The notes below the pieces were generated by a model. It made no database searches. It was not told the DNA's origin and was given only the letters and a program-made list of their open reading frames with translations. A program made the translations under genes and the position numbers. From Gammaproteobacteria bacterium (GTDB lineage Bacteria; Pseudomonadota; Gammaproteobacteria; Eutrophobiales; Eutrophobiaceae): DNA of 64,000 nt. Location of the stretch: NCBI GenBank assembly GCA_963422205.2, contig CAXMWX010000001.1:32001-96000 (forward strand), in the 5' to 3' direction. Positions 1-64,000 of this stretch are shown here, piece by piece (the first letter of the stretch is position 1; every line of letters starts with the position of its first letter).

Positions 1-134
1 TGCCCGGCAGGCAAGCCCCAGGTATTTGCCCCCAGGGCGGCATCCGCTCGGCGTTTGAGTAACAGGATTTCATGCTCATCGTTCTCCAGCAGATTGATGG
101 CGAAGCGCGCCTGCAATACACCAGCATCCGCCAT
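1..134 (-). CDS. NUDIX hydrolase, 5' part (runs off the window)
   Basis: Translated by hand from ATG at 134: MADAGVLQARFAINLLENDEHEILLLKRRADAALGANTWGLPAG..., the typical ILLLKR...W.LPxG lead-in to the Nudix box; starts 3 bp after the aceF stop; absent from the ORF track. Confidence 0.7.
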   Translation of the reverse strand, partial: MADAGVLQARFAINLLENDEHEILLLKRRADAALGANTWGLPAG

Positions 135-137
135 CGT

Positions 138-1457
138 CTACAGCAGGAGTTGCCGTATGTCGGTCAACACCGCACCGAGGTAACGGGCAAACTCGGCAGC
201 GGCCACACCATCTATCACCCGGTGATCGTAGGATATGGAATAAGGCAGGATCAGTCTGGGTGCCAACGTGCCATCGATATACACCGGCTGGATGGCCGCA
301 CGGCACACGCCCATGATGGCGACTTCCGGCGTATTGACGATAGGCGTGAAGCCGGTGCCGCCGATATGCCCTAAGCTGGATATGGTGAAACACCCGCCCT
401 GCATCTGGGGGGGGCTGAGTTTTTTATCACGTGCCTGTTGCGCCAGGGCGGCCAATTCGGCGGCGAGATCAAACAGCCCTTTTTGATCAGCATCTTTGAT
501 GACCGGTACCATCAGGCCGTGGTCGGTGTTCACGGCGAAACCGATGTGATAGTAGTTTTTCAGGATCAACTGCTCGCCATCGGGGCTTAACGAGGCGTTA
601 AACGTCGGGTATTTTTTCAGCGCTGCCACCGCGGCCTTGATAAGAAAACCGAGCAAGGTGAGTTTGCTGCCCAATCGCTCCGCTTCGGTTTTTCTTGCCT
701 GGCGAAATTCCTCCAGTTCGGTGATGTCGGCCTCATCAAAATGGGTGACATGCGGGACGGTGAGCCAGCTGCGATACAGGTTCTCTCCGGCCAGCCGTTG
801 CAGGCGGCTGAGTTTTTTGTGCGCTATGGGGCCGAATTTGGAAAAATCCACGGGGGGCATTTCCGGCAAGGCGAAGCCGCCCTGGGCCTTGCTGGACATT
901 CGGTCATCATCCATCACCGCCTTGGTGAAGGCCATCACATCCGCCTTGGTGATGCGACCACCTCTGCCGGAGCCGTTCACCCGGGCCAGGGTGACGCCCA
1001 GCTCACGGGCGAACTTGCGTACCGCCGGGCTGGCGTGGGGCTGGGCACTTTTGCCGCCGTCCACCGCCGCCTCGCCCGTCGGTTCTGGTGCTGCTGGGCC
1101 GGCTGGCGGTCTGGGGTCGGGTTCGTCCTGTTGTATGTCTGCTGTCCTGTCCGTGGCGGCGGTTTTTTCCGCTGACGGCGGCCTGGCGGGCGCCGTGGAC
1201 TCGCCCCCGGCCGCTGTGGTCATCTCCAGCGTCAGGATCACCATGCCCTGGCTCACCTGATCGCCCGGCTTGACCTTTACCGCTTTGACAACGCCCGCAT
1301 CGGGTGATGGGATATCCATCGTGGCCTTGTCGCTTTCCAGGGTGATCAGCGTGTCTTCAACGGCCACGGTATCGCCGCTGCCAACGGCGATGTCAATGAT
1401 CTCGACCGCATCGAAATCGCCGATATCCGGCACCAGGATGTCTTTGACCTCGGCCAT
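138..1457 (-). CDS. aceF: Pyruvate dehydrogenase E2, dihydrolipoamide acetyltransferase (one lipoyl domain)
   Basis: Lipoyl motif LESDKATMDIP, E3-binding HASPAVRKFARELG, catalytic DHRVIDG; follows aceE. Confidence 0.96.
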   Translation of the reverse strand: MAEVKDILVPDIGDFDAVEIIDIAVGSGDTVAVEDTLITLESDKATMDIPSPDAGVVKAVKVKPGDQVSQGMVILTLEMTTAAGGESTAPARPPSAEKTAATDRTADIQQDEPDPRPPAGPAAPEPTGEAAVDGGKSAQPHASPAVRKFARELGVTLARVNGSGRGGRITKADVMAFTKAVMDDDRMSSKAQGGFALPEMPPVDFSKFGPIAHKKLSRLQRLAGENLYRSWLTVPHVTHFDEADITELEEFRQARKTEAERLGSKLTLLGFLIKAAVAALKKYPTFNASLSPDGEQLILKNYYHIGFAVNTDHGLMVPVIKDADQKGLFDLAAELAALAQQARDKKLSPPQMQGGCFTISSLGHIGGTGFTPIVNTPEVAIMGVCRAAIQPVYIDGTLAPRLILPYSISYDHRVIDGVAAAEFARYLGAVLTDIRQLLL

Positions 1458-1460
1458 GGC

Positions 1461-4118
1461 CTATGCTGTCACCGGGTTGGGTTTGTCTGGATCGATGCCG
1501 TATTGTTTGATCGCCCTGGTAACAACGCGGCGCTCAATATCACCCGCATCGGCCAGGGCGGTCAGGGCGGCCACAGCGATGTAGAAGCGGTTGACCTCAA
1601 AGAAACGGCGCAACTGCTCGCGCGTATCGCTGCGCCCGAAGCCATCCGTGCCCAGCACACGGTATGGCCGGGGCGCATACTCTCTGATCTGATCGGCATG
1701 GATCTTCATGTAATCGCTTGCCGCGATGATCGGGCCGCGGCGCTTCTCCAGACACCTGGCGAAGTAGCTCTTTTTTGGGGGCGCTTCGGGATGCAGCATA
1801 TTCCAGCGAGAGCAATCCAGGCCATCGCGGCGCAATTCGTTAAAGCTGGTGACGCTCCAGATATCGGCATCCACCGAGAAATCCTGCTGCAACAGATCAG
1901 CGGCGGCGATCACTTCCCGCAGAATGGCACCAGAGCCCAGCAGTTGTACCCGCAGTTTCTTACGCCCGCCCTGACGCAACAGGTACATGCCTTTTTTAAT
2001 GCCCTCCTCACACCCATCGGGCATGGCCGGGTGTTCATAATTTTCATTCATCACCGTGATGTAGTAATAAATATCCTCGTTGCGGTCGTACATGCGATGC
2101 AGACCGTCATGGATGATCACGGCCAGCTCATAGGCATACGTCGGATCATAGGAGATGCAGTTAGGGATGGTGGAGGCCAGCACATGGCTGTGGCCATCCT
2201 GGTGTTGCAGGCCCTCGCCAGCCAGGGTCGTCCGCCCAGCGGTGCCGCCGAGTAAAAAACCGCGCGAGCGCATGTCGCCCGCCGCCCAGGCCAGATCGCC
2301 CACGCGCTGAAAGCCAAACATGGAATAGTAGATGTAGAACGGGATCATCTGCACGCCGTGGTATTTATAGGCGGTGGCCGCCGCTATCCAGGAGGAGAAC
2401 GCCCCGGCCTCATTGATGCCCTCTTCCAGTATCTGGCCTTGTTTATCCTCACGGTAATACATGACTTGATCATGATCGACCGGCTCATACAGCTGCCCGA
2501 CTGAGGAGTAAATACCCAACTGCCGGAACATGCCTTCCATGCCGAAGGTGCGCGCCTCATCCGGCACGATAGGTACGATATACTGACCTATGGTCTTGTC
2601 CTTGCTCAAGGCGTTGAGGATACGCACGAAGGCCATGGTCGTTGAGATGGCGCGCTCGCCGGTACCGGCCAGGAGTTTCTCGTGCAGGTTGATGTCGGGC
2701 GAGGTGTGTTTTTCCGCCTGTGGCCACTTGTGCAGCAAAAAGCCGCCGAGCTCCTCTCGGCGCTGGCGCATATAGGTGAGTTCCGGGCTATCCTGTGGCG
2801 GCTTGTAGAAGGGGGCGGCGGCGATCTCCTCATCGGCGATGGGAATGTTGAAGCGATCGCGAAACGCCCGCAGCGCCTCATCCCCCATCTTCTTTTGCTG
2901 ATGGGTGATGTTCTGGCCCTCGCCGGCCTCACCCATGCCATAGCCCTTCACCGTCTTCGCCAGGATGACTGTCGGCTGGCCGGTGTGCCGCACGGCGGCA
3001 TGATAGGCAGCATAGACCTTATGCGGATCATGGCCGCCACGATTCAAACGCCAGATGTCCTCATCGGACATATTGGCCACCAGCGCCTTGAGCGGCGGAT
3101 ACTTGCCGAAAAAATGCTCGCGCACATACGCCCCATCGTTTGCCTTGTAGGCTTGATACTCGCCGTCTACGGTCTCCTCCATGAGGTGTTGCAGCCTGCC
3201 ATCCCGATCGCGTGCGATCAGCGGGTCCCAGTACGATCCCCAGATGACCTTGATGACATTCCAGCCCGCCCCGCGAAAATCTGCCTCCAGCTCCTGGATG
3301 ATCTTGCCGTTGCCACGTACCGGCCCGTCCAGACGTTGCAGATTGCAGTTAATCACGAAGATAAGGTTATCCAGTTTTTCCCGGGCGGCGAGACCAATAG
3401 CGCCCAGGGATTCCGGCTCATCCATTTCCCCATCGCCCATGAAGGCCCAGATCTTGCGGTCGCTGGCCGGGATCATCCCGCGGTGTTGCAGGTAGCGCAT
3501 GAAACGCGCCTGGTAGATCGCCATCAACGGCCCCAGCCCCATGGACACGGTGGGGAATTGCCAGAAGTCCGGCATCAGCCACGGGTGCGGGTACGATGAC
3601 AGGCCGCCAGCATCGACTTCCTGGCGGAAGCGGGTGAGCTGGTCTTCGGTAATCTGCCCGTACAAATAGGCGCGCGCATAAATGCCGGGCGCTGAATGTC
3701 CCTGAATAAACACCAGATCGCCGCCATGCTCTTCCGTTGCGGCACGAAAGAAATGGTTAAAGCCGACATCGTATAACGTGGCTGAGGAGGCGAAGCTGGC
3801 GATATGCCCGCCAAGCTCGGCGCTGTAGCGGTTGGCCTTCACCACGGTGGCCAGGGCATTCCAGCGTACCAGGCTGCGGATGCGCCATTCCATGCCGGGA
3901 TCACCGGGCGATGGCGCTTCCCGCGAGGGCGGGATGGTGTTCAGATAAGCGGTGTTGGCCGAGTACGGCAGGTAGGCGCCGGATTTTCTGGCCTTGGCGA
4001 TGAGTTGCTCAAGCAGATAATGTGCGCGCTCTGTACCGGCCTCTGCGATCACCGAATCCAGCGCCTCTATCCATTCCCGGGTCTCCAGTGGATCAATGTC
4101 GTGCCTGTTTTCAATCAT
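1461..4118 (-). CDS. aceE: Pyruvate dehydrogenase E1, homodimeric type
   Basis: DIDPLETREW N-terminus, SSYPHPWLMPDFWQFPTVSMGLG, TPP motif GDGEMDEPES; 885 aa. Confidence 0.98.
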   Translation of the reverse strand: MIENRHDIDPLETREWIEALDSVIAEAGTERAHYLLEQLIAKARKSGAYLPYSANTAYLNTIPPSREAPSPGDPGMEWRIRSLVRWNALATVVKANRYSAELGGHIASFASSATLYDVGFNHFFRAATEEHGGDLVFIQGHSAPGIYARAYLYGQITEDQLTRFRQEVDAGGLSSYPHPWLMPDFWQFPTVSMGLGPLMAIYQARFMRYLQHRGMIPASDRKIWAFMGDGEMDEPESLGAIGLAAREKLDNLIFVINCNLQRLDGPVRGNGKIIQELEADFRGAGWNVIKVIWGSYWDPLIARDRDGRLQHLMEETVDGEYQAYKANDGAYVREHFFGKYPPLKALVANMSDEDIWRLNRGGHDPHKVYAAYHAAVRHTGQPTVILAKTVKGYGMGEAGEGQNITHQQKKMGDEALRAFRDRFNIPIADEEIAAAPFYKPPQDSPELTYMRQRREELGGFLLHKWPQAEKHTSPDINLHEKLLAGTGERAISTTMAFVRILNALSKDKTIGQYIVPIVPDEARTFGMEGMFRQLGIYSSVGQLYEPVDHDQVMYYREDKQGQILEEGINEAGAFSSWIAAATAYKYHGVQMIPFYIYYSMFGFQRVGDLAWAAGDMRSRGFLLGGTAGRTTLAGEGLQHQDGHSHVLASTIPNCISYDPTYAYELAVIIHDGLHRMYDRNEDIYYYITVMNENYEHPAMPDGCEEGIKKGMYLLRQGGRKKLRVQLLGSGAILREVIAAADLLQQDFSVDADIWSVTSFNELRRDGLDCSRWNMLHPEAPPKKSYFARCLEKRRGPIIAASDYMKIHADQIREYAPRPYRVLGTDGFGRSDTREQLRRFFEVNRFYIAVAALTALADAGDIERRVVTRAIKQYGIDPDKPNPVTA

Positions 4119-4367
4119 TCTACGTAACCCATCGTACCCTGCTGTTGTGATAGTATGGTAGCTTGGATACCGCCCCGATTTTGCAAGTGACTTTTAGCTT
4201 CATCTCATCCTGCGTATGCGTACAGGCTGCGTATGCGTGCAGACGGGCTTGCTGAAGGTAGTGGCTATTATATTGTGTTAGACAGTATAACGGCAATGCG
4301 CCCTGATCGCTGTATGATTTGCTTTTATTTAAGATGACAATTCTATGACTACCCACCATGATGACCA

Positions 4368-5870
4368 ATGATGACGTTCAATTTTAATTTCACGGTCAAG
4401 CAACACCCGCGGGCAGCACGCCAATCTGACTATGATAAGCACCCAGCCTGGATTGTACTCTATGCCAGCACAATGACGGCCAGGCAGCTAAAACGCCATG
4501 CCTGTCTGCCATTACTGGTCAAACGGCGGAAAAAACGCCTGCCCGCCGCCACCGATAGCGAGCCCTGCACAGCCGAGTTGCCGAATGCCCGTGCCAGCCA
4601 CATCGCCTATGCGTGTATTGATGAGGCGATGAGTGCCTTTGAGCGCTTGACGCTGGCCAGGAAACTGGTGGCTGTACACAGCAAACGCCAGGCACGGCAG
4701 ATCGCTGTTGTTATCGCTGGCTTTGACAAGTCACAGCAAGCCAGGCTCGCCGAGGCCGTGGTCGCTGCGGCGGCTGCGGCGGCCGTCAGCTTACCGAGTT
4801 TCAAGCAAAAGCAACCGCCTGCCGGCGCCCAGAGGCTGCACCTGTTCGGCCTAAAGCAAACGCTCGATCTCAAACAGACCCTGGCCGAGGCTGAGGGCAA
4901 TGCACTGGCGCGCACGCTGAGTGTTCTGCCAGCCAATAAACTGACCCCCGGCCGTTATCTGAAGATCATTAACCAGCTGGCAAAAGCCAACCGCTGGCGG
5001 CTTACGTTTTATGATCAAAAGACCTTAAAGCGGAAAAAAGCCGGGGCATTTCTGGCGGTGGTGCAGGGCAGTGCGGCGGCAGATGCCGGGATCGTGCGCC
5101 TTCGGTACGTGCCGCAAAAAAAGCCTGCCAAAACCCTGGCACTGGTGGGCAAGGGGCTGTGTTACGACACCGGGGGTACGAACCTGAAGCCGGCCAAATC
5201 CATGTACGGTATGCATGAGGATATGCAGGGCAGTGCGGTTGCCTTGGGGACGCTGCTGGCACTTGGTCGGCTGGGGCCGGACTATGCGATCGAGTGCTGG
5301 CTGGCGCTGGCGATGAATCATATCGGCCCCAAAGCCTACAAGCCGAATGATGTGGTTACCGCAAGCGATGGTACCAGCATAGAGGTGGTGCATACCGATG
5401 CCGAAGGGCGCATGGTGCTGGCCGATACGCTGGCGCTGTTATCAGCACACAAGCCGGATATGATCATCGATTTTGCCACCTTGACCGGCACCTGTATGCA
5501 GGCGCTGGGCACGGCCTACAGCGGGGTGTTCAGTAACCGGCCGGCCCTGTACCCGCAACTGATTGCCACGGGTGTTAAATGCGGCGAGCGCATCTGGCCT
5601 TTTCCGCTGGATGAGGATTATGATGCGGCGCTGGAAAGCCAGATTGCCGACATCAGGCAATGCGCCCTGGAAGGCGATGCGGATCACATTCTCGCCGCCC
5701 GCTTTTTGCAGCGGTTTGTCAAACATGACATCCCCTGGGTGCATATCGATCTGGCTGCCAGCCATCATGTCGGCGGGCTGGCGCATATCGCTACCGACAC
5801 CACTGGCTTTGGCGTGCGCTATACCGTGTCTATGATGCAGACCCAGCGGCTGGACAAGCTATCGCTATGA
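4368..5870 (+). CDS. Leucyl aminopeptidase family (M17) protein
   Basis: VGKGLCYDTGG, EDMQG, HTDAEGR, DFATLTG and WVHIDLA motifs. Confidence 0.9.
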   Translation: MMTFNFNFTVKQHPRAARQSDYDKHPAWIVLYASTMTARQLKRHACLPLLVKRRKKRLPAATDSEPCTAELPNARASHIAYACIDEAMSAFERLTLARKLVAVHSKRQARQIAVVIAGFDKSQQARLAEAVVAAAAAAAVSLPSFKQKQPPAGAQRLHLFGLKQTLDLKQTLAEAEGNALARTLSVLPANKLTPGRYLKIINQLAKANRWRLTFYDQKTLKRKKAGAFLAVVQGSAAADAGIVRLRYVPQKKPAKTLALVGKGLCYDTGGTNLKPAKSMYGMHEDMQGSAVALGTLLALGRLGPDYAIECWLALAMNHIGPKAYKPNDVVTASDGTSIEVVHTDAEGRMVLADTLALLSAHKPDMIIDFATLTGTCMQALGTAYSGVFSNRPALYPQLIATGVKCGERIWPFPLDEDYDAALESQIADIRQCALEGDADHILAARFLQRFVKHDIPWVHIDLAASHHVGGLAHIATDTTGFGVRYTVSMMQTQRLDKLSL

Positions 5871-5934
5871 TAAGCGGGCGTGATGATATCAGGGACGCCT
5901 GTTGCCGCCTGCTGTGTCAATTTAACTCGGGAAG

Positions 5935-6213
5935 CTACTGGCTGAACAATTTCCAGAACATGGCCAGAGTGAACGCCAGGTTGAACCCTATCATCCACTT
6001 CATCAGACGTTGCTCGGCTGTCAGTTCCTGGGTTCTGGCATCAATCTTTACTTCCAGTTTAATCAGGTCTGCCTTCGTAGCTGCCTGGTTATCCAATGCT
6101 TCGGAAAGCGCATCTTTCTGCGCTTCAACTATAGCCTCTGCCTGTTTCTCTGCTACGCCGGCATCTTTAAGACGCCGGACAAATTCCAGGGTGTCAAAAG
6201 TTACTGTGCCCAT
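5935..6213 (-). CDS. DUF1640/CCDC90-like small coiled-coil membrane protein
   Basis: FDTLEFVRRLKDAGVAEKQAEAI...ATKADL coiled coil followed by a C-terminal TM helix (KWMIGFNLAFTLAMFW). Confidence 0.75.
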   Translation of the reverse strand: MGTVTFDTLEFVRRLKDAGVAEKQAEAIVEAQKDALSEALDNQAATKADLIKLEVKIDARTQELTAEQRLMKWMIGFNLAFTLAMFWKLFSQ

Positions 6214-6362
6214 GGTTTTACTGCCCTGGTTTCATGTTGTCGGTGCCAAATACAGGTAATCGTATAGACAATCAGTATAGATAATCGACATCCCGATGGC
6301 TATAGTTGTCCATAGCATATCAACGGCAGAGAATGTGTGTGCTGCCTGTGCTGTCGAATCGC

Positions 6363-6650
6363 CTAGTTGATCGCATCGATCACCGTACCATCATGCTCAA
6401 CGGTGGGCGTGAGTTGAGGCACGATAAAACCCGTATCTGCGGTTCGCCTGTGCTTATCTCCCGGTACCTTGCCGGGCTGAACGCTCAAGTACAGGCGTTC
6501 AACATTCTCCGCCAGTTCCAGCAATATCTGCTCCCTCATGGCATCTTCCAAGGCGATATCCTGCTCATCGGCGGCAAGCGGGTTGCCATGCAGCACGACA
6601 AAACCGACCACCATCAAGCCGAAGAGGTTTTGCAGAGTGGCTGTCTTCAT
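6363..6650 (-). CDS. Hypothetical exported protein
   Basis: GGAGGAG RBS upstream; signal-peptide-like N-terminus (MKTATLQNLFGLMVVGFVVLHGNPLAA) and an acidic mature region. Confidence 0.55.
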   Translation of the reverse strand: MKTATLQNLFGLMVVGFVVLHGNPLAADEQDIALEDAMREQILLELAENVERLYLSVQPGKVPGDKHRRTADTGFIVPQLTPTVEHDGTVIDAIN

Positions 6651-7337
6651 GGTGATTCTCCTCCGAATGTGTCAGTGATCTGGCTGACAATATAAAAATG
6701 AAATATTGAGAAACCATGACAAAATGTTTAAGAATTAAGGATTTATCTGAGAATCTTTACCCGATGTTGCGCCTGTCGATGGTGGTTAGCTCAGATAAAC
6801 CCATTAAAAATTGTCAGTTATCTCACTAAAAAAACAGCTGAATTTTTAATGCACGTCATCTGCCAGGGCCTCTGCATTGCAGTCGGCTGCCACGGACTTT
6901 ACCCAATCGGCGATGCTGTCCAACGGCACAGCATCGGTGTCATGCAAGCATCAACTCGGCCTCTTCGGCGTTGAATTCCTGGTATAAATTGCCCGGCCAT
7001 ATCAGCAAGGGTGGTACGATAAAGGCTCTGCTTGTGGATCAGGCTGTCAGCGGCGTTGATCAGAAGTGCCTGCTGGCCACTGCTGCTTGGCATCATCGCT
7101 ATCAAACAGTCAGTGACATAGTTCAATCAACATAGGGATACACCGGCATATATCAAGCCCCTGCCGCATTATTTTCAGTTACGTGCTCAAGGCGATCAGT
7201 ACTGGCAGGATAACCGCCGCATTTCCCGATGAGTTAAGCCCGTGTTTGCCCGTTCGGATTCTGCGTGATGTATCACACAGCAATCCCTGGCTCTCCGGCA
7301 AGACATGAACTCCGCCCGCCCGCAGTTCATGCGGTGT

Positions 7338-7679
7338 TCATTGTAACCACAGGCCGAGCAGTGCCAGCAGTATGACCAGGGCGAGCACAAACAGTAGATT
7401 GATTCTCTGCATGGAGCGCTTCTGGGCGCTGGCGAGCAATTCATTTTGTCGGGCTAATTGCTCAATCAGCCGGGTTTGCTCCATATTCGCCGCATCGTTC
7501 TCATCCAGGCGGGCGGTGATATCGTTCACGGCCGTCTGCAACTGCTCTATGGTTGCCGGTTTTTCCGTATCATCAGCACCGCCGGACTGGCGTTGCCTGA
7601 GCAGGTGCATCAGCTTGCCAGCGGCCTGTATGATCACCGGGGCGGAGTTCAGGATGGTATTGATGGTTACCGGGTTCAT
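7338..7679 (-). CDS. Hypothetical coiled-coil protein with C-terminal membrane anchor
   Basis: Heptad-like middle (LQTAVNDITARLDE...LIEQLARQNELL) and a hydrophobic C-terminus; start could be 7691. Confidence 0.6.
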   Translation of the reverse strand: MNPVTINTILNSAPVIIQAAGKLMHLLRQRQSGGADDTEKPATIEQLQTAVNDITARLDENDAANMEQTRLIEQLARQNELLASAQKRSMQRINLLFVLALVILLALLGLWLQ

Positions 7680-7953
7680 GATTGTTTGCACTCATCGGCT
7701 TGTCGCCAGCATATACCGACAGCCTAGCCGAACCATCAGCCGGCCTGCAAGCGGCGCCCGCGAAGTTTTCACGTTAAAATTTTCAGGGCGCCCGGTGCTG
7801 CCCGGATCGTCCAGGGATTGTCATTGCTGTCAAGGAAACTACAATACGCTGCTCATTAAACGTGACGCCTAAAACATCACGCAATGGGATGCAGACGGGC
7901 GGTTGAATTTTCACAGGACACAGATGTCAATAGCTAGGCGAGGACTCAAACAC

Positions 7954-8916
7954 ATGGCGATACAAACGGAAATCCAGCGGCTGAAGGACTACATCGCCGC
8001 CCATATCATCGGCCAGGAGAAGCTGGTAGACCGGCTGTTGATCGCGCTGCTTGCCGATGGGCATCTGCTGGTGGAAGGGGCGCCCGGGCTGGCCAAGACC
8101 CGCGCAATCAAGGTGCTCGCCGAGGGCATTGAGGCCGATTTTCACCGCGTACAGTTCACCCCTGATCTGCTGCCCGCTGATCTGACCGGCACGGAGATTT
8201 ACCGACCACAGGCCGGCGATTTCCATTTTCAACAAGGCCCGCTGTTTCATAACCTGATCCTGGCCGATGAGGTCAACCGGGCGCCAGCAAAAGTCCAGTC
8301 CGCCCTGCTGGAGGCAATGGCCGAGCGGCAGATCACTGTCGGCAAGGAGACTTATTCCCTGCCCCGGCTGTATCTGGTGATGGCCACGCAAAATCCCATC
8401 GAACAGGAAGGGACATATCCGCTGCCGGAGGCGCAGTTAGACCGGTTTTTATTGCACATACAGATTGATTATCCAGAGGCAAAGGCCGAGCAGGCCATAT
8501 TGCAACTGGCCAGAGAAGAGGCGCACCAGCAGCAACCTGAGACTGACTTCTCCCTTATCATGCAGGCAGCAATCTTTGCAGCCCGCGAGGCGGTGCTGGA
8601 TGTCTATATGGCGGAGAACCTTGAGCAGTACCTGATTCAACTGATACTGGCCAGCCGCCGCCCGGCCGCCTACGGCGATGATCTGGCAAAATGGGTGCAG
8701 TATGGTGCCAGCCCGCGTGCCACCATCGCTCTCGATCGCTGCGCCCGGGCGCATGCCTGGATACACGCCAGAGACTTTGTCAGCCCGGACGATATTCAGG
8801 CCATCGCCGCAGACGTGCTGCGCCATCGGCTGATACTCAATTACGAGGCAGAGGCAAACGGCATCAGCACCGACCAGGTGGTGCAGGAACTGATCGCCAG
8901 AATTGCCGTACCTTAA
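7954..8916 (+). CDS. moxR: MoxR-family AAA+ ATPase
   Basis: Walker A GAPGLAKT, RVQFTPDLLPAD, ADEVNRA, ATQNPIEQEGTYPLPEAQLDRF; AGGA RBS before ATG 7954. Confidence 0.95.
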   Translation: MAIQTEIQRLKDYIAAHIIGQEKLVDRLLIALLADGHLLVEGAPGLAKTRAIKVLAEGIEADFHRVQFTPDLLPADLTGTEIYRPQAGDFHFQQGPLFHNLILADEVNRAPAKVQSALLEAMAERQITVGKETYSLPRLYLVMATQNPIEQEGTYPLPEAQLDRFLLHIQIDYPEAKAEQAILQLAREEAHQQQPETDFSLIMQAAIFAAREAVLDVYMAENLEQYLIQLILASRRPAAYGDDLAKWVQYGASPRATIALDRCARAHAWIHARDFVSPDDIQAIAADVLRHRLILNYEAEANGISTDQVVQELIARIAVP

Positions 8917-8918
8917 AG

Positions 8919-9845
8919 ATGCCGACACAGCAAAACCCCGCCGTTGACGTGTCGGTGTCAGAGCTGGTGCAACTGCATCGCCAGGCGGCGCGCATTTGCC
9001 TGCAAAGCCAGCGGATAAAGGCACGGCAAAGCGGCGAGTATCGCTCCGGTTTCAAGGGCCGGGGCATGGAGTTTGACGAATCACGGCCCTACCAGCCCGG
9101 CGATGATATACGCAATATCGACTGGCGCGTCACCGCCCGCACTGGCAGACCCCACACCAAGCTGTTTCGCGAGGAGCGCGAGCGGCCGGTTTTTATCTGG
9201 CTGGATTTGCGCCAGACGATGTTTTTTGCCACCCGCGGGCGGTTTAAATCGGTGCTAGCCGCCCAACTGGCGGGGATGCTGGCCTGGAGTGCATTACAGC
9301 ACGGCGATCGTATCGGCGGGCTGATCTTTGCAGATGCCGAGCATCATGAAGTCAAACCGGGCCGCGGCAAGGCGGCGGTACTGCGGCTGCTGAACCAGAT
9401 TGCCCGCCAGCATCAGCAGCACAACGCCACCCGCAAGACCAATACCCCTGACTCGCTCGCCCATGCCCTGCGGCGTTTGCGGCGTGTTGCCCGGCCCGGC
9501 AGCCTGCTCTTTTTGCTGAGTGATTTCAGAGGGCTAACGAAGGCCGCCGAGCTGCAACTCAATCGATTAGGCAAACATAACGAGGTGACCCTGTTGTTCA
9601 TCCACGACCAACTGGAAGTCGCCCTGCCACCCGCCGGGCTGTATAAAGTGACCAACGGCCGAGAGGACTGTCTGCTGGACACGCACGACCGCGCCCTGGT
9701 TGATGCCTATCAACACCACTGCCAGCAGCGTCTTGAACAACTGCAATCACTGGCAAAGCATAACCGTATGCGCCTGTTAAGCTGCCAGACCAGTGCCGCG
9801 CCATTGACGCTGCTCGCCACCGGGCTGGGCCAGGCCATGAGCTAA
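8919..9845 (+). CDS. DUF58 protein (MoxR-associated)
   Basis: FKGRGMEFDESRPYQPGDDIRNIDWRVTAR; start moved to ATG 8919, just after the moxR stop. Confidence 0.92.
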   Translation: MPTQQNPAVDVSVSELVQLHRQAARICLQSQRIKARQSGEYRSGFKGRGMEFDESRPYQPGDDIRNIDWRVTARTGRPHTKLFREERERPVFIWLDLRQTMFFATRGRFKSVLAAQLAGMLAWSALQHGDRIGGLIFADAEHHEVKPGRGKAAVLRLLNQIARQHQQHNATRKTNTPDSLAHALRRLRRVARPGSLLFLLSDFRGLTKAAELQLNRLGKHNEVTLLFIHDQLEVALPPAGLYKVTNGREDCLLDTHDRALVDAYQHHCQQRLEQLQSLAKHNRMRLLSCQTSAAPLTLLATGLGQAMS

Positions 9846-9848
9846 GCC

Positions 9849-10343
9849 ATGCCCAATCCACAAACCCTGCCACTGCGAGACATTCATCTGCCGCCGGCCC
9901 CGGGCTGGTGGCCGCCTGCGCTCGGCTGGTGGTGCGTGCTTGGCCTGTTGGTGCTGATGGTGGCGGGATGGGTACTCTGGCAGCGGCACAAGGGGCGTGT
10001 ACGCCGCTCTGCCATCACCCTGGCACGGCAGGAGTTGCTCGCCATACAGGCACACTACACCCGAGAGCAGGATGCTAAATCCGCCATACAGGCGGCCTCC
10101 GTCCTGGTGCGCCGACTCTCCATCAGCCTGTTTCCGCACCACAACAGCGCCGGCCTTATCGGTAACGACTGGCTGGATTTCCTCGATAGCCAGGTGGGGC
10201 AGCGCATCTTCTGCGCCCGTGCTGGCCGCCTTATGCTGGAGGCACCTTACAGACGGGTTGTGCAGCCGGCCGAGGCACAATCTCTGTTGTTGCTCTGCGG
10301 GCAATGGCTGGAAGCTGCGGCACGTGTGCCGCAGGCACGGTAA
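9849..10343 (+). CDS. DUF4381 protein
   Basis: LPLRDIHLPPAPGWWPPALGWW plus a TM helix; usual position in moxR operons. Confidence 0.85.
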   Translation: MPNPQTLPLRDIHLPPAPGWWPPALGWWCVLGLLVLMVAGWVLWQRHKGRVRRSAITLARQELLAIQAHYTREQDAKSAIQAASVLVRRLSISLFPHHNSAGLIGNDWLDFLDSQVGQRIFCARAGRLMLEAPYRRVVQPAEAQSLLLLCGQWLEAAARVPQAR

Positions 10344-10346
10344 GTC

Positions 10347-11345
10347 ATGCTGCATTTTCAATGGCCGTGGCTGGTGGTGTTGCTGCCCTTGCCCTATGTG
10401 ATTTACCGCTACAGCCGACCGGCCGAGGCCAACATGCAGGCCGCCCTGCACGTGCCTTTTTTTGACGACTTCACGCGACCGGCAGCGGGCACGGGCAAAC
10501 GCATGACCCCGCACAATGCGTTGTGGCCGGGCCTTGTTATCTGGCTGCTGTTGCTGCTGGCGGCGATGCGGCCGCAATGGCTGGGCGATGTGATTGAGAT
10601 CCCCGTCAGTGGCCGTGAATTGATGTTGGCCGTGGATCTATCCGCCAGCATGGGGGAAGAGGACTTTGTGCTCAGCGGCGTTCGTGTCAGCCGGCTGGAG
10701 GCGGTAAAATTCGTGGCGGGCAGATTCATCGGGCGGCGGCTGGGCGATCAGCTTGGCTTGATACTGTACGGCGATCAGGCATATTTGCAGGCACCGCTTA
10801 CCTTTGACCGAGAGACGATTCACACCTTGCTGGATGAGTCTGAAATCGGCCTGGCAGGGCGTCGCACGGCCATAGGTGATGCCATTGGTCTGGCGGTCAA
10901 GCGCCTGCGCGAGCGGGATGAGAAAAATCGGGTGCTGATCCTGCTCACTGACGGGGCCAATACGGCCGGTGTGGTTGACCCGCTGGAGGCGGCTGAACTG
11001 GCCGCCCGGTATGGCCTGAAAATTTATACCATCGGCGTGGGCGCTGACAGGCTGGACGTTAAGGGGTTGTTCGGTCTTCGCCGGATTAACCCCTCGGCGG
11101 ATCTTGATGAGCAGGCATTGCAGGAAATCGCCCGCCTGACCGATGGCCGGTATTTTCGCGCCCGTGATCTGGATGAGCTGGAAGAAATTTACGCCCTGCT
11201 GGATGCCTTGGAGCCGGTGGAACAAGATGTCAAAAAATTCCGCCCCCGCAGCGCGCTGTATTACTGGCCCTTGAGCCTGGCGTTTATTCTGGCCGGGATC
11301 ATCAGCATGTATAAATTCCGCCCTGACAGGATGAGCATACAATGA
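10347..11345 (+). CDS. vWA-domain membrane protein (BatA-like)
   Basis: MIDAS DLSASM, TAIGDAIG, LLTDG. Confidence 0.9.
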   Translation: MLHFQWPWLVVLLPLPYVIYRYSRPAEANMQAALHVPFFDDFTRPAAGTGKRMTPHNALWPGLVIWLLLLLAAMRPQWLGDVIEIPVSGRELMLAVDLSASMGEEDFVLSGVRVSRLEAVKFVAGRFIGRRLGDQLGLILYGDQAYLQAPLTFDRETIHTLLDESEIGLAGRRTAIGDAIGLAVKRLRERDEKNRVLILLTDGANTAGVVDPLEAAELAARYGLKIYTIGVGADRLDVKGLFGLRRINPSADLDEQALQEIARLTDGRYFRARDLDELEEIYALLDALEPVEQDVKKFRPRSALYYWPLSLAFILAGIISMYKFRPDRMSIQ

Positions 11346-13216
11346 CAACCCTGGCACAGTTTCACTTCATCCGCCCCTACTGGCTGCTGGCTTTTCTGCC
11401 GCTGTTGCTGTTGCTCTGGCAGGTGTACCGGCGCAAGCTGGGCAATCCTCACTGGGAGGCATTTTGTGATGCCGCCCTGCTGCCACATATTCTCACCCGC
11501 CCCACCGCCCGCCCGCGCCATTACCTGCTGCTGTGGCTCGCCATCACCGGCGCGCTCGCCATCCTTGCGCTGGCCGGCCCGGCCTGGAAAAAATTACCCC
11601 AGCCGGTCTTCAGCGATCAGCGCGCGCTGGTGATCGCCCTGGATCTAAGCCGCTCCATGGATGCCAATGATCTGACGCCGGACCGCATCACCCGGGCGCG
11701 TTTTAAGATCAGCGACCTGCTCGCCGCCCGCCCGGATGGTCAGACGGCCCTGCTGGTCTATGCCGGTGATGCGTTTGTGGTCACGCCACTGACGGATGAT
11801 GCCGAGACGATCACCGCCCAGCTCAATGCCTTAACGCCCGCCATCATGCCCGCCCCGGGCAACCGCACCGATCTGGCGCTCGACCGGGCAGGGGCGCTGC
11901 TGACCCAGGCCGGCATGAGCCAGGGCAGCGTCCTGCTGATCACCGATGAGGTGGCATTGCCGCCCCCGGACGAGGCGGTTGCCCGGCTGCGCCAGCAGGG
12001 CGCCAGCCTGTCCATACTGGGCGTTGGCAGCCAGCATGGCGTGCCAGTGCCGCTGGCCGATGGCAGCTTTCTGAAAGGTGCAGACGGGGAGATCATCATT
12101 CCGGTGCTAAAGGAAGCACCGATGCGTAAACTGGCCGCACTGGGCGGCGGCATCTACCACAGGCTGTCGAACAATGATGCCGATATTGACGCCTTGCTCA
12201 GGTACCTTCAGCGTGATGGCACGCCGCAGATGGCAGAGCGCACCGAGCTACAGACGGATCTCTGGCACGAACAGGGGCCCTGGCTGGTGCTGCTGCTGTT
12301 GCCCCTGGTGGCGATGAGTTTCAGGAAGGGCTATCTGTTGCTCCTGCTGGCATGGTTGCCGGTAACCGAGGAGGCCACAGCGTTTGGCTGGCGTGATCTC
12401 TGGCTGAATTCGAATCAGCAGGGCGAGCGTGCCATGAACTCAGAACACTACGATGAGGCACAGGCTCTGTTTCAGGATGAGCAGTGGAAGGCGGCGGCGG
12501 CGTACAAGGCCAGGGATTATGCGGCGGCATTGGAACACCTTGAGGGCCTTGACGGCATAACGGCGGACTATAACCGGGCCAATGCCCATGCCATGCTGGG
12601 CGACTATCCGCAGGCCATCGCCGCCTATGATGAGGTGCTGGCAGCAGACTCTGACCATGAAGATGCGCGGTTTAACAAGGATTTGCTGGAACAAGCGCTG
12701 AAACAACAGCCACAGCCACAGCAGGGCGGCAACGCCGCCGAACAGGAAAAACAGCAATCCCCAAATCAGCAGGAGAGTGACGGGCAGGCCGGTCAGCAGG
12801 AGAATGACCAGCATGAAAATGATGAGCAGCAGGAGAATGGTCAACAGGCCAATCAGAAAGAGAGCAACCGCCAGTCACCTGCCGATGCCGCCGCCAGCGA
12901 TCCACCGCAAACACCGCCCGATTCGCCGGCTGAGACCGGGCAACATAAGGACGAACAGGAAACTGACCAGCAGGCCGCCACGCCGCCACAGCAAACGCCA
13001 TCCGGCCAGGACGAGCCAGCCAGCGAAGAGGCGCCTGTGCAAGCACCACAGGCGGCACAAGCGGCCGAGCCAGTCCGGGTTGATGAGGACAATCAGGCAA
13101 TCGAGCAATGGCTGCGCCGCATTCCCGATGATCCGGCCGGTTTGTTAAGACGAAAATTCCAGTTTCAATATGGCCGCCGGCAACAGGATGCCAATGCGGC
13201 GGATACCTCATGGTGA
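11342..13216 (+). CDS. vWA + TPR protein (BatB/BatC-like) with a Q/E/P-rich linker
   Basis: DLSRSM MIDAS, TPR YNRANAHAMLGDYPQAIAAYDEVL, C-terminal EQWLRRIPDDPAGLLRRKF. Confidence 0.88.
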   Translation: MTTLAQFHFIRPYWLLAFLPLLLLLWQVYRRKLGNPHWEAFCDAALLPHILTRPTARPRHYLLLWLAITGALAILALAGPAWKKLPQPVFSDQRALVIALDLSRSMDANDLTPDRITRARFKISDLLAARPDGQTALLVYAGDAFVVTPLTDDAETITAQLNALTPAIMPAPGNRTDLALDRAGALLTQAGMSQGSVLLITDEVALPPPDEAVARLRQQGASLSILGVGSQHGVPVPLADGSFLKGADGEIIIPVLKEAPMRKLAALGGGIYHRLSNNDADIDALLRYLQRDGTPQMAERTELQTDLWHEQGPWLVLLLLPLVAMSFRKGYLLLLLAWLPVTEEATAFGWRDLWLNSNQQGERAMNSEHYDEAQALFQDEQWKAAAAYKARDYAAALEHLEGLDGITADYNRANAHAMLGDYPQAIAAYDEVLAADSDHEDARFNKDLLEQALKQQPQPQQGGNAAEQEKQQSPNQQESDGQAGQQENDQHENDEQQENGQQANQKESNRQSPADAAASDPPQTPPDSPAETGQHKDEQETDQQAATPPQQTPSGQDEPASEEAPVQAPQAAQAAEPVRVDEDNQAIEQWLRRIPDDPAGLLRRKFQFQYGRRQQDANAADTSW

Positions 13217-14943
13217 TGCACATGATGAGCAGCTGGCGGCCGCTGTTCATCTGGCTGGTATGGCTGCCTGCTGTGAGCATTGCCAAGACCAATATCATCG
13301 TCAAGGCCGACCGCCATCCGGTGTTGCTGGAGGAATCCTTTGATCTGATCTTTGAGGCCGATGGTGCGGTTGATGATGAGCCGGACTTCACGCCGTTGAC
13401 TCAGGACTTCGACATCCTGTCCACCCATACCGGCAGCAGCATCAGCGTGATCAATGCCCGCATCAGCACCACCAAGACCTGGACGCTGACGCTGTTTGCC
13501 CGGCGCGAGGGTCGCCTGCCGATTCCGGCGATTGCATTTGGCGCTGATCGCAGCCCGGCAACTGCCATCACCGTCCAGCGCACCTCGCCCGGCCAGGGCA
13601 ATCGCCCGCCGGAGGATATTTTTCTCATCCTGAAGGTAAGGCCACAGGAGGTGTATGTACAGCAGCAGTTGATAGCGAAAGTGAAGCTCTATCGTGCGGT
13701 CAACACGGCTAACGCCACCCTGAGCGAGCCAGAGCTGACCTCCGGCAAGGCGATCATCGAACCCCTGGATAAAGACAGCGAATATGAGACCATCATCAAT
13801 AATCAACGTTATCAGGTGCTGGAACGATCTTATGCCGTCTATCCGCAGGAAAGCGGCACAATGCAATTCAAGCCGATACGTTTTCAGGGGCAGATTGCCC
13901 GCCAGTCCGGTTTTATGTTCAATCCCTTTGGCCCCAGGCCAAGGACAGTGGTGCGGCAATCGCCCGTTGTCGAGCTTACAGTAAAGGCCATTGCCGATGC
14001 CTTTACCGGTACACACTGGCTGCCAGCCAGCCGCCTCACGCTGTCCGAGCAATGGTCGCAGGACCCGCTGACAATGCGGGTCAATGCGCCGATAACGCGC
14101 ACACTCAACATCACCGCCGAGGGCCTGACGGCCAGCCAGCTACCGGTGCTGACCGCCCATCTGGGCGATGCGTTTAAGCAATACCCCGACCAGCCCGTGC
14201 TGGAGACCCGCAAGACCCTCAACGGCAGCACGGGCATCCGCCAGGAGAAGTCGGCGTTGATCCCGACAGCCGCCGGTGATTTCACCCTGCCGGAAGTCCG
14301 CCTGCCCTGGTGGAACACGCAGACCGACACCCTGGAATATGCCGTCTTGCCCGAGCGCACAGTCCGGGTATTGGCAGATGCAACGGCTGCCCGGATCACC
14401 CCCCCGCCAGTTGCACCGCCCGCCGTCACGGCGGATGCGCTGAACCTTGCAGAGGATTCCGCAGACGATGATAAAGATCCGGCCGTAAAAGACGTTGCCC
14501 GCCCCGCCATGCTGTGGAACTGGCTGACCATCGTCTTGGCCGCCGGCTGGCTGCTGACCCTGTCAGTGCTGGCCGTATTCTTATTCAGGCAGAGGCGGCC
14601 ACACACCCTCACCCGCCAGGACGATGAGAACCACCGCATGATTCTTGCCTGGCTGAAACAGGCATGTCATGAACACGATGCCGGGCAGGCAAAATCGGCC
14701 TTGCTCGCCTGGGGGCGGCTGAACTGGGGGCAGCAGACGATCACCAGCCTGGGAGATATACAGCAGCGCTGTCAGCCGGGCCTGGCGGCGGCGCTGGCCG
14801 ACTTGTCGCAGTCGCTGTATGGCCGCCAGCCCACGGCCTGGCGGGGAGAGTCCTTGTGGTCGGCTTTTCAGCAGGCACAAACGCCAGCAAACACCACCGC
14901 CGCCCCGCCCGAGGGCGAGTTGCAACCCCTAAATCGTCTGTAA
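13210..14943 (+). CDS. BatD family protein
   Basis: Signal peptide, repeated Ig-like BatD units (YVQQQL, YPDQP, LPWWNT), C-terminal TM; last gene of the moxR operon. Confidence 0.87.
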   Translation: MVMHMMSSWRPLFIWLVWLPAVSIAKTNIIVKADRHPVLLEESFDLIFEADGAVDDEPDFTPLTQDFDILSTHTGSSISVINARISTTKTWTLTLFARREGRLPIPAIAFGADRSPATAITVQRTSPGQGNRPPEDIFLILKVRPQEVYVQQQLIAKVKLYRAVNTANATLSEPELTSGKAIIEPLDKDSEYETIINNQRYQVLERSYAVYPQESGTMQFKPIRFQGQIARQSGFMFNPFGPRPRTVVRQSPVVELTVKAIADAFTGTHWLPASRLTLSEQWSQDPLTMRVNAPITRTLNITAEGLTASQLPVLTAHLGDAFKQYPDQPVLETRKTLNGSTGIRQEKSALIPTAAGDFTLPEVRLPWWNTQTDTLEYAVLPERTVRVLADATAARITPPPVAPPAVTADALNLAEDSADDDKDPAVKDVARPAMLWNWLTIVLAAGWLLTLSVLAVFLFRQRRPHTLTRQDDENHRMILAWLKQACHEHDAGQAKSALLAWGRLNWGQQTITSLGDIQQRCQPGLAAALADLSQSLYGRQPTAWRGESLWSAFQQAQTPANTTAAPPEGELQPLNRL

Positions 14944-14971
14944 TCATCGTCTGTAATTATCGTCTGTAATT
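14933..14971. repeat. 3 x 13-bp tandem repeat ATCGTCTGTAAT(C/T) spanning the batD stop codon
   Basis: atcgtctgtaatc / atcgtctgtaatt / atcgtctgtaatt read directly. Confidence 0.9.
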
Positions 14972-15016
14972 GGCGTAACGGCCAGTTTGTGTCGGCAGGG
15001 AGGGTGTCAACGTATC

Positions 15017-15319
15017 TTAGGGGTCGTATCCGTAGACGGCCAGTTCAATCCGGCCATCCGGCGTGAACTGCACCCCTTCCGCCGCCAGTAACCGGCGTTG
15101 TCGGTCATGCCCGTCCCCGTGCCTGCGCGGGCTGATTTTGCCCTGGCTGTTGATCACGCGGTGCCAGGGGATGCGGCCATCATCCCGCCGGCAGGCCAGG
15201 GCATACCCCACCTCTCTGGCATGGCAACCGCCCACCGCCCGGGCAACCTGCCCGTATGTCATCACCCGCCCCTCAGGGATGCGGCTTACCAACGCATAAA
15301 TCGCATCATAACGGCGCAT
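15017..15319 (-). CDS. Alkyltransferase-like (ATL/MGMT family) DNA-binding protein
   Basis: IPEGRVMTYGQVA...AREVG...IPWHRVINSQG, with PWHR in place of the catalytic PCHR; GGAGAG RBS before ATG 15319. Confidence 0.88.
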   Translation of the reverse strand: MRRYDAIYALVSRIPEGRVMTYGQVARAVGGCHAREVGYALACRRDDGRIPWHRVINSQGKISPRRHGDGHDRQRRLLAAEGVQFTPDGRIELAVYGYDP

Positions 15320-15697
15320 CTCTCCGGCACTCTCGCTTGCCCCGCCAGCACGCCCCGGCCAGTATGCGTATGGCATGATACGCCAGCGACCCTAACGGTA
15401 AGAGACAATAAAAAAGCGGCTTGCCACCCCTTGACCCAAGCACCATCTTCCTAAGGCCGGCTATAAAAACAACTTACCCCACGGCCACGATAGCCAGCAT
15501 CGCCGAAGCACCGGCGATGTGATGGATAAAAGCTGTCTCTTTTGTCGTCTTCTATCCCGATTTTCCCCATTTCAATCTCGTTTCGAGTATTCATGTTCGC
15601 ACTCATCCCGTCCCTTATTAAACGTGATTGGCAGTATAACCCCCCGCATCAGCCGTTAAAATCCCGACACCGCTTCTCGCCTTGATGTGCTGTCCTG

Positions 15698-16042
15698 ATG
15701 GTGTACCGCTCATCTCCGCCAGCACCGCCGTGTCGTATTGCCGCCACCCTGCCCGATGAGCCTGCCAGGGCAGCCGCCCGTGACCGCTTCCAGAGCCAGG
15801 TCGAGAGCTATGTCTATGTTGACCCCACCGGCCCGTCCGTACAAGCCTCTGCCGTGGGCGCTCTGACCACCACCATCAACACCCTCATCAGTCAACGGCT
15901 GTCCGCTTATCGCCGTGCTGCCCGCCCACCCGTGCAGGTGGCCACCACCGCCCTGCTGCCGGGGATGCTGGCCAGGGGAGAAGACCCGCGCATCTGGGGG
16001 GAGGTATTCGCTGCCTTGTCTGCTTGGTTCGGGCTGTTGTGA
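15698..16042 (+). pseudogene. Probable fragment of an autotransporter-like protein
   Basis: DPTGPSVQASAVGALTTTINTLISQRL...RIWGEVF resembles the linker and start of an autotransporter beta-domain; no signal peptide and truncated. Confidence 0.35.
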
Positions 16043-16586
16043 TCGAAGGGGTAGTGGTCAGGCAACGCAGCGGTGCTGGTAAGCCGTGCAGGGGGGATAG
16101 CGGCCAGGGATGACTGAATTAAGCAACGCCCGGCACTGATGGCATCAAGCCAGGAGACAAGCGAAAGATGGCTGGGTCAGTGGGAGTGAGTCAGAGATAA
16201 TCAGAGGGGGCCTGGCTCATGCGGCTGTCCGCTTGAGGGGCAAACCGCAGGTAGTGATGGGTGTTAAGCGAATGAGACAGTGACAGATGATTGGGGGGCG
16301 CCGGGGTAGGCAGGGATGACCGAAGTTGAGCAGCGCAATTACGCCGGTATCAGTTAAGGGTGAGGCAAGGCCACCAGCCATGCCGTATGCAATCTGCCTT
16401 GTTGGCAAGGTGGGTTCATCTTGATGCTGTCGGTAGCTGACCTGCTGCAAGCCAGCACAGGGCGGGATGATCCTGGAAGTCGTCCGCTGTCTTCGAGCGG
16501 GAAATTTTTCAAACGCTGCTACAGGACAGATCGCCAGAGATCGTCATAGCATCGGCACGGCGGCCTCCCGGATGATTGATACATGC

Positions 16587-18035
16587 TTAACCTGGTGCAT
16601 TCGTGAGCTGGCTTGCTGTCGTTCGTATCAACTCCCAGGCCTGCTTGACATGTTGCCGTTCGGTACTCGCCTGACCGATACACAGCCGCAAGCTGAACTC
16701 GCCGTTTAAGGTGGTGTGGGTCAAATACAGTTTGCCAGAGCGGTTGAGCGCATCCAGCAGCCGCCGGTTGAACGCCTCGCTGTCTTTATGACGAAAACAG
16801 ATCAGGTTAAAAGCCACCGGTGCCACGATCTCATAAGCCGCATCGGCTGCAATCCAGCCTGCCATTTCTCGCGTGAGTTCAATATGCCGACGGATGTGAT
16901 AACGCAAGCCATCAAGGCCGTAATAACGCAGCACAAACCAGAGTTTCAAGGCCCGAAAACGCCGGCCCAGGGGGATGTGCCAGTCGCGGTAATCAAACAC
17001 GGCACCGCTGCTCGTTGCCTGATTCTTTAAATACTCCGGCAGGATGCTCAGCGTCTTGATCAGGATGGTGCGCTCGGCCACCCAGAAGCAGCTACAGTCA
17101 AAATTCGTGAACAGCCACTTGTGCGGGTTAAAACAATAACTCATGGCGTATTCCATACCATCGTGCAGATGATGGTATTCAGGACACAGGCAGGCACTGC
17201 CGGCCATGGCACCATCGACATGCAGCCACAGATCCTCCCGCTGGCAGATCTCCCCTATAGCCCTGATTGGATCGGTGGCGGTTGAGGAGGTGGTGCCCAG
17301 CGTGGCGCAGACATAAACCGGCGTAAGACCAGCGGCCTTATCAGCGGCGATCTGCTCGGTCAGTTTATCCGCCCGCATGGCAAAGTGCTCATCCACGGCG
17401 ATCTGTCGCAGCCTGTGGCGTCCCATCCCCACCACGCCCATTGCTTTCTCCAGCGAGGAGTGTGTCTGGGTTGAACAATAGGCCAGCAGGGTCCCATCAC
17501 AGCCGTGAAGATTGCTCTGGTAGTTGGTCGCCCGCTCTCTGGCGGCGAGCAGGGAGCACAGCACGGCGCTGGAGGCCGAATCCTGTATCACGCCGCCGCC
17601 CGTGCTGCTGGACTTGAACTTTTCCGGCAGCGCCAGGGGCTTGATCAGCCAATCCAGTACCCGGGTTTCCACCTCGGTACAGGCCGGGCTGGTAGACCAG
17701 AGCATCCCCTGCACGCCCAGCCCGGAGGAGAGCAGATCGCCCAGGATGGCCGGTCCGGAGGTATTGGCCGGAAAATAGGCATAGAAGTTCGGCGATTGCC
17801 AGTGCGTGATCCCGGGCAGTATCTTCTCATCCATATCGCTGAGAATCTGCTCGAAAGCCTCGCCGCTATCGGGCGCTGCATCGGGCAGTGAGTCTGTGAT
17901 CTCGCCGGGTTTGACCTGGGACAGCACCGGGTAGCGCTCCACCTGTTCATAATAATCGGCTATCCAGTCGATGACTTTTCTGCCCTGCTCCCTGAACTCC
18001 TGGGGGGACATGTGAAAATTTTTCAACTCGGACAT
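16587..18035 (-). CDS. Aromatic-L-amino-acid decarboxylase family (PLP group II)
   Basis: ILPGITHWQSPNFYAYFP, WLHVDGAMAG, PLP lysine FNPHKW, LGRRFRALKLWF. Confidence 0.93.
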   Translation of the reverse strand: MSELKNFHMSPQEFREQGRKVIDWIADYYEQVERYPVLSQVKPGEITDSLPDAAPDSGEAFEQILSDMDEKILPGITHWQSPNFYAYFPANTSGPAILGDLLSSGLGVQGMLWSTSPACTEVETRVLDWLIKPLALPEKFKSSSTGGGVIQDSASSAVLCSLLAARERATNYQSNLHGCDGTLLAYCSTQTHSSLEKAMGVVGMGRHRLRQIAVDEHFAMRADKLTEQIAADKAAGLTPVYVCATLGTTSSTATDPIRAIGEICQREDLWLHVDGAMAGSACLCPEYHHLHDGMEYAMSYCFNPHKWLFTNFDCSCFWVAERTILIKTLSILPEYLKNQATSSGAVFDYRDWHIPLGRRFRALKLWFVLRYYGLDGLRYHIRRHIELTREMAGWIAADAAYEIVAPVAFNLICFRHKDSEAFNRRLLDALNRSGKLYLTHTTLNGEFSLRLCIGQASTERQHVKQAWELIRTTASQLTNAPG

Positions 18036-18121
18036 GCGCTATTCCTTAAACTTGCAGTATGAATGCCAAGCATACCATTGATACAGCGGGCAGAGATCAG
18101 CAAAACCGCAGCTGAGCACCG

Positions 18122-18598
18122 ATGAGCGATAAAGTGCCGATGCGATATCTGTGTCACCCGCTGCATTTTTTGTCTCTGGGTTTTGGTGCCGGTTTATTTC
18201 CAAAGTGTCCGGGTACGATGGGTACGGGGGTGGCGGTTGTGCTGTATTATCCCATGCAGTCCCTGCCCTGGCAGGGGTATTTGCTGTGTCTGTTGCTGTT
18301 TTTTATCGGCGGGATAGGCTTATGTGCCTACACCGCCAGGGCCCTGGGCGAGCATGATCATGCGGCCATCGTCTGGGATGAGATCACCGGCTATTTACTG
18401 ACCATGTTCATGGCACCTTCAGGCTGGCAATGGATGCTGGCCGGTTTTATTGTGTTCCGCCTGTTCGATATTGCCAAGCCCTGGCCGATACGCTGGCTTG
18501 ACAAACAGGTGCCGGGTGGCTCAGGAATCATGCTGGATGATGTTGTGGCGGGTATTTTTGGCTTATTTATTATTCAAATAACTGTATATTTGTTATAA
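18122..18598 (+). CDS. pgpA: Phosphatidylglycerophosphatase A
   Basis: PGTMGT, HDHAAIVWDEITG, FRLFDIAKPWPIRWLD, GIMLDDVVAG. Confidence 0.95.
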   Translation: MSDKVPMRYLCHPLHFLSLGFGAGLFPKCPGTMGTGVAVVLYYPMQSLPWQGYLLCLLLFFIGGIGLCAYTARALGEHDHAAIVWDEITGYLLTMFMAPSGWQWMLAGFIVFRLFDIAKPWPIRWLDKQVPGGSGIMLDDVVAGIFGLFIIQITVYLL

Positions 18599-18674
18599 AG
18601 TTAGCTTATTAATCTAAGCCATTGATGTAATCAATGGCTGATGCTGAACACATTAATCTTTAAGCGAGGCAGAT

Positions 18675-19289
18675 ATGCACGGGCGATACACACACCTGTT
18701 GGTTCTTGCTGGCGGTCTCATGTTGTGCCTGCCGCTGGCGCTGTATGCCGATATTTACCGCTATATCGACAAACATGGCCGTGTCGTTCTGACCGATGAG
18801 CCGAAAAACAGCCAATACAAGCGGCTGGTGAGAACCTGGAAGGGTTGGGAGGAAGTCAAAAACCAGATCGCCTTGCAGGATTTTTATCAGAACAAAAAGA
18901 AATACCAGTCCACCATTGATTTCTATGCTGCCCAACATGGCATCCCCGGCCCTTTGCTGCATGCGGTTGTGGCCACTGAATCGGCCTATGATCCGAATGC
19001 CGTCTCACGTGCCGGGGCGGTCGGGCTGATGCAGTTAATGCCGGAGACAGCAAAGCGCTATGGCGTCAGCAACCGCCGCAATCCGGCGGAGAATTTGAGC
19101 GGCGGTACACGCTATTTGCGTGATCTGCTACGGCTTTTCAACAACAATCTGGTGCTGGCCCTGGCCGCTTATAACGCTGGCGAGGGCGCTGTGCAACGGC
19201 ATGGCAATAAAGTCCCGCCCTATAAAGAAACCCAGCGCTATGTCAGGAAGGTCATTAACTTCTATAACAAAAATAAAAAAAGCACCTGA
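18675..19289 (+). CDS. Lytic transglycosylase (SLT domain) with an N-terminal DUF4124-like domain
   Basis: ESAYDPNAVSRAGAVGLMQLMP, ALAAYNAGEGAV, ETQRYV; N-terminal IYRYIDKHGRVVLTDEP. Confidence 0.92.
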   Translation: MHGRYTHLLVLAGGLMLCLPLALYADIYRYIDKHGRVVLTDEPKNSQYKRLVRTWKGWEEVKNQIALQDFYQNKKKYQSTIDFYAAQHGIPGPLLHAVVATESAYDPNAVSRAGAVGLMQLMPETAKRYGVSNRRNPAENLSGGTRYLRDLLRLFNNNLVLALAAYNAGEGAVQRHGNKVPPYKETQRYVRKVINFYNKNKKST

Positions 19290-19468
19290 TTTTCAGGCGG
19301 TTGCAAAAATTCTCAACACCACTTGAGGGTTGCACGATATAATTCCTGCCGCTACAGTAAAAAAACAGCCTGCATCAGCGTGCTTAAATCCTGCGGGGGG
19401 TAGAGATATTAAGGATAAGCACCGATTATCCATGGATTAACCCGAATAGACAGAACAGCAGGGGATGA

Positions 19469-19729
19469 ATGTTGTCATCAGAGTTATTTAACAGCGGCTT
19501 GCATCTGATGTACTACGGCATGGGGGTGGTGTTTATATTTTTGACCCTGCTGTTTGTGCTGACGGTGGGCATGTCGGCTACAGTGCGCCGATTTTTACCC
19601 GACCCCCTGGCCGTATCACAGCACAGCATACGTCTTGATGCCGAGCAGATCAGCGTCATCACGGCAGCAATACACCGCTATCGCAACCAGCACGCCATCC
19701 GCCGGGCGGCCCCTCATGTCAGCAACTAA
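19469..19729 (+). CDS. oadG: Na+-pumping oxaloacetate decarboxylase gamma subunit
   Basis: [14 protein letters not shown] helix and ITAAIHRYR; precedes oadA. Confidence 0.85.
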
Positions 19730-21506
19730 ACCCTTAGGTATTACCGAAGTCGTCCTGCGCGATGGTCACCAATCCTTACTGGCAACGCGCATGCGTATTG
19801 ACGATATGTTGCCCATTGCCGAGAGGCTGGATCAGGTGGGTTACTGGTCAATGGAGTCGTGGGGCGGGGCGACTTACGATGCCTGCATCCGCTTTTTAGG
19901 CGAAGACCCCTGGGAGAGGCTGCGCCAGTTAAAGGCGGCCATGCCGGCCACGCCGCAGCAGATGTTGTTACGAGGGCAGAACTTGCTGGGCTATCGTCAT
20001 TATGCTGACGATGTGGTGGACCGGTTCGTTGAGCGCGCCGCCATAAACGGCATTGATGTGTTCCGTGTGTTTGATGCGATGAACGATCCGCGTAACCTTG
20101 AACGGGCGCTGGCTGCGGTCATCAAGACCGGTAAACATGCCCAGGGCACGCTCTCTTACACCATCAGCCCGGTACATACGCTGGATACCTGGTTGCAACT
20201 GGCCAGACAAATCGAATCCATGGGCGCACATTCTCTCGCCATCAAAGACATGGCCGGCCTGCTGAAGCCTTATGAAGCCTATACCCTCATCAAGCGCCTG
20301 AAGGCGACCGTGTCCATTCCCATCCACATGCAGTGCCATGCCACCACCGGCCTGTCCACGCCCACCATTGTCAAAGCCGTGGAGGCGGGCATTGATAATG
20401 TCGACACCTCGATCTCCTCCATGAGCCAGACTTACGGCCACAGCGCCACCGAAACCATCGTTGCCATCATGCAGGAGACCGAGCGCGATACCGGCTTTAA
20501 TCTTAACCTGCTGGAAGCCATCGCCGCGTATTTTCGCACGGTGAGAAAGAAATACGCCCGCTTTGAAGGCGCATTAAAAGGCATAGATGCACGCATCCTG
20601 ATCGCCCAGGCGCCCGGCGGGATGCTGACCAATCTGGAGAATCAACTGCGCGAACAAAAGGCCACCGAGCGCATGGATGAGGTGTTGCAGGAGATCCCGG
20701 CGGTGCGTCAAGACCTTGGCTATATCCCGCTGGTCACGCCGACTTCCCAGATTGTCGGCACACAAGCCGTGTTAAACGTGTTATCCGGCGAGCGCTACAA
20801 GACTATCGCCAAAGAGACTGCCGGCGTATTGCGGGGCGAGTACGGCGCCACGCCCGCCCCGGTCAACGCCGAGTTGCAACAACGGGTCAGCACCGATGTT
20901 GGGATCATCACCTGCCGTCCGGCGGACAAGCTGCAACCGGAGATGGATACATTAACCGCCGAGCTTGATGCACTTGCCAGGGCCCAAGGCATCACGCTGG
21001 CCGAGCAGGTCATTGATGATGTCCTGACCTATGCCTTGTTCCCGCAGGTGGGGCTGAAATTCCTAACCCATCGCGGTAACCCGCAGGCATTTGAACCCCC
21101 GCCTGAACAGATGTCAGACGATAAACCCCCAGCTGCTACCGCCCCTCCGGCACCTGCCGTTGAACATTATACCGTTGAAGTCAATGGCAATGCGTATCAT
21201 GTCAAAGTGGCCGCCGGGCAAGTCAGCGAGATCAGCGCAGCCGCCTCAGCGCCCCAACAAACCGGCCAGGCGAGCCGGCGACAGGATGGAAAGCCGGTCA
21301 CCGCCCCGCTGGCTGGCAACGTGGTCGAGATTGTCGTCAGCCCCGGCCAGACAATCAATGCCGGCGATACGCTGTTGACCCTGGAGGCCATGAAGATGGA
21401 GACGGCCGTCTCTGCGCCCTGTGGCGGACAGGTGGCCGAGATCCTCATCAGGCAGGGCGATGCCGTGGAGATGAATCAGACGCTGCTATACATCACGGCC
21501 AGTTAA
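19716..21506 (+). CDS. oadA: Oxaloacetate decarboxylase alpha subunit
   Basis: [25 protein letters not shown], biotin site EAMKME; start moved to ATG 19716. Confidence 0.96.
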
Positions 21507-21510
21507 GCCC

Positions 21511-22677
21511 ATGCAGGGCCTGGATCAGTTATGGCTTGGTACCGGCCTCAGTCAGTTGACCTGGGGCCACCTCGCCATGATTATCATCGGGCTACTGTTG
21601 CTGTTCCTGGCGGTACGCAAGCAGTTCGAGCCGCTGTTACTGGTGCCCATCGGTTTCTCCGCCATCCTGGTGAACATCCCCGGTGCCGGTTTTGCTGCCG
21701 CCCCGGTGTATGCCGCCAGCGGCGAGTTGCTGGCCCCCGGCGGGCTGCTGTATTACATCTACGATGTCGGCCTTGCCACCGGTCTCTTTCCCCTGATCAT
21801 ATTCATGGGCGTTGGCGCCATGACCGACTTCGGCCCGCTGCTGGCCAATCCCAAGACCCTGTTCCTGGGCGCGGCAGCACAGTTCGGCATCTTCGCCACC
21901 ATCCTGGGGGCCCTGGCCTTATCGACTTATGGCATCGTTGATTTCTCCATAAAAGAAGCCGCCGCTATCGGTATTATCGGCGGGGCGGATGGCCCGACAG
22001 CGATCTTCATCGCCAGCCGCCTGGCCCCGGAGTTGCTGGGCGCCATTGCCGTTGCCGCTTACTCCTACATGGCGCTGGTGCCGATCATCCAGCCGCCCAT
22101 CATGCGTGCCTTGACCACAGAACAAGAGCGCCAGCTGGTGATGGTGCAGTTACGCATCGTCTCACAGCGGGAGCGGATCGCCTTCCCGTTACTCATGCTG
22201 GTGCTGGTCGCCCTGTGCCTGCCGTCCGCCGCCCCCTTGTTAGGCATGTTCTGCTTCGGTAATTTTCTGCGAGAATGTGGCGTGGTCAAACGCCTGTCAG
22301 AGACGGTACAGACCTCGCTGATCAATACGGTCACCATTTTTTTAGGGCTGGGTGTTGGCTCAAAACTCAACGTTGAGCAGTTCTTAAATACCAGGACCTT
22401 AGGGATATTGGTGTTAGGCATGGTGGCCTTTGCGATCGGCACGGCTGCCGGCGTGTTGATGGCAAAACTCATGAACCGGCTCTCCAGCAGCCCGGTCAAT
22501 CCGCTGATCGGTGCTGCTGGCGTCTCTGCCGTGCCGATGGCCGCCCGGGTCGCCAACCGGGTCGGCCAGCAATACAATCCGCAGAATGTCCTGCTCATGC
22601 ACGCCATGGGCCCGAATGTTGCCGGGGTCATCGGCTCGGCGGTGGCCGCCGGGGTGATGTTGAGCCTGCTTGGCTAA
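21511..22677 (+). CDS. oadB: Oxaloacetate decarboxylase beta subunit
   Basis: [37 protein letters not shown]. Confidence 0.96.
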
Positions 22678-22753
22678 GCGTTAAACAAGCCTACAGCGCC
22701 AGGTCAGGCGGCAGGTTAAGATGGCAAGTTACCTTACCTTGGGGGAGCAGCGC

Positions 22754-23114
22754 ATGAGCGTTTCATTTTTTTGAACGACCGATACTGAATTCGCCCTATG
22801 AGTACCCCTTTGCTCATTGGCAGTTGGATGAGGTCGGGCGGCCAACGCAGCACATCATCCGGGCGCGCCGGAAGGCCGAGTTTATCACGCCGGTGCCCGG
22901 GCCTACGCGGCGGGGGCGCACCACAGATCAGGCAGATATGATCCTCGATGACGGCGAGGGTCTGTCCACATCCGCCCAGGCATACAACCCCATGCCCATC
23001 ATCAACGAGTTGCGAAGCGAGGTGGACACATGGCGGGCGCTGCCGAGTGAGCGGGACTGGCTGGTGACGCCGGAGACCGCCCGCCTGCTCAAGCACTGGC
23101 GGCACTATCTTTGA
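22754..23114 (+). pseudogene. N-terminal fragment of a type III restriction Res subunit, frameshifted at a T7 run
   Basis: ATG 22754 MSVSFF, then +1 shift to ERPILNSPYEYPFAHWQLDEVG...IINELRSEVDTWR...VTPETARLLKHWRH, the typical N-terminus of type III Res helicase-nucleases; truncated. Confidence 0.75.
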
Positions 23115-23275
23115 TGAAGTGACCACCGATATCAATAAGATAAACAACGATGTGTATTACAGCTTGCAGGGGCAGCAGGATGAACAACAAGCTGATTGCA
23201 CTCATGCAATCTCCTATACTAATTATTTTATCAAGTGTATACTAAAATTAGCAATTAAATCTGCGCCAATATTTT

Positions 23276-24133
23276 ATGTCACATTTAGAAATAATCAAAA
23301 AGATTCTAGGAAAACCCTATTACGAAAATGAGTTTGGAGTCGTTTACCATATGGATTGCTCAGAAGGTTTGCAAAAGCTAAAAAGCTCAGAGGTATTTTT
23401 TGACGCAACCATAACAAGTCCGCCGTATAATATTGGAAAAGAGTACGAACAGATACTATATCTTGATGAATATATAAAATGGATTAGCTCCATTAGTGAT
23501 CTCGTTTACGAAAATACAAAACCAAACGGATCTTATCTCTTAAACCTTGGCTATCTTTCAGTAGAAGACAAAGGGCATGCTGTTCCAATTCCTTACTTGT
23601 TATGGAATAAAGTTAAATTCTATCTGAATCAGGAAATAGTTTGGAATTATGGCGCAGGAGTTGCAGCAAGAAAATATCTATCTCCTAGAAACGAAAAAGT
23701 TCTTTGGTATGTTAAAAATCCAAAAGAATTCACTTTTAATTTAAATGATATTAGAGACCCAGATGTTAAATATCCTAATCAAAAAAAGAATGGGAAGTTG
23801 CGCTGCAACACTTTGGGCAAAAATCCCTCGGATGTTTGGCAAATTGCGAAAGTTACATCCGGTAAGAATAGATCATCTAAGGAGCGAATGCCGCATCCTG
23901 CACAATTCCCAGAGGACTTAATAGAAAGAATGGTATTGGGCTTTTCAAATGAGGGGGAAATGATACTAGACCCATTCATTGGATCAGGGACAACCGCACG
24001 AACAGCCATGTTAAAGGAGAGGAAGTTTGTAGGATTTGAAATAGATAAAGCTTATTGCAAAACACTGAAAATGCGCCTAGAATCAACTATGGATGAAATC
24101 AAGCGAGAGCGAAGTGTTCTTAAGCTTTTTTAG
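23276..24133 (+). CDS. Beta-class N4-cytosine/N6-adenine DNA methyltransferase (M.ScaI-like)
   Basis: Motif IV TSPPY N-terminal, HPAQFP, motif I LDPFIGSGTT C-terminal; AT-rich; convergent with the REase. Confidence 0.92.
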   Translation: MSHLEIIKKILGKPYYENEFGVVYHMDCSEGLQKLKSSEVFFDATITSPPYNIGKEYEQILYLDEYIKWISSISDLVYENTKPNGSYLLNLGYLSVEDKGHAVPIPYLLWNKVKFYLNQEIVWNYGAGVAARKYLSPRNEKVLWYVKNPKEFTFNLNDIRDPDVKYPNQKKNGKLRCNTLGKNPSDVWQIAKVTSGKNRSSKERMPHPAQFPEDLIERMVLGFSNEGEMILDPFIGSGTTARTAMLKERKFVGFEIDKAYCKTLKMRLESTMDEIKRERSVLKLF

Positions 24134-24719
24134 TTCTTTCGTAGAGTGTTTTCAATTTGTATCTATAAACTTTTGGTGCAAGTCTTGCCTGCTGTCCAGT
24201 AGCTGCGGTCTGCGCTATCCAATCGGAGTGCTCTAAATAACCAAACCGAATGATAAGTATTTCGGGGCGTTTTTTTGTAGGTGTAAATTTTTGAAAATTA
24301 ATAGTGATATAGTAGCCATCCTTATTTTTCAGCCCATTACTAGAGTTTGGTTGTGCATAACTTCGATTCCCAAATATTTGATTTGGATGTGAAGAACCTT
24401 TAATTTCTACGCTCAATGTTTCGTCTTTAAGATGGTGAATATCTTTTTCTGATTTGGTCGTTCCCACTGTATATAATTCCTTGTGGTTCAGTGATAGATA
24501 ATGAGCCACTAATTCGTGCAGAAAAAAGCTCATAATCTGCGGGGTGGGGAAAATCTCTTTACCAATTTGGAAAGAGCCAATTTTAGAGTTAAATATATCG
24601 TCCCATGATTTCAATACAACATCTACAATTTCCTTTTCTTTAAGAGGGTGTTTCTTAATTAAAGATTTGGTTATGGTTTCCCAGTTTTTTGTTTCCTTGT
24701 CTTGATATGGCGAAGTCAT
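24120..24719 (-). CDS. Type II restriction endonuclease, ScaI family
   Basis: SPY...KHPL...VLKSWDDIF...IFPTPQIMSFFLHEL...EKD...VEIK.SS...IFGNRSYAQ recalls the ScaI family. Confidence 0.8.
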   Translation of the reverse strand: MTSPYQDKETKNWETITKSLIKKHPLKEKEIVDVVLKSWDDIFNSKIGSFQIGKEIFPTPQIMSFFLHELVAHYLSLNHKELYTVGTTKSEKDIHHLKDETLSVEIKGSSHPNQIFGNRSYAQPNSSNGLKNKDGYYITINFQKFTPTKKRPEILIIRFGYLEHSDWIAQTAATGQQARLAPKVYRYKLKTLYERTKKA

Positions 24720-24722
24720 AGA

Positions 24723-24938
24723 TTATTTGAAATCAAGCAGTTCTTTAATTGGCATATCTAAAGAATTTGCAATCTTTTCGATATTTTCCAAAGTAATGTT
24801 CTTTTCTGCGCGTTCAATCATTCCGATATAAGTTCGGTGAACCTTAGCGCGTGAAGCTAGTTCTTCTTGTGATAAATTTAACCTATTACGTTCGGCTCGG
24901 ACTTTGTTTCCGAATTTTATTAAAATTTTTCGTTTCAT
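24723..24938 (-). CDS. R-M controller (C) protein, Xre HTH
   Basis: FGNKVR...LSQEELA...VHRTYIGMIERAEKNITLENIEKIA; 3 bp upstream of the REase. Confidence 0.88.
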   Translation of the reverse strand: MKRKILIKFGNKVRAERNRLNLSQEELASRAKVHRTYIGMIERAEKNITLENIEKIANSLDMPIKELLDFK

Positions 24939-25077
24939 ATTAATAGCTATAGCTTATTCATTTGCTAACTTTGGTTCTACATACTACAATTATCATGTGA
25001 TGCTTAACTTATCTGTTACACGGTGGAGCAAGCTAAAAATTTTCTTTTCCGCTTTGCGAGAGGAGGTCTATGGGCGC

Positions 25078-26300
25078 TCAAAAAATTCACTCGTGGCTTT
25101 TTGATTGTTGCGCCGGGGCTGACTATCAAAGGCCGCTTGGGCGTCAGAGCCTTTGGCACACAGCTTTTGTGCGAGCAGGTGATTGGCCGCGCACTGCGGC
25201 GACAGTCCTATGATCTGAACGAAGACAATCGCTTTAATGTCGAATATGCCGATGTGCTGGGCATTCCGTTTGACTTTACCGCCAAGCCGGTCGAGGCGCC
25301 CGTGCAGCCGCCGCGAGAAACCATCCGGGTAACAGCCGTTCGCCCCGAGCGCGATGCCCTGGAAATCCGTTTCCCGCGTGTCACAGGCTACCGCGTGGAG
25401 TTGCCGGAAGACCGGCTGAGTGCGGCATTTAGCGATGACCATAAGTTGGAACTGACGCCCGAAATGGTCGGTGCGACCGAAACGCATAACGAGGGCATCA
25501 TCGGCGAGGGGGTGGTGCTGAACCTTGAGGACTTGCAGAATGTGCGCCGCTCAACGCTGCTATTTCATCTCACCAAGAGATTGCTTTATAATGAATGGCG
25601 CGACCCGGATGGGGCGCCAAAGCACCACCTGTTCGGGCAACTCAAGCGCATTACCCGGCAGTGGCTGGATAGCTGTCTTATCTGCAAGGGCGGCACCTAC
25701 CCGGCGCAGCTGATGTATCTGGAACTGGCGGACAGGGCCTGTTCGAGAATCACGGCGGCGATCACACAGGCCGAGCACAGCAAAGACCGCCCCATCCGCG
25801 CCATGCTGGATCCCTACAACCCCGCCGGCTCCACCCGCCACGTCAACTTCACCACCTCGAAGACCGAGCGCTGGCAGACCGACCCGCGCAAGTGCCATAT
25901 CAACTGGGTGATTCTCGATAGCGGCTGGGAGGCGGAGTTCTGCCGCGTGGCCGAGGCGCACAAGCGCGTGCTTGCCTACGTCAAAAACCACAATTTGGGG
26001 CTGGAAGTGCCCTATCGCTACGCGGGCGCGGCGCACAACTACCGTCCCGACTTTATCGTGCAGCTCGACGATGGGCAGGATGACCCGCTCAATCTGATTG
26101 TCGAGATCAAGGGGCAGCGCCACGATCAAGACAAGGCCAAAAAGCTCGCCATCGAAACGTGCTGGATACCCGGCGTCAACCACCTTGCCACCTATGGCCG
26201 CTGGGCCTTCGCCGAATTTACCGCTGTATTCGATATGCAGCAGGACTTTGCAGACAGGGTGGAGCAAGCGTTTGATGACATGCTACAGACCGCTTTATAA
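25078..26300 (+). pseudogene. C-terminal remnant of a type III Res subunit with an internal deletion
   Basis: KKFTRGFLIVAPGLTIK joined directly to LGVRAFGTQLLCEQVIGRALRR (helicase motif VI); nuclease motif YRPDFIV...VEIKG; lies in ORF 25023..26300. Confidence 0.8.
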
Positions 26301-26437
26301 CTTCAGAAACACACTGCACGGCTCAGAGAGAAAGCGAGAGCACTATCAGCATATAGGGTATCGAATAAAAGACTTTTATCGCACGGGCAGCCATGCAATA
26401 AGGGCGGACATGAATAATCAAATCGCCGCACAGCGTC

Positions 26438-26464
26438 CCTGCTTGCGTGCTGCGTGCAGGCAAG
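26438..26464. repeat. REP-like hairpin element, family A
   Basis: CCTGCTTGCGTGCTGCGTGCAGGCAAG interrupts AQR-VSVLRFW. Confidence 0.6.
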
Positions 26465-26522
26465 TCAGTGTGCTTAGATTCTGGGACAAGCATGGCCTGA
26501 CCCGCCCTTGACCACAGTGGCA

Positions 26523-26545
26523 GTGGTTCGACAAGCTCACCCACC
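26523..26545. repeat. REP-like element, family B
   Basis: GTGGTTCGACAAGCTCACCCACC; inverted relative of 27228-27250. Confidence 0.65.
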
Positions 26546-26784
26546 AGAGCCGCCGTACCCTGTATGCCTGGCGCAAAGCCTACCGCGAGTGGGGACTGTC
26601 TGGCTTGTGTCCGACCCCCAAAGCACCGAAGCGCACTCGCCGCTGACCACAAGCGGTTATCCAGCAGATACGCCAACGGCGCCAAGACCTGCCCAATCTG
26701 GATAAAGAGCAGTGTCAGGTACTGCTCAGATCCTGGTGTCAGGCCAGGGGATTGCCCTGTCCCAGTACTTCGACCATTGGCCGC

Positions 26785-26810
26785 CCTGTCTGTGCGGGTA
26801 CGCAGACGGG
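26785..26810. repeat. REP-like hairpin element, family A
   Basis: CCTGTCTGTGCGGGTACGCAGACGGG inserted between TIGR and LIAD; 26 bp, causes a frameshift. Confidence 0.65.
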
Positions 26811-27227
26811 CTGATTGCCGATACCCCCGACAAGAGGCGAATCTCACCCCCGGCCTTGAGCCCGAAGGGGAAAGCCAAAGCCTATCGAAGAACCCCCGTC
26901 ACACGCCGCCCTAAAGGCTATCGCCCCAGCCAGATTGGCGAGTGTGTGGGACTGGACGCCATCGAGCGGCGTAGGCAGGTGGCCGGGGGGTATCTCCTCA
27001 CCTCTATTGACGAAGCCAGTGGCTATGCCTTAGTCCTGGCGGTGCCGAAACGGAGCAGCCAAGCTGCCAGAGACTTCTTTGAGACGTGTTTCCGCTTGAC
27101 CCCCTTCCCCATCCAGCAGGTGATTACCGACAGTGGCGTTACGTTCAAGGGCGCGTTTGACCAACGGCTCAATGATAGTCAGATCCTGCATCTATACACC
27201 TATCCCAAAACCCCCAAAATGAATGCC

Positions 27228-27250
27228 GTGGCTGGTGAGCTTGTCGAACC
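27228..27250. repeat. REP-like element, family B
   Basis: GTGGCTGGTGAGCTTGTCGAACC inserted between MNA and ICER; 23 bp, causes a frameshift. Confidence 0.7.
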
Positions 27251-27287
27251 ATCTGTGAGCGTTCTAATCGCACCAGTCAAGAGCAGT

Positions 27288-27317
27288 CCTGCCTGTGCGT
27301 GTCCGCACGCAGACAGG
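27288..27317. repeat. REP-like hairpin element, family A
   Basis: CCTGCCTGTGCGTGTCCGCACGCAGACAGG, with stem TGCGTG/CACGCA and CCTG/CAGG ends. Confidence 0.7.
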
Positions 27318-27383
27318 CGAGAAGCCAATGTAGACCGCTTAACTTCCTAAGACCCCCTGTTTTAAGCGCACCCGTCAATTTCA

Positions 27384-27451
27384 TGCTGCGCTGCAAGTAA
27401 TAATTTATAACTGCATGAAATATATAGTGTTTAAAATTTTGCAATGCAGCA
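27384..27451. promoter_or_regulatory. Two inverted TGCTGCRYTGCAA boxes upstream of the SDR gene (PhaR-like operator?)
   Basis: TGCTGCGCTGCAA at 27384-27396 and TTGCAATGCAGCA at 27439-27451, within an AT-rich spacer. Confidence 0.4.
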
Positions 27452-27502
27452 ATTCCAAGTTACAATCTCACCATTAACGCAACTGTAAGCAGAGTGTGAA
27501 CC

Positions 27503-28318
27503 ATGCAGATACAAGATAAAGTCGCCATCGTCACCGGTGCGGCCAGCGGTATTGGTCGGGCGGTGTCCCTGGAGCTTGCCCGGCGTGGCATAAAGAAGCT
27601 GGCCATGATTGATCAGTCCGAGCAGATCAGAATTGCCGCTGAACAGGTGAATAATGAGGTGGATGCAGAGGTAGCCGTCACTTATCAGGGGGATGTCACG
27701 AACGATGCCTTCCGTGTCAATGTCTATGATAAAATCTGCCAGCAATACGGGGTCGTGAATATTTGTATTCCGGCCGCCGGCATCACCCGTGATGCACTGG
27801 CGGTCAAGGTGAATAAAGAGACCGCCGAGGCCATGGTGTATCCCAAGGCACATTTTGAGCTGGTGGTGAATGTCAATCTGATTGCCCCGATCTACTGGGC
27901 GATGGAGATGATTGCCCGTGTTGCCGAGGACCGTGCCCGGCGGGGGTTAAAGCGCTGGCATCCTGATGAACACATGCAGGGGACGGTGATCTTTATCGGC
28001 TCGGTCTCCTCCCAGGGCAACAAGGGCCAGGTCTCCTATGCCTCAACCAAGGCCGGCCTTGAAGGTGCCGCCTCCACCCTGACCAAGGAGGCCATCTTCC
28101 ACGGCGTGCGTTGTGGCGTGATTCATCCGGGCTTTACTGATACCCCCATGGTAAGAGCACTGGGTGAAGACTATATCGAGAGCCACATCCTGCCGGATAC
28201 ACAAATAGGCCGACTTATCCGCCCCACTGAAATTGCCGATGCCATTTGCTTCATGATAGCCAACTCGATCGTCTCCGGGCAGTTATGGGCCGATGCTGGC
28301 TGGCACCCTTCAGCATAG
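27503..28318 (+). CDS. Short-chain dehydrogenase/reductase (3-oxoacyl/acetoacetyl-CoA reductase-like)
   Basis: TGAASGIG, AGITRD, GQVSYASTK, HPGFTDTPM. Confidence 0.9.
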   Translation: MQIQDKVAIVTGAASGIGRAVSLELARRGIKKLAMIDQSEQIRIAAEQVNNEVDAEVAVTYQGDVTNDAFRVNVYDKICQQYGVVNICIPAAGITRDALAVKVNKETAEAMVYPKAHFELVVNVNLIAPIYWAMEMIARVAEDRARRGLKRWHPDEHMQGTVIFIGSVSSQGNKGQVSYASTKAGLEGAASTLTKEAIFHGVRCGVIHPGFTDTPMVRALGEDYIESHILPDTQIGRLIRPTEIADAICFMIANSIVSGQLWADAGWHPSA

Positions 28319-28420
28319 TATAGATAATACCGCCAGCAGGATTGACGGCATATCGGCCCAAGGCCAGGGTGTTGCACATGCACAGGATGAGGTGAAGGGT
28401 GATGTGTAAGCATAGCTGCC

Positions 28421-29446
28421 TCAGTGATCGATTAATGCCACTCCCATGGCGGACAGGGGTTTCACCAGCCTGCCGATTTTGATGGCATAATCGCTGGTCG
28501 CATTGCCCTCCAGTGCGCGTTTTTTTACTCCCTGGGTGATGGCGGCAAAGCGAAAAAAATTAAAGATTAGATAAAAATTCCAATCGGGAATGTCAGCGAT
28601 GCCCATGCGCTGGCAGTAGGTTGCCACGTAGGCGGCTTCGGACGGAATCCCCAGTGCCGTTCGATCCAGATCGCCCAAGCCTTTTATCTCGCCCCGGGCG
28701 GCCATCCGCCACTGCATGCACTGATAGGCAATATCCGCCCAGGGGTGGCCCAGCGTGGAAAGCTCCCAGTCCAGCAGGGCGATGATCGTGTTTTCTGTCG
28801 GATGGAAGATGAGGTTATCCAGACGAAAATCACCGTGGATCAGGCTGATCTTGCCATCATCTGCTGGCAGGTTGGCGGGCAACCACTGCATCAGGTGTTC
28901 CATGGTGCTGATGGCTTCGGTTTCGCTGGCGCGGTATTGCTGCTGCCAGCGGCTTATCTGGCGTTCGAGATAATGGCTTTTTTTACCGTAATTGCCGAGG
29001 CCCACGGCGGCTATATCGACTTGATGCACGGCGACCAGCGCCCGATTCATGGCATCATAAATGTCTGCCCGTTGGTGGCGATCTAATTCAGGCAAGGCGG
29101 GGTCAGAGAAACTCCGTCCCTGTGCATAACTCATCACATAAAACATGCTGCCGATGATCGACTCATCGTCGCACAGGTGGATGGGCGTGGGCGTTGGCAC
29201 GTCTGTCTTGTCCAGGGCGGTGAGGATTCGAAACTCCCGGTCAATCGCATGGGCAGATTTCAGCAACGTACCCGGCGGTTTTCTCCTCAGCACATATTGG
29301 CCGGATGCTGCATGCAGCAAATAGGTAGGGTTGGATTGCCCAACGGCGAACTTCTGCATGGCGACCGGGCCCTTAAAACCACGGATCTGTTGCTCAAGAT
29401 AGTCGGTCAGCCGGCCGCTTGCCGCCTCCTCTGTGGTCTTTTGCAT
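28421..29446 (-). CDS. APH-family phosphotransferase (ACAD10/11 kinase domain or LvaA-like)
   Basis: GQSNPTY, LRRKPPG...SAHAIDRE, HGDFRLDN, LDWELSTLGHP. Confidence 0.9.
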   Translation of the reverse strand: MQKTTEEAASGRLTDYLEQQIRGFKGPVAMQKFAVGQSNPTYLLHAASGQYVLRRKPPGTLLKSAHAIDREFRILTALDKTDVPTPTPIHLCDDESIIGSMFYVMSYAQGRSFSDPALPELDRHQRADIYDAMNRALVAVHQVDIAAVGLGNYGKKSHYLERQISRWQQQYRASETEAISTMEHLMQWLPANLPADDGKISLIHGDFRLDNLIFHPTENTIIALLDWELSTLGHPWADIAYQCMQWRMAARGEIKGLGDLDRTALGIPSEAAYVATYCQRMGIADIPDWNFYLIFNFFRFAAITQGVKKRALEGNATSDYAIKIGRLVKPLSAMGVALIDH

Positions 29447-29466
29447 CGGCTCAGGAAGCCGCCGGT

Positions 29467-30678
29467 CTAACCGCCTGCATAGTGTTTTAACACCTGCTTT
29501 GCCAGCGCCTGTATATGCACCTGATCCGGCCCATCAGCAATGCGAATCGTCCTGGCATAAGCAAAGGCCCGGGCGAGAAACGTATCCTGACACAGGCCCT
29601 TGGCGCCGTAGGCCTGGATCGCCCGGTCAATGACATGTTGTGCCATTATCGGGGCGATGATCTTGATCATCCCGATCAGATGACGGGCGGCTTTTTTGCC
29701 TTGCTGATCGATCATATCAGCGGCTTTTAAGGTGAGCAGGCGCGCTTGTTCGATCTCGCATTGAGAGCGGGCGATGTCTTCCCGAATACTGCCCTGCTCA
29801 CTGAGTTTTTTGCCGAAGGCGATACGTGCTTCGGTACGTACACACATCAACTCCAGCGCCCGCTGGGCGCAACCAATCAGACGCATGCAATGGTGGATAC
29901 GCCCCGGCCCCAAGCGTGCCTGGGCGATCTCAAACCCCCGGCCCTCGCCGAGCAACAGGTTGCCCGCCGGCACACGCACCTGGTCGAATTCGATCTCGGC
30001 ATGACCATGCGGGGCATCATCGGCACCAAACACGGTCAGCGGCCGAATGATGTTCACACCCGCCGTATCTATGGGCACGAGCAGTTGCGATTGCTGCCTG
30101 TGTGTTTCTGCATCGGGGTTGGTCTTGCCCATGACGATGAGCAGCTGGCAGCGTGGATCGAGCGCCCCGGTCGTCCACCATTTGCGTCCGTTGATAATGT
30201 AGTCATCACCTTGCCGGGACATTTGGCATTCGATATTGGTCGCATCCGCCGAGGCCACGGCGGGTTCAGTCATGCAGAAGCCGGAGCGGATCTCCCCTGC
30301 AAGCAGCGGCACCAGCCAGCGTGTTTTCTGCGCCGGGCTGCCGAACTCTGACAGGATTTCCATATTGCCAGTATCAGGTGCATTGCAATTAAAGACCTCA
30401 GGGCCAATCAGTGAGCGCCCCATGATCTCTGCCAGTGGGGCATATTCCAGGTTGGTCAGGCCATGGCCGTATTCCGGTTGCGGATGAAACAGGTTCCACA
30501 GGTCGGCGGCCTTTGCCCTTGCCTTGAGGGCTTCCATGATCGGCGGCACAGTCCAGCGGTTATCGGCGCTTGCAATAAAGTCATCGTAGCCTTGCTCTGC
30601 CGGGTAGACATGTTGCTGCATAAATTCCGACACACGGCGGATGAGTGCCTTTACCTTGTCTGAATGATCAAAGTCCAT
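29467..30678 (-). CDS. Acyl-CoA dehydrogenase (ACAD10/11-like)
   Basis: [45 protein letters not shown]. Confidence 0.93.
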
Positions 30679-30685
30679 GCGATTA

Positions 30686-31381
30686 TCAACTCAGCGTGAT
30701 GCGTGCTCGATGCTGTGCGGTATCGAGATGCGGGAGGGTATTAAACGACGCCAGTTGAATCTCATCGCCAGCGTAGTAACACTGTGTTATGGAGCTGTTT
30801 CGTATCTGCATGTTGAGCGCCACCGCCTGTGGGTAGGGCAGTTGCAAAATCTTAAATAACAGCATACTGATAACACCGCCAGAGGTCATCATCAAGCGAT
30901 GCCGGCCTTTATCATCTCGCTGGCAGATGTCGGTTAACATTGTGCTGGTGCGCTCCCTGAAGTCGTGCCAGGTCTCGGTGATCCTGCCATCCAGCTTGCC
31001 TTCATGCCAGGCCAGCAATGACTTTTTAATCACGCGGTAGAACAGGGCAGCATCCTGGTGCTGGCGTTTGTGACTCAGCCCGATATCCTCATCCTCTGGA
31101 TAGCATTCGGCATAGGCCCGGTGCAACTCGGTAAAACGATATTCGTTTAGTTTTGGACTGCGCTGTATCTGCACCTCCTGCGGGCATTCGGCCAGCATAT
31201 TGTCAAGCGTTTGCTGATGCCGATGATGGGTGCCGCTGATGATTGTATCAAACCGCAAGCAACGCTCGGCAAAATACTGCCCCAGCGCGGTTGCCTGTTG
31301 CCTTCCAATGGCAGAGAGACGATCGTAATCATCGGTCCCGAATGCGGCCTGTGCATGACGGATTACATAGAGTTCGGACAT
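30686..31381 (-). CDS. Histidine phosphatase superfamily protein
   Basis: IRHAQA (RHG variant), DYDRLS, LNEY, TSGG, NSSIT. Confidence 0.85.
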
Positions 31382-31683
31382 CTGTTACCTACAGACTGCT
31401 CATCTGAACGATCAAAGAATCTTCATCTACCCGCAGGCGACCTTGCTTGTCAAACAGCCGTTGTCTGCTCGCATGTCACCACAGGGCCTGTGCAGCCAGC
31501 CACGCCGCGCTGCCTGGCGCCATTCTCTCCCGCCCTGTGCTGCCCGCAGGCAGGTTTCGTTCGGATGGGCGCAGGGGCGGTGGGCCATGCTAGGCGCCCG
31601 GCATGGAAGCGGTCAGCTTGAATTGACGTAAACCACACGGGCAAACCCGCTGAGATGTTCCTGCCCTGCTCATCTGCTCCTGC

Positions 31684-32916
31684 TCATGTGCCAATAATAA
31701 AGCTGACCGTGGTCGTGGCACTGCCACCGATGTTCAGGGTGGCAAAATTTTTTGCGCCTTCGATTTGATAATCACCGGCAGTGTTCGTGGTTTGTTTATA
31801 GCAGTCCAATGCCATTCTCACCCCGGTCGCGCCTACCGGATGGCCCAGCCCGATCAGGCCGCCGCTGGGGTTGATCGGCATATCGCCATCGGCATCGATT
31901 CGCCCGTCCTCAATCGCCTGCCAGCCCTCCCCCGGCGCGGTAATGCCGAAGTGATCGATCGCCATGTATTCGCTGATGGTAAAACAATCATGGGTTTCAA
32001 TGCCATCGATATCGGCAATGCCGGCCATGCCCGCACGCCCGAAGGCGTCCAGGATGGTGCCTCTGACATGGGGGAAGACATACGGCTGCCCCTGGCTGGC
32101 CTGGACCTTGTCCTGATAGGCGATTGATGCGGTGCGGTGTCCCCAGCCCTTGATCCTGGGGATGCTCGTCACCGGTACGCCCCGCCCTTTGGCATAGTGT
32201 TTTGCATACTCAGCCGAGGCGAGAAACACGACCGCACACCCATCGGTGATCTGCCCGCAGTCCTGCTTGCGAATGCGCCCATCGATCACCGGGTTGGCCG
32301 TATCGTGCTGACGGAAGCTGTCGGCATTAAATTGCCAGCGTCGCGTCTGTGCATTGGGGTTGCGCTTTGCATTGGCGAAATTGATTTGCGCGATGGCGGC
32401 CAGATGCTCATGTTTCAGGCCGTAGCGCTTATCGTACTCATCGCCCAGCTTGCCGAACAGGTGCGGCCAGGGGTATTTTACGTCAATACATTCATGGCCG
32501 CTCCACAGCGCCGGGCCGCCGATATACTGCACCGCTTGATCGCCCGGCACGTTACGCATCTGCTCAATGCCGATGACGGCGGCCAGGGCATAGCGACCGG
32601 CTTCAATATCGGCGCTGGCGGCCAGCAGAGCCAGGCTCCCCGAAGCACAGGCGCCCTCATGGCGGGCGGCGGGCAGCCCATCAAAGGCGGGGTGGCTGGC
32701 GGCAAAAAAACCGCCCAGATGCCCCTGGTTACAAAACAACTCGGCGGCGAAATTGCCGATGTGGGCAACCTGAATGTCCGCCGGGTCTATGCTGGCGCTG
32801 TCCAGCGCACAGGCCAGGGTTGCCTTGAAACAAGCAAAAATCTCCTGCCCCTCACGCGCCCAGTTGGCGGCAAAATCCGTTTGGTATCCGCCCAGGATAA
32901 AGGTCTCACCAGACAT
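31684..32916 (-). CDS. SCP2-type thiolase-like protein
   Basis: EGACASG, ITDG, ETHDCF, GHPVGATG. Confidence 0.88.
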   Translation of the reverse strand: MSGETFILGGYQTDFAANWAREGQEIFACFKATLACALDSASIDPADIQVAHIGNFAAELFCNQGHLGGFFAASHPAFDGLPAARHEGACASGSLALLAASADIEAGRYALAAVIGIEQMRNVPGDQAVQYIGGPALWSGHECIDVKYPWPHLFGKLGDEYDKRYGLKHEHLAAIAQINFANAKRNPNAQTRRWQFNADSFRQHDTANPVIDGRIRKQDCGQITDGCAVVFLASAEYAKHYAKGRGVPVTSIPRIKGWGHRTASIAYQDKVQASQGQPYVFPHVRGTILDAFGRAGMAGIADIDGIETHDCFTISEYMAIDHFGITAPGEGWQAIEDGRIDADGDMPINPSGGLIGLGHPVGATGVRMALDCYKQTTNTAGDYQIEGAKNFATLNIGGSATTTVSFIIGT

Positions 32917-33045
32917 GCCGGAATCCTCAAAAAATAACTTAAAAACAGCAGCTTATCGCCTTACTCGCCGCGCCGAAACAGTACCTGAAGCACCCTCCGG
33001 TTACACTTCACAGAGCAAAGCGACCAGCGCATTGATCGCCACGCC

Positions 33046-33106
33046 TTGACATAAGCTGTGCAAGGGTATTTACTTATCGCCTAGTTACTTGCATAAAAAG
33101 ACTAAC
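33046..33106 (+). promoter_or_regulatory. Sigma70-like promoter followed by shared operator copy 1
   Basis: TTGACA (33046), 17 bp, TTTACT; then GTTACTTGCATAAAAAGACTAAC at 33084-33106. Confidence 0.65.
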
Positions 33107-33211
33107 CAGGCAGTGGCATTCTCCACTGTCCCCAGGTGTGAGTCAATGGGCATGAGTCAATGGGTGCAAGTCAACAGCGTTGAACGTATAACTTCAGGAG
33201 GTAAGATAACC

Positions 33212-35482
33212 ATGCAGGCACACAAGCTAACCCTCGCCGCTCTTATCACCACGTGCATCCTCGGCGGGGCACCCGTCAGAGCAGATGACACCGGGGCCGA
33301 TGACCAGGCCGATGAAGCGGCTGTTTTTTTGATTGAGGAGATCACCGTCACGGCGCAAAAGCGCGAGCAATCTGTGCAGGAGGTGCCGATTGCCATCTCG
33401 GCCTACGATGCGCGTACCCTGGAGGCCATCAAGGCGGTCAGTATGGATGATATTGCCATCAGAGTGCCGAATTTTACCATGATGCAATTCAATATTGCCG
33501 AGCCGCGTTATTTCATTCGCGGCCTTGGCAGCAGCTCGGACTCGGCGGGCAGTGATCCCACCGTGGCGGTGTTTTTAGATGAGGTCTATATTGGGCGCGG
33601 TGGGGCATCGAATTTTGATTTTTTTGATCTGGAACGCATTGAAGTGTTGCGTGGCCCGCAGGGGACGCTGTTCGGTCGCAATACTTCCGGCGGCGCCTTG
33701 AGCGTGATCACCAAAAAGCCCAGCCTGGATAGCCGCCATGCGAAATGGCAGGTCGGTTACGGCAACAAGAACGCGGTGGAGGTACGTGCAGTCGGCAATC
33801 TTCCGGTGGCGCTGAATGCGGCTGTCAAGGGCGCAATTTCCTATCGCCGCCGCGATGGCTTCTCCAGGCATATCGAAACGGACGCCGAACTACAGGATGC
33901 GGAGAATATCAGCGGTCGGGCGCAGGCCTTGTTTGAGCCGACTGCTGACACCCGCCTGCTGCTCAGCGCTGACTATGCCCAGGATGACACCAAAGGCAAT
34001 GCCCGCGTGCCTTTTCCGGTGAGTAGCACTGGCAATGCCTTCGCCCCCGCCCTGTCAGCGGCGGTGAATGCGGTCTACCCGCCGGGCAGCAGCGTGCGGC
34101 GATCGTTCTCCAAGCCCGAGTCCTATCAAGACCGGAAGATCTATGGCCTGATGGCACGCCTTGAACATGAGGCCGCCTACGGGCTTTGGACGGCGATCAG
34201 CAGCTACCGCAAAACCCGCTACGGCTGGTTTGAAGACTTATCTACCGCCGCCGGTGCGGGTGGCTTGCTGAACGATGATATCACCGCCGAGAAATCCAGC
34301 CAGCTCAGCGCAGAAGTGCGCCTTGCATCGCTGACAGACAGCGAGGTTCAATGGGTGGCGGGTGCGTATTTTTTAAGCGAAGAGGTGGATCGCAGTGAGC
34401 GGTTTGTGCTTGATTTCCTGTCGCCGTTGTTGGCTTTCAAGGCGCTGCCCTCCCGCAACGGCCCGCCGCTGGATGCCGATGGCGATGTGACCTTCACCCA
34501 GGCGAGCGATAACGACAGCTATGCTGTCTTCGGCCAGCTGACCTGGCCATTGACGGCACAGCTTAGTGTGACTGGCGGCCTGCGCTTCACTCGAGATGAG
34601 AAGGAGATTCATCAGGTGGCGGTGGATAATGCCCAAGATGATCCCAACCCGGGCGTGCCACTGTTCCCTGGTCAGCCCTATGATCTGAATGGTGAGGACT
34701 CCTGGAATGCGCTCACGGGCCGGGCGGGGCTGGAGTACACCACCGCCGCCGGTCATCTGCTCTGGGCGGCGGTTAGCCGAGGTTACAAATCCGGCGTCTT
34801 CCCAAGCCAGAACAACGTATTGCAAAGCGTGAATACGGCATTGGCGCCGGAGAAGGTATGGAACTATGAGGTGGGACTTAAAAGCGACTGGCTGGATGGG
34901 CGCCTGCGCCTTAACGCCACCGGCTTCTACACCGATTATAAAGACCTGCAGCAATTTCTGCTGACGCCGACCTTGATCCTCGTCACCTTCAATGTGGATG
35001 CCCGGATTCTGGGGGCGGAGTTGGAGACCGTCATGGCACCGTTTGCCGGGGTGCAACTGGGCGCCACGGCCTCTTTTATCGACACGGAAATCAAAAACTA
35101 CATGCCCGTTCCCAATCGGCCGATCAGCGGCCTGGCATCGGGCAATGAACTGGCACAGGCGCCCAGGACCTCATTTAACCTGTTCGGCAGCTATGAGACA
35201 CCGCTTGCCAATGGCCTGGCGTCCATGCGGCTGAATTATTCCTGGCGCGATGACTTTTTCAATTCGGTGACCAATCGGGCGGTCAACCTTATCCCCGGCT
35301 ACGGCCTGCTGGATGCTCGCCTTGCCTACCGCTGGGACAACGGCATGGAAATCGCCTTGTGGGGGAAGAACCTGACCGATGCAGAATACCAAAGCCATAC
35401 CATCGGGTTTCTGGGCAGTGGCTTCTCACTCTTTGGCCCGCCCCGAACCTTCGGCGTGACCTTCACGGCGACCTATGATTGA
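33212..35482 (+). CDS. TonB-dependent receptor
   Basis: AGGAGG RBS before ATG 33212, signal peptide, TonB box IEEITVTAQKRE, ERIEVLRGPQGTLFGRN, C-terminal PRTFGVTFTATYD. Confidence 0.95.
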   Translation: MQAHKLTLAALITTCILGGAPVRADDTGADDQADEAAVFLIEEITVTAQKREQSVQEVPIAISAYDARTLEAIKAVSMDDIAIRVPNFTMMQFNIAEPRYFIRGLGSSSDSAGSDPTVAVFLDEVYIGRGGASNFDFFDLERIEVLRGPQGTLFGRNTSGGALSVITKKPSLDSRHAKWQVGYGNKNAVEVRAVGNLPVALNAAVKGAISYRRRDGFSRHIETDAELQDAENISGRAQALFEPTADTRLLLSADYAQDDTKGNARVPFPVSSTGNAFAPALSAAVNAVYPPGSSVRRSFSKPESYQDRKIYGLMARLEHEAAYGLWTAISSYRKTRYGWFEDLSTAAGAGGLLNDDITAEKSSQLSAEVRLASLTDSEVQWVAGAYFLSEEVDRSERFVLDFLSPLLAFKALPSRNGPPLDADGDVTFTQASDNDSYAVFGQLTWPLTAQLSVTGGLRFTRDEKEIHQVAVDNAQDDPNPGVPLFPGQPYDLNGEDSWNALTGRAGLEYTTAAGHLLWAAVSRGYKSGVFPSQNNVLQSVNTALAPEKVWNYEVGLKSDWLDGRLRLNATGFYTDYKDLQQFLLTPTLILVTFNVDARILGAELETVMAPFAGVQLGATASFIDTEIKNYMPVPNRPISGLASGNELAQAPRTSFNLFGSYETPLANGLASMRLNYSWRDDFFNSVTNRAVNLIPGYGLLDARLAYRWDNGMEIALWGKNLTDAEYQSHTIGFLGSGFSLFGPPRTFGVTFTATYD

Positions 35483-35538
35483 GTTTGGGGCGCAGCATTG
35501 CCTGTCACATCCTGCCACAGTCCGCCGTTGGTCAAGCG

Positions 35539-36561
35539 ATGACTGAGGCTATCCCATGCCAGGGGAAGCGGCTGGGTACTCGGCTCAGCCTGCCGCTGAT
35601 CGTAGCGCCCATGTTTTTGGTGTCCGGGCCACAGTTGGTGATCGCCGCCTGTCGTTGCGGCGTCATCGGCAGCTTCCCGGCAACCAATGCGCGCTCGCTG
35701 GCTATCTATGGCGACTGGCTGGAGCAGATCACGCAAGCATTGCAAACAGCATCGCCGCTGGCACCGGCCGAGGCGCTCGCGCCCTGGGCGGCCAATCTGA
35801 TCGTACACAGCTCCTATCGGCGCTTGGCGGCCGAGCTGGCGTTGGTCAGGCGCTATCAGCCGCCCATCGTGATCACCGCCCTGGGCAGCCCGGCGGCGGT
35901 CATCGATAGTGTGCATGCCTACGGCGGCCTGGTGCTTGCCGATGTCAACACTGTGGCGTTTGCCCGCAAGGCGGCTGCGGCCGGGGTGGATGGTCTGGTG
36001 CTGGTGTGCAATGGTGCGGGGGGGCATACGGGCGAGTTATCGGCGTTCGTGTTCGTCTCACAGGTGAGGGAGTTTTTTGATGGCATCATCGTGCTTGCCG
36101 GCGGGATCAGCGATGGCCGGGCTATCCGGGCGGCAGAAGTCCTGGGTGCAGATCTCGCCTACATGGGCACCTCGTTTATCGCCACAGATGAGAGCCTGGC
36201 GAGCGAGGATTATAAAAAGATGGTCGTTGAGGCCGGGCCGGCGGATCTGATGTTATCGTCTGCCTTTACCGGTGCTAATGCGTATTATCTGCGGCAGAGT
36301 ATCGTGCGTACCGGGCTGGCGCCGGATAAATTGCCCACCAGGGATGGGCCCGCCAAGGATGGGATGGATCTGTCCCATGCCGAACAACAGATCAAGGCCT
36401 GGCGGGATATCTGGTCAGCCGGACAGGGAGTGGGCACGGTGGATGGCGTCAGCACAACGGCTGAACTGGTGGCTAAATTCAAGCGGCAGTACGCTGCCGC
36501 CGTGAGTCTGGATAGCAAAGCGATGGATGGGCCCGGTGCTGCCTGCCAGCACTTGAGATGA
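35539..36561 (+). CDS. Nitronate monooxygenase/FabK-like flavoprotein
   Basis: APMFLVS, GAGGHTG, LAGGISDG, YMGTSFIAT, WSAGQG. Confidence 0.88.
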   Translation: MTEAIPCQGKRLGTRLSLPLIVAPMFLVSGPQLVIAACRCGVIGSFPATNARSLAIYGDWLEQITQALQTASPLAPAEALAPWAANLIVHSSYRRLAAELALVRRYQPPIVITALGSPAAVIDSVHAYGGLVLADVNTVAFARKAAAAGVDGLVLVCNGAGGHTGELSAFVFVSQVREFFDGIIVLAGGISDGRAIRAAEVLGADLAYMGTSFIATDESLASEDYKKMVVEAGPADLMLSSAFTGANAYYLRQSIVRTGLAPDKLPTRDGPAKDGMDLSHAEQQIKAWRDIWSAGQGVGTVDGVSTTAELVAKFKRQYAAAVSLDSKAMDGPGAACQHLR

Positions 36562-36661
36562 GCGCTGCGGCAAGCTGCCTGCCATGCCCGTCTGCTCATG
36601 CCTGTGCTGGTGCGATGATGCTGACCGGGCATCTGCTTTGATGAATATACGTACATAAAAG

Positions 36662-38194
36662 GTGGCTGGTATGACGATGAACCCCGAATCGCTGGCGTTG
36701 ACAGCGCGCAGCATCAGAACGACCGATAAAGACGGGCGCCTGCCTCCAGATGCGCCGGACTGGATTTACGGGATTGATAATCCTTACCTGCATGGTTTTT
36801 ATGCGCCTGTAACCAGAGAAGTGCAGGCCAGCGAATTTGCGATCAGCGGGGAGATCCCCTCAGACCTGCATGGTGCTTATGTCAGGAACAGCCCCAACCC
36901 GATGTTCAAGCCGATCACCCCTTATCACCCCTTTGATGGCGATGGCATGTTGAGCGCTGTCGTGTTTCGTGATGGTCAGGTGCTGTCCTATGCCAACCGC
37001 TGGATAGAGACTGCTTCTCTCAAACAGGAAAGGGCAGAGGGCAGGGCCATCTGGCCTGGTGTGATGGGGCCGTATGATTTCTCCCTGCCGTATTTTCCGA
37101 TCAAGGACACGGCCAATACCGATGTGGTCTTGTTCAACAAAGAATTGCTGGCGCTGTGGTATATGAGCGGCGTGCCGTATGCGATTGACCCGGTGACCCT
37201 GCAAACCAAAGGCGCACAGACGTTTAACGGCATGCTGGATCGCAGCATATCAGCGCATTGCCGGGTAGATTTGCACAGCGGCGAGATGCTGTTTTTTCAC
37301 TACGGCGATGAGCCGCCTTATATGGTGTACTATGTGGCCAGTACCGAGGGCAAGATCACCAACCAAGTGGCGGTGGATCTGCCCGGCCCGCGCTCCCCGC
37401 ATGAGATCGGCATCACGCAGCATTACTCCATCCTGCATGACTTTCCCTTCTTTCACGATACGGCTATTTTGCGCCGCCACAACAAGCGGGTGGTGGCTTT
37501 TCATTCGGATATGCCCGCCCGCTTCGGCATCATTCCCCGGCATGGCGGGGCGGATGAGATCACCTGGTTTGCGTGTACGCCTTGTTACATGCTGCACAGC
37601 GTCAATGCCTGGGAGGAGGGCGAGTGGATCATCATGGATGGGTGTCGTTCAACCAATCCCATGCCCAGGCCCAACCGGGACAACGGCGAGTTATCGCACA
37701 TGCTGGCGTACATGGTGGTGGAGGCGAGCCTGTATCGCTGGCGTTTTAACTTGAGAACCGGGGAAGTCAGGGAAGAACCGATCTGTGATCTGAATACCGA
37801 GTTCCCCAAGATCAACCCGCTGTATGTGGGTCGTAAATCAAAATACACCTACATACAGCGCATCCCCAGGGCCGATGAGGGCGGCAAGACCTTGGCCTTC
37901 ACTGCCTTGATGAAGTATAACTGTGATAAGGGTACATATCAGAAATGGGAGTATGGCGAGGGCGTGTACGGCAGCGAGGCGGTCTTTGCCCCACGCAAGG
38001 GCGCCCGCTTGGACGATGCCGAGGACGATGGCTATGTGATCACATTCACCACCGATGCCAACACCTGGCAGTCCGCGTGCTTGATCTTCGATGCCAGGGA
38101 TATCTCGCCCGGACCGATCGCCCGCATCGCCCTGCCGCAGCGTTCAGGATTCGGCTTTCACGCCAACTGGTTGCGCGGCGAGGAGTTGTTTTAA
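36662..38194 (+). CDS. Carotenoid cleavage oxygenase/lignostilbene dioxygenase family (RPE65)
   Basis: RNSPNP, HPFDGDGM, NT motif, four Fe-ligand His (SAH, SPH, MLH, GFH), EFPKIN, EAVFAP. Confidence 0.92.
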   Translation: MAGMTMNPESLALTARSIRTTDKDGRLPPDAPDWIYGIDNPYLHGFYAPVTREVQASEFAISGEIPSDLHGAYVRNSPNPMFKPITPYHPFDGDGMLSAVVFRDGQVLSYANRWIETASLKQERAEGRAIWPGVMGPYDFSLPYFPIKDTANTDVVLFNKELLALWYMSGVPYAIDPVTLQTKGAQTFNGMLDRSISAHCRVDLHSGEMLFFHYGDEPPYMVYYVASTEGKITNQVAVDLPGPRSPHEIGITQHYSILHDFPFFHDTAILRRHNKRVVAFHSDMPARFGIIPRHGGADEITWFACTPCYMLHSVNAWEEGEWIIMDGCRSTNPMPRPNRDNGELSHMLAYMVVEASLYRWRFNLRTGEVREEPICDLNTEFPKINPLYVGRKSKYTYIQRIPRADEGGKTLAFTALMKYNCDKGTYQKWEYGEGVYGSEAVFAPRKGARLDDAEDDGYVITFTTDANTWQSACLIFDARDISPGPIARIALPQRSGFGFHANWLRGEELF

Positions 38195-38283
38195 CCCGCA
38201 GCACCGCCGGGATGTTGCACTTCTTATCGCCTAGCCTGTGCGGCGGCCAGATGCCCCCAGATGCCTATGCTGGGCGATACGTT

Positions 38284-38778
38284 CTACCCCTCGCTATCTG
38301 CCCGATGCACTGCATCGATGAGCGCAACAGCGTGTACGGCGATCCCTTCCCGTCGGCCAATATAGCCCATGGTCTCGTTCGTGGTCGCCTTGAGGTTGAC
38401 GGCATCTGGCGGCACGTCCATGTCCGCCGCCAGGTTATCCTGCATGGCGGCCAGGTGCGGTGCCAGTTTGGGCGCCTGAGCGATGATCGTGATATCGGCA
38501 TTGATGATTCGGTAGTTATCCCGTTGCAGGCGGGCGATGATATCACGCAGCAGGATACGGCTGTCTATGTTCGCCAGCGTATCGTCCGTGTCCGGGTACC
38601 AGCGGCCAATATCGCCGAGGCCCGCTGCCCCCAGCACGGCATCACACAGCGCATGGATGACCACATCGCCATCGGAATGGGCCAGCATGCCGCGATCGTA
38701 TGGTACGGTAACGCCGCCGAGGATCAACGGCGCATCCTGACAAAACTGATGCGTATCATAGCCATGTCCTATACGCAT
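38284..38778 (-). CDS. ispF: 2-C-methyl-D-erythritol 2,4-cyclodiphosphate synthase
   Basis: RIGHGYDTH, HSDGDV, GDIG, KATTNE. Confidence 0.96.
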   Translation of the reverse strand: MRIGHGYDTHQFCQDAPLILGGVTVPYDRGMLAHSDGDVVIHALCDAVLGAAGLGDIGRWYPDTDDTLANIDSRILLRDIIARLQRDNYRIINADITIIAQAPKLAPHLAAMQDNLAADMDVPPDAVNLKATTNETMGYIGRREGIAVHAVALIDAVHRADSEG

Positions 38779-39482
38779 GGGCTGCTGTCCTTCCCGCGCA
38801 GATAAAATGCGGCCAACGCCACATCCTCTGCATGAGTCACCTTGATGTTATGCCTGCCACAGGCGATCAGCTTCGGCCTCATGCCCAGCCGCTCCATGGC
38901 CTGCATCTCATCGGTAACGATGACGTTATCATCCATCGCCTGTTGCAGGGCGGCCTTTAAGCGGCCTAAGCGAAACATCTGTGGCGTCATGGCATGCCAT
39001 AGCTGTTCCCGTGCTACCGTCTCGATCACCTCACGTTCGGCATTGGTGCGTTTCATGGTATCTGTGACCGGCACACCCAGGGCACCGCCCACCGGGTGTC
39101 CTGTCAGGGTGTCAATCAGCCGGTCGATATCGGCCGGTGTGATGCACGGCCTGGCGGCATCATGCACCAGCACCCAGTCGTCCTTATCGGCCTGTCTCTC
39201 CAACGCCAGCAGCCCATTGAGCACGGAATGACAGCGCTGCTGCCCGCCATCGGCACGGCTGATCTTCTCATGGCCGGCCAGCGCCAGGTGCGGCCAATAC
39301 GCATCAGCCGCAGCAGTGACCACAACGATGCCACATATCGCCTCATGTTCGCAGAACGGCCGCAGCGCATGTTCGATGATGGTCTTATCGTTAATGGTCA
39401 AATACGGCTTGGGTCGGTCGGCATCCATGCGGCTGCCCGTCCCGGCGGCGGGGATCAGCGCCCAGCAGACCGCCTCACTCAT
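38769..39482 (-). CDS. ispD: 2-C-methyl-D-erythritol 4-phosphate cytidylyltransferase
   Basis: PAAGTGSRM, LVHDAARP, TPQMF, NIKVT; start moved to 39482, overlapping the ftsB stop. Confidence 0.95.
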   Translation of the reverse strand: MSEAVCWALIPAAGTGSRMDADRPKPYLTINDKTIIEHALRPFCEHEAICGIVVVTAAADAYWPHLALAGHEKISRADGGQQRCHSVLNGLLALERQADKDDWVLVHDAARPCITPADIDRLIDTLTGHPVGGALGVPVTDTMKRTNAEREVIETVAREQLWHAMTPQMFRLGRLKAALQQAMDDNVIVTDEMQAMERLGMRPKLIACGRHNIKVTHAEDVALAAFYLRGKDSSPCV

Positions 39483-39774
39483 GGCTGGCATCGGTGGCCT
39501 GATCCTCCTCAATCACCCGGTAGAACACTTCGCCCTGGCGGATCAGCCCCAGCTCACTTCTGGCCCGTTCTTCGATGGCAGCAAACCCGTGTTTTAAGTC
39601 CATCACCTCGGCGGCAAGTGCCTGATTTCTCCTCAGCAGACGATGATTTTCCTGCCGTTGTGCCTGTTTTATCTGCTCTAAGTGGCGTACATCCTGAATG
39701 CCACCGACGCTGAACCACAGGCGAAATTGCAGTAATGCCAGGATGATGAGCAGGATCATGTTACAGATTTTCAT
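39475..39774 (-). CDS. ftsB: Cell division protein FtsB
   Basis: LQFRLWF, RNQALAAEV.DLK, IEERARSELG; between eno and ispD. Confidence 0.93.
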   Translation of the reverse strand: MKICNMILLIILALLQFRLWFSVGGIQDVRHLEQIKQAQRQENHRLLRRNQALAAEVMDLKHGFAAIEERARSELGLIRQGEVFYRVIEEDQATDASHE

Positions 39775-39780
39775 CGGGGT

Positions 39781-41085
<1,305 letters not shown>

Positions 41086-41089
41086 TCAC

Positions 41090-43553
<2,464 letters not shown>

Positions 43554-44136
43554 TCATTCCCGGCGTTGTCATGCTCGATGTGGGGCGATTCAGCGGCCAG
43601 GCCAAGTACCGGAAGGCGGCTGGATGGCGAAGAACCGTTATCGGTTGGGGAAGCGGGTGTAAATTGGCACATGAGACGGGCGTGTATGCTAACAGAATAT
43701 CACCGGCTTGTCTTGGCCTTGGCCTGTCCCTTCGCCGGTCGGGGGGTCGAAGGGCGATCCTCATCAGGCTGCATCGCCGCAAAATGAAACAGCCGGGTGG
43801 CATCCGCGCTGGCAGGGGGTATAAGATATGATTGCCCACAGGCTGGCATGGTCGCGTTTCTCTGTAGGGCATGGTGTGCAGACTGTAAGCGGATGCACTA
43901 TCCGGCCGGGCGCATCGGATGATCCGGCGTGTGAACAAGGCATGCGGTGGTTGACAGGCCGGTGATTTATGGACTTGAGCGGGGCTTTTCACAATAATAA
44001 GGCCACAGGCGCATTGCCCGGCGGGCTGTTGCAACGGCGTGGCCAGCGTAGCCATGAGCCGCAGCATGATGCAACGGGCAGAATGCTGGCAGGGCAGTGA
44101 ATGTTCTGTCATCACGTAACTAACGGGGATATATCC

Positions 44137-45810
44137 ATGTCTGATATTGAAATAGCGCAACGAGCAAAAAAACAGCCGATCATTGAACTTGCCAGGCAAC
44201 ACTATGGTATTGCCAGTGAGCATCTGGCGCCTTACGGTCATTACAAAGCCAAATTGTCGCTGGAGTATATCGACAGCCTGAAAGACAGGCCGGATGGCAA
44301 GTTGATACTCACCACGGCCATCAGCCCCACGCCAGCGGGTGAGGGCAAGACCACGACCACGGTGGGCCTGGGCGATGCCATGAATCGCATAGGCAAGCAG
44401 ACCATCATCTGCCTGCGCGAGCCATCCTTAGGGCCGTGTTTCGGTGTGAAGGGCGGTGCCGCCGGCGGTGGTTATGCCCAGGTGGTGCCGATGGAGGATA
44501 TTAATCTGCATTTCACCGGCGACTTCCACGCCATCGGGGCGGCGCATAATCTGCTGGCGGCCATGCTGGACAACCACATCCATCAGGGCAACCGCCTGAA
44601 CATCGATCCTCGCCTGATCGCCTGGAAGCGGGTGGTCGATATGAACGATCGGGCATTGCGTAAGACCATCATCGCCCTGGGCGGTGCGGCCAACGGCTTC
44701 CCGCGTGAAGATGGCTACGATATCACGGTGGCCTCGGAAGTGATGGCGATTTTCTGCCTGGCAACTTCGCTGGCTGATATGAAGGCCCGGCTGGGCAATA
44801 TCGTTGTCGGCTATACACAGGGTGACAAAAAGCCGGTGCTGGCATCTGATCTGAAGGCCCACGGGGCGATGGCCGCTTTGCTCAAAGACGCCATCAAGCC
44901 GAATCTGGTGCAGACCTTAGAGAGAAATCTGGCCTTTGTTCACGGCGGTCCGTTTGCCAATATTGCCCACGGTTGCAACAGCGTGAATGCGACACAGACG
45001 GCGTTAAAACTGGCCGATTATGTGATCACGGAAGCGGGTTTTGGGGCGGATCTCGGGGCCGAGAAATTCATCGATATCAAATGCCGCATGGCCGGGCTGC
45101 AACCGGCCGCCGTGGTGCTGGTCGCCACCATTCGTGCCATGAAGTATCACGGGGGTATCAGCAGGGAGGCGCTAAACAACGAAGACCTGAAGGCGCTGGA
45201 TAGGGGGCTGGTCAATCTGGAGCGGCATTTTAATAACATCCGGCAACACTACGCGCTGCCGTGTATCGTTTGCATCAATCACTTCACGCAAGACACCGAG
45301 GCGGAAGTGGCGCTGTTAAAACAGCGGGTGGAATCCCTAGGGGGGACGGCGGTTATCGCCAGACACTGGGCCGAGGGCGGGGCGGGTGCTGAGGGGCTGG
45401 CCCGTGTGGTTGCTGATGTGGTGGATAATCAGCCGGGCACACACCAGTACGTTTATCCGCAAACGGCCAGCTTGTGGGAGAAAATAGCCGCGGTGGCGAG
45501 CAAGATCTACGGTGCTGGCGGGATCACGGCCAGCCGCAAGGTGAGGGCCGAGATTGATAAACTCAATGCAGAATACGGCGACTATCCGGTGTGCCTGGCC
45601 AAAACGCAGATGTCTTTCAGCACCGACCCCGGGTTACGTGGCGCACCGGATGGGCATACCGTGGAGATCAGTGCGGTTCGCCCGGCCTGTGGGGCGGGGT
45701 TTATTGTTGCCATTGCCGGGAATATGATGACCATGCCGGGGCTGCCAAAAGTACCGGCAGCAGAGCAGATCGATGTGGATGATAACGGCCATATCAGCGG
45801 CTTGTTCTAA
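44137..45810 (+). CDS. fhs: Formate--tetrahydrofolate ligase
   Basis: [44 protein letters not shown]. Confidence 0.97.
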
Positions 45811-45956
45811 TTGATTGGCTCTGGCTGACTTGTTCTGGTCGGCTTGTTCTAGTCTATACTCGCTCTGGGTCGGCCATCGCCAGGCCAGCATGCGGGGCCG
45901 GGTGAGGCTGTTGGTCAATCTCTTCGTTATCCGATCTCTCTGCTATCTGATTTGGG

Positions 45957-46529
45957 CTATCCGATTTGGGCGTGCCGAAAACAGTCTGTGGTGTGGTCGT
46001 TGACCATGCCGGTTGCCTGCATGTGTGCATAGATAATCGTTGGCCCAACAAAGCTGAAGCCGCGTTTTTTCAGATCCCTGGCGATACTCTCTGACAGCGC
46101 CGTTTTTGCGGGGACTTCCTGTGGGGATGTCCACTGGTTTCGGATCGGTTTGTCATCGACAAACTGCCAGATATACCTGTTGAACGTACCAAACTCCTGG
46201 CGTATCTCGATGAACGCCCTGGCATTGGTGATGGCCGAGCGGAGCTTTAATTCATTCCGTATAATGCCGGGGTTTTGCAGCAATCGGGCAATTTTTTTAT
46301 CGGTATATTTTGCGATTTTATTAAAGTCAAAGCCATCCATTGCCTGACGATAAGCGGCCCGCTTCTTCAGCACGGTAAGCCAGCTCAAACCGGCCTGGGC
46401 ACCTTCCAGCAATAAAAATTCAAATTGCTTTTTATCGCTGTGCACCGGTACCCCCCACTCTCTGTCATGATAGTTTTCATAGACGCTGTCCTGGTGGCAC
46501 CACTGACAACGGGTTACCTGGTTCATCAT
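45957..46529 (-). CDS. tag: DNA-3-methyladenine glycosylase I
   Basis: RCQW, YHDREWG, LEGAQAGLSW, GMVNDHTTDC. Confidence 0.96.
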   Translation of the reverse strand: MMNQVTRCQWCHQDSVYENYHDREWGVPVHSDKKQFEFLLLEGAQAGLSWLTVLKKRAAYRQAMDGFDFNKIAKYTDKKIARLLQNPGIIRNELKLRSAITNARAFIEIRQEFGTFNRYIWQFVDDKPIRNQWTSPQEVPAKTALSESIARDLKKRGFSFVGPTIIYAHMQATGMVNDHTTDCFRHAQIG

Positions 46530-46698
46530 CCATCCCCCTGCTGGCGGGACTTGCCGTTGAGTTTACGTCAATACCTTAGCCCATTTATACCATGTTGATG
46601 TGGCGGAATAAAATGAATAATCCTTATGTTGATTAGGGCGGTAATGCGCTAAGATAGGCGCGGCTTTTATTCGGACATAACACCAACACGCAGACTCC

Positions 46699-48453
46699 AT
46701 GGAAAAACACATCCGCTTCGGCACGTATATCAAGGAAGCCAGCCGCCATCATATTTATCTCAGTTATAATGCCCTGATCCCCAGGTTGACGGCAGATGCC
46801 GCCGGCAATCCCCTGCGACAGCAGGCGGCAAAAGTGCGGTTTCGGCATATTGATATCTACCGCCTGATCATGCCTTATATCCGCCGCCGGCTGTGGGATC
46901 AGATCAAGGCCGTGTTGCCGCTGGCGGTGTATCTGGCCTTGTTCCAGCTTGTCATCTTGCGCCAGGGCGTGGCAGATTACGGGCTTATCACAGGCGGTTT
47001 GATCGCCGTCATCCTGGGTTTGATGCTGTTCATGGAAGGCTTGAAGGTTGGCCTGATGCCATTCGGCGAGAGGATCGGCGCCATCTTGCCGGGGCGCTGC
47101 AAATTACCGGCGGTGCTGATCATCATCTTTATGCTGGGCGTTGGCGTGACCTTTGCCGAGCCGGCCATCGGCGCATTACAGACTGCCGGGGCAATCGTCG
47201 ATGTGAGCTCTGCGCCTTATCTGTACATCCTGTTAAACGATTGGGCGGCGGTGCTGGTGACGGTTGTCGGGATTGGTGTCGGGCTGGCCGCCATCACCGG
47301 TACTTTACGATTTTTATATGGCTGGAGTTTGAAGCCGGTAATTTATGCGACCGTCATACCCACTGTCGGCCTTTCCGTGCATATCATGTTCGATCCTGAA
47401 CTGGCTAAAATGCTGGGGCTGGCCTGGGATTGTGGTGCGGTCACTACCGGCCCGGTCACTGTCCCCCTGGTGCTGGCCTTGGGTATCGGAATCGCTGCAA
47501 CTGCCGGTAAAGCGCATTCATCATTATCAGGCTTTGGCATCGTCACGCTGGCCTCTTTATTTCCCATTCTCGGCGTGCAGCTACTTGCATTGTTTTTATC
47601 AGTGTCCATGACACCGGCCGAGATAGTCGAAAACGTCACGTCCCTTGCGGGTGATGTCAGTCAGCTTGGCTGGTATCAAAAAACTCCCTGGAAGGAGACC
47701 TTGATGGGCTTGCGGGCGATCGTGCCGCTGATCCTGTTTTTATATCTGGTGCTGCGGCTGGTACTCGCCGAGCAAATCAAAAACCGCCTGCTGACGGCCT
47801 ACGGGATCAGTCTTTGCGTGCTGGGGATAATCATTTTTAATATTGGCCTGACGTATGGGCTGAACCATCTTGGTGGTCAGTCCGGTGGGCTGATACCGGC
47901 AGCATTTACCCATATTGAACTGATTGACAATTCACCATTGTACAGCTTCACGATGGGCTTGCTGATTGCCTTTATTTTTGCTTGGCTGCTTGGCTTTGGT
48001 GCGACCCTGGCCGAGCCAGCGCTGAACGCCTTGGGTTTGACCGTGGAGAACCTGACCAATGGGGCGTTTGCCAAGTCGCTGCTGATGTATGCTGTCTCTG
48101 TGGGTGTTGGCACAGGTATCGGGATCGGTATCATGAAGATCATCTTCACGATCCCGATCGCTTGGTTACTACTGCCAGGCTATGCCATCGCATTGGTATT
48201 GACGTATTTCTCTACCGAGGAGTTCGTCAATATTGCCTGGGACAGCGCAGGCGTGACCACCGGCCCGGTCACGGTGCCGCTGGTATTGGCGATGGGGCTG
48301 GGCTTCGGCGATGCCGTCGGGGCAGTGGAGGGCTTTGGTATTTTATCCATGGCATCCATCGGTCCGATCATCTCGGTGATGTGCACTGGCCTGTGGGTAC
48401 GCTGGAAGGTGGAACGGCGGCATAGAATGTCAGCAACAGAGGCCCTGGCATGA
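46699..48453 (+). CDS. Fused double-DUF1538 membrane protein (putative transporter)
   Basis: Two internal repeats, each with AEPA and AWD.(G/A).VTTGPVTVPLVLA.G...GFGI; many TM helices. Confidence 0.82.
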   Translation: MEKHIRFGTYIKEASRHHIYLSYNALIPRLTADAAGNPLRQQAAKVRFRHIDIYRLIMPYIRRRLWDQIKAVLPLAVYLALFQLVILRQGVADYGLITGGLIAVILGLMLFMEGLKVGLMPFGERIGAILPGRCKLPAVLIIIFMLGVGVTFAEPAIGALQTAGAIVDVSSAPYLYILLNDWAAVLVTVVGIGVGLAAITGTLRFLYGWSLKPVIYATVIPTVGLSVHIMFDPELAKMLGLAWDCGAVTTGPVTVPLVLALGIGIAATAGKAHSSLSGFGIVTLASLFPILGVQLLALFLSVSMTPAEIVENVTSLAGDVSQLGWYQKTPWKETLMGLRAIVPLILFLYLVLRLVLAEQIKNRLLTAYGISLCVLGIIIFNIGLTYGLNHLGGQSGGLIPAAFTHIELIDNSPLYSFTMGLLIAFIFAWLLGFGATLAEPALNALGLTVENLTNGAFAKSLLMYAVSVGVGTGIGIGIMKIIFTIPIAWLLLPGYAIALVLTYFSTEEFVNIAWDSAGVTTGPVTVPLVLAMGLGFGDAVGAVEGFGILSMASIGPIISVMCTGLWVRWKVERRHRMSATEALA

Positions 48454-48812
48454 GTCAACAAGACATTGTGGTATTAACCGATGTATCGTTGATCACCTGT
48501 ATTGTGCAACGGGGTCTGGCCGATGATATCGTCCATGCTGCACAGGAAGCGGGCGCACAGGGGGCCACCATCTACCATGCCCGGGGCATTGGCCTTGGCG
48601 AGCGGCTGGGGATCCTGGGGCTGGCTGTTGGGGTGGAGAAAGAGGTCATCAATATCGTCGTGGCGGCAGATCAGGTAAACCGAATATTTGATCGCATGTA
48701 TGTGGCCGGAAAACTGGATACCCCCGGCATGGGCTTTATGTATGTGACGCCCCTGGAAAAAGCAGGCACGTATATCCCCAGGGAAATTGCCGATAAATTA
48801 TTAAATCGTTGA
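48450..48812 (+). CDS. PII-like signal transduction protein
   Basis: LITCIVQRG...GAQGATIYHARG.G...EKEVI...PGMGFMYV; overlaps the DUF1538 stop. Confidence 0.85.
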   Translation: MSQQDIVVLTDVSLITCIVQRGLADDIVHAAQEAGAQGATIYHARGIGLGERLGILGLAVGVEKEVINIVVAADQVNRIFDRMYVAGKLDTPGMGFMYVTPLEKAGTYIPREIADKLLNR

Positions 48813-48832
48813 GGTGTTGGCGGCTGCCTGAT

Positions 48833-49171
48833 GTGAACACACATTCCAAATACAAACTCATCACCTGTATCCTGCCGCATGGCAGGGGTCATGCGGTGAT
48901 GGAACAACTGCAAGAGAAAAACATTTTCACCGCGGCGGTCAATTATGCCCGTGGCTGTGGCAAATTAACCCCGCGGGAATACCGGGGAGCGGGTGAGCAA
49001 ACGGAAAAAGAAATACTTGAAGTTCTCGTCCCGGCCGATGATGCCGCGGCGGTATTTAACTACCTGTATATCGCTGCTGATATAAACCGGCCTCATGGCG
49101 GCCTGATGTATATGGCGGCGCTGGGGCATGCAACCCCGTTTGTTCCCCCTGAGTTGCCGCTCCAGGACTAA
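48833..49171 (+). CDS. Second, divergent PII-like protein
   Basis: KLITCILP.G...YARG.G...EKEILEVLV...INRPHGGLMYM; start GTG 48833 (ORF track gives 48809). Confidence 0.75.
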   Translation: MNTHSKYKLITCILPHGRGHAVMEQLQEKNIFTAAVNYARGCGKLTPREYRGAGEQTEKEILEVLVPADDAAAVFNYLYIAADINRPHGGLMYMAALGHATPFVPPELPLQD

Positions 49172-50343
49172 GACGCAAGACGGCAATTCCCTTGCCTCCT
49201 GCGTATATACCGCTGATCCAGCGCCTGTACCGAGCGACACCCCAGCAGCATAAGCGCCTGCTTGATTTCCTGTTTCAGGATAGCCAGTGCCCGGTCGACA
49301 CCTTGCTCCCCACCAGCCCCCAGACCATACAGATAAGCCCGGCCGATCATAACGGCCCTGGCGCCCAGACACAGGGCTTTCACCACATCGGTGCCTCTTC
49401 TGATACCCCCATCCAGTATCACCTCGGCCTTGTTCCCCACAGCCGCAACAATTTCCGGCAGGATGCCGATGGGCGTTGCCGCATGATCCAGCTGCCGCCC
49501 GCCATGGTTGGAGACGATGATCGTCTTGATGCCTGACGCCACCGCCCGGCGGGCATCATCGGGGTTGAGAATGCCCTTGATGGCAAAGGGCCCCTGCCAT
49601 TGCGCCTGCATCCAGCGGACATCATCCCAGGTAAGGCTCGGATCAAACTGTGAACGGGTATACTGGATCACCGAAAACAAGGCTTCGCTGACATCCGCAT
49701 GTTCGCGGATATTCGCCAGCGCCATCTTCGGTGTCGTGAGGAGGTGCCAGAGCCAGTGCGGGCATCGCAAGGCATCAACAATATTGCGCGGCCCGATCCG
49801 CGGGGGTACGGTAAACCCATTCCTAAGATCACGCTCTCGCTGGCCGGCAGTGGCAAAGTCCACCGTCAGGCACAGCGAGGTATAACCGGCCTCCTTGCAG
49901 CGCTGAATAAATTTTTCTACCAGCTCTCTCTCCCGCCAGACATAGATTTGAAAACAGACCGGGCCACTCGTCTGTGCGGCGAGTTCTTCAATCGAGTATG
50001 TTGCCATTGACGACAGGCTGTAGATCGTCCCCGCCCGATGCGCTGCCCGGGCAACCGCTATCTCGCCCTGGTGATGGAACAGCCGCGACATGCCGGTTGG
50101 TGCCATCATCACGGGCAAGGCGATATCCGTGTTCAGCACCCGGGTCTGCAAGGCGACATCGGCCACATCGACCAGAGAATGCGGCAGGAATTCATAATCA
50201 TTAAAATCATCATGATTACGCCGTAACGTGACCTCATCCCCCGCCGCCCCGTCCAGATAATCAAACACGGCCTGCGGCAAGCGCCGCTTTGCCAGCCGGC
50301 GCAAATCGTCAATATTCAGACAGTGTTCCAATCCTGCTCGCAT
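49168..50343 (-). CDS. FMN-dependent alpha-hydroxy acid dehydrogenase (LldD-like)
   Basis: FDYLDG, APTG, LTVD, SNHGGRQLD, DGGIRRGTD. Confidence 0.93.
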   Translation of the reverse strand: MRAGLEHCLNIDDLRRLAKRRLPQAVFDYLDGAAGDEVTLRRNHDDFNDYEFLPHSLVDVADVALQTRVLNTDIALPVMMAPTGMSRLFHHQGEIAVARAAHRAGTIYSLSSMATYSIEELAAQTSGPVCFQIYVWRERELVEKFIQRCKEAGYTSLCLTVDFATAGQRERDLRNGFTVPPRIGPRNIVDALRCPHWLWHLLTTPKMALANIREHADVSEALFSVIQYTRSQFDPSLTWDDVRWMQAQWQGPFAIKGILNPDDARRAVASGIKTIIVSNHGGRQLDHAATPIGILPEIVAAVGNKAEVILDGGIRRGTDVVKALCLGARAVMIGRAYLYGLGAGGEQGVDRALAILKQEIKQALMLLGCRSVQALDQRYIRRRQGNCRLAS

Positions 50344-50345
50344 GA

Positions 50346-50657
50346 TTAGAAAATTTTCACCCGGCCAGCCAGTATATCCTTAAACATCACCCAATCGCCG
50401 ATCAGGCTGTATAGAGGATAGGTAAACGTGGCGGGCTTGTTTTTCTGAAAAAAGAAATGCCCGGCCCAGGCGCAGCCGTAACCCACCACAGGCAGCAGCA
50501 ACAAGTAGAGGTAGCTGACGGTCAAGAGGCTCACGCCGAGCAGCAGCAAGACCAGAAGTGAGCCGAGAAAATGCAGTCGCCGACAATTTATGTCGCTGTG
50601 TTCGTTAAGATAAAACGGGTAAAATTCGCTGAACGAGGCGTAATTTTTGTCAGTCAT
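50346..50657 (-). CDS. DUF962/Mpo1-like membrane protein
   Basis: FSEFYPFYLNEHS...RRLH...GHFFFQKNKPATF.YP.YSL.GD; start moved to 50657. Confidence 0.88.
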   Translation of the reverse strand: MTDKNYASFSEFYPFYLNEHSDINCRRLHFLGSLLVLLLLGVSLLTVSYLYLLLLPVVGYGCAWAGHFFFQKNKPATFTYPLYSLIGDWVMFKDILAGRVKIF

Positions 50658-50679
50658 CACGGATACGCCGATGTGGGTG

Positions 50680-51753
50680 TTACGAGGGCGCAGGTATGGG
50701 CGTACCTTTACGCAGCAGCAACTCCCGCAGCTGGATAATGACTGGAAAGATCTCCTGGTTCCAGTCCGCCCCCTGCTGGTCAAAGGCCGTTTGCTCCATT
50801 TCCACCACCCATCTGTCTTCGGCAAAGATCCCTTCGGTAAACCAGATGACGAACGGCCACAGCACTTGCATCAGGCCGGGCATGTTTGGTTTGCGGATAT
50901 TCATCAGGCCAAAGGTATGGTTGATGCGTTGCGATTTGTCCACCGGCACATAGGTGATCCATAAATCCAGCGCTGGCTCGGTGCTGCCGGCCGTCCAGAA
51001 TTTAAGCCGCTGGTGCGGGTAATGCGTACTGACGGTCATCAAGTCTTTGGGCCGTCCTGCCGTTGGCGGCGGGCGCCGGCCCAGCATCACCTTCTCGCCG
51101 ATGGGCTGCCTGCCAGTGCGCGAAAACGTATAATCGACCTCCACCCAGTCGCGGCCTTCTCGCAAATCCAAAAAAGCCGTTTGAATCTTCGACATGATGC
51201 CGCGGTGCAGAAACTGATGATTCATGTCCATCAGGTTCTCGTGCAAAAACGAATAATGACAGGCCACCTGTCGATCCAGGTAGCGCGTCTTGTAGTGCTT
51301 GTCATGCCAGGACGGGACATCGGGAAAGGCAGCGGACGCCGACAGCCCCTGATCGCCCGGAAAAATAAAGATCAGGCCGTACTCTTCCCGGCAGGCATAG
51401 GCGCAGACGCCGCGCGGCATGGTCTCGCTCTTGCCCACATAGGGGATGTTGATGCACCTGCCGGTGTGATCATACACCCAGCCGTGGTAGCAGCATTGTA
51501 TGTTCTCGCCGCACACCACGCCTTCTGATAACGGCACCTGCCGGTGGGCGCAGCGATCTTCCAGTGCGAACACCTGGCCTGTCTTTGTGCGTACCAGCAC
51601 GATGGGCTCGCCAGCGAAGCGGCGGCTGATCGCCTTGCCCGGCGTTAAGTCTTTGCTGCGGGCTAATGGATACCAGTGATCCGGGTGTGCGCCTGTTTTA
51701 CGAAGATCACGGCTCACCGCACTGGCGGCGTCCTGCGGCGGGTTGGCTGACAT
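50680..51753 (-). CDS. Rieske non-heme iron oxygenase alpha subunit
   Basis: Rieske motif CAH...CCYH; mononuclear Fe motif ENLMDMNHQFLH. Confidence 0.92.
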   Translation of the reverse strand: MSANPPQDAASAVSRDLRKTGAHPDHWYPLARSKDLTPGKAISRRFAGEPIVLVRTKTGQVFALEDRCAHRQVPLSEGVVCGENIQCCYHGWVYDHTGRCINIPYVGKSETMPRGVCAYACREEYGLIFIFPGDQGLSASAAFPDVPSWHDKHYKTRYLDRQVACHYSFLHENLMDMNHQFLHRGIMSKIQTAFLDLREGRDWVEVDYTFSRTGRQPIGEKVMLGRRPPPTAGRPKDLMTVSTHYPHQRLKFWTAGSTEPALDLWITYVPVDKSQRINHTFGLMNIRKPNMPGLMQVLWPFVIWFTEGIFAEDRWVVEMEQTAFDQQGADWNQEIFPVIIQLRELLLRKGTPIPAPS

Positions 51754-51816
51754 GACGATGCTCTCGTTACATAAAGATGGCGGTCATGTTAGCAGAATAT
51801 GCTGACCATGCCAGGA

Positions 51817-52725
51817 TCATTGTATCAGGCTGGCATGTATCAGTGACAGCATCGTCTCCGGGTTGACAAACCCGCCGCCATGACTTTGATCATAATCATC
51901 GGCATTGGGTTTCAAGGCGATGATCTCCTCAAGCGATTTGCCCGCATCGATTAGCTGTTGCACCCGCTGCTTCAGGGTCTTGAGCATCGCAAGGTAGGCT
52001 TGCAACTCGGCCCGGTCACCGACCGGGCCATGACCGGGGATGATTATGCTGCTCTCATCGGCCATAGCGATCACCTGCTCCACCGCCGCTATCATGCCAT
52101 CGATCGAGCCACCGCTGCCAACATCAATAAACGGGTAGAGGCCATTAAACCAGATATCGCCGGTATGAATGACATTCGCCCTGGTGAAATGGGCCACACC
52201 ATCGCCGTCCGTGTGTGCATTTTTATGATGCAGGACATGCACGACATCGCCATTGAGATGAAACGTCAGGCGATCGTTGAACGTAATCACCGGCAAGGCG
52301 ACCGGCGGTGCGGCCTTGACCTCCCAGCCAAACGGCTTGATCACATGATCCTCTGCCATGCGCCGGCGTACATTATCATGGGCGATAATGAGCGCCCCCT
52401 GCCTGCCAAGATTTTCATTCCCGCCAGTATGATCAAAATGCCAATGGGTGTTGATGACATAGCTGATCGGCGCTGTCGATATTTTTTTTATCGCCGCCAT
52501 GATCTTTGTGGTCAAGGGCGCAAACTGATCATCGATCAGAAAAACACCATCCTCCCCCACCGAGGCGCCGATATTGCCGCCCTCGCCGTACAAGACATAG
52601 AGAGTATCGGCCAGCTTCTCGGTGGTTATCTCTACCTTGGCGAAGTGGTCCTCACCCTTGGCGCCGGCCAGCGATACCCAGCTAATCATCAATAGCAAAA
52701 CCATAGATCTGTAAAAACGCATCAT
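51817..52725 (-). CDS. Exported metallo-beta-lactamase-fold hydrolase
   Basis: Signal peptide, NTHWHFDHTGGN, AHTDGD, HTGD, IPGHG. Confidence 0.9.
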   Translation of the reverse strand: MMRFYRSMVLLLMISWVSLAGAKGEDHFAKVEITTEKLADTLYVLYGEGGNIGASVGEDGVFLIDDQFAPLTTKIMAAIKKISTAPISYVINTHWHFDHTGGNENLGRQGALIIAHDNVRRRMAEDHVIKPFGWEVKAAPPVALPVITFNDRLTFHLNGDVVHVLHHKNAHTDGDGVAHFTRANVIHTGDIWFNGLYPFIDVGSGGSIDGMIAAVEQVIAMADESSIIIPGHGPVGDRAELQAYLAMLKTLKQRVQQLIDAGKSLEEIIALKPNADDYDQSHGGGFVNPETMLSLIHASLIQ

Positions 52726-52881
52726 TATTTCCTCTCAATCTGAAGATAAAATTTGGAACTGATATATTACAACGCATGCACCCGATTTGTAAGGGTAACG
52801 CTTGCCGAAGACAGATGTGGATGTATCGCTTCCTCCGATCATCAGGCAAGGATGATAAACTCATGGGCGTGCAGGGTTTTT

Positions 52882-53194
52882 TTATGGCTTATCCGCATAT
52901 TTGATGGTCAATTCATCTTCAAGGCCAAAAAGCTGCAAGGCTCGTTTTATGTTCTGGAATTTGGTCTTGTTATCAGAATGCGCTTCAATGAAATAAGCCT
53001 TATCTAGCTTAACAGCTTGCCTGTATTGTGAATATCATTCTGAATTTTGGTCAATTTGATTTTCTCTGCCAGGCCGCCCCTGGTGTTGGCTGTCAGATTG
53101 GCTTGTTGTTTGGCAATGACCTCATCGGCCTTCGAATGCACAGTGAATGACACGGCCATCGTGACCACGGCAAATAAAAGGTGTATTTTTTCAT
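52882..53194 (-). pseudogene. Frameshifted remnant of an exported protein gene, possibly chimeric
   Basis: AGGAG RBS and ATG 53194; restoring one A in the A6 run gives MKKIHLLFAVVTMAVSFTVHSKADEVIAKQQANLTANTRG...; further shifts downstream. Confidence 0.45.
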
Positions 53195-53317
53195 GGCTTC
53201 TCCTGCTGCAAATATGACGTTATCTTGATCGTTTTGAATTGAGTAAACTTCTGGCATACACACCTCGGCCAGCACCGCCCGTCATTATCCGCCCCGGTGA
53301 TCATGATGCGATGATTT

Positions 53318-53340
53318 TATAGTATTATAATGCAAGTTAC
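53318..53340 (+). promoter_or_regulatory. Shared operator copy 2, overlapping -10-like hexamers
   Basis: AGTATTATAATGCAAGTTAC at 53321-53340 (reverse complement GTAACTTGCATTATAATACT, 16/20 to copy 1); TATAGT and TATAAT overlap it. Confidence 0.6.
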
Positions 53341-53348
53341 TCTATCCC

Positions 53349-54896
53349 ATGGATGTAGAAATGCACCGCTATTATCTCATTGCCCTTGCGCTGCTCTGTC
53401 TTGTTTTGCATAAGGCAAACAGCGCCGTCACAGATTGCCAACTGGCGCCTGTGGCCGGCATCGGCCAGCTTGAAGTTACCGCCGTTGCATCGCCAGCCCT
53501 GCCCGCATTTTGCCAGGTCAAAGGCGTGCTGGAAGGGCGCATACGCTTTGAGGCCCGTCTGCCGCTTGAAGGCTGGAACGGCAAGTTCCTGATGGCCGGT
53601 TGTGGCGGGTTTTGCGGCAGCCTGCTGCCCGACAAGCCGGGCTTCTCCAACAGCATCAACGAAGCGTTGAAAATGGGTTATGCTGCCATCGCCCATGACG
53701 GCGGCCACCGCGGCGCCAGCCACGACACCGCATGGGCTTATCATGACCGCCAGGCATTAGAGATATGGGCACACCGGATACTGCCCATCGTTGCCCGCAA
53801 CGGCAAGGCCATCGTGACGGCGTTTTATGGCCGCCCGCCTGCGCTGTCCTATTTTTCCGGTTGCTCTAACGGCGGTCGCCTGGGGCTGATGGCGGCACAA
53901 CGCTACCCGCAGTTGTTTGACGGCATCCTCGCCGGCGCTCCTGTCTTTGATTTGTCCGGCAATGCTGGCATCTACGCCGCCTGGAAGGCACAGCAGCTAT
54001 ACCGGGCCGATGGGACACTGCGCCTGGGGCAGGAAAAAATTCCCTTGCTGAAATCTTACGTGCTGAGGCAATGCGATGGCCTGGATGGGTTGGCCGATGG
54101 CATCATCGCCGCGCCCGGGCGGTGCCAGGTCGATCTGTCTACCTTGCGCTGTCGGCCCGGCGTACCCGCCGATGATTGCTTGTCTGGTGGACAAATCACG
54201 CTGTTGAACAGGCTGTATCACGGGGTAAGTGATAGCAAAGGCGAGCGCCTGTACCCCGGCATATCCTATGGCTCGGAACATTACTTCGCCACCTGGATCA
54301 TCGGCAAGCCGGGGCAACCGGCCTGGGGTACGCTGGCCGGGCAGGGCTACCTTAATCTGGTCAATGAGATGGCGCCTGATCAGCACTATGCCATGCACCG
54401 TTTCGATGTCGATAAAGACCCTGAGTTGTTAAGAGAACACCCGCTGGCGGCGATGATGGATGCCACCAGCACGGATCTGTCGGCCCTGGTGGGCGCAGGA
54501 ACAAAATTGATTATCTGGCACGGCTGGTCAGACCCGCTGATCCTGCCCAAACGCACCGTGGATTACTACGAGGCCATCGCCCGCAAGCTGGGCGGCATGG
54601 GCAGGGCCAGGGAGCGTGTGCGCCTGTTTCTGCTGCCGGGGCATGGACACTGCTGGCGCCAAGCCGCCGAGGCGCCGGATCAGTTTAATCCGATCCAGCT
54701 ACTGGCAGATTGGGTTGAATCCGGCAGCGCCCCATCGCAATTTATCGCCCACCAGCAAGATGCCGCCGGGAACACCCTGCGCTCACGGCCGATATGCGCC
54801 TATCCCGCCGTAGCGCGATATCAAGGCACAGGCGATATGAATGATGCCGCCAGTTTTGTTTGTGAAATCAACGGCAATTCATCATTGGCAAAGTAG
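53349..54896 (+). CDS. Tannase/feruloyl esterase family alpha/beta hydrolase, exported
   Basis: WNGKF, GCSNGG nucleophile, CDGLDGLADGII, HGWSDP, PGHGHC; signal peptide. Confidence 0.93.
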   Translation: MDVEMHRYYLIALALLCLVLHKANSAVTDCQLAPVAGIGQLEVTAVASPALPAFCQVKGVLEGRIRFEARLPLEGWNGKFLMAGCGGFCGSLLPDKPGFSNSINEALKMGYAAIAHDGGHRGASHDTAWAYHDRQALEIWAHRILPIVARNGKAIVTAFYGRPPALSYFSGCSNGGRLGLMAAQRYPQLFDGILAGAPVFDLSGNAGIYAAWKAQQLYRADGTLRLGQEKIPLLKSYVLRQCDGLDGLADGIIAAPGRCQVDLSTLRCRPGVPADDCLSGGQITLLNRLYHGVSDSKGERLYPGISYGSEHYFATWIIGKPGQPAWGTLAGQGYLNLVNEMAPDQHYAMHRFDVDKDPELLREHPLAAMMDATSTDLSALVGAGTKLIIWHGWSDPLILPKRTVDYYEAIARKLGGMGRARERVRLFLLPGHGHCWRQAAEAPDQFNPIQLLADWVESGSAPSQFIAHQQDAAGNTLRSRPICAYPAVARYQGTGDMNDAASFVCEINGNSSLAK

Positions 54897-54964
54897 CTCT
54901 TGAGTATCAAAATCTGATTGGCTAACATGTATACCATTATTGGCAATTAATTTGAGTTAAATGG

Positions 54965-55663
54965 ATGACCGGGCACTTATTAGATAAGAAAAAAATTACT
55001 GGCTATACAATCTATAACGCTGAACAGCATCGCAGAACAGTTAAAAATAATTTGCCAGATTGCTACCCTGCTCTTCCTCAGAAAAGATATGATGTAATTT
55101 ATGCAGATCCTCCGTGGGATTACGGTGGCAAGATGCAGTTTGATAAAAGCAGCAAATCTATTGATAAAATCGATCTAAGTAAAAATATTTTCATTAGTGC
55201 AGCAAATTTTAAGTACCCGACGATTAAAATTAAAGATCTAAAAAATATCCCTGTCTATGAAATTGCCAAAAGTAATTGCCTCCTGTTTATGTGGGTAACG
55301 AATCCACATCTTGCACAAGGAATTGAATTAGGCCAGGCATGGGGGTTTGAATATAAGACTGTTGCTTTTGTATGGGACAAGATGGTGCATAATCCTGGTC
55401 AATATACATTGTCGTATTGTGAACTATGCTTATTGTTTAAAAGAGGGAAAATACCATCCCCCAGGGGTGCTAGGAACATTAAGCAACTTGTACGTGTAAA
55501 ACGAACACATCACAGTGAAAAACCACTTCTTGTGCGAGAAGGTATTGAAAAAATGTTCCCTACACAAGAAAAAATAGAACTATTCTCAAGAAGTAAACCG
55601 AAAAACTGGGATGTTTGGGGACTAGATGTAGAAAAAATTTATAAAAGTGAAAAAATTATCTAA
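54965..55663 (+). CDS. MT-A70-family N6-adenine methyltransferase (M.MunI-like)
   Basis: YADPPW, LLFMWVT, WGFEYKT, HSEKP, IELFSR; AT-rich; convergent with the REase. Confidence 0.9.
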   Translation: MTGHLLDKKKITGYTIYNAEQHRRTVKNNLPDCYPALPQKRYDVIYADPPWDYGGKMQFDKSSKSIDKIDLSKNIFISAANFKYPTIKIKDLKNIPVYEIAKSNCLLFMWVTNPHLAQGIELGQAWGFEYKTVAFVWDKMVHNPGQYTLSYCELCLLFKRGKIPSPRGARNIKQLVRVKRTHHSEKPLLVREGIEKMFPTQEKIELFSRSKPKNWDVWGLDVEKIYKSEKII

Positions 55664-56259
55664 ACCAATATTGGTTCTATATGTTTAAAGAAATGTTCAT
55701 ATAGCGGGGCTGGGTCGCCAGCATTCCGCCAGAAGAAAAAGTGGCCTTCCCTATTATGATACCAGCAGGTTACCTCTCTTGCCCTACAGGGGTCTCTTGT
55801 GATATTGCCTTGAAAAACAGTCCAAAAGGGAAGCGCATCATCATTAATGTTACCTTTCTCTCGAAGAATCTTTAGAAGCCCGGGGGCGAAGAACTTGCAT
55901 GATCTTTCGTGGGCATTGCCACGACCATCTGAACGCTTGCCTCCTTCTACCCAGCCGTCTTGGCGTTTGACCTCTACATACATGGTTTTCTCTGTTTCGG
56001 TATTATCTATTGCATAATCAGGGAAAACACCATGTTTGGTTATCGTTTCTGGCGGGTTGTATATTTCACTTTTTACTTGCTCTGAAAGTTCAACATCAAG
56101 ATAAATTTTGCTAAATTCTTTTGGTTTAGCTCGTATTGTAAATTCCGTATCAGCAAACAAAGTTTGAAAAGCCACCAGGAAATCATTTTCCGCAGCACTG
56201 GCATTTCTTCCGCTGTAGTGTTGCCATTTTCTCCTCAGACGATTATCTGTGCTTCCCAT
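55660..56259 (-). CDS. Type II restriction endonuclease, MunI-like (MunI cuts CAATTG)
   Basis: PDYAIDN...EVKRQDGWVEG...GRGNAHERSCK..PGLL...LPFW.VF.G.ITRDP closely recalls MunI. Confidence 0.88.
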   Translation of the reverse strand: MGSTDNRLRRKWQHYSGRNASAAENDFLVAFQTLFADTEFTIRAKPKEFSKIYLDVELSEQVKSEIYNPPETITKHGVFPDYAIDNTETEKTMYVEVKRQDGWVEGGKRSDGRGNAHERSCKFFAPGLLKILREKGNINDDALPFWTVFQGNITRDPCRAREVTCWYHNREGHFFFWRNAGDPAPLYEHFFKHIEPILV

Positions 56260-56508
56260 TATTCATTGATCCTCAGCAAGGTAGAAAGTGATACATTCAA
56301 CGCTTTAGCAATTTGATAAACATTAAGAAGAGTAATATTCTCCAGCTCCCCGTTCTATCATGCTGTAATAGGTGCGATGAAGCCCAGCCTTATCCGCAAG
56401 CTGTTCCTGAGATAAGCTTTGCGCTTTTCTTGTGCTGCGGACTCGGCTTCCGAAAGAGGATAAAATTTTCTCATCTTTATTTTTCACGGTGTTCTCTCTA
56501 AGTCGCAT
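56259..56508 (-). pseudogene. R-M controller (C) gene with a +1 frameshift
   Basis: FGSRVR...SQEQLADKAGLHRTYYSMIERG, then a shift; the other frame continues NITLLNVYQIAKALNVSLSTLLRINE* with a TAATG overlap onto the REase start. Confidence 0.8.
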
Positions 56509-56520
56509 CGCATTAGATAA

Positions 56521-57429
56521 CTAAGGCCGTTGAAACTTCACCTCATGCGGTCTTAGTGTTGTCAGACATTCGCTGCACACCACGCGGGCGCGCAATCGGC
56601 GTTTGCATGGCGTGTGTGTTAAGAGCAGCGGCGCCTTGCCGGGTGCGGCCAACCAGCGATCGCCCCATTGCAACATGGCGATGATTGACGGGTACAGGTC
56701 GATGCCAGTGGCCGTCAACACATATTCATGCCGTGGGGGCCGGGTCTGGTATTGACGCCTTGCCAGCAGATCGCTTTTGACCAGCCGCTTGATACGATCG
56801 GTCAGTATATTCGTTGCTATTTTTTGCTGTTTACGCATCTCATCAAACCGGCGGATGCGAAAGAAGGCCATCGCCAGAATCAACGCCGCCCAGCGATCGC
56901 CCAGGATATCGCACATCGTATACAGATCTGCCCCGATTTCCTTGGAACGGCGTGTACGCTGGGGGGCGCAGCGGGACTCATAGCCAGCCCCCGGGCCGTC
57001 TTTATAGCGAACATCGTACGCACTTAACTCGCCCCCGCAATGTGAGCACACCATAAGCGGCTGCATCAACTGGCCACAGGATTGATGGTACAGGCTGCGG
57101 GGGTGTGCGATCCGGTGGCGGTGCCAGCGCTCCTCCCAGCACCACCCCATCAGGGCGCAGGGGTAGAGTTCCCGCCCCATCCGGGTCAGGTGATATTCAT
57201 AGCGCCTTGGTCGGTCATGGTAACGTGTTCTGTGCATCAAGCCGTTTTTTAGCAGGTGTTGCAAGCGGTTGCTCAAGGTACTCCTGGCGGTGGCCATGCT
57301 CGCCTGCCACTCGCCAAAGCGCTTTACCCCGACAAAGGCATACTCCAGGATGATCAAGGTGGTGCGGTCGCCGATGATGCCGAGGGCGCGATACACCGAG
57401 CTGGCCTGGATCTGATTCTTGAGCGCCAT
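56521..57429 (-). CDS. Tandem double-HxlR winged-helix transcriptional regulator
   Basis: Two repeats of (I/L)GDR...RF...L..R...RP.R.EY.LT..G..LYP...W..RW, each followed by H-x2-C...C-x2-C. Confidence 0.9.
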   Translation of the reverse strand: MALKNQIQASSVYRALGIIGDRTTLIILEYAFVGVKRFGEWQASMATARSTLSNRLQHLLKNGLMHRTRYHDRPRRYEYHLTRMGRELYPCALMGWCWEERWHRHRIAHPRSLYHQSCGQLMQPLMVCSHCGGELSAYDVRYKDGPGAGYESRCAPQRTRRSKEIGADLYTMCDILGDRWAALILAMAFFRIRRFDEMRKQQKIATNILTDRIKRLVKSDLLARRQYQTRPPRHEYVLTATGIDLYPSIIAMLQWGDRWLAAPGKAPLLLTHTPCKRRLRARVVCSECLTTLRPHEVKFQRP

Positions 57430-57464
57430 GGCAGCACCATACTGACTTGGACGAAAACCGCAAT

Positions 57465-57514
57465 TTGTATCTCTGCCGGACGGATGCTATAGTCAGTCTT
57501 TTTATGCAAGTCAC
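57465..57514 (+). promoter_or_regulatory. Sigma70 promoter immediately followed by shared operator copy 3
   Basis: TTGTAT (57465), 17 bp, TATAGT (57488, extended TGn); AGTCTTTTTATGCAAGTCAC at 57495-57514, whose reverse complement is 19/20 identical to copy 1. Confidence 0.72.
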
Positions 57515-57589
57515 ACGGGCGATCCGGCAAAGCACCGCCGCTGCCATGGGCCTGATGATGACATCACAACTTGTAGGGAGGCCCCGGAT

Positions 57590-58801
57590 ATGCGACAGGC
57601 CGTTATCCTAGATGCCGTGAGAACGCCGCGTGGTGCTGCCCGTCGCTGGGGCGCCTTGCGGGCGGTGAAGGCCGTTGATCTGTTAGGGCCGCTCTACCAT
57701 GCCTTGTCTGCCAGGGGTTCGCTGGATGTTGAACAGGTGGAAGAGATCATCCTGGGCTGTGTGACGCAGGTGGGTGATCAGGGCGCCAACATTGCCCGCA
57801 TCTCATCCCTGCACATCGGCTGGCCGGAGGGCATCGCCGGGCAGACCATCAACAGCTTTTGTACCTCTGCGCTCACCGCCGTGGCCACCGCCGCCGCCCA
57901 CATCCAGGCCGGCCATACGGACATGGCCATCGCTGGCGGGGTTGAGTCCATGTCCAGGGCGCCGATGATGTCCGATGAGGGTGCCTGGTATCGCGATCCT
58001 GTCATCATGCAAAGCACGCGCTTTGTGCCGCTGGGCGTTGCTGCTGATCTGCTTGCCAGCCTGGCCGGATTTACCCGGGAACAACTGGATGAATACGCCT
58101 GTGAATCGCATCGGCGCGCTGCACGGGCGCAGGCTGCCGGCTGTTTTGATCGATCGCTTGTGCCGGTGAGGGACGTTGGGGGCGGCATTTTGCTGGACCG
58201 GGATGAGATGATACGCCGGGATGTGTCTATGGAGAGCCTGGCTGCACTCGCCCCGGCCTTTGCGGCGGCTGGTGCTGAGGGGGCTGATCGCCTGGCCTTG
58301 CAACGCTACCTGGTGCTGGAGAAGATCGCACATTTGCACACCGCGGGCAGCTCGCCGGCGATGGTGGACGGGGCGGCGCTTATCTTGCTGGCTGACCGAG
58401 AAGCGGCCGAGGCACAGGGGCTGACCCCGCGGGCCAGGGTCGTGACCACGGCCAGCGCTGCGGTCGAGCCGATCATCATGCTGACCGCCGGCAAGCTGGC
58501 GACCCGCCGGGCGCTGGCGAAAGCCGACTTGTCAGTAAGCGATATCGACCTGTTTGAATGCAACGAAGGCTTTGCCGCCGTACCGCTTGACTACCAGCGT
58601 GATTTGAACATCAGCCGGGCGCAGCTGAATGTCAACGGCGGTGCGATCGCCATGGGACATCCGATGGGCGCATCGGGTGCCATTCTGCTCGGCACCCTGC
58701 TGGATGAGCTGGAGCGGCGCGAGCAGCGCTTTGGTCTGGCAGCGCTGTGTGGTGGGGCTGGCCTTGGCGCGGCGATGCTGATTGAACGCCTGCCGTCATG
58801 A
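57590..58801 (+). CDS. Acetyl-CoA C-acyltransferase (thiolase)
   Basis: NSFCTS catalytic Cys, NEGF, GHPMGASG, LCGGAG. Confidence 0.93.
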   Translation: MRQAVILDAVRTPRGAARRWGALRAVKAVDLLGPLYHALSARGSLDVEQVEEIILGCVTQVGDQGANIARISSLHIGWPEGIAGQTINSFCTSALTAVATAAAHIQAGHTDMAIAGGVESMSRAPMMSDEGAWYRDPVIMQSTRFVPLGVAADLLASLAGFTREQLDEYACESHRRAARAQAAGCFDRSLVPVRDVGGGILLDRDEMIRRDVSMESLAALAPAFAAAGAEGADRLALQRYLVLEKIAHLHTAGSSPAMVDGAALILLADREAAEAQGLTPRARVVTTASAAVEPIIMLTAGKLATRRALAKADLSVSDIDLFECNEGFAAVPLDYQRDLNISRAQLNVNGGAIAMGHPMGASGAILLGTLLDELERREQRFGLAALCGGAGLGAAMLIERLPS

Positions 58802-59232
58802 GCAGGGAGAGGTTTATCGGTAGCTGGAATCTGCATCGCTGGATCATCACCTCTAATGGCACGTCCCGCCATCCCTTCGGTGAGGATGCTGGCGGGCTGT
58901 TGCTGTATACCGATGATGGCTGCATGGCCGTGGTGATCAACAAGCCGGCGGTTCTGGCGATTCCAGCGGGCAGCCCGTACCGTTTGCCCGATACACAAAA
59001 AGCCCGCTTGTTTGATCACTGTTTTGCCTATGCCGGCCAGTGGCGGCTTGAGGACAATCAGGTGATCCATCGCATACAGCAGGCCGATAATCCCCATCTT
59101 ATCGGCAGCCAGCAAAGCCGAACATTCGCATTTGCGGATAATCAGCTTATTCTATCGGCAATGGAGGAGATTGCCGGCAAAGAAAGCCGATGGCATCGGC
59201 TCATCTGGGTAAGGGTGGCCGGGCGAAGATGA
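58798..59232 (+). CDS. Lipocalin-like domain protein
   Basis: FIGSWNL, PFG...G.LLYT.DG.M, AYAG.W, V.H...P..IG..Q.R. Confidence 0.78.
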   Translation: MSRERFIGSWNLHRWIITSNGTSRHPFGEDAGGLLLYTDDGCMAVVINKPAVLAIPAGSPYRLPDTQKARLFDHCFAYAGQWRLEDNQVIHRIQQADNPHLIGSQQSRTFAFADNQLILSAMEEIAGKESRWHRLIWVRVAGRR

Positions 59233-59408
59233 ATGCTGCGCTTTTTCTCTTACACATCAGGGCACGCCGGTGCCGGTACGCCATTGAAGAGCGCACTGGC
59301 CTTTTTGCTGATGATGCGAAAGCAATCCGGCCTCCCGCCGTCCATGCCGTCAGGCCAGGCACCCCGCCGGGCTTATAAGGGCCGGGCAAAAACGGGGAAG
59401 GCGAGCGG

Positions 59409-61103
59409 ATGATCCTGCATAACCAGGCGTTGATTGATGAGTATACCGGCAAGGGCTGGTGGCGGAGGCAGACCTTTATCGATTTATTTCTACAGCAGCT
59501 TACCGCCCACCCGGACGAGATCGCCCTCTTGGATCCGCCCAACCGGGCGGATTTCACCAGCGGCGCCAGCCAGCACTTGACCTACCGGGATATTGCCCGG
59601 CGGGTCGATGCCCTGGCCGGCAGGCTGGTTACGCTGGGGGCGGGGGGCGATGATATTGCGGTTATTCAACTGCCCAACATCGTCGAGCTTGTCATTGCGC
59701 TGCTCGCCTGTGCCAGGATCGGCATCATCGCCAGCCCGGTGGCGGTGGGCTACCGCCAATATGAGTTAAGCAATATTCTGTCAATCGCCAGGCCGAGGTT
59801 TTTTATCACCATCGATCGCTTCAAGGAACAGCAACTCGCGGCGACCGCGCACACCCTTATCGGCCAATCCTCGCAGGTACATGTGTTGTCCTGGGGTGAG
59901 GTGGGTGCGCCCATCCATGCGCTGGATGATCTGCCCCCAGCAGCGGCCACGGCGCTGGCTGATTATCTGGACACTTGTCAACTGACGGCGAATGATATTA
60001 TCACCGCTGCCTGGACATCCGGCACCACGGCCGAGCCAAAAGCTGTGCTGAGAAGTCATAACAACTGGTATGTCAGCAGCCGGGCGGTGATTGAGGCGGC
60101 CCGGCTGGTCGAGGGCGATATCCTGCTCTGCCCCCTGCCCATGATCAATATGGGCGCGATCAGTGGCTTTCTGGTACCCTGGTTAGAGTTAAGGAGCACC
60201 CTGGTGCTGCATCATCCGTTTGATCTGGCGGTCTATCTGCGGCAACTGGAAGACGAGCGGGTTGCCTATACCATTGCCCCGCCTGCCATATTGAACGCCC
60301 TGCTAAAAAACAAGGCACAGCTGGATGCCATCGATTTGCGCTGTCTGCGTGCTGTCGCCTCGGGCGCTGCCCCGCTGTCCCCGTGGATGGTGAAGACCTA
60401 TCAGGAGGATTATGCCATTGATGTGATCAATTTCTTTGGCTCCAATGAGGGGATTGCCCTGGCCTCCAGCCGGCATGATGTGCCTGATCCTGCACACCGC
60501 GCAGACTATTTCCCTCGCTGGGGCGTTGAGGGGATTGACTGGCCTGCCAGTCTCTCCCGGATGAATGCGACCAAACTGGTTGATATGGCAACAGGGGAGA
60601 TAATCACCGAAGCCGGGCAGCCGGGCGAGTTGATGATCCGGGGGCCGGGGGTCTTCCCCGCCTACCTGAACCGACCGGCGTTGACCCGGGCAGCCTTTGA
60701 TGCGGCGGGTTTTCATCGCACCGGTGATGTCTTTATGATCGCTGGTGAGGGCGAGCTGAGTCGGTTTTATCGATTCATCGATCGCTGCAAGGACATTATT
60801 ATCCGGGGCGGCATGAATATCTCTCCCAGTGAACTCGATGCCTTGCTGGCCGGTCATCCGCTGCTGACAGAAGCTGCCGTGGCCGCTTACCCGGATGCTG
60901 ATCTGGGCGAGCGGGTGGCCGTGTTTGCGGTGGCAAGATCAGCAGAAGCGCCGACTTTGGAGGACATTGTCAGCTATCTGAAGGCAAAACAGATCGCCGT
61001 ATTCAAGCTGCCGGAGAGGCTGGTGCTGCTGGAGAGCCTGCCCCGAAATGCGATGAATAAAGTGCTGAGGCGTGAACTTGTCCGTTTTATTGATCAGACA
61101 TGA
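59409..61103 (+). CDS. Acyl-CoA synthetase/AMP-binding ligase
   Basis: WTSGTTAEPK, FGSNEG, HRTGD, RCKDIIIRGG, PRNAMNK. Confidence 0.92.
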   Translation: MILHNQALIDEYTGKGWWRRQTFIDLFLQQLTAHPDEIALLDPPNRADFTSGASQHLTYRDIARRVDALAGRLVTLGAGGDDIAVIQLPNIVELVIALLACARIGIIASPVAVGYRQYELSNILSIARPRFFITIDRFKEQQLAATAHTLIGQSSQVHVLSWGEVGAPIHALDDLPPAAATALADYLDTCQLTANDIITAAWTSGTTAEPKAVLRSHNNWYVSSRAVIEAARLVEGDILLCPLPMINMGAISGFLVPWLELRSTLVLHHPFDLAVYLRQLEDERVAYTIAPPAILNALLKNKAQLDAIDLRCLRAVASGAAPLSPWMVKTYQEDYAIDVINFFGSNEGIALASSRHDVPDPAHRADYFPRWGVEGIDWPASLSRMNATKLVDMATGEIITEAGQPGELMIRGPGVFPAYLNRPALTRAAFDAAGFHRTGDVFMIAGEGELSRFYRFIDRCKDIIIRGGMNISPSELDALLAGHPLLTEAAVAAYPDADLGERVAVFAVARSAEAPTLEDIVSYLKAKQIAVFKLPERLVLLESLPRNAMNKVLRRELVRFIDQT

Positions 61104-61122
61104 TTGCGCCCTTGTCAAAGGG

Positions 61123-61650
61123 CTATCTGCGCTTCAACAACACGTACACCGCCCCGCTGCCGCCATCCTCCCGCCTGGCTTCGCAATAAGCAAGCACCTC
61201 TGGACAACGTTGCAGCCAGGCTGGCAGCTTGCTTTTCAGTACCGGTTGGCCTTCAGATGAGTGTGTTCCCTTGCCGGGAATAATCAGCACGCAACGCGTG
61301 TCGCTGGCTTGGCAGTGCATGATAAACGCCGTCACCGTCGATTCCGCTTCCCTGGCAGTGAAGCCATGCAGGTTGAGCTCACCCTCAACCGGAATCTTCC
61401 CGCGCCGCAATTTATCTAACACCCGCTTTTGTACGCCGTCTTTTCTATAGTGCATGGGTTTGTCGTGCTGTTTCTCATTGATGACATCGGGCGCCGGGCT
61501 GGCGCTGGTGCGCTGATCCGTATCATCGCCCTGATGCACTACTGGCCGGGCGGCAGGTCTGGAGGGGCGTAAAATGACCGTATCCGGCGGTTTGATTCTA
61601 ATGACCGGGCCGACCATGCGCCCGAAGTCCTTATCCTGCTCTGTGCTCAC
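61123..61650 (-). CDS. Smr domain protein (SmrA-like)
   Basis: KLRRG...LNLHG...CVLIIPGKG...VLAYCEA...GGSGAVYVLL. Confidence 0.88.
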   Translation of the reverse strand: MSTEQDKDFGRMVGPVIRIKPPDTVILRPSRPAARPVVHQGDDTDQRTSASPAPDVINEKQHDKPMHYRKDGVQKRVLDKLRRGKIPVEGELNLHGFTAREAESTVTAFIMHCQASDTRCVLIIPGKGTHSSEGQPVLKSKLPAWLQRCPEVLAYCEARREDGGSGAVYVLLKRR

Positions 61651-61665
61651 CGGGTTGTGCCGTGA

Positions 61666-62616
61666 TTAAAAATAGCTTTGTAAATCCATGCCGTGATACA
61701 GCGAGGCGACTTGCTCGGCATAGCCATTGAACGGCAGGGTCTTGCGCTTGAACAAATCGCCTATGCGCCGCTCTCTGGCCTGGCTCCAGCGCGGGTGATC
61801 AACCGCCGGATTGACATTGGCATAAAAACCATACTCGTGCGGTGCGGACTCATGCCAGCTTGTCAGGGGTTGTTTTTCGGTAAAACGCAGGCTGGCGATC
61901 GATTTCACGCTCTTAAAGCCATATTTCCACGGCACGATCAGGCGCACCGGGGCGCCGTTCTGGTTCGGCAACTCCTCGCCGTACAGGCCGATCACCAGCA
62001 GGGTGAGGGGGTGCATGGCCTCATCCATACGCAGCCCCTCCCGATAGGGCCAGTTCAGCACCCGCCGCCGCAGGCCGGGCATCTCCTTTGGTCGCATGAC
62101 GGTGATGAACTCCACATACCTGGCATTATTGAGCGGCTTGAAGCGTTTCAGCACATCAGCCAGCGGTATGCCCACCCAGGGGATGACCATAGACCACGCC
62201 TCCACGCAACGCAGCCGGCAGATGCGCTCCTCCAGCGTATGTGGCCGGATAATATCCTCCAGATCATACGTGCCCGGTCGTTCACATTCGCCGGTCACGG
62301 TGATTGACCAGGGCCTGGGTTTGAACTTGCCGGAGTTTTTGGCCGGGTCGGATTTATCGGTGCCGAACTCGTAGAAATTATTGTATGAGGTGACGGCATC
62401 CCAGGGGGTCAGCTCCTCGGTGGTGGAGTATCGATTGTTTTTAACCGAGGTCAGCTTGTTTTTTGTCTGTGCTTGGCCGGATTGGGGCACCAGCGCACCC
62501 GTACCCAGCGCCGCGGCGGTGGTCATGGCCTGCTGCACAAACCGGCGGCGATTAAGCCAGGCAGCCTGTGGCGTGATTTCGGAAGGGGCGATATCGGCGG
62601 TAGGTTTAATCAGCAT
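61666..62616 (-). CDS. msrP: Periplasmic methionine sulfoxide reductase catalytic subunit
   Basis: Tat signal [36 protein letters not shown]. Confidence 0.96.
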
Positions 62617-62679
62617 GTTATGGGCCTGCTTGTCGTGTTGGTGTTTACATCAGAATACAGCTTGACAGGTTTTGTTCAT

Positions 62680-64000
62680 TCATGCCAGCCAGCGACGGGC
62701 ATTATGGAACATCTGCATCCAGGGGCTCTCCTCCTGCCGCCAGTTTGGATCATGCCAGGAGAGCTGCCGGCACAAAAATACCCGCTCCGGGTGCGGCATC
62801 ATGATCGTGAAGCGGCCATCATCGCTGGTAAACCCGTTCACCCCGCCCGCCGAGCCGTTGGGGTTGGCCGGATACGCTATCGTTGGCTGGCCGGTATTGT
62901 CAACATAGCGCACGACCGGCAGTGACTGTTGTCCCGGTGCAATGAAATGCGTCTGCCCCTCGGCATGGGCCACCACCACCGGGAGTTTTGCGCCCTGCAT
63001 CCCGGCAAAAAACAACGATGGCGATGCCAGGATCTCGACCATTACCAGGCGGGATTCGAACCGCCCGGAGCGATTGGCGGCAAACTGTGGCCAGTGGGCG
63101 GCCCCGGGCAGTAACTCCCGCAGTTGCGAGAGCATCTGGCAGCCGTTGCATACCCCCAGGGCAAAGCTGTCGGTGCGTTCAAAGAACTGCTGGAATTGCT
63201 CCCGCGAGCGCAGATTGAATAAAATCGATTTCGCCCAGCCGCCGCCAGCACCCAGCACATCGCCGTAGGAAAATCCACCACAGGCCACCAGCCCCTGTAA
63301 CCCCGTCAGGCCTTGCTCGCCGCTGTTAAGATCACTGATATGCAGATCAAGGCAGTCAAACCCTGCCCGCTCAAAGGCGGCGGCCATCTCGACTTGCCCG
63401 TTGACGCCCTGCTCTCTGAGGATGCCTATCGTTGGCCGTGCCTGGCCGGTAAGCGCCGGTGCGGCAGTCACAGTAAACGGCACCGAGAAAAACAGCCCCG
63501 GATCATCCATATCCTGCAGGGCCAGGTACTCTTCACGGGCGCAGGCAGGATTGTCGCGCAGCGCCTGTATCTGACAGGTTGTGCTTGACCAGAGTCCGTG
63601 CAGCGCTGCCAGCCCCGCCTCATACAGCACCGCCTGCTGATGGTGGATGCGGATGGATTTCGCCCGGTTGGGTGTGGCGATGATTCGGATGCAGTCAGCC
63701 GGCAGACCGGCCTCGATGAAGGCCCTATGCACGGTTTGCATATCGGCCTGCCTGATCTGCAACACAGCGCCGGCTTCCTCATTGAACAGCAAGGCGATCG
63801 GATCGGCCTCCTCATGCAGCTCGATATCCAGCCCCAGCCGGCCAGCAAAGGCCATCTCGGTAAGGCAGACAAACAGGCCGCCATCCGAGCGATCATGATA
63901 GGCCAGGATATAAGCGGCCTCGTTCAGCAACTGCACGGCATTGAAGAAGGCAATTAATAAGTGGCTGTCGTCAATGTCCGGGGGGGTATACCCATGCCGG
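62680..64000 (-). CDS. purL: Phosphoribosylformylglycinamidine synthase, large type, 3' part
   Basis: HDRSDGG, LREQGVNG, GGFSYGD, GVCNGCQ, MMPHPER; frame stays open to the window edge. Confidence 0.96.
   Translation of the reverse strand, partial: RHGYTPPDIDDSHLLIAFFNAVQLLNEAAYILAYHDRSDGGLFVCLTEMAFAGRLGLDIELHEEADPIALLFNEEAGAVLQIRQADMQTVHRAFIEAGLPADCIRIIATPNRAKSIRIHHQQAVLYEAGLAALHGLWSSTTCQIQALRDNPACAREEYLALQDMDDPGLFFSVPFTVTAAPALTGQARPTIGILREQGVNGQVEMAAAFERAGFDCLDLHISDLNSGEQGLTGLQGLVACGGFSYGDVLGAGGGWAKSILFNLRSREQFQQFFERTDSFALGVCNGCQMLSQLRELLPGAAHWPQFAANRSGRFESRLVMVEILASPSLFFAGMQGAKLPVVVAHAEGQTHFIAPGQQSLPVVRYVDNTGQPTIAYPANPNGSAGGVNGFTSDDGRFTIMMPHPERVFLCRQLSWHDPNWRQEESPWMQMFHNARRWLA

Follow-up and report, generated by a model that had tools for sequence, protein, structure and literature searches.

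Does one short sequence, recurring in three gene spacers, place separated catabolic genes under the control of a single regulator that carries two HxlR domains? A preliminary description of this DNA proposed such a regulon, and we examined it across the window, meaning the whole 64,000-nucleotide stretch, and in loci of other genomes that encode relatives of the regulator. We put the probability at roughly 0.75 that the three sites, S1–S3, are operators of the 302-aa tandem-HxlR protein and that this protein controls the uptake of a hydrophobic compound and its CoA-dependent breakdown.

Three intergenic sites in the window

The candidate operators are as follows.

33084..33106, plus strand: S1, 23-column match, 33.8 bits
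53318..53340, minus strand: S2, 30.9 bits
57492..57514, minus strand: S3, 31.5 bits

S1 reads GTTACTTGCATAAAAAGACT (33084-33103, +). S3, GTGACTTGCATAAAAAGACT (57495-57514, -), differs from it by one mismatch with an identical 17-bp core, and S2, GTAACTTGCATTATAATACT (53321-53340, -), agrees with it at 16 of 20 positions when read by eye. S1 and S3 were the only matches at three or fewer mismatches in a scan of the 64 kb, and none of 100 dinucleotide shuffles reproduced two such matches. The core ACTTGCAT-N6-ACT, with 11 specified bases, occurs exactly three times in the window, where the naive expectation is ∼0.03. Scored with a weight matrix, S1–S3 were the sole strong matches (31–34 bits, versus 17.9 bits for the next best, which lies within a low-GC island), and the housekeeping stretches at 1–33 kb and 38–53 kb were without any strong site in the same scan. 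No window site went into this matrix, which draws entirely on other genomes; since the window's core pattern was used as its seed, however, its core columns are circular. Columns outside the seed were conserved too: T at -2, W at 8, A at 9, A at 12, G at 13 and A at 18.

Each site lies inside a gene spacer, at the positions originally reported. S1 (spacer 32917-33211) separates an operon led by an SCPx-type thiolase on the minus strand from a TonB receptor–NMO–oxygenase operon on the plus strand. S2 is in the spacer at about 53196-53348, 9–21 bp 5' of the two candidate ATGs of a tannase gene (53349 and 53361). S3 (spacer 57430-57589) has the tandem-HxlR gene (-) on one side, as described earlier, and a thiolase–lipocalin–CoA ligase operon (+) on the other.

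Genes around the sites

28421-29446, minus strand: ACAD11-type kinase (APH); Pfam; 272 bits to the ACAD11 kinase domain
29467-30678, minus strand: ACAD11-type acyl-CoA dehydrogenase; Pfam; 445 bits to the ACAD11 dehydrogenase domain
30686-31381, minus strand: histidine phosphatase (His_Phos_1); Pfam; in the block 28421..31381
31684..32916, minus strand: SCPx-type (Thiolase_C_1) thiolase, first gene on the minus side of S1; Pfam and NCBIfam PRK06289
33212..35482, plus strand: TonB-dependent receptor, first gene facing S1; plug and beta-barrel domains
35479..36561, plus strand: NMO/FabK-like FMN flavoprotein; PF03060, 93.5 bits
36662..38194, plus strand: carotenoid-cleavage-oxygenase family enzyme (RPE65 fold); PF03055, 415 bits
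53349..54896, plus strand: exported tannase/feruloyl-esterase-family hydrolase; PF07519, 360 bits
54965..56259: restriction-modification (R-M) insertion, low GC, with MT-A70 methylase (+) and MunI-type endonuclease (-); Pfam
56521..57429, minus strand: tandem (double) HxlR regulator, 302 aa; Pfam HxlR (PF01638) in two stretches, 130 bits
57590-58801, plus strand: thiolase, first gene facing S3; Pfam; operon 57590..61103
58798-59232, plus strand: Lipocalin_5 protein; Pfam; same operon
59409-61103, plus strand: acyl-CoA ligase; Pfam; same operon

All the earlier Pfam-level gene assignments were reproduced. The SCPx-type thiolase scored 637 against NCBIfam PRK06289, exceeding the cutoff of 375. 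For the NMO-like flavoprotein, which we infer to be an ene-reductase, the best NCBIfam model was FabK, at a score far under cutoff. The dehydrogenase had no match above 122 bits outside the ACAD11-like group, compared with its 445 bits to ACAD11. In the 302-bp gap between the SCPx-type thiolase and the phosphatase we found neither a minus-strand terminator or promoter nor a motif match at ≥8 bits; the phosphatase/dehydrogenase/kinase block is possibly co-transcribed with the thiolase and hence part of the regulon. Translation of the tannase likely starts at the ATG at 53361, which a predicted signal peptide follows.

The genes had been described as three dispersed loci, but there are really two, as only the 1.3-kb R-M insertion (GC 0.40 at 55001-56000) parts the tannase from the regulator. 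The insertion itself lies outside the regulon. Homologues of the genes of the S3-facing operon cluster with the regulator in other genomes.

The motif in other genomes

We sampled 80 loci from other genomes among the matches listed, the sole criterion being that a tandem-HxlR relative was encoded. The regulators of these loci, from Alpha- and Gammaproteobacteria, are 31–45% identical to the window protein, 45% being the best among the matches listed; the nearest relatives (61–69% identity) and the remaining genome of the window organism lie outside the sample. The reversed sequence of the same regulator-selected loci served as control for motif counts.

The motif, nTnACTTGCATAAnnAGACTnAn, had 187 matches at ≥20 bits spread over 71 of the 80 loci, versus 3 in the reversed control, and at ≥24 bits the counts were 126 and 0. 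The core ACTTGCAT-N6-ACT was present 35 times, in 29 loci (naive expectation 0.66). Most of the sites (153 of 187, 82%) were intergenic, although intergenic DNA makes up only about 9% of the loci. Numbers of sites per 2-kb bin dropped with distance from the regulator gene (40, 24, 27, 17, 15), and a site fell within -350..+30 of the start in 23 of 85 regulator genes. The motif was identical in loci with a carotenoid-cleavage-type oxygenase and in the remaining loci, and it was unchanged over regulators of 31–45% identity, whose recognition-helix residues are invariant. These counts support the claim of the preliminary description that one operator is linked to the tandem HxlR.

Genes facing the sites resemble those of the window. 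In 19 of the 80 loci a TonB receptor homologue was preceded by a site within 400 bp; the same held for homologues of the cleavage oxygenase in 12 loci, the CoA ligase in 7, the SCPx-type thiolase in 6, the other thiolase in 4, the tannase in 4 and the NMO-like flavoprotein in 3, and for the APH and His-phosphatase homologues in one locus each. Among 228 facing first genes, families of the window's type comprised 20 TonB receptors, 23 HxlR, 14 RPE65, 11 AMP-binding, 7 NMO, 7 thiolases (of two types) and 3 tannases. Other recurrent families were DUF1295 (13), SnoaL_2/LEH (10), SDR (8) and ACAD (5). LysR and other regulator genes were also noted among the facing genes of the 80 loci. In 30 of the 80, homologues from both window clusters sat beside the regulator, which supports the view that the loci belong together.

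The tandem-HxlR regulator

In the regulator, a small beta module bearing an invariant H-x2-C...C-x2-C motif follows each of the two winged helix-turn-helix (wHTH) domains. Its halves are 33% identical (E 1e-27). Residues H115, C118, C128 and C131, and likewise H272, C275, C285 and C288, were invariant in 33 of 33 aligned regulator sequences, among which there was no invariant N-terminal Cys; these H-C-C-C modules are putative zinc-binding sites. The recognition-helix stretches, ARSTL-x-x-RL and IATNILTDRL, are unlike between halves yet invariant in the family. An AF2 model was confident, domain arrangement included (pLDDT 89.6, pTM 0.87), and each half superposed on single HxlR chains with a TM-score of 0.78–0.83, normalised to the target. 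We infer that the protein folds as an intramolecular pseudo-dimer. Dyad symmetry in the motif is weak (reverse-complement self-similarity at most 0.40), and a single chain of two domains accords with an asymmetric 21-bp site. One molecule would contact the asymmetric ∼21-bp site T-n-ACTTGCAT-A-A-n-n-AGACT-n-A.

Its closest known relatives are the HxlR/DUF24 regulators (B. subtilis HxlR, YodB and HypR; S. aureus QsrR), whose winged helix, PF01638, is common to both halves; the nearest solved structures are P. aeruginosa PA1374 (4gcv) and PA1607 (2f2e). Known members have single-domain subunits of about 100–170 aa and act as homodimers on dyad-symmetric sites, whereas the window regulator fuses two diverged copies, has an invariant H-C-C-C module in each and is associated with an only weakly dyadic site. 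Sequence and structure comparison found no tandem HxlR form in the PDB.

Promoter context and probable mode of action

The preliminary description had placed -10-like hexamers at the sites and read this as repressor geometry. Such hexamers are indeed present at or near all three: TATAGT at 57489-57494 directly abuts S3, TATAAT at 53327-53332 is inside S2, and TTGACA-17-TTTACT, seen by eye, lies ahead of S1 on the plus strand. All of these fail the rules of our simple sigma-70 promoter scan, which called no promoter overlapping S2 or S3 and near S1 called a single promoter-like site, TTGACT-17-GAGAAT (33146-33118, minus strand), with S1 just downstream of its -10. The scan does not demonstrate repressor geometry, plausible though it is. 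Across the 80 loci the median distance from site to facing start codon was 55 bp, and 94 sites were in divergent spacers. Orientation relative to the nearest gene was mixed (64 same, 81 opposite), which is neutral on repression, neither for nor against. Because the sites coincide with, or come just after, what are likely the -10 elements or start points of divergent promoters, repression is the most likely mode. Judged from this layout, the tandem-HxlR protein is probably a repressor of the linked operons, and a pathway metabolite would release it from the operator.

Activation from the same sites by the same protein, in the manner of B. subtilis HxlR at hxlAB, is rather unlikely. The PDB record of that protein is labelled 'HTH-type transcriptional activator', and the absence of a scanned sigma-70 promoter under S2 and S3 could mean weak, activator-dependent promoters. 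Against this, S2 is 9–21 bp before the tannase start codons with its internal TATAAT, S3 abuts TATAGT and S1 is just past the -10 of the minus-strand promoter-like site. Class I and class II activators usually bind farther from the start codon than the median of 55 bp seen here.

Proposed pathway and substrate

Under repression by the tandem-HxlR protein, S1 would control on one side the TonB receptor, the NMO-like flavoprotein and the CCD1-like cleavage oxygenase, and on the other the SCPx-type thiolase, with the phosphatase, the ACAD11-like dehydrogenase and the kinase possibly included. S2 would control the exported tannase-family esterase, and S3 the regulator itself together with the thiolase, lipocalin-like protein and acyl-CoA ligase. 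The pathway would begin with outer-membrane uptake through the TonB receptor and hydrolysis of an ester or lactone, continue with oxidative C=C cleavage and CoA activation, include rescue of 4-hydroxyacyl-CoA by the split ACAD11-type kinase/dehydrogenase pair, and end in beta-oxidation, branched-chain beta-oxidation included. The earlier reading of a single catabolic pathway is supported by the uptake and CoA-dependent families that face the sites.

Regarding the substrate, the nearest solved structure to the oxygenase was a carotenoid 9,10-dioxygenase (9m6z, 270 bits), ahead of NOV1 (192) and LsdA (166), and four of its His residues aligned to His of 9m6z. NCBIfam models did not discriminate, with 253 bits for apocarotenoid and 245 bits for lignostilbene, both far under their cutoffs. 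Among the options first listed, PDB similarity favours a carotenoid or apocarotenoid over a stilbene or hydroxycinnamate. The regulon would act on a hydrophobic compound, probably isoprenoid- or apocarotenoid-like.

The sites could instead serve a YodB/QsrR/HypR-type response to electrophile or aldehyde stress, with unrelated detoxifying enzymes and no single pathway. We consider this quite unlikely. Solved HxlR/DUF24 structures are indeed named as redox, quinone or formaldehyde sensors, eight Cys/His are invariant in the tandem-HxlR family, and the NMO-like flavoproteins and SDRs among the targets could reduce reactive compounds. Yet the targets belong mostly to uptake and CoA catabolism (TonB, CoA ligase, two thiolases, ACAD, ECH, oxygenase), and in 30 of 80 loci the catabolic genes lie physically together. 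Moreover, known HxlR/DUF24 redox sensors have their sensor Cys at an N-terminal position, while the invariant Cys here are in the modules after each wHTH.

Very unlikely, in our estimate, is that the motif is real but read by some other transcription factor, or by an alternative sigma factor, the tandem-HxlR gene being just one of several targets. A site directly precedes no more than 23 of the 85 regulator genes, every locus was chosen by way of the regulator, so that a linked factor could give the same association, and other regulator genes, LysR included, do occur among the facing genes. Still, no regulator gene other than the tandem HxlR adjoins any of the three window sites; the constancy of the motif over regulators with invariant recognition-helix residues, and the fit of an asymmetric site to a two-domain chain, also favour the tandem HxlR as its binder. 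A sigma-factor element is opposed by the mixed orientation, the median of 55 bp and the 94 sites in divergent spacers.

Short, A+T-rich, intergenic sites might also resemble one another by chance, or be copies of some small repeat or mobile element that regulates nothing, but we reject this reading on the shuffles (0 of 100 gave even two matches), the core counts, the unlike flanks of the three copies, an Rfam search of 28000-64000 that matched no family, and conservation at homologous promoters over two proteobacterial classes (187 versus 3).

Relation to known systems

A literature search for this regulator type, its motif or the catabolic cluster found no description, in keeping with the proposal that the regulon is undescribed. 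MarA, SoxS and Rob are monomeric proteins with two HTH motifs; their target, the 20-bp 'marbox', is asymmetric and is found at many promoters in both orientations. They share the principle of one chain with two non-identical heads on an asymmetric ∼20-bp site, but they are stress-regulon activators with an AraC-type HTH rather than a winged helix, and there is no homology. KstR and KstR2 (TetR) unite numerous dispersed or divergent steroid-catabolism operons, with SCPx-type thiolase-like and NMO-family enzymes, through a conserved operator. The logic is the same, in that those operons serve to take up a hydrophobic polycyclic or isoprenoid substrate, activate it with CoA and degrade it in a manner resembling beta-oxidation. 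They depend, however, on a regulator of another family with a palindromic operator, and their substrate has been established. The window's annotated genes include neither a KstR-type gene nor genes for steroid ring cleavage.

ACAD10/ACAD11 chemistry has another parallel in the bacterial Lva levulinate operon. The oxygenase shares the whole RPE65 fold and the four aligned His with the plant-type, CCD1-like 9,10-dioxygenase 9m6z. It differs from described carotenoid and stilbene cleavage oxygenases in falling far under every NCBIfam equivalog cutoff and in its place in a TonB-receptor operon with a flavoprotein. According to two papers, ACAD10/ACAD11 combine a 4-hydroxyacyl-CoA kinase with a phosphate-eliminating acyl-CoA dehydrogenase (PMC12440821, PMC11342911). 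The window proteins match the two domains of mammalian ACAD11 (445 and 272 bits), which are fused in mammalian ACAD10/ACAD11; here they are separate adjacent predicted genes beside a His_Phos_1 phosphatase.

The window's catabolic families are absent from 37 of the 80 loci. Many of these loci are from Rhizobiales, and there the sites face ABC-transporter, Mo-flavoenzyme and CoxG genes. The regulator family therefore appears to control more than one pathway.

Sites and gene layout in the window

The preliminary description had proposed three similar sites of about 20 bp as one operator. We recovered all three where it had placed them, each within a spacer between genes, and its gene assignments were all reproduced by Pfam. 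The features are as follows.

23276-24719, R-M island 2: N6_N4 methylase and ScaI-type endonuclease
Minus side of S1 (-): APH kinase, ACAD, His_Phos_1 and SCPx-type thiolase
33084-33103 (+): site S1
Plus side of S1 (+): TonB receptor, NMO-like flavoprotein and RPE65-family oxygenase
53321-53340 (-): site S2, equal to S1 at 16/20 positions (read by eye)
53349-54896, after S2: tannase-family protein
54965-56259, R-M island 1: MT-A70 methylase and MunI-type endonuclease, splitting tannase from regulator
56521-57429 (-), one side of S3: 302-aa regulator with two HxlR domains
57495-57514 (-): site S3, differing from S1 at one position and sharing its 17-bp core unchanged
Other side of S3: thiolase, Lipocalin_5 protein and AMP-binding ligase

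The similarity of the three sites far exceeds what chance would give. A search tolerating as many as three mismatches gave S1 and S3 as the sole matches in the window, and two matches were reproduced in none of 100 dinucleotide-preserving shuffles of it. The core common to all three, ACTTGCAT-N6-ACT, has three occurrences in the 64 kb and no more.

The catabolic genes had been described as three dispersed loci. Two loci is the better count, since the interval between tannase and regulator holds just the MT-A70 methylase and MunI-type endonuclease, a 0.40-GC island that looks like an insertion. GC is low in both small R-M islands (0.35–0.40). The true gap is the 15 kb at 38.2–53.0 kb, occupied by ispD, eno, a DAHP-synthase-family gene, pyrG, fhs, tag and others, and the first 28 kb of the window consists of housekeeping genes and the second R-M island. 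Motif matches above 18 bits were absent from those first 28 kb, from the 38.2–53.0 kb gap and from the R-M island beside the tannase gene. The PyrG encoded in the gap reaches no more than 78% identity to any protein of the collection searched, its named matches being 'Gammaproteobacteria bacterium', and the organism therefore counts as an unclassified gammaproteobacterium.

Several smaller features were noted along the way. A small ORF at 53004-53195 (-), read by eye, faces S2 from the minus side and has a signal-peptide-like start (…LLFAVVTMAVSFTVHSKA…). An A-run puts the upstream ATG at 53195 one base off the reading frame. The ORF would encode a small exported protein either with a frameshift or with a GTG start. 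At 27503-28318 (+), an SDR (FabG-like) gene with no site upstream converges with the end of the APH-ACAD block. An unrelated finding at 46699-49171 (+) is a DUF1538 membrane protein gene followed by two 120-aa ORFs, only the first of which matches P-II (35.6 bits).

Conservation of the motif near homologous regulators

We scanned species-representative genomes with a profile of the regulator family and kept the best 80 of 592 stretches (1.376 Mb), fetched by regulator similarity alone. Their regulators are 31–45% identical to that of the window; the window species and its relatives at 61–69% identity are not among them. Halieaceae, Porticoccaceae, Woeseiaceae, Caulobacterales, Sphingomonadales, Rhizobiales and other taxa are represented.

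The core pattern occurred 35 times, in 29 of these best 80 of 592 loci, against about 0.66 expected, and the positions that it leaves free were likewise conserved. A first weight matrix at threshold 12 drifted to A+T-rich noise, with 74 control matches, and we therefore used cut-offs of at least 20 and at least 24 bits. The iterated 23-column matrix then gave 187 sites at 20 bits or more, against 3 in reversed sequences, with 71 of the best 80 loci containing at least one. At 24 bits or more there were 126 sites, against 0 in reversed sequences. Conservation upstream of homologues, which the preliminary description had named as a check, is thus well above background in the best 80 of 592 loci.

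By crude ORF calls, 153 of the 187 sites in the same 80 loci were intergenic, where intergenic DNA makes up 9% of the sequence; 94 lay within divergent spacers, and from site to facing start codon the median was 55 bp. Sites thinned out away from the regulator gene, successive 2-kb bins containing 40, 24, 27, 17 and 15 of them. The motif also occurs upstream of the regulator gene itself, both in the window, where S3 lies 63–85 bp before the regulator start, and in other loci: among 85 regulator genes of the best 80 of 592 loci, 23 have a site between -350 and +30 of the start, as would suit autoregulation. Some loci (L002, L006, L007, L046, L051 and L078) encode more than one tandem-HxlR protein, two or three paralogues lying within 20 kb of each other, and each such cluster carries many sites, up to 8 at 18 bits or more in L002.

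The consensus of 112 unique strong sites from the best 80 of 592 loci is nTnACTTGCATAAntAGACTtAn. It is at most weakly dyadic, as its self-similarity on reverse complementation reaches 0.40 at most. One and the same consensus is shared by the 39 loci that have window-type genes and by the others.

Genes facing the sites

For the best 80 of 592 loci, 228 first genes facing a site were assigned to families by Pfam, in two batches with thresholds of 1e-5 and 1e-12.

Table. Families of the 228 first genes facing sites in the best 80 of 592 loci (number of genes)
Window-type: HxlR, 23; TonB receptor, 20; RPE65, 14; AMP-binding, 11; NMO, 7; ACAD, 5; ordinary thiolase, 4; SCPx-type thiolase, 3; tannase, 3
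Other recurring: DUF1295, 13; SnoaL_2/LEH, 10; SDR, 8; ECH, 7; Luciferase-like, 5; DapB_N-like, 5; MFS, 5; SnoaL_4, 4
Mostly Rhizobiales: Peripla_BP_6, 18; FAD_binding_5, 11; CoxG, 8; ABC_tran, 5
Remainder: no Pfam match, 25; other families, 12; Amino_oxidase, 2

The window's own proteins were also used as tblastn queries against the best 80 of 592 loci. Homologues from both window clusters, the one around S1 and the one around S2 and S3, adjoin the regulator gene in 30 of the 80; at least three window families were found in 29 and none in 37. Candidate cultivable carriers of a complete cluster are Parahaliea mediterranea DSM 21924 (L011), Maricurvus nonylphenolicus KU41E (L052) and Caulobacter or Brevundimonas isolates (L005, L017 and L065). 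Homologues of the following had a site no more than 400 bp upstream: the TonB receptor in 19 of the best 80 loci, the carotenoid-cleavage-type oxygenase (CCO) in 12, the CoA ligase in 7, the SCPx-type thiolase in 6, the other thiolase in 4, the tannase in 4 and the NMO-like protein in 3. Upstream sites were found for the APH homologue in one locus (L068, also seen in the Pfam scan) and for the His-phosphatase homologue in one. That the separated loci of the window form one functional unit, as had been proposed, finds its strongest support in this co-clustering and in the sites upstream.

The facing genes also show at least one further putative regulon of the regulator family, of Rhizobiales type, with the same operator. 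In Bradyrhizobium-type loci the regulon differs from that of the window and comprises a Peripla_BP_6/ABC transporter, a CoxMSL-like flavoprotein, CoxG, an enoyl-CoA hydratase and a CoA ligase.

A family of tandem HxlR regulators

The regulator matches PF01638 in two stretches (130.4 bits, cutoff 20.8), giving two domains in 302 aa, with halves 33% identical to each other. Relatives of near-equal length numbered 277 at E<=1e-3, the closest 61–69% identical and the remainder at most 49%. With a full-length profile built from 33 relatives, 824 representatives of clusters at 50% identity were found at E<=1e-30; nearly all of the best 150 of these 824 are 300–350 aa long, and their matches span the whole profile. 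It follows that the fusion is no local oddity but characterises a family of considerable size.

The usual HxlR/DUF24 member is a small single-domain subunit that binds as a homodimer to a dyad-symmetric operator, and YodB, QsrR, HypR and HxlR feature an N-terminal sensor cysteine. The regulator belongs to this family by its domain but departs from the small single-domain architecture, the dyad operator and the N-terminal sensor cysteine alike; among the invariant columns of the 33 aligned sequences there is no N-terminal Cys. Instead, one invariant Cys/His set of pattern H-x2-C...C-x2-C follows each half (H115 C118 C128 C131 and H272 C275 C285 C288), and these modules look like putative zinc sites, structural or sensing. 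The putative recognition helices of the two halves (ARSTL..RL and IATNILTDRL) differ from each other, and each is near-invariant across the family. An AlphaFold2 model made on the family alignment (pLDDT 89.6, pTM 0.87) has two winged-helix units with a small beta module after each. Matches in the PDB, with Foldseek used for structure, were to single-domain HxlR proteins only, one half per alignment, the best being PA1607, PA1374 and HypR.

Two known systems offer partial parallels. MarA on its asymmetric marbox resembles the tandem HxlR in putative working principle, monomeric and two-headed, and KstR-type control of dispersed lipid-catabolic operons resembles it at the level of the regulon. 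A search of a library of openly accessible papers returned no description of tandem HxlR regulators, of the motif or of the gene cluster. The regulator architecture and its regulon are real and widely conserved, and so far apparently undescribed.

Promoter geometry and proposed mode of action

The motif is conserved, asymmetric and about 21 bp long, and in the best 80 of 592 loci it is tightly tied to tandem-HxlR genes and to a recurring gene set. Its putative binder is the tandem HxlR itself, one chain of which would cover one site through its two different heads and, once bound, would repress the target operons. Loci of Bradyrhizobium type (L019, L022, L027, L040, L045 and L047) have two motif copies 22–23 bp apart, about 170–200 bp upstream of the regulator (at 10001 or 2303 in the locus); this spacing hints at two molecules on one helix face.

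Repression had been proposed because all three sites overlap or closely follow -10-like hexamers. The hexamers are present: S2 holds TATAAT and ends 9–21 bp before the tannase start codons, and TATAGT directly precedes S3. A simple sigma-70 scan, however, called no promoter at S2 or S3 and, near S1, only one on the minus strand, with S1 just downstream of its -10. By eye, S1 is also downstream of a plus-strand TTGACA-17-TTTACT. B. subtilis HxlR is named as an activator in its PDB record. Given that record and the missing promoter calls at S2 and S3, we put the odds in favour of repression by the tandem HxlR at about two to one.

Two other identities for the sites fared poorly. The TTGCAT of the motif resembles a sigma-54 -12 box, but S1 has no GG element at the right spacing (judged by eye only), and an RNA element is disfavoured by a search of 28000-64000 in which no Rfam family reached its gathering score.

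Between S1 and the TonB-receptor start, at 33139-33166, the 12-bp sequence TGAGTCAATGGG can be seen by eye twice in direct orientation without a mismatch, the copies 14 bp apart, and a related CAAGTCAAC follows. On the minus strand the copies read as a series of TTGACT boxes, and one of these boxes serves as the -35 in the promoter-like site near S1. TRF reported no tandem repeat near S1 at a score of 30 or more.

Enzymes and candidate pathway

The oxygenase matches PF03055 over profile positions 1–468 of 469 (414.7 bits), and four of its His residues, which we take to be the iron ligands, align with His of the carotenoid 9,10-dioxygenase 9m6z. That enzyme was also its best PDB match (270 bits), ahead of VP14 (205), NOV1 (192) and LsdA (166). 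The NCBIfam apocarotenoid and lignostilbene models scored about equally (253 and 245), both far below cutoff. With 9m6z nearest and these two models so close, a carotenoid or apocarotenoid-type substrate is favoured but not established.

The ACAD matches residues 374–769 of ACAD11 at 445 bits, against 122 bits for the best ACAD outside the ACAD11-like group, and the APH kinase matches ACAD11 residues 22–352 at 272 bits. Kinase and ACAD are thus similar to ACAD10/ACAD11, but here they are separate adjacent ORFs (28421-29446 and 29467-30678) without fusion. ACAD10 and ACAD11 are reported to phosphorylate 4-hydroxyacyl-CoAs and then to eliminate phosphate, giving entry to beta-oxidation (PMC12440821, PMC11342911). 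Together, this chemistry and the ACAD11-type similarity point to putative 4-hydroxy acid intermediates. Such intermediates fit the preliminary proposal that a presumably exported tannase-family enzyme would open an ester or lactone; the tannase-family protein matches PF07519 over profile positions 10–489 of 490 (360 bits), and its N-terminus, read by eye from the translation, is hydrophobic and signal-like. The phosphatase, ACAD and APH genes may be co-transcribed with the SCPx-type thiolase gene; in the 302-bp gap between the thiolase gene and these three we found no site, no promoter and no minus-strand terminator.

The SCPx-type thiolase, alone in passing its curated NCBIfam cutoff, presumably indicates 2-methyl-branched substrates, and we take the NMO/FabK-like flavoprotein to suggest reduction of a conjugated double bond.

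A minus-strand operon at 49168-52725, which begins about 600 bp from S2, encodes a metallo-beta-lactamase-fold protein, a Rieske/VanA_C oxygenase, an Mpo1-like 2-hydroxy-fatty-acid dioxygenase and an FMN-dependent 2-hydroxyacid dehydrogenase. For the Rieske oxygenase the top NCBIfam model is a 4beta-methylsterol monooxygenase, at 173 bits against a cutoff of 600. The gene content suggests a candidate alpha-oxidation or demethylation module. We considered this operon as part of the regulon and left it unassigned, as homologues of its four proteins numbered 0 in the best 80 of 592 loci.

Implications

The proposed route would begin with TonB-dependent uptake and opening of an ester or lactone in the periplasm; CCD1-like C=C cleavage, CoA activation and ACAD11-type rescue of 4-hydroxyacyl-CoAs would follow, and methyl-branched beta-oxidation would complete it. 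In the broadest reading, the tandem-HxlR operator would mark a widespread, uncharacterised bacterial pathway that mineralises carotenoid-derived compounds, under winged-helix repressors of a new, single-chain and pseudo-dimeric class, whose two zinc-ribbon-like modules would help sense a pathway intermediate; we give this reading as a whole roughly one chance in four.

A covalently duplicated HxlR with two different, family-invariant reading heads and a conserved asymmetric operator would give a family known for small homodimers a separate architecture. The operator is also a handle for finding regulon members in any genome. It ties a carotenoid-cleavage-type oxygenase to genes for uptake, an esterase, a CoA ligase, thiolases and 4-hydroxyacyl-CoA metabolism, a set found in marine and freshwater Gamma- and Alphaproteobacteria. 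To our knowledge, bacterial consumption of carotenoid- or isoprenoid-derived material is poorly mapped, a question that this regulon opens to direct testing by screens of growth and expression.
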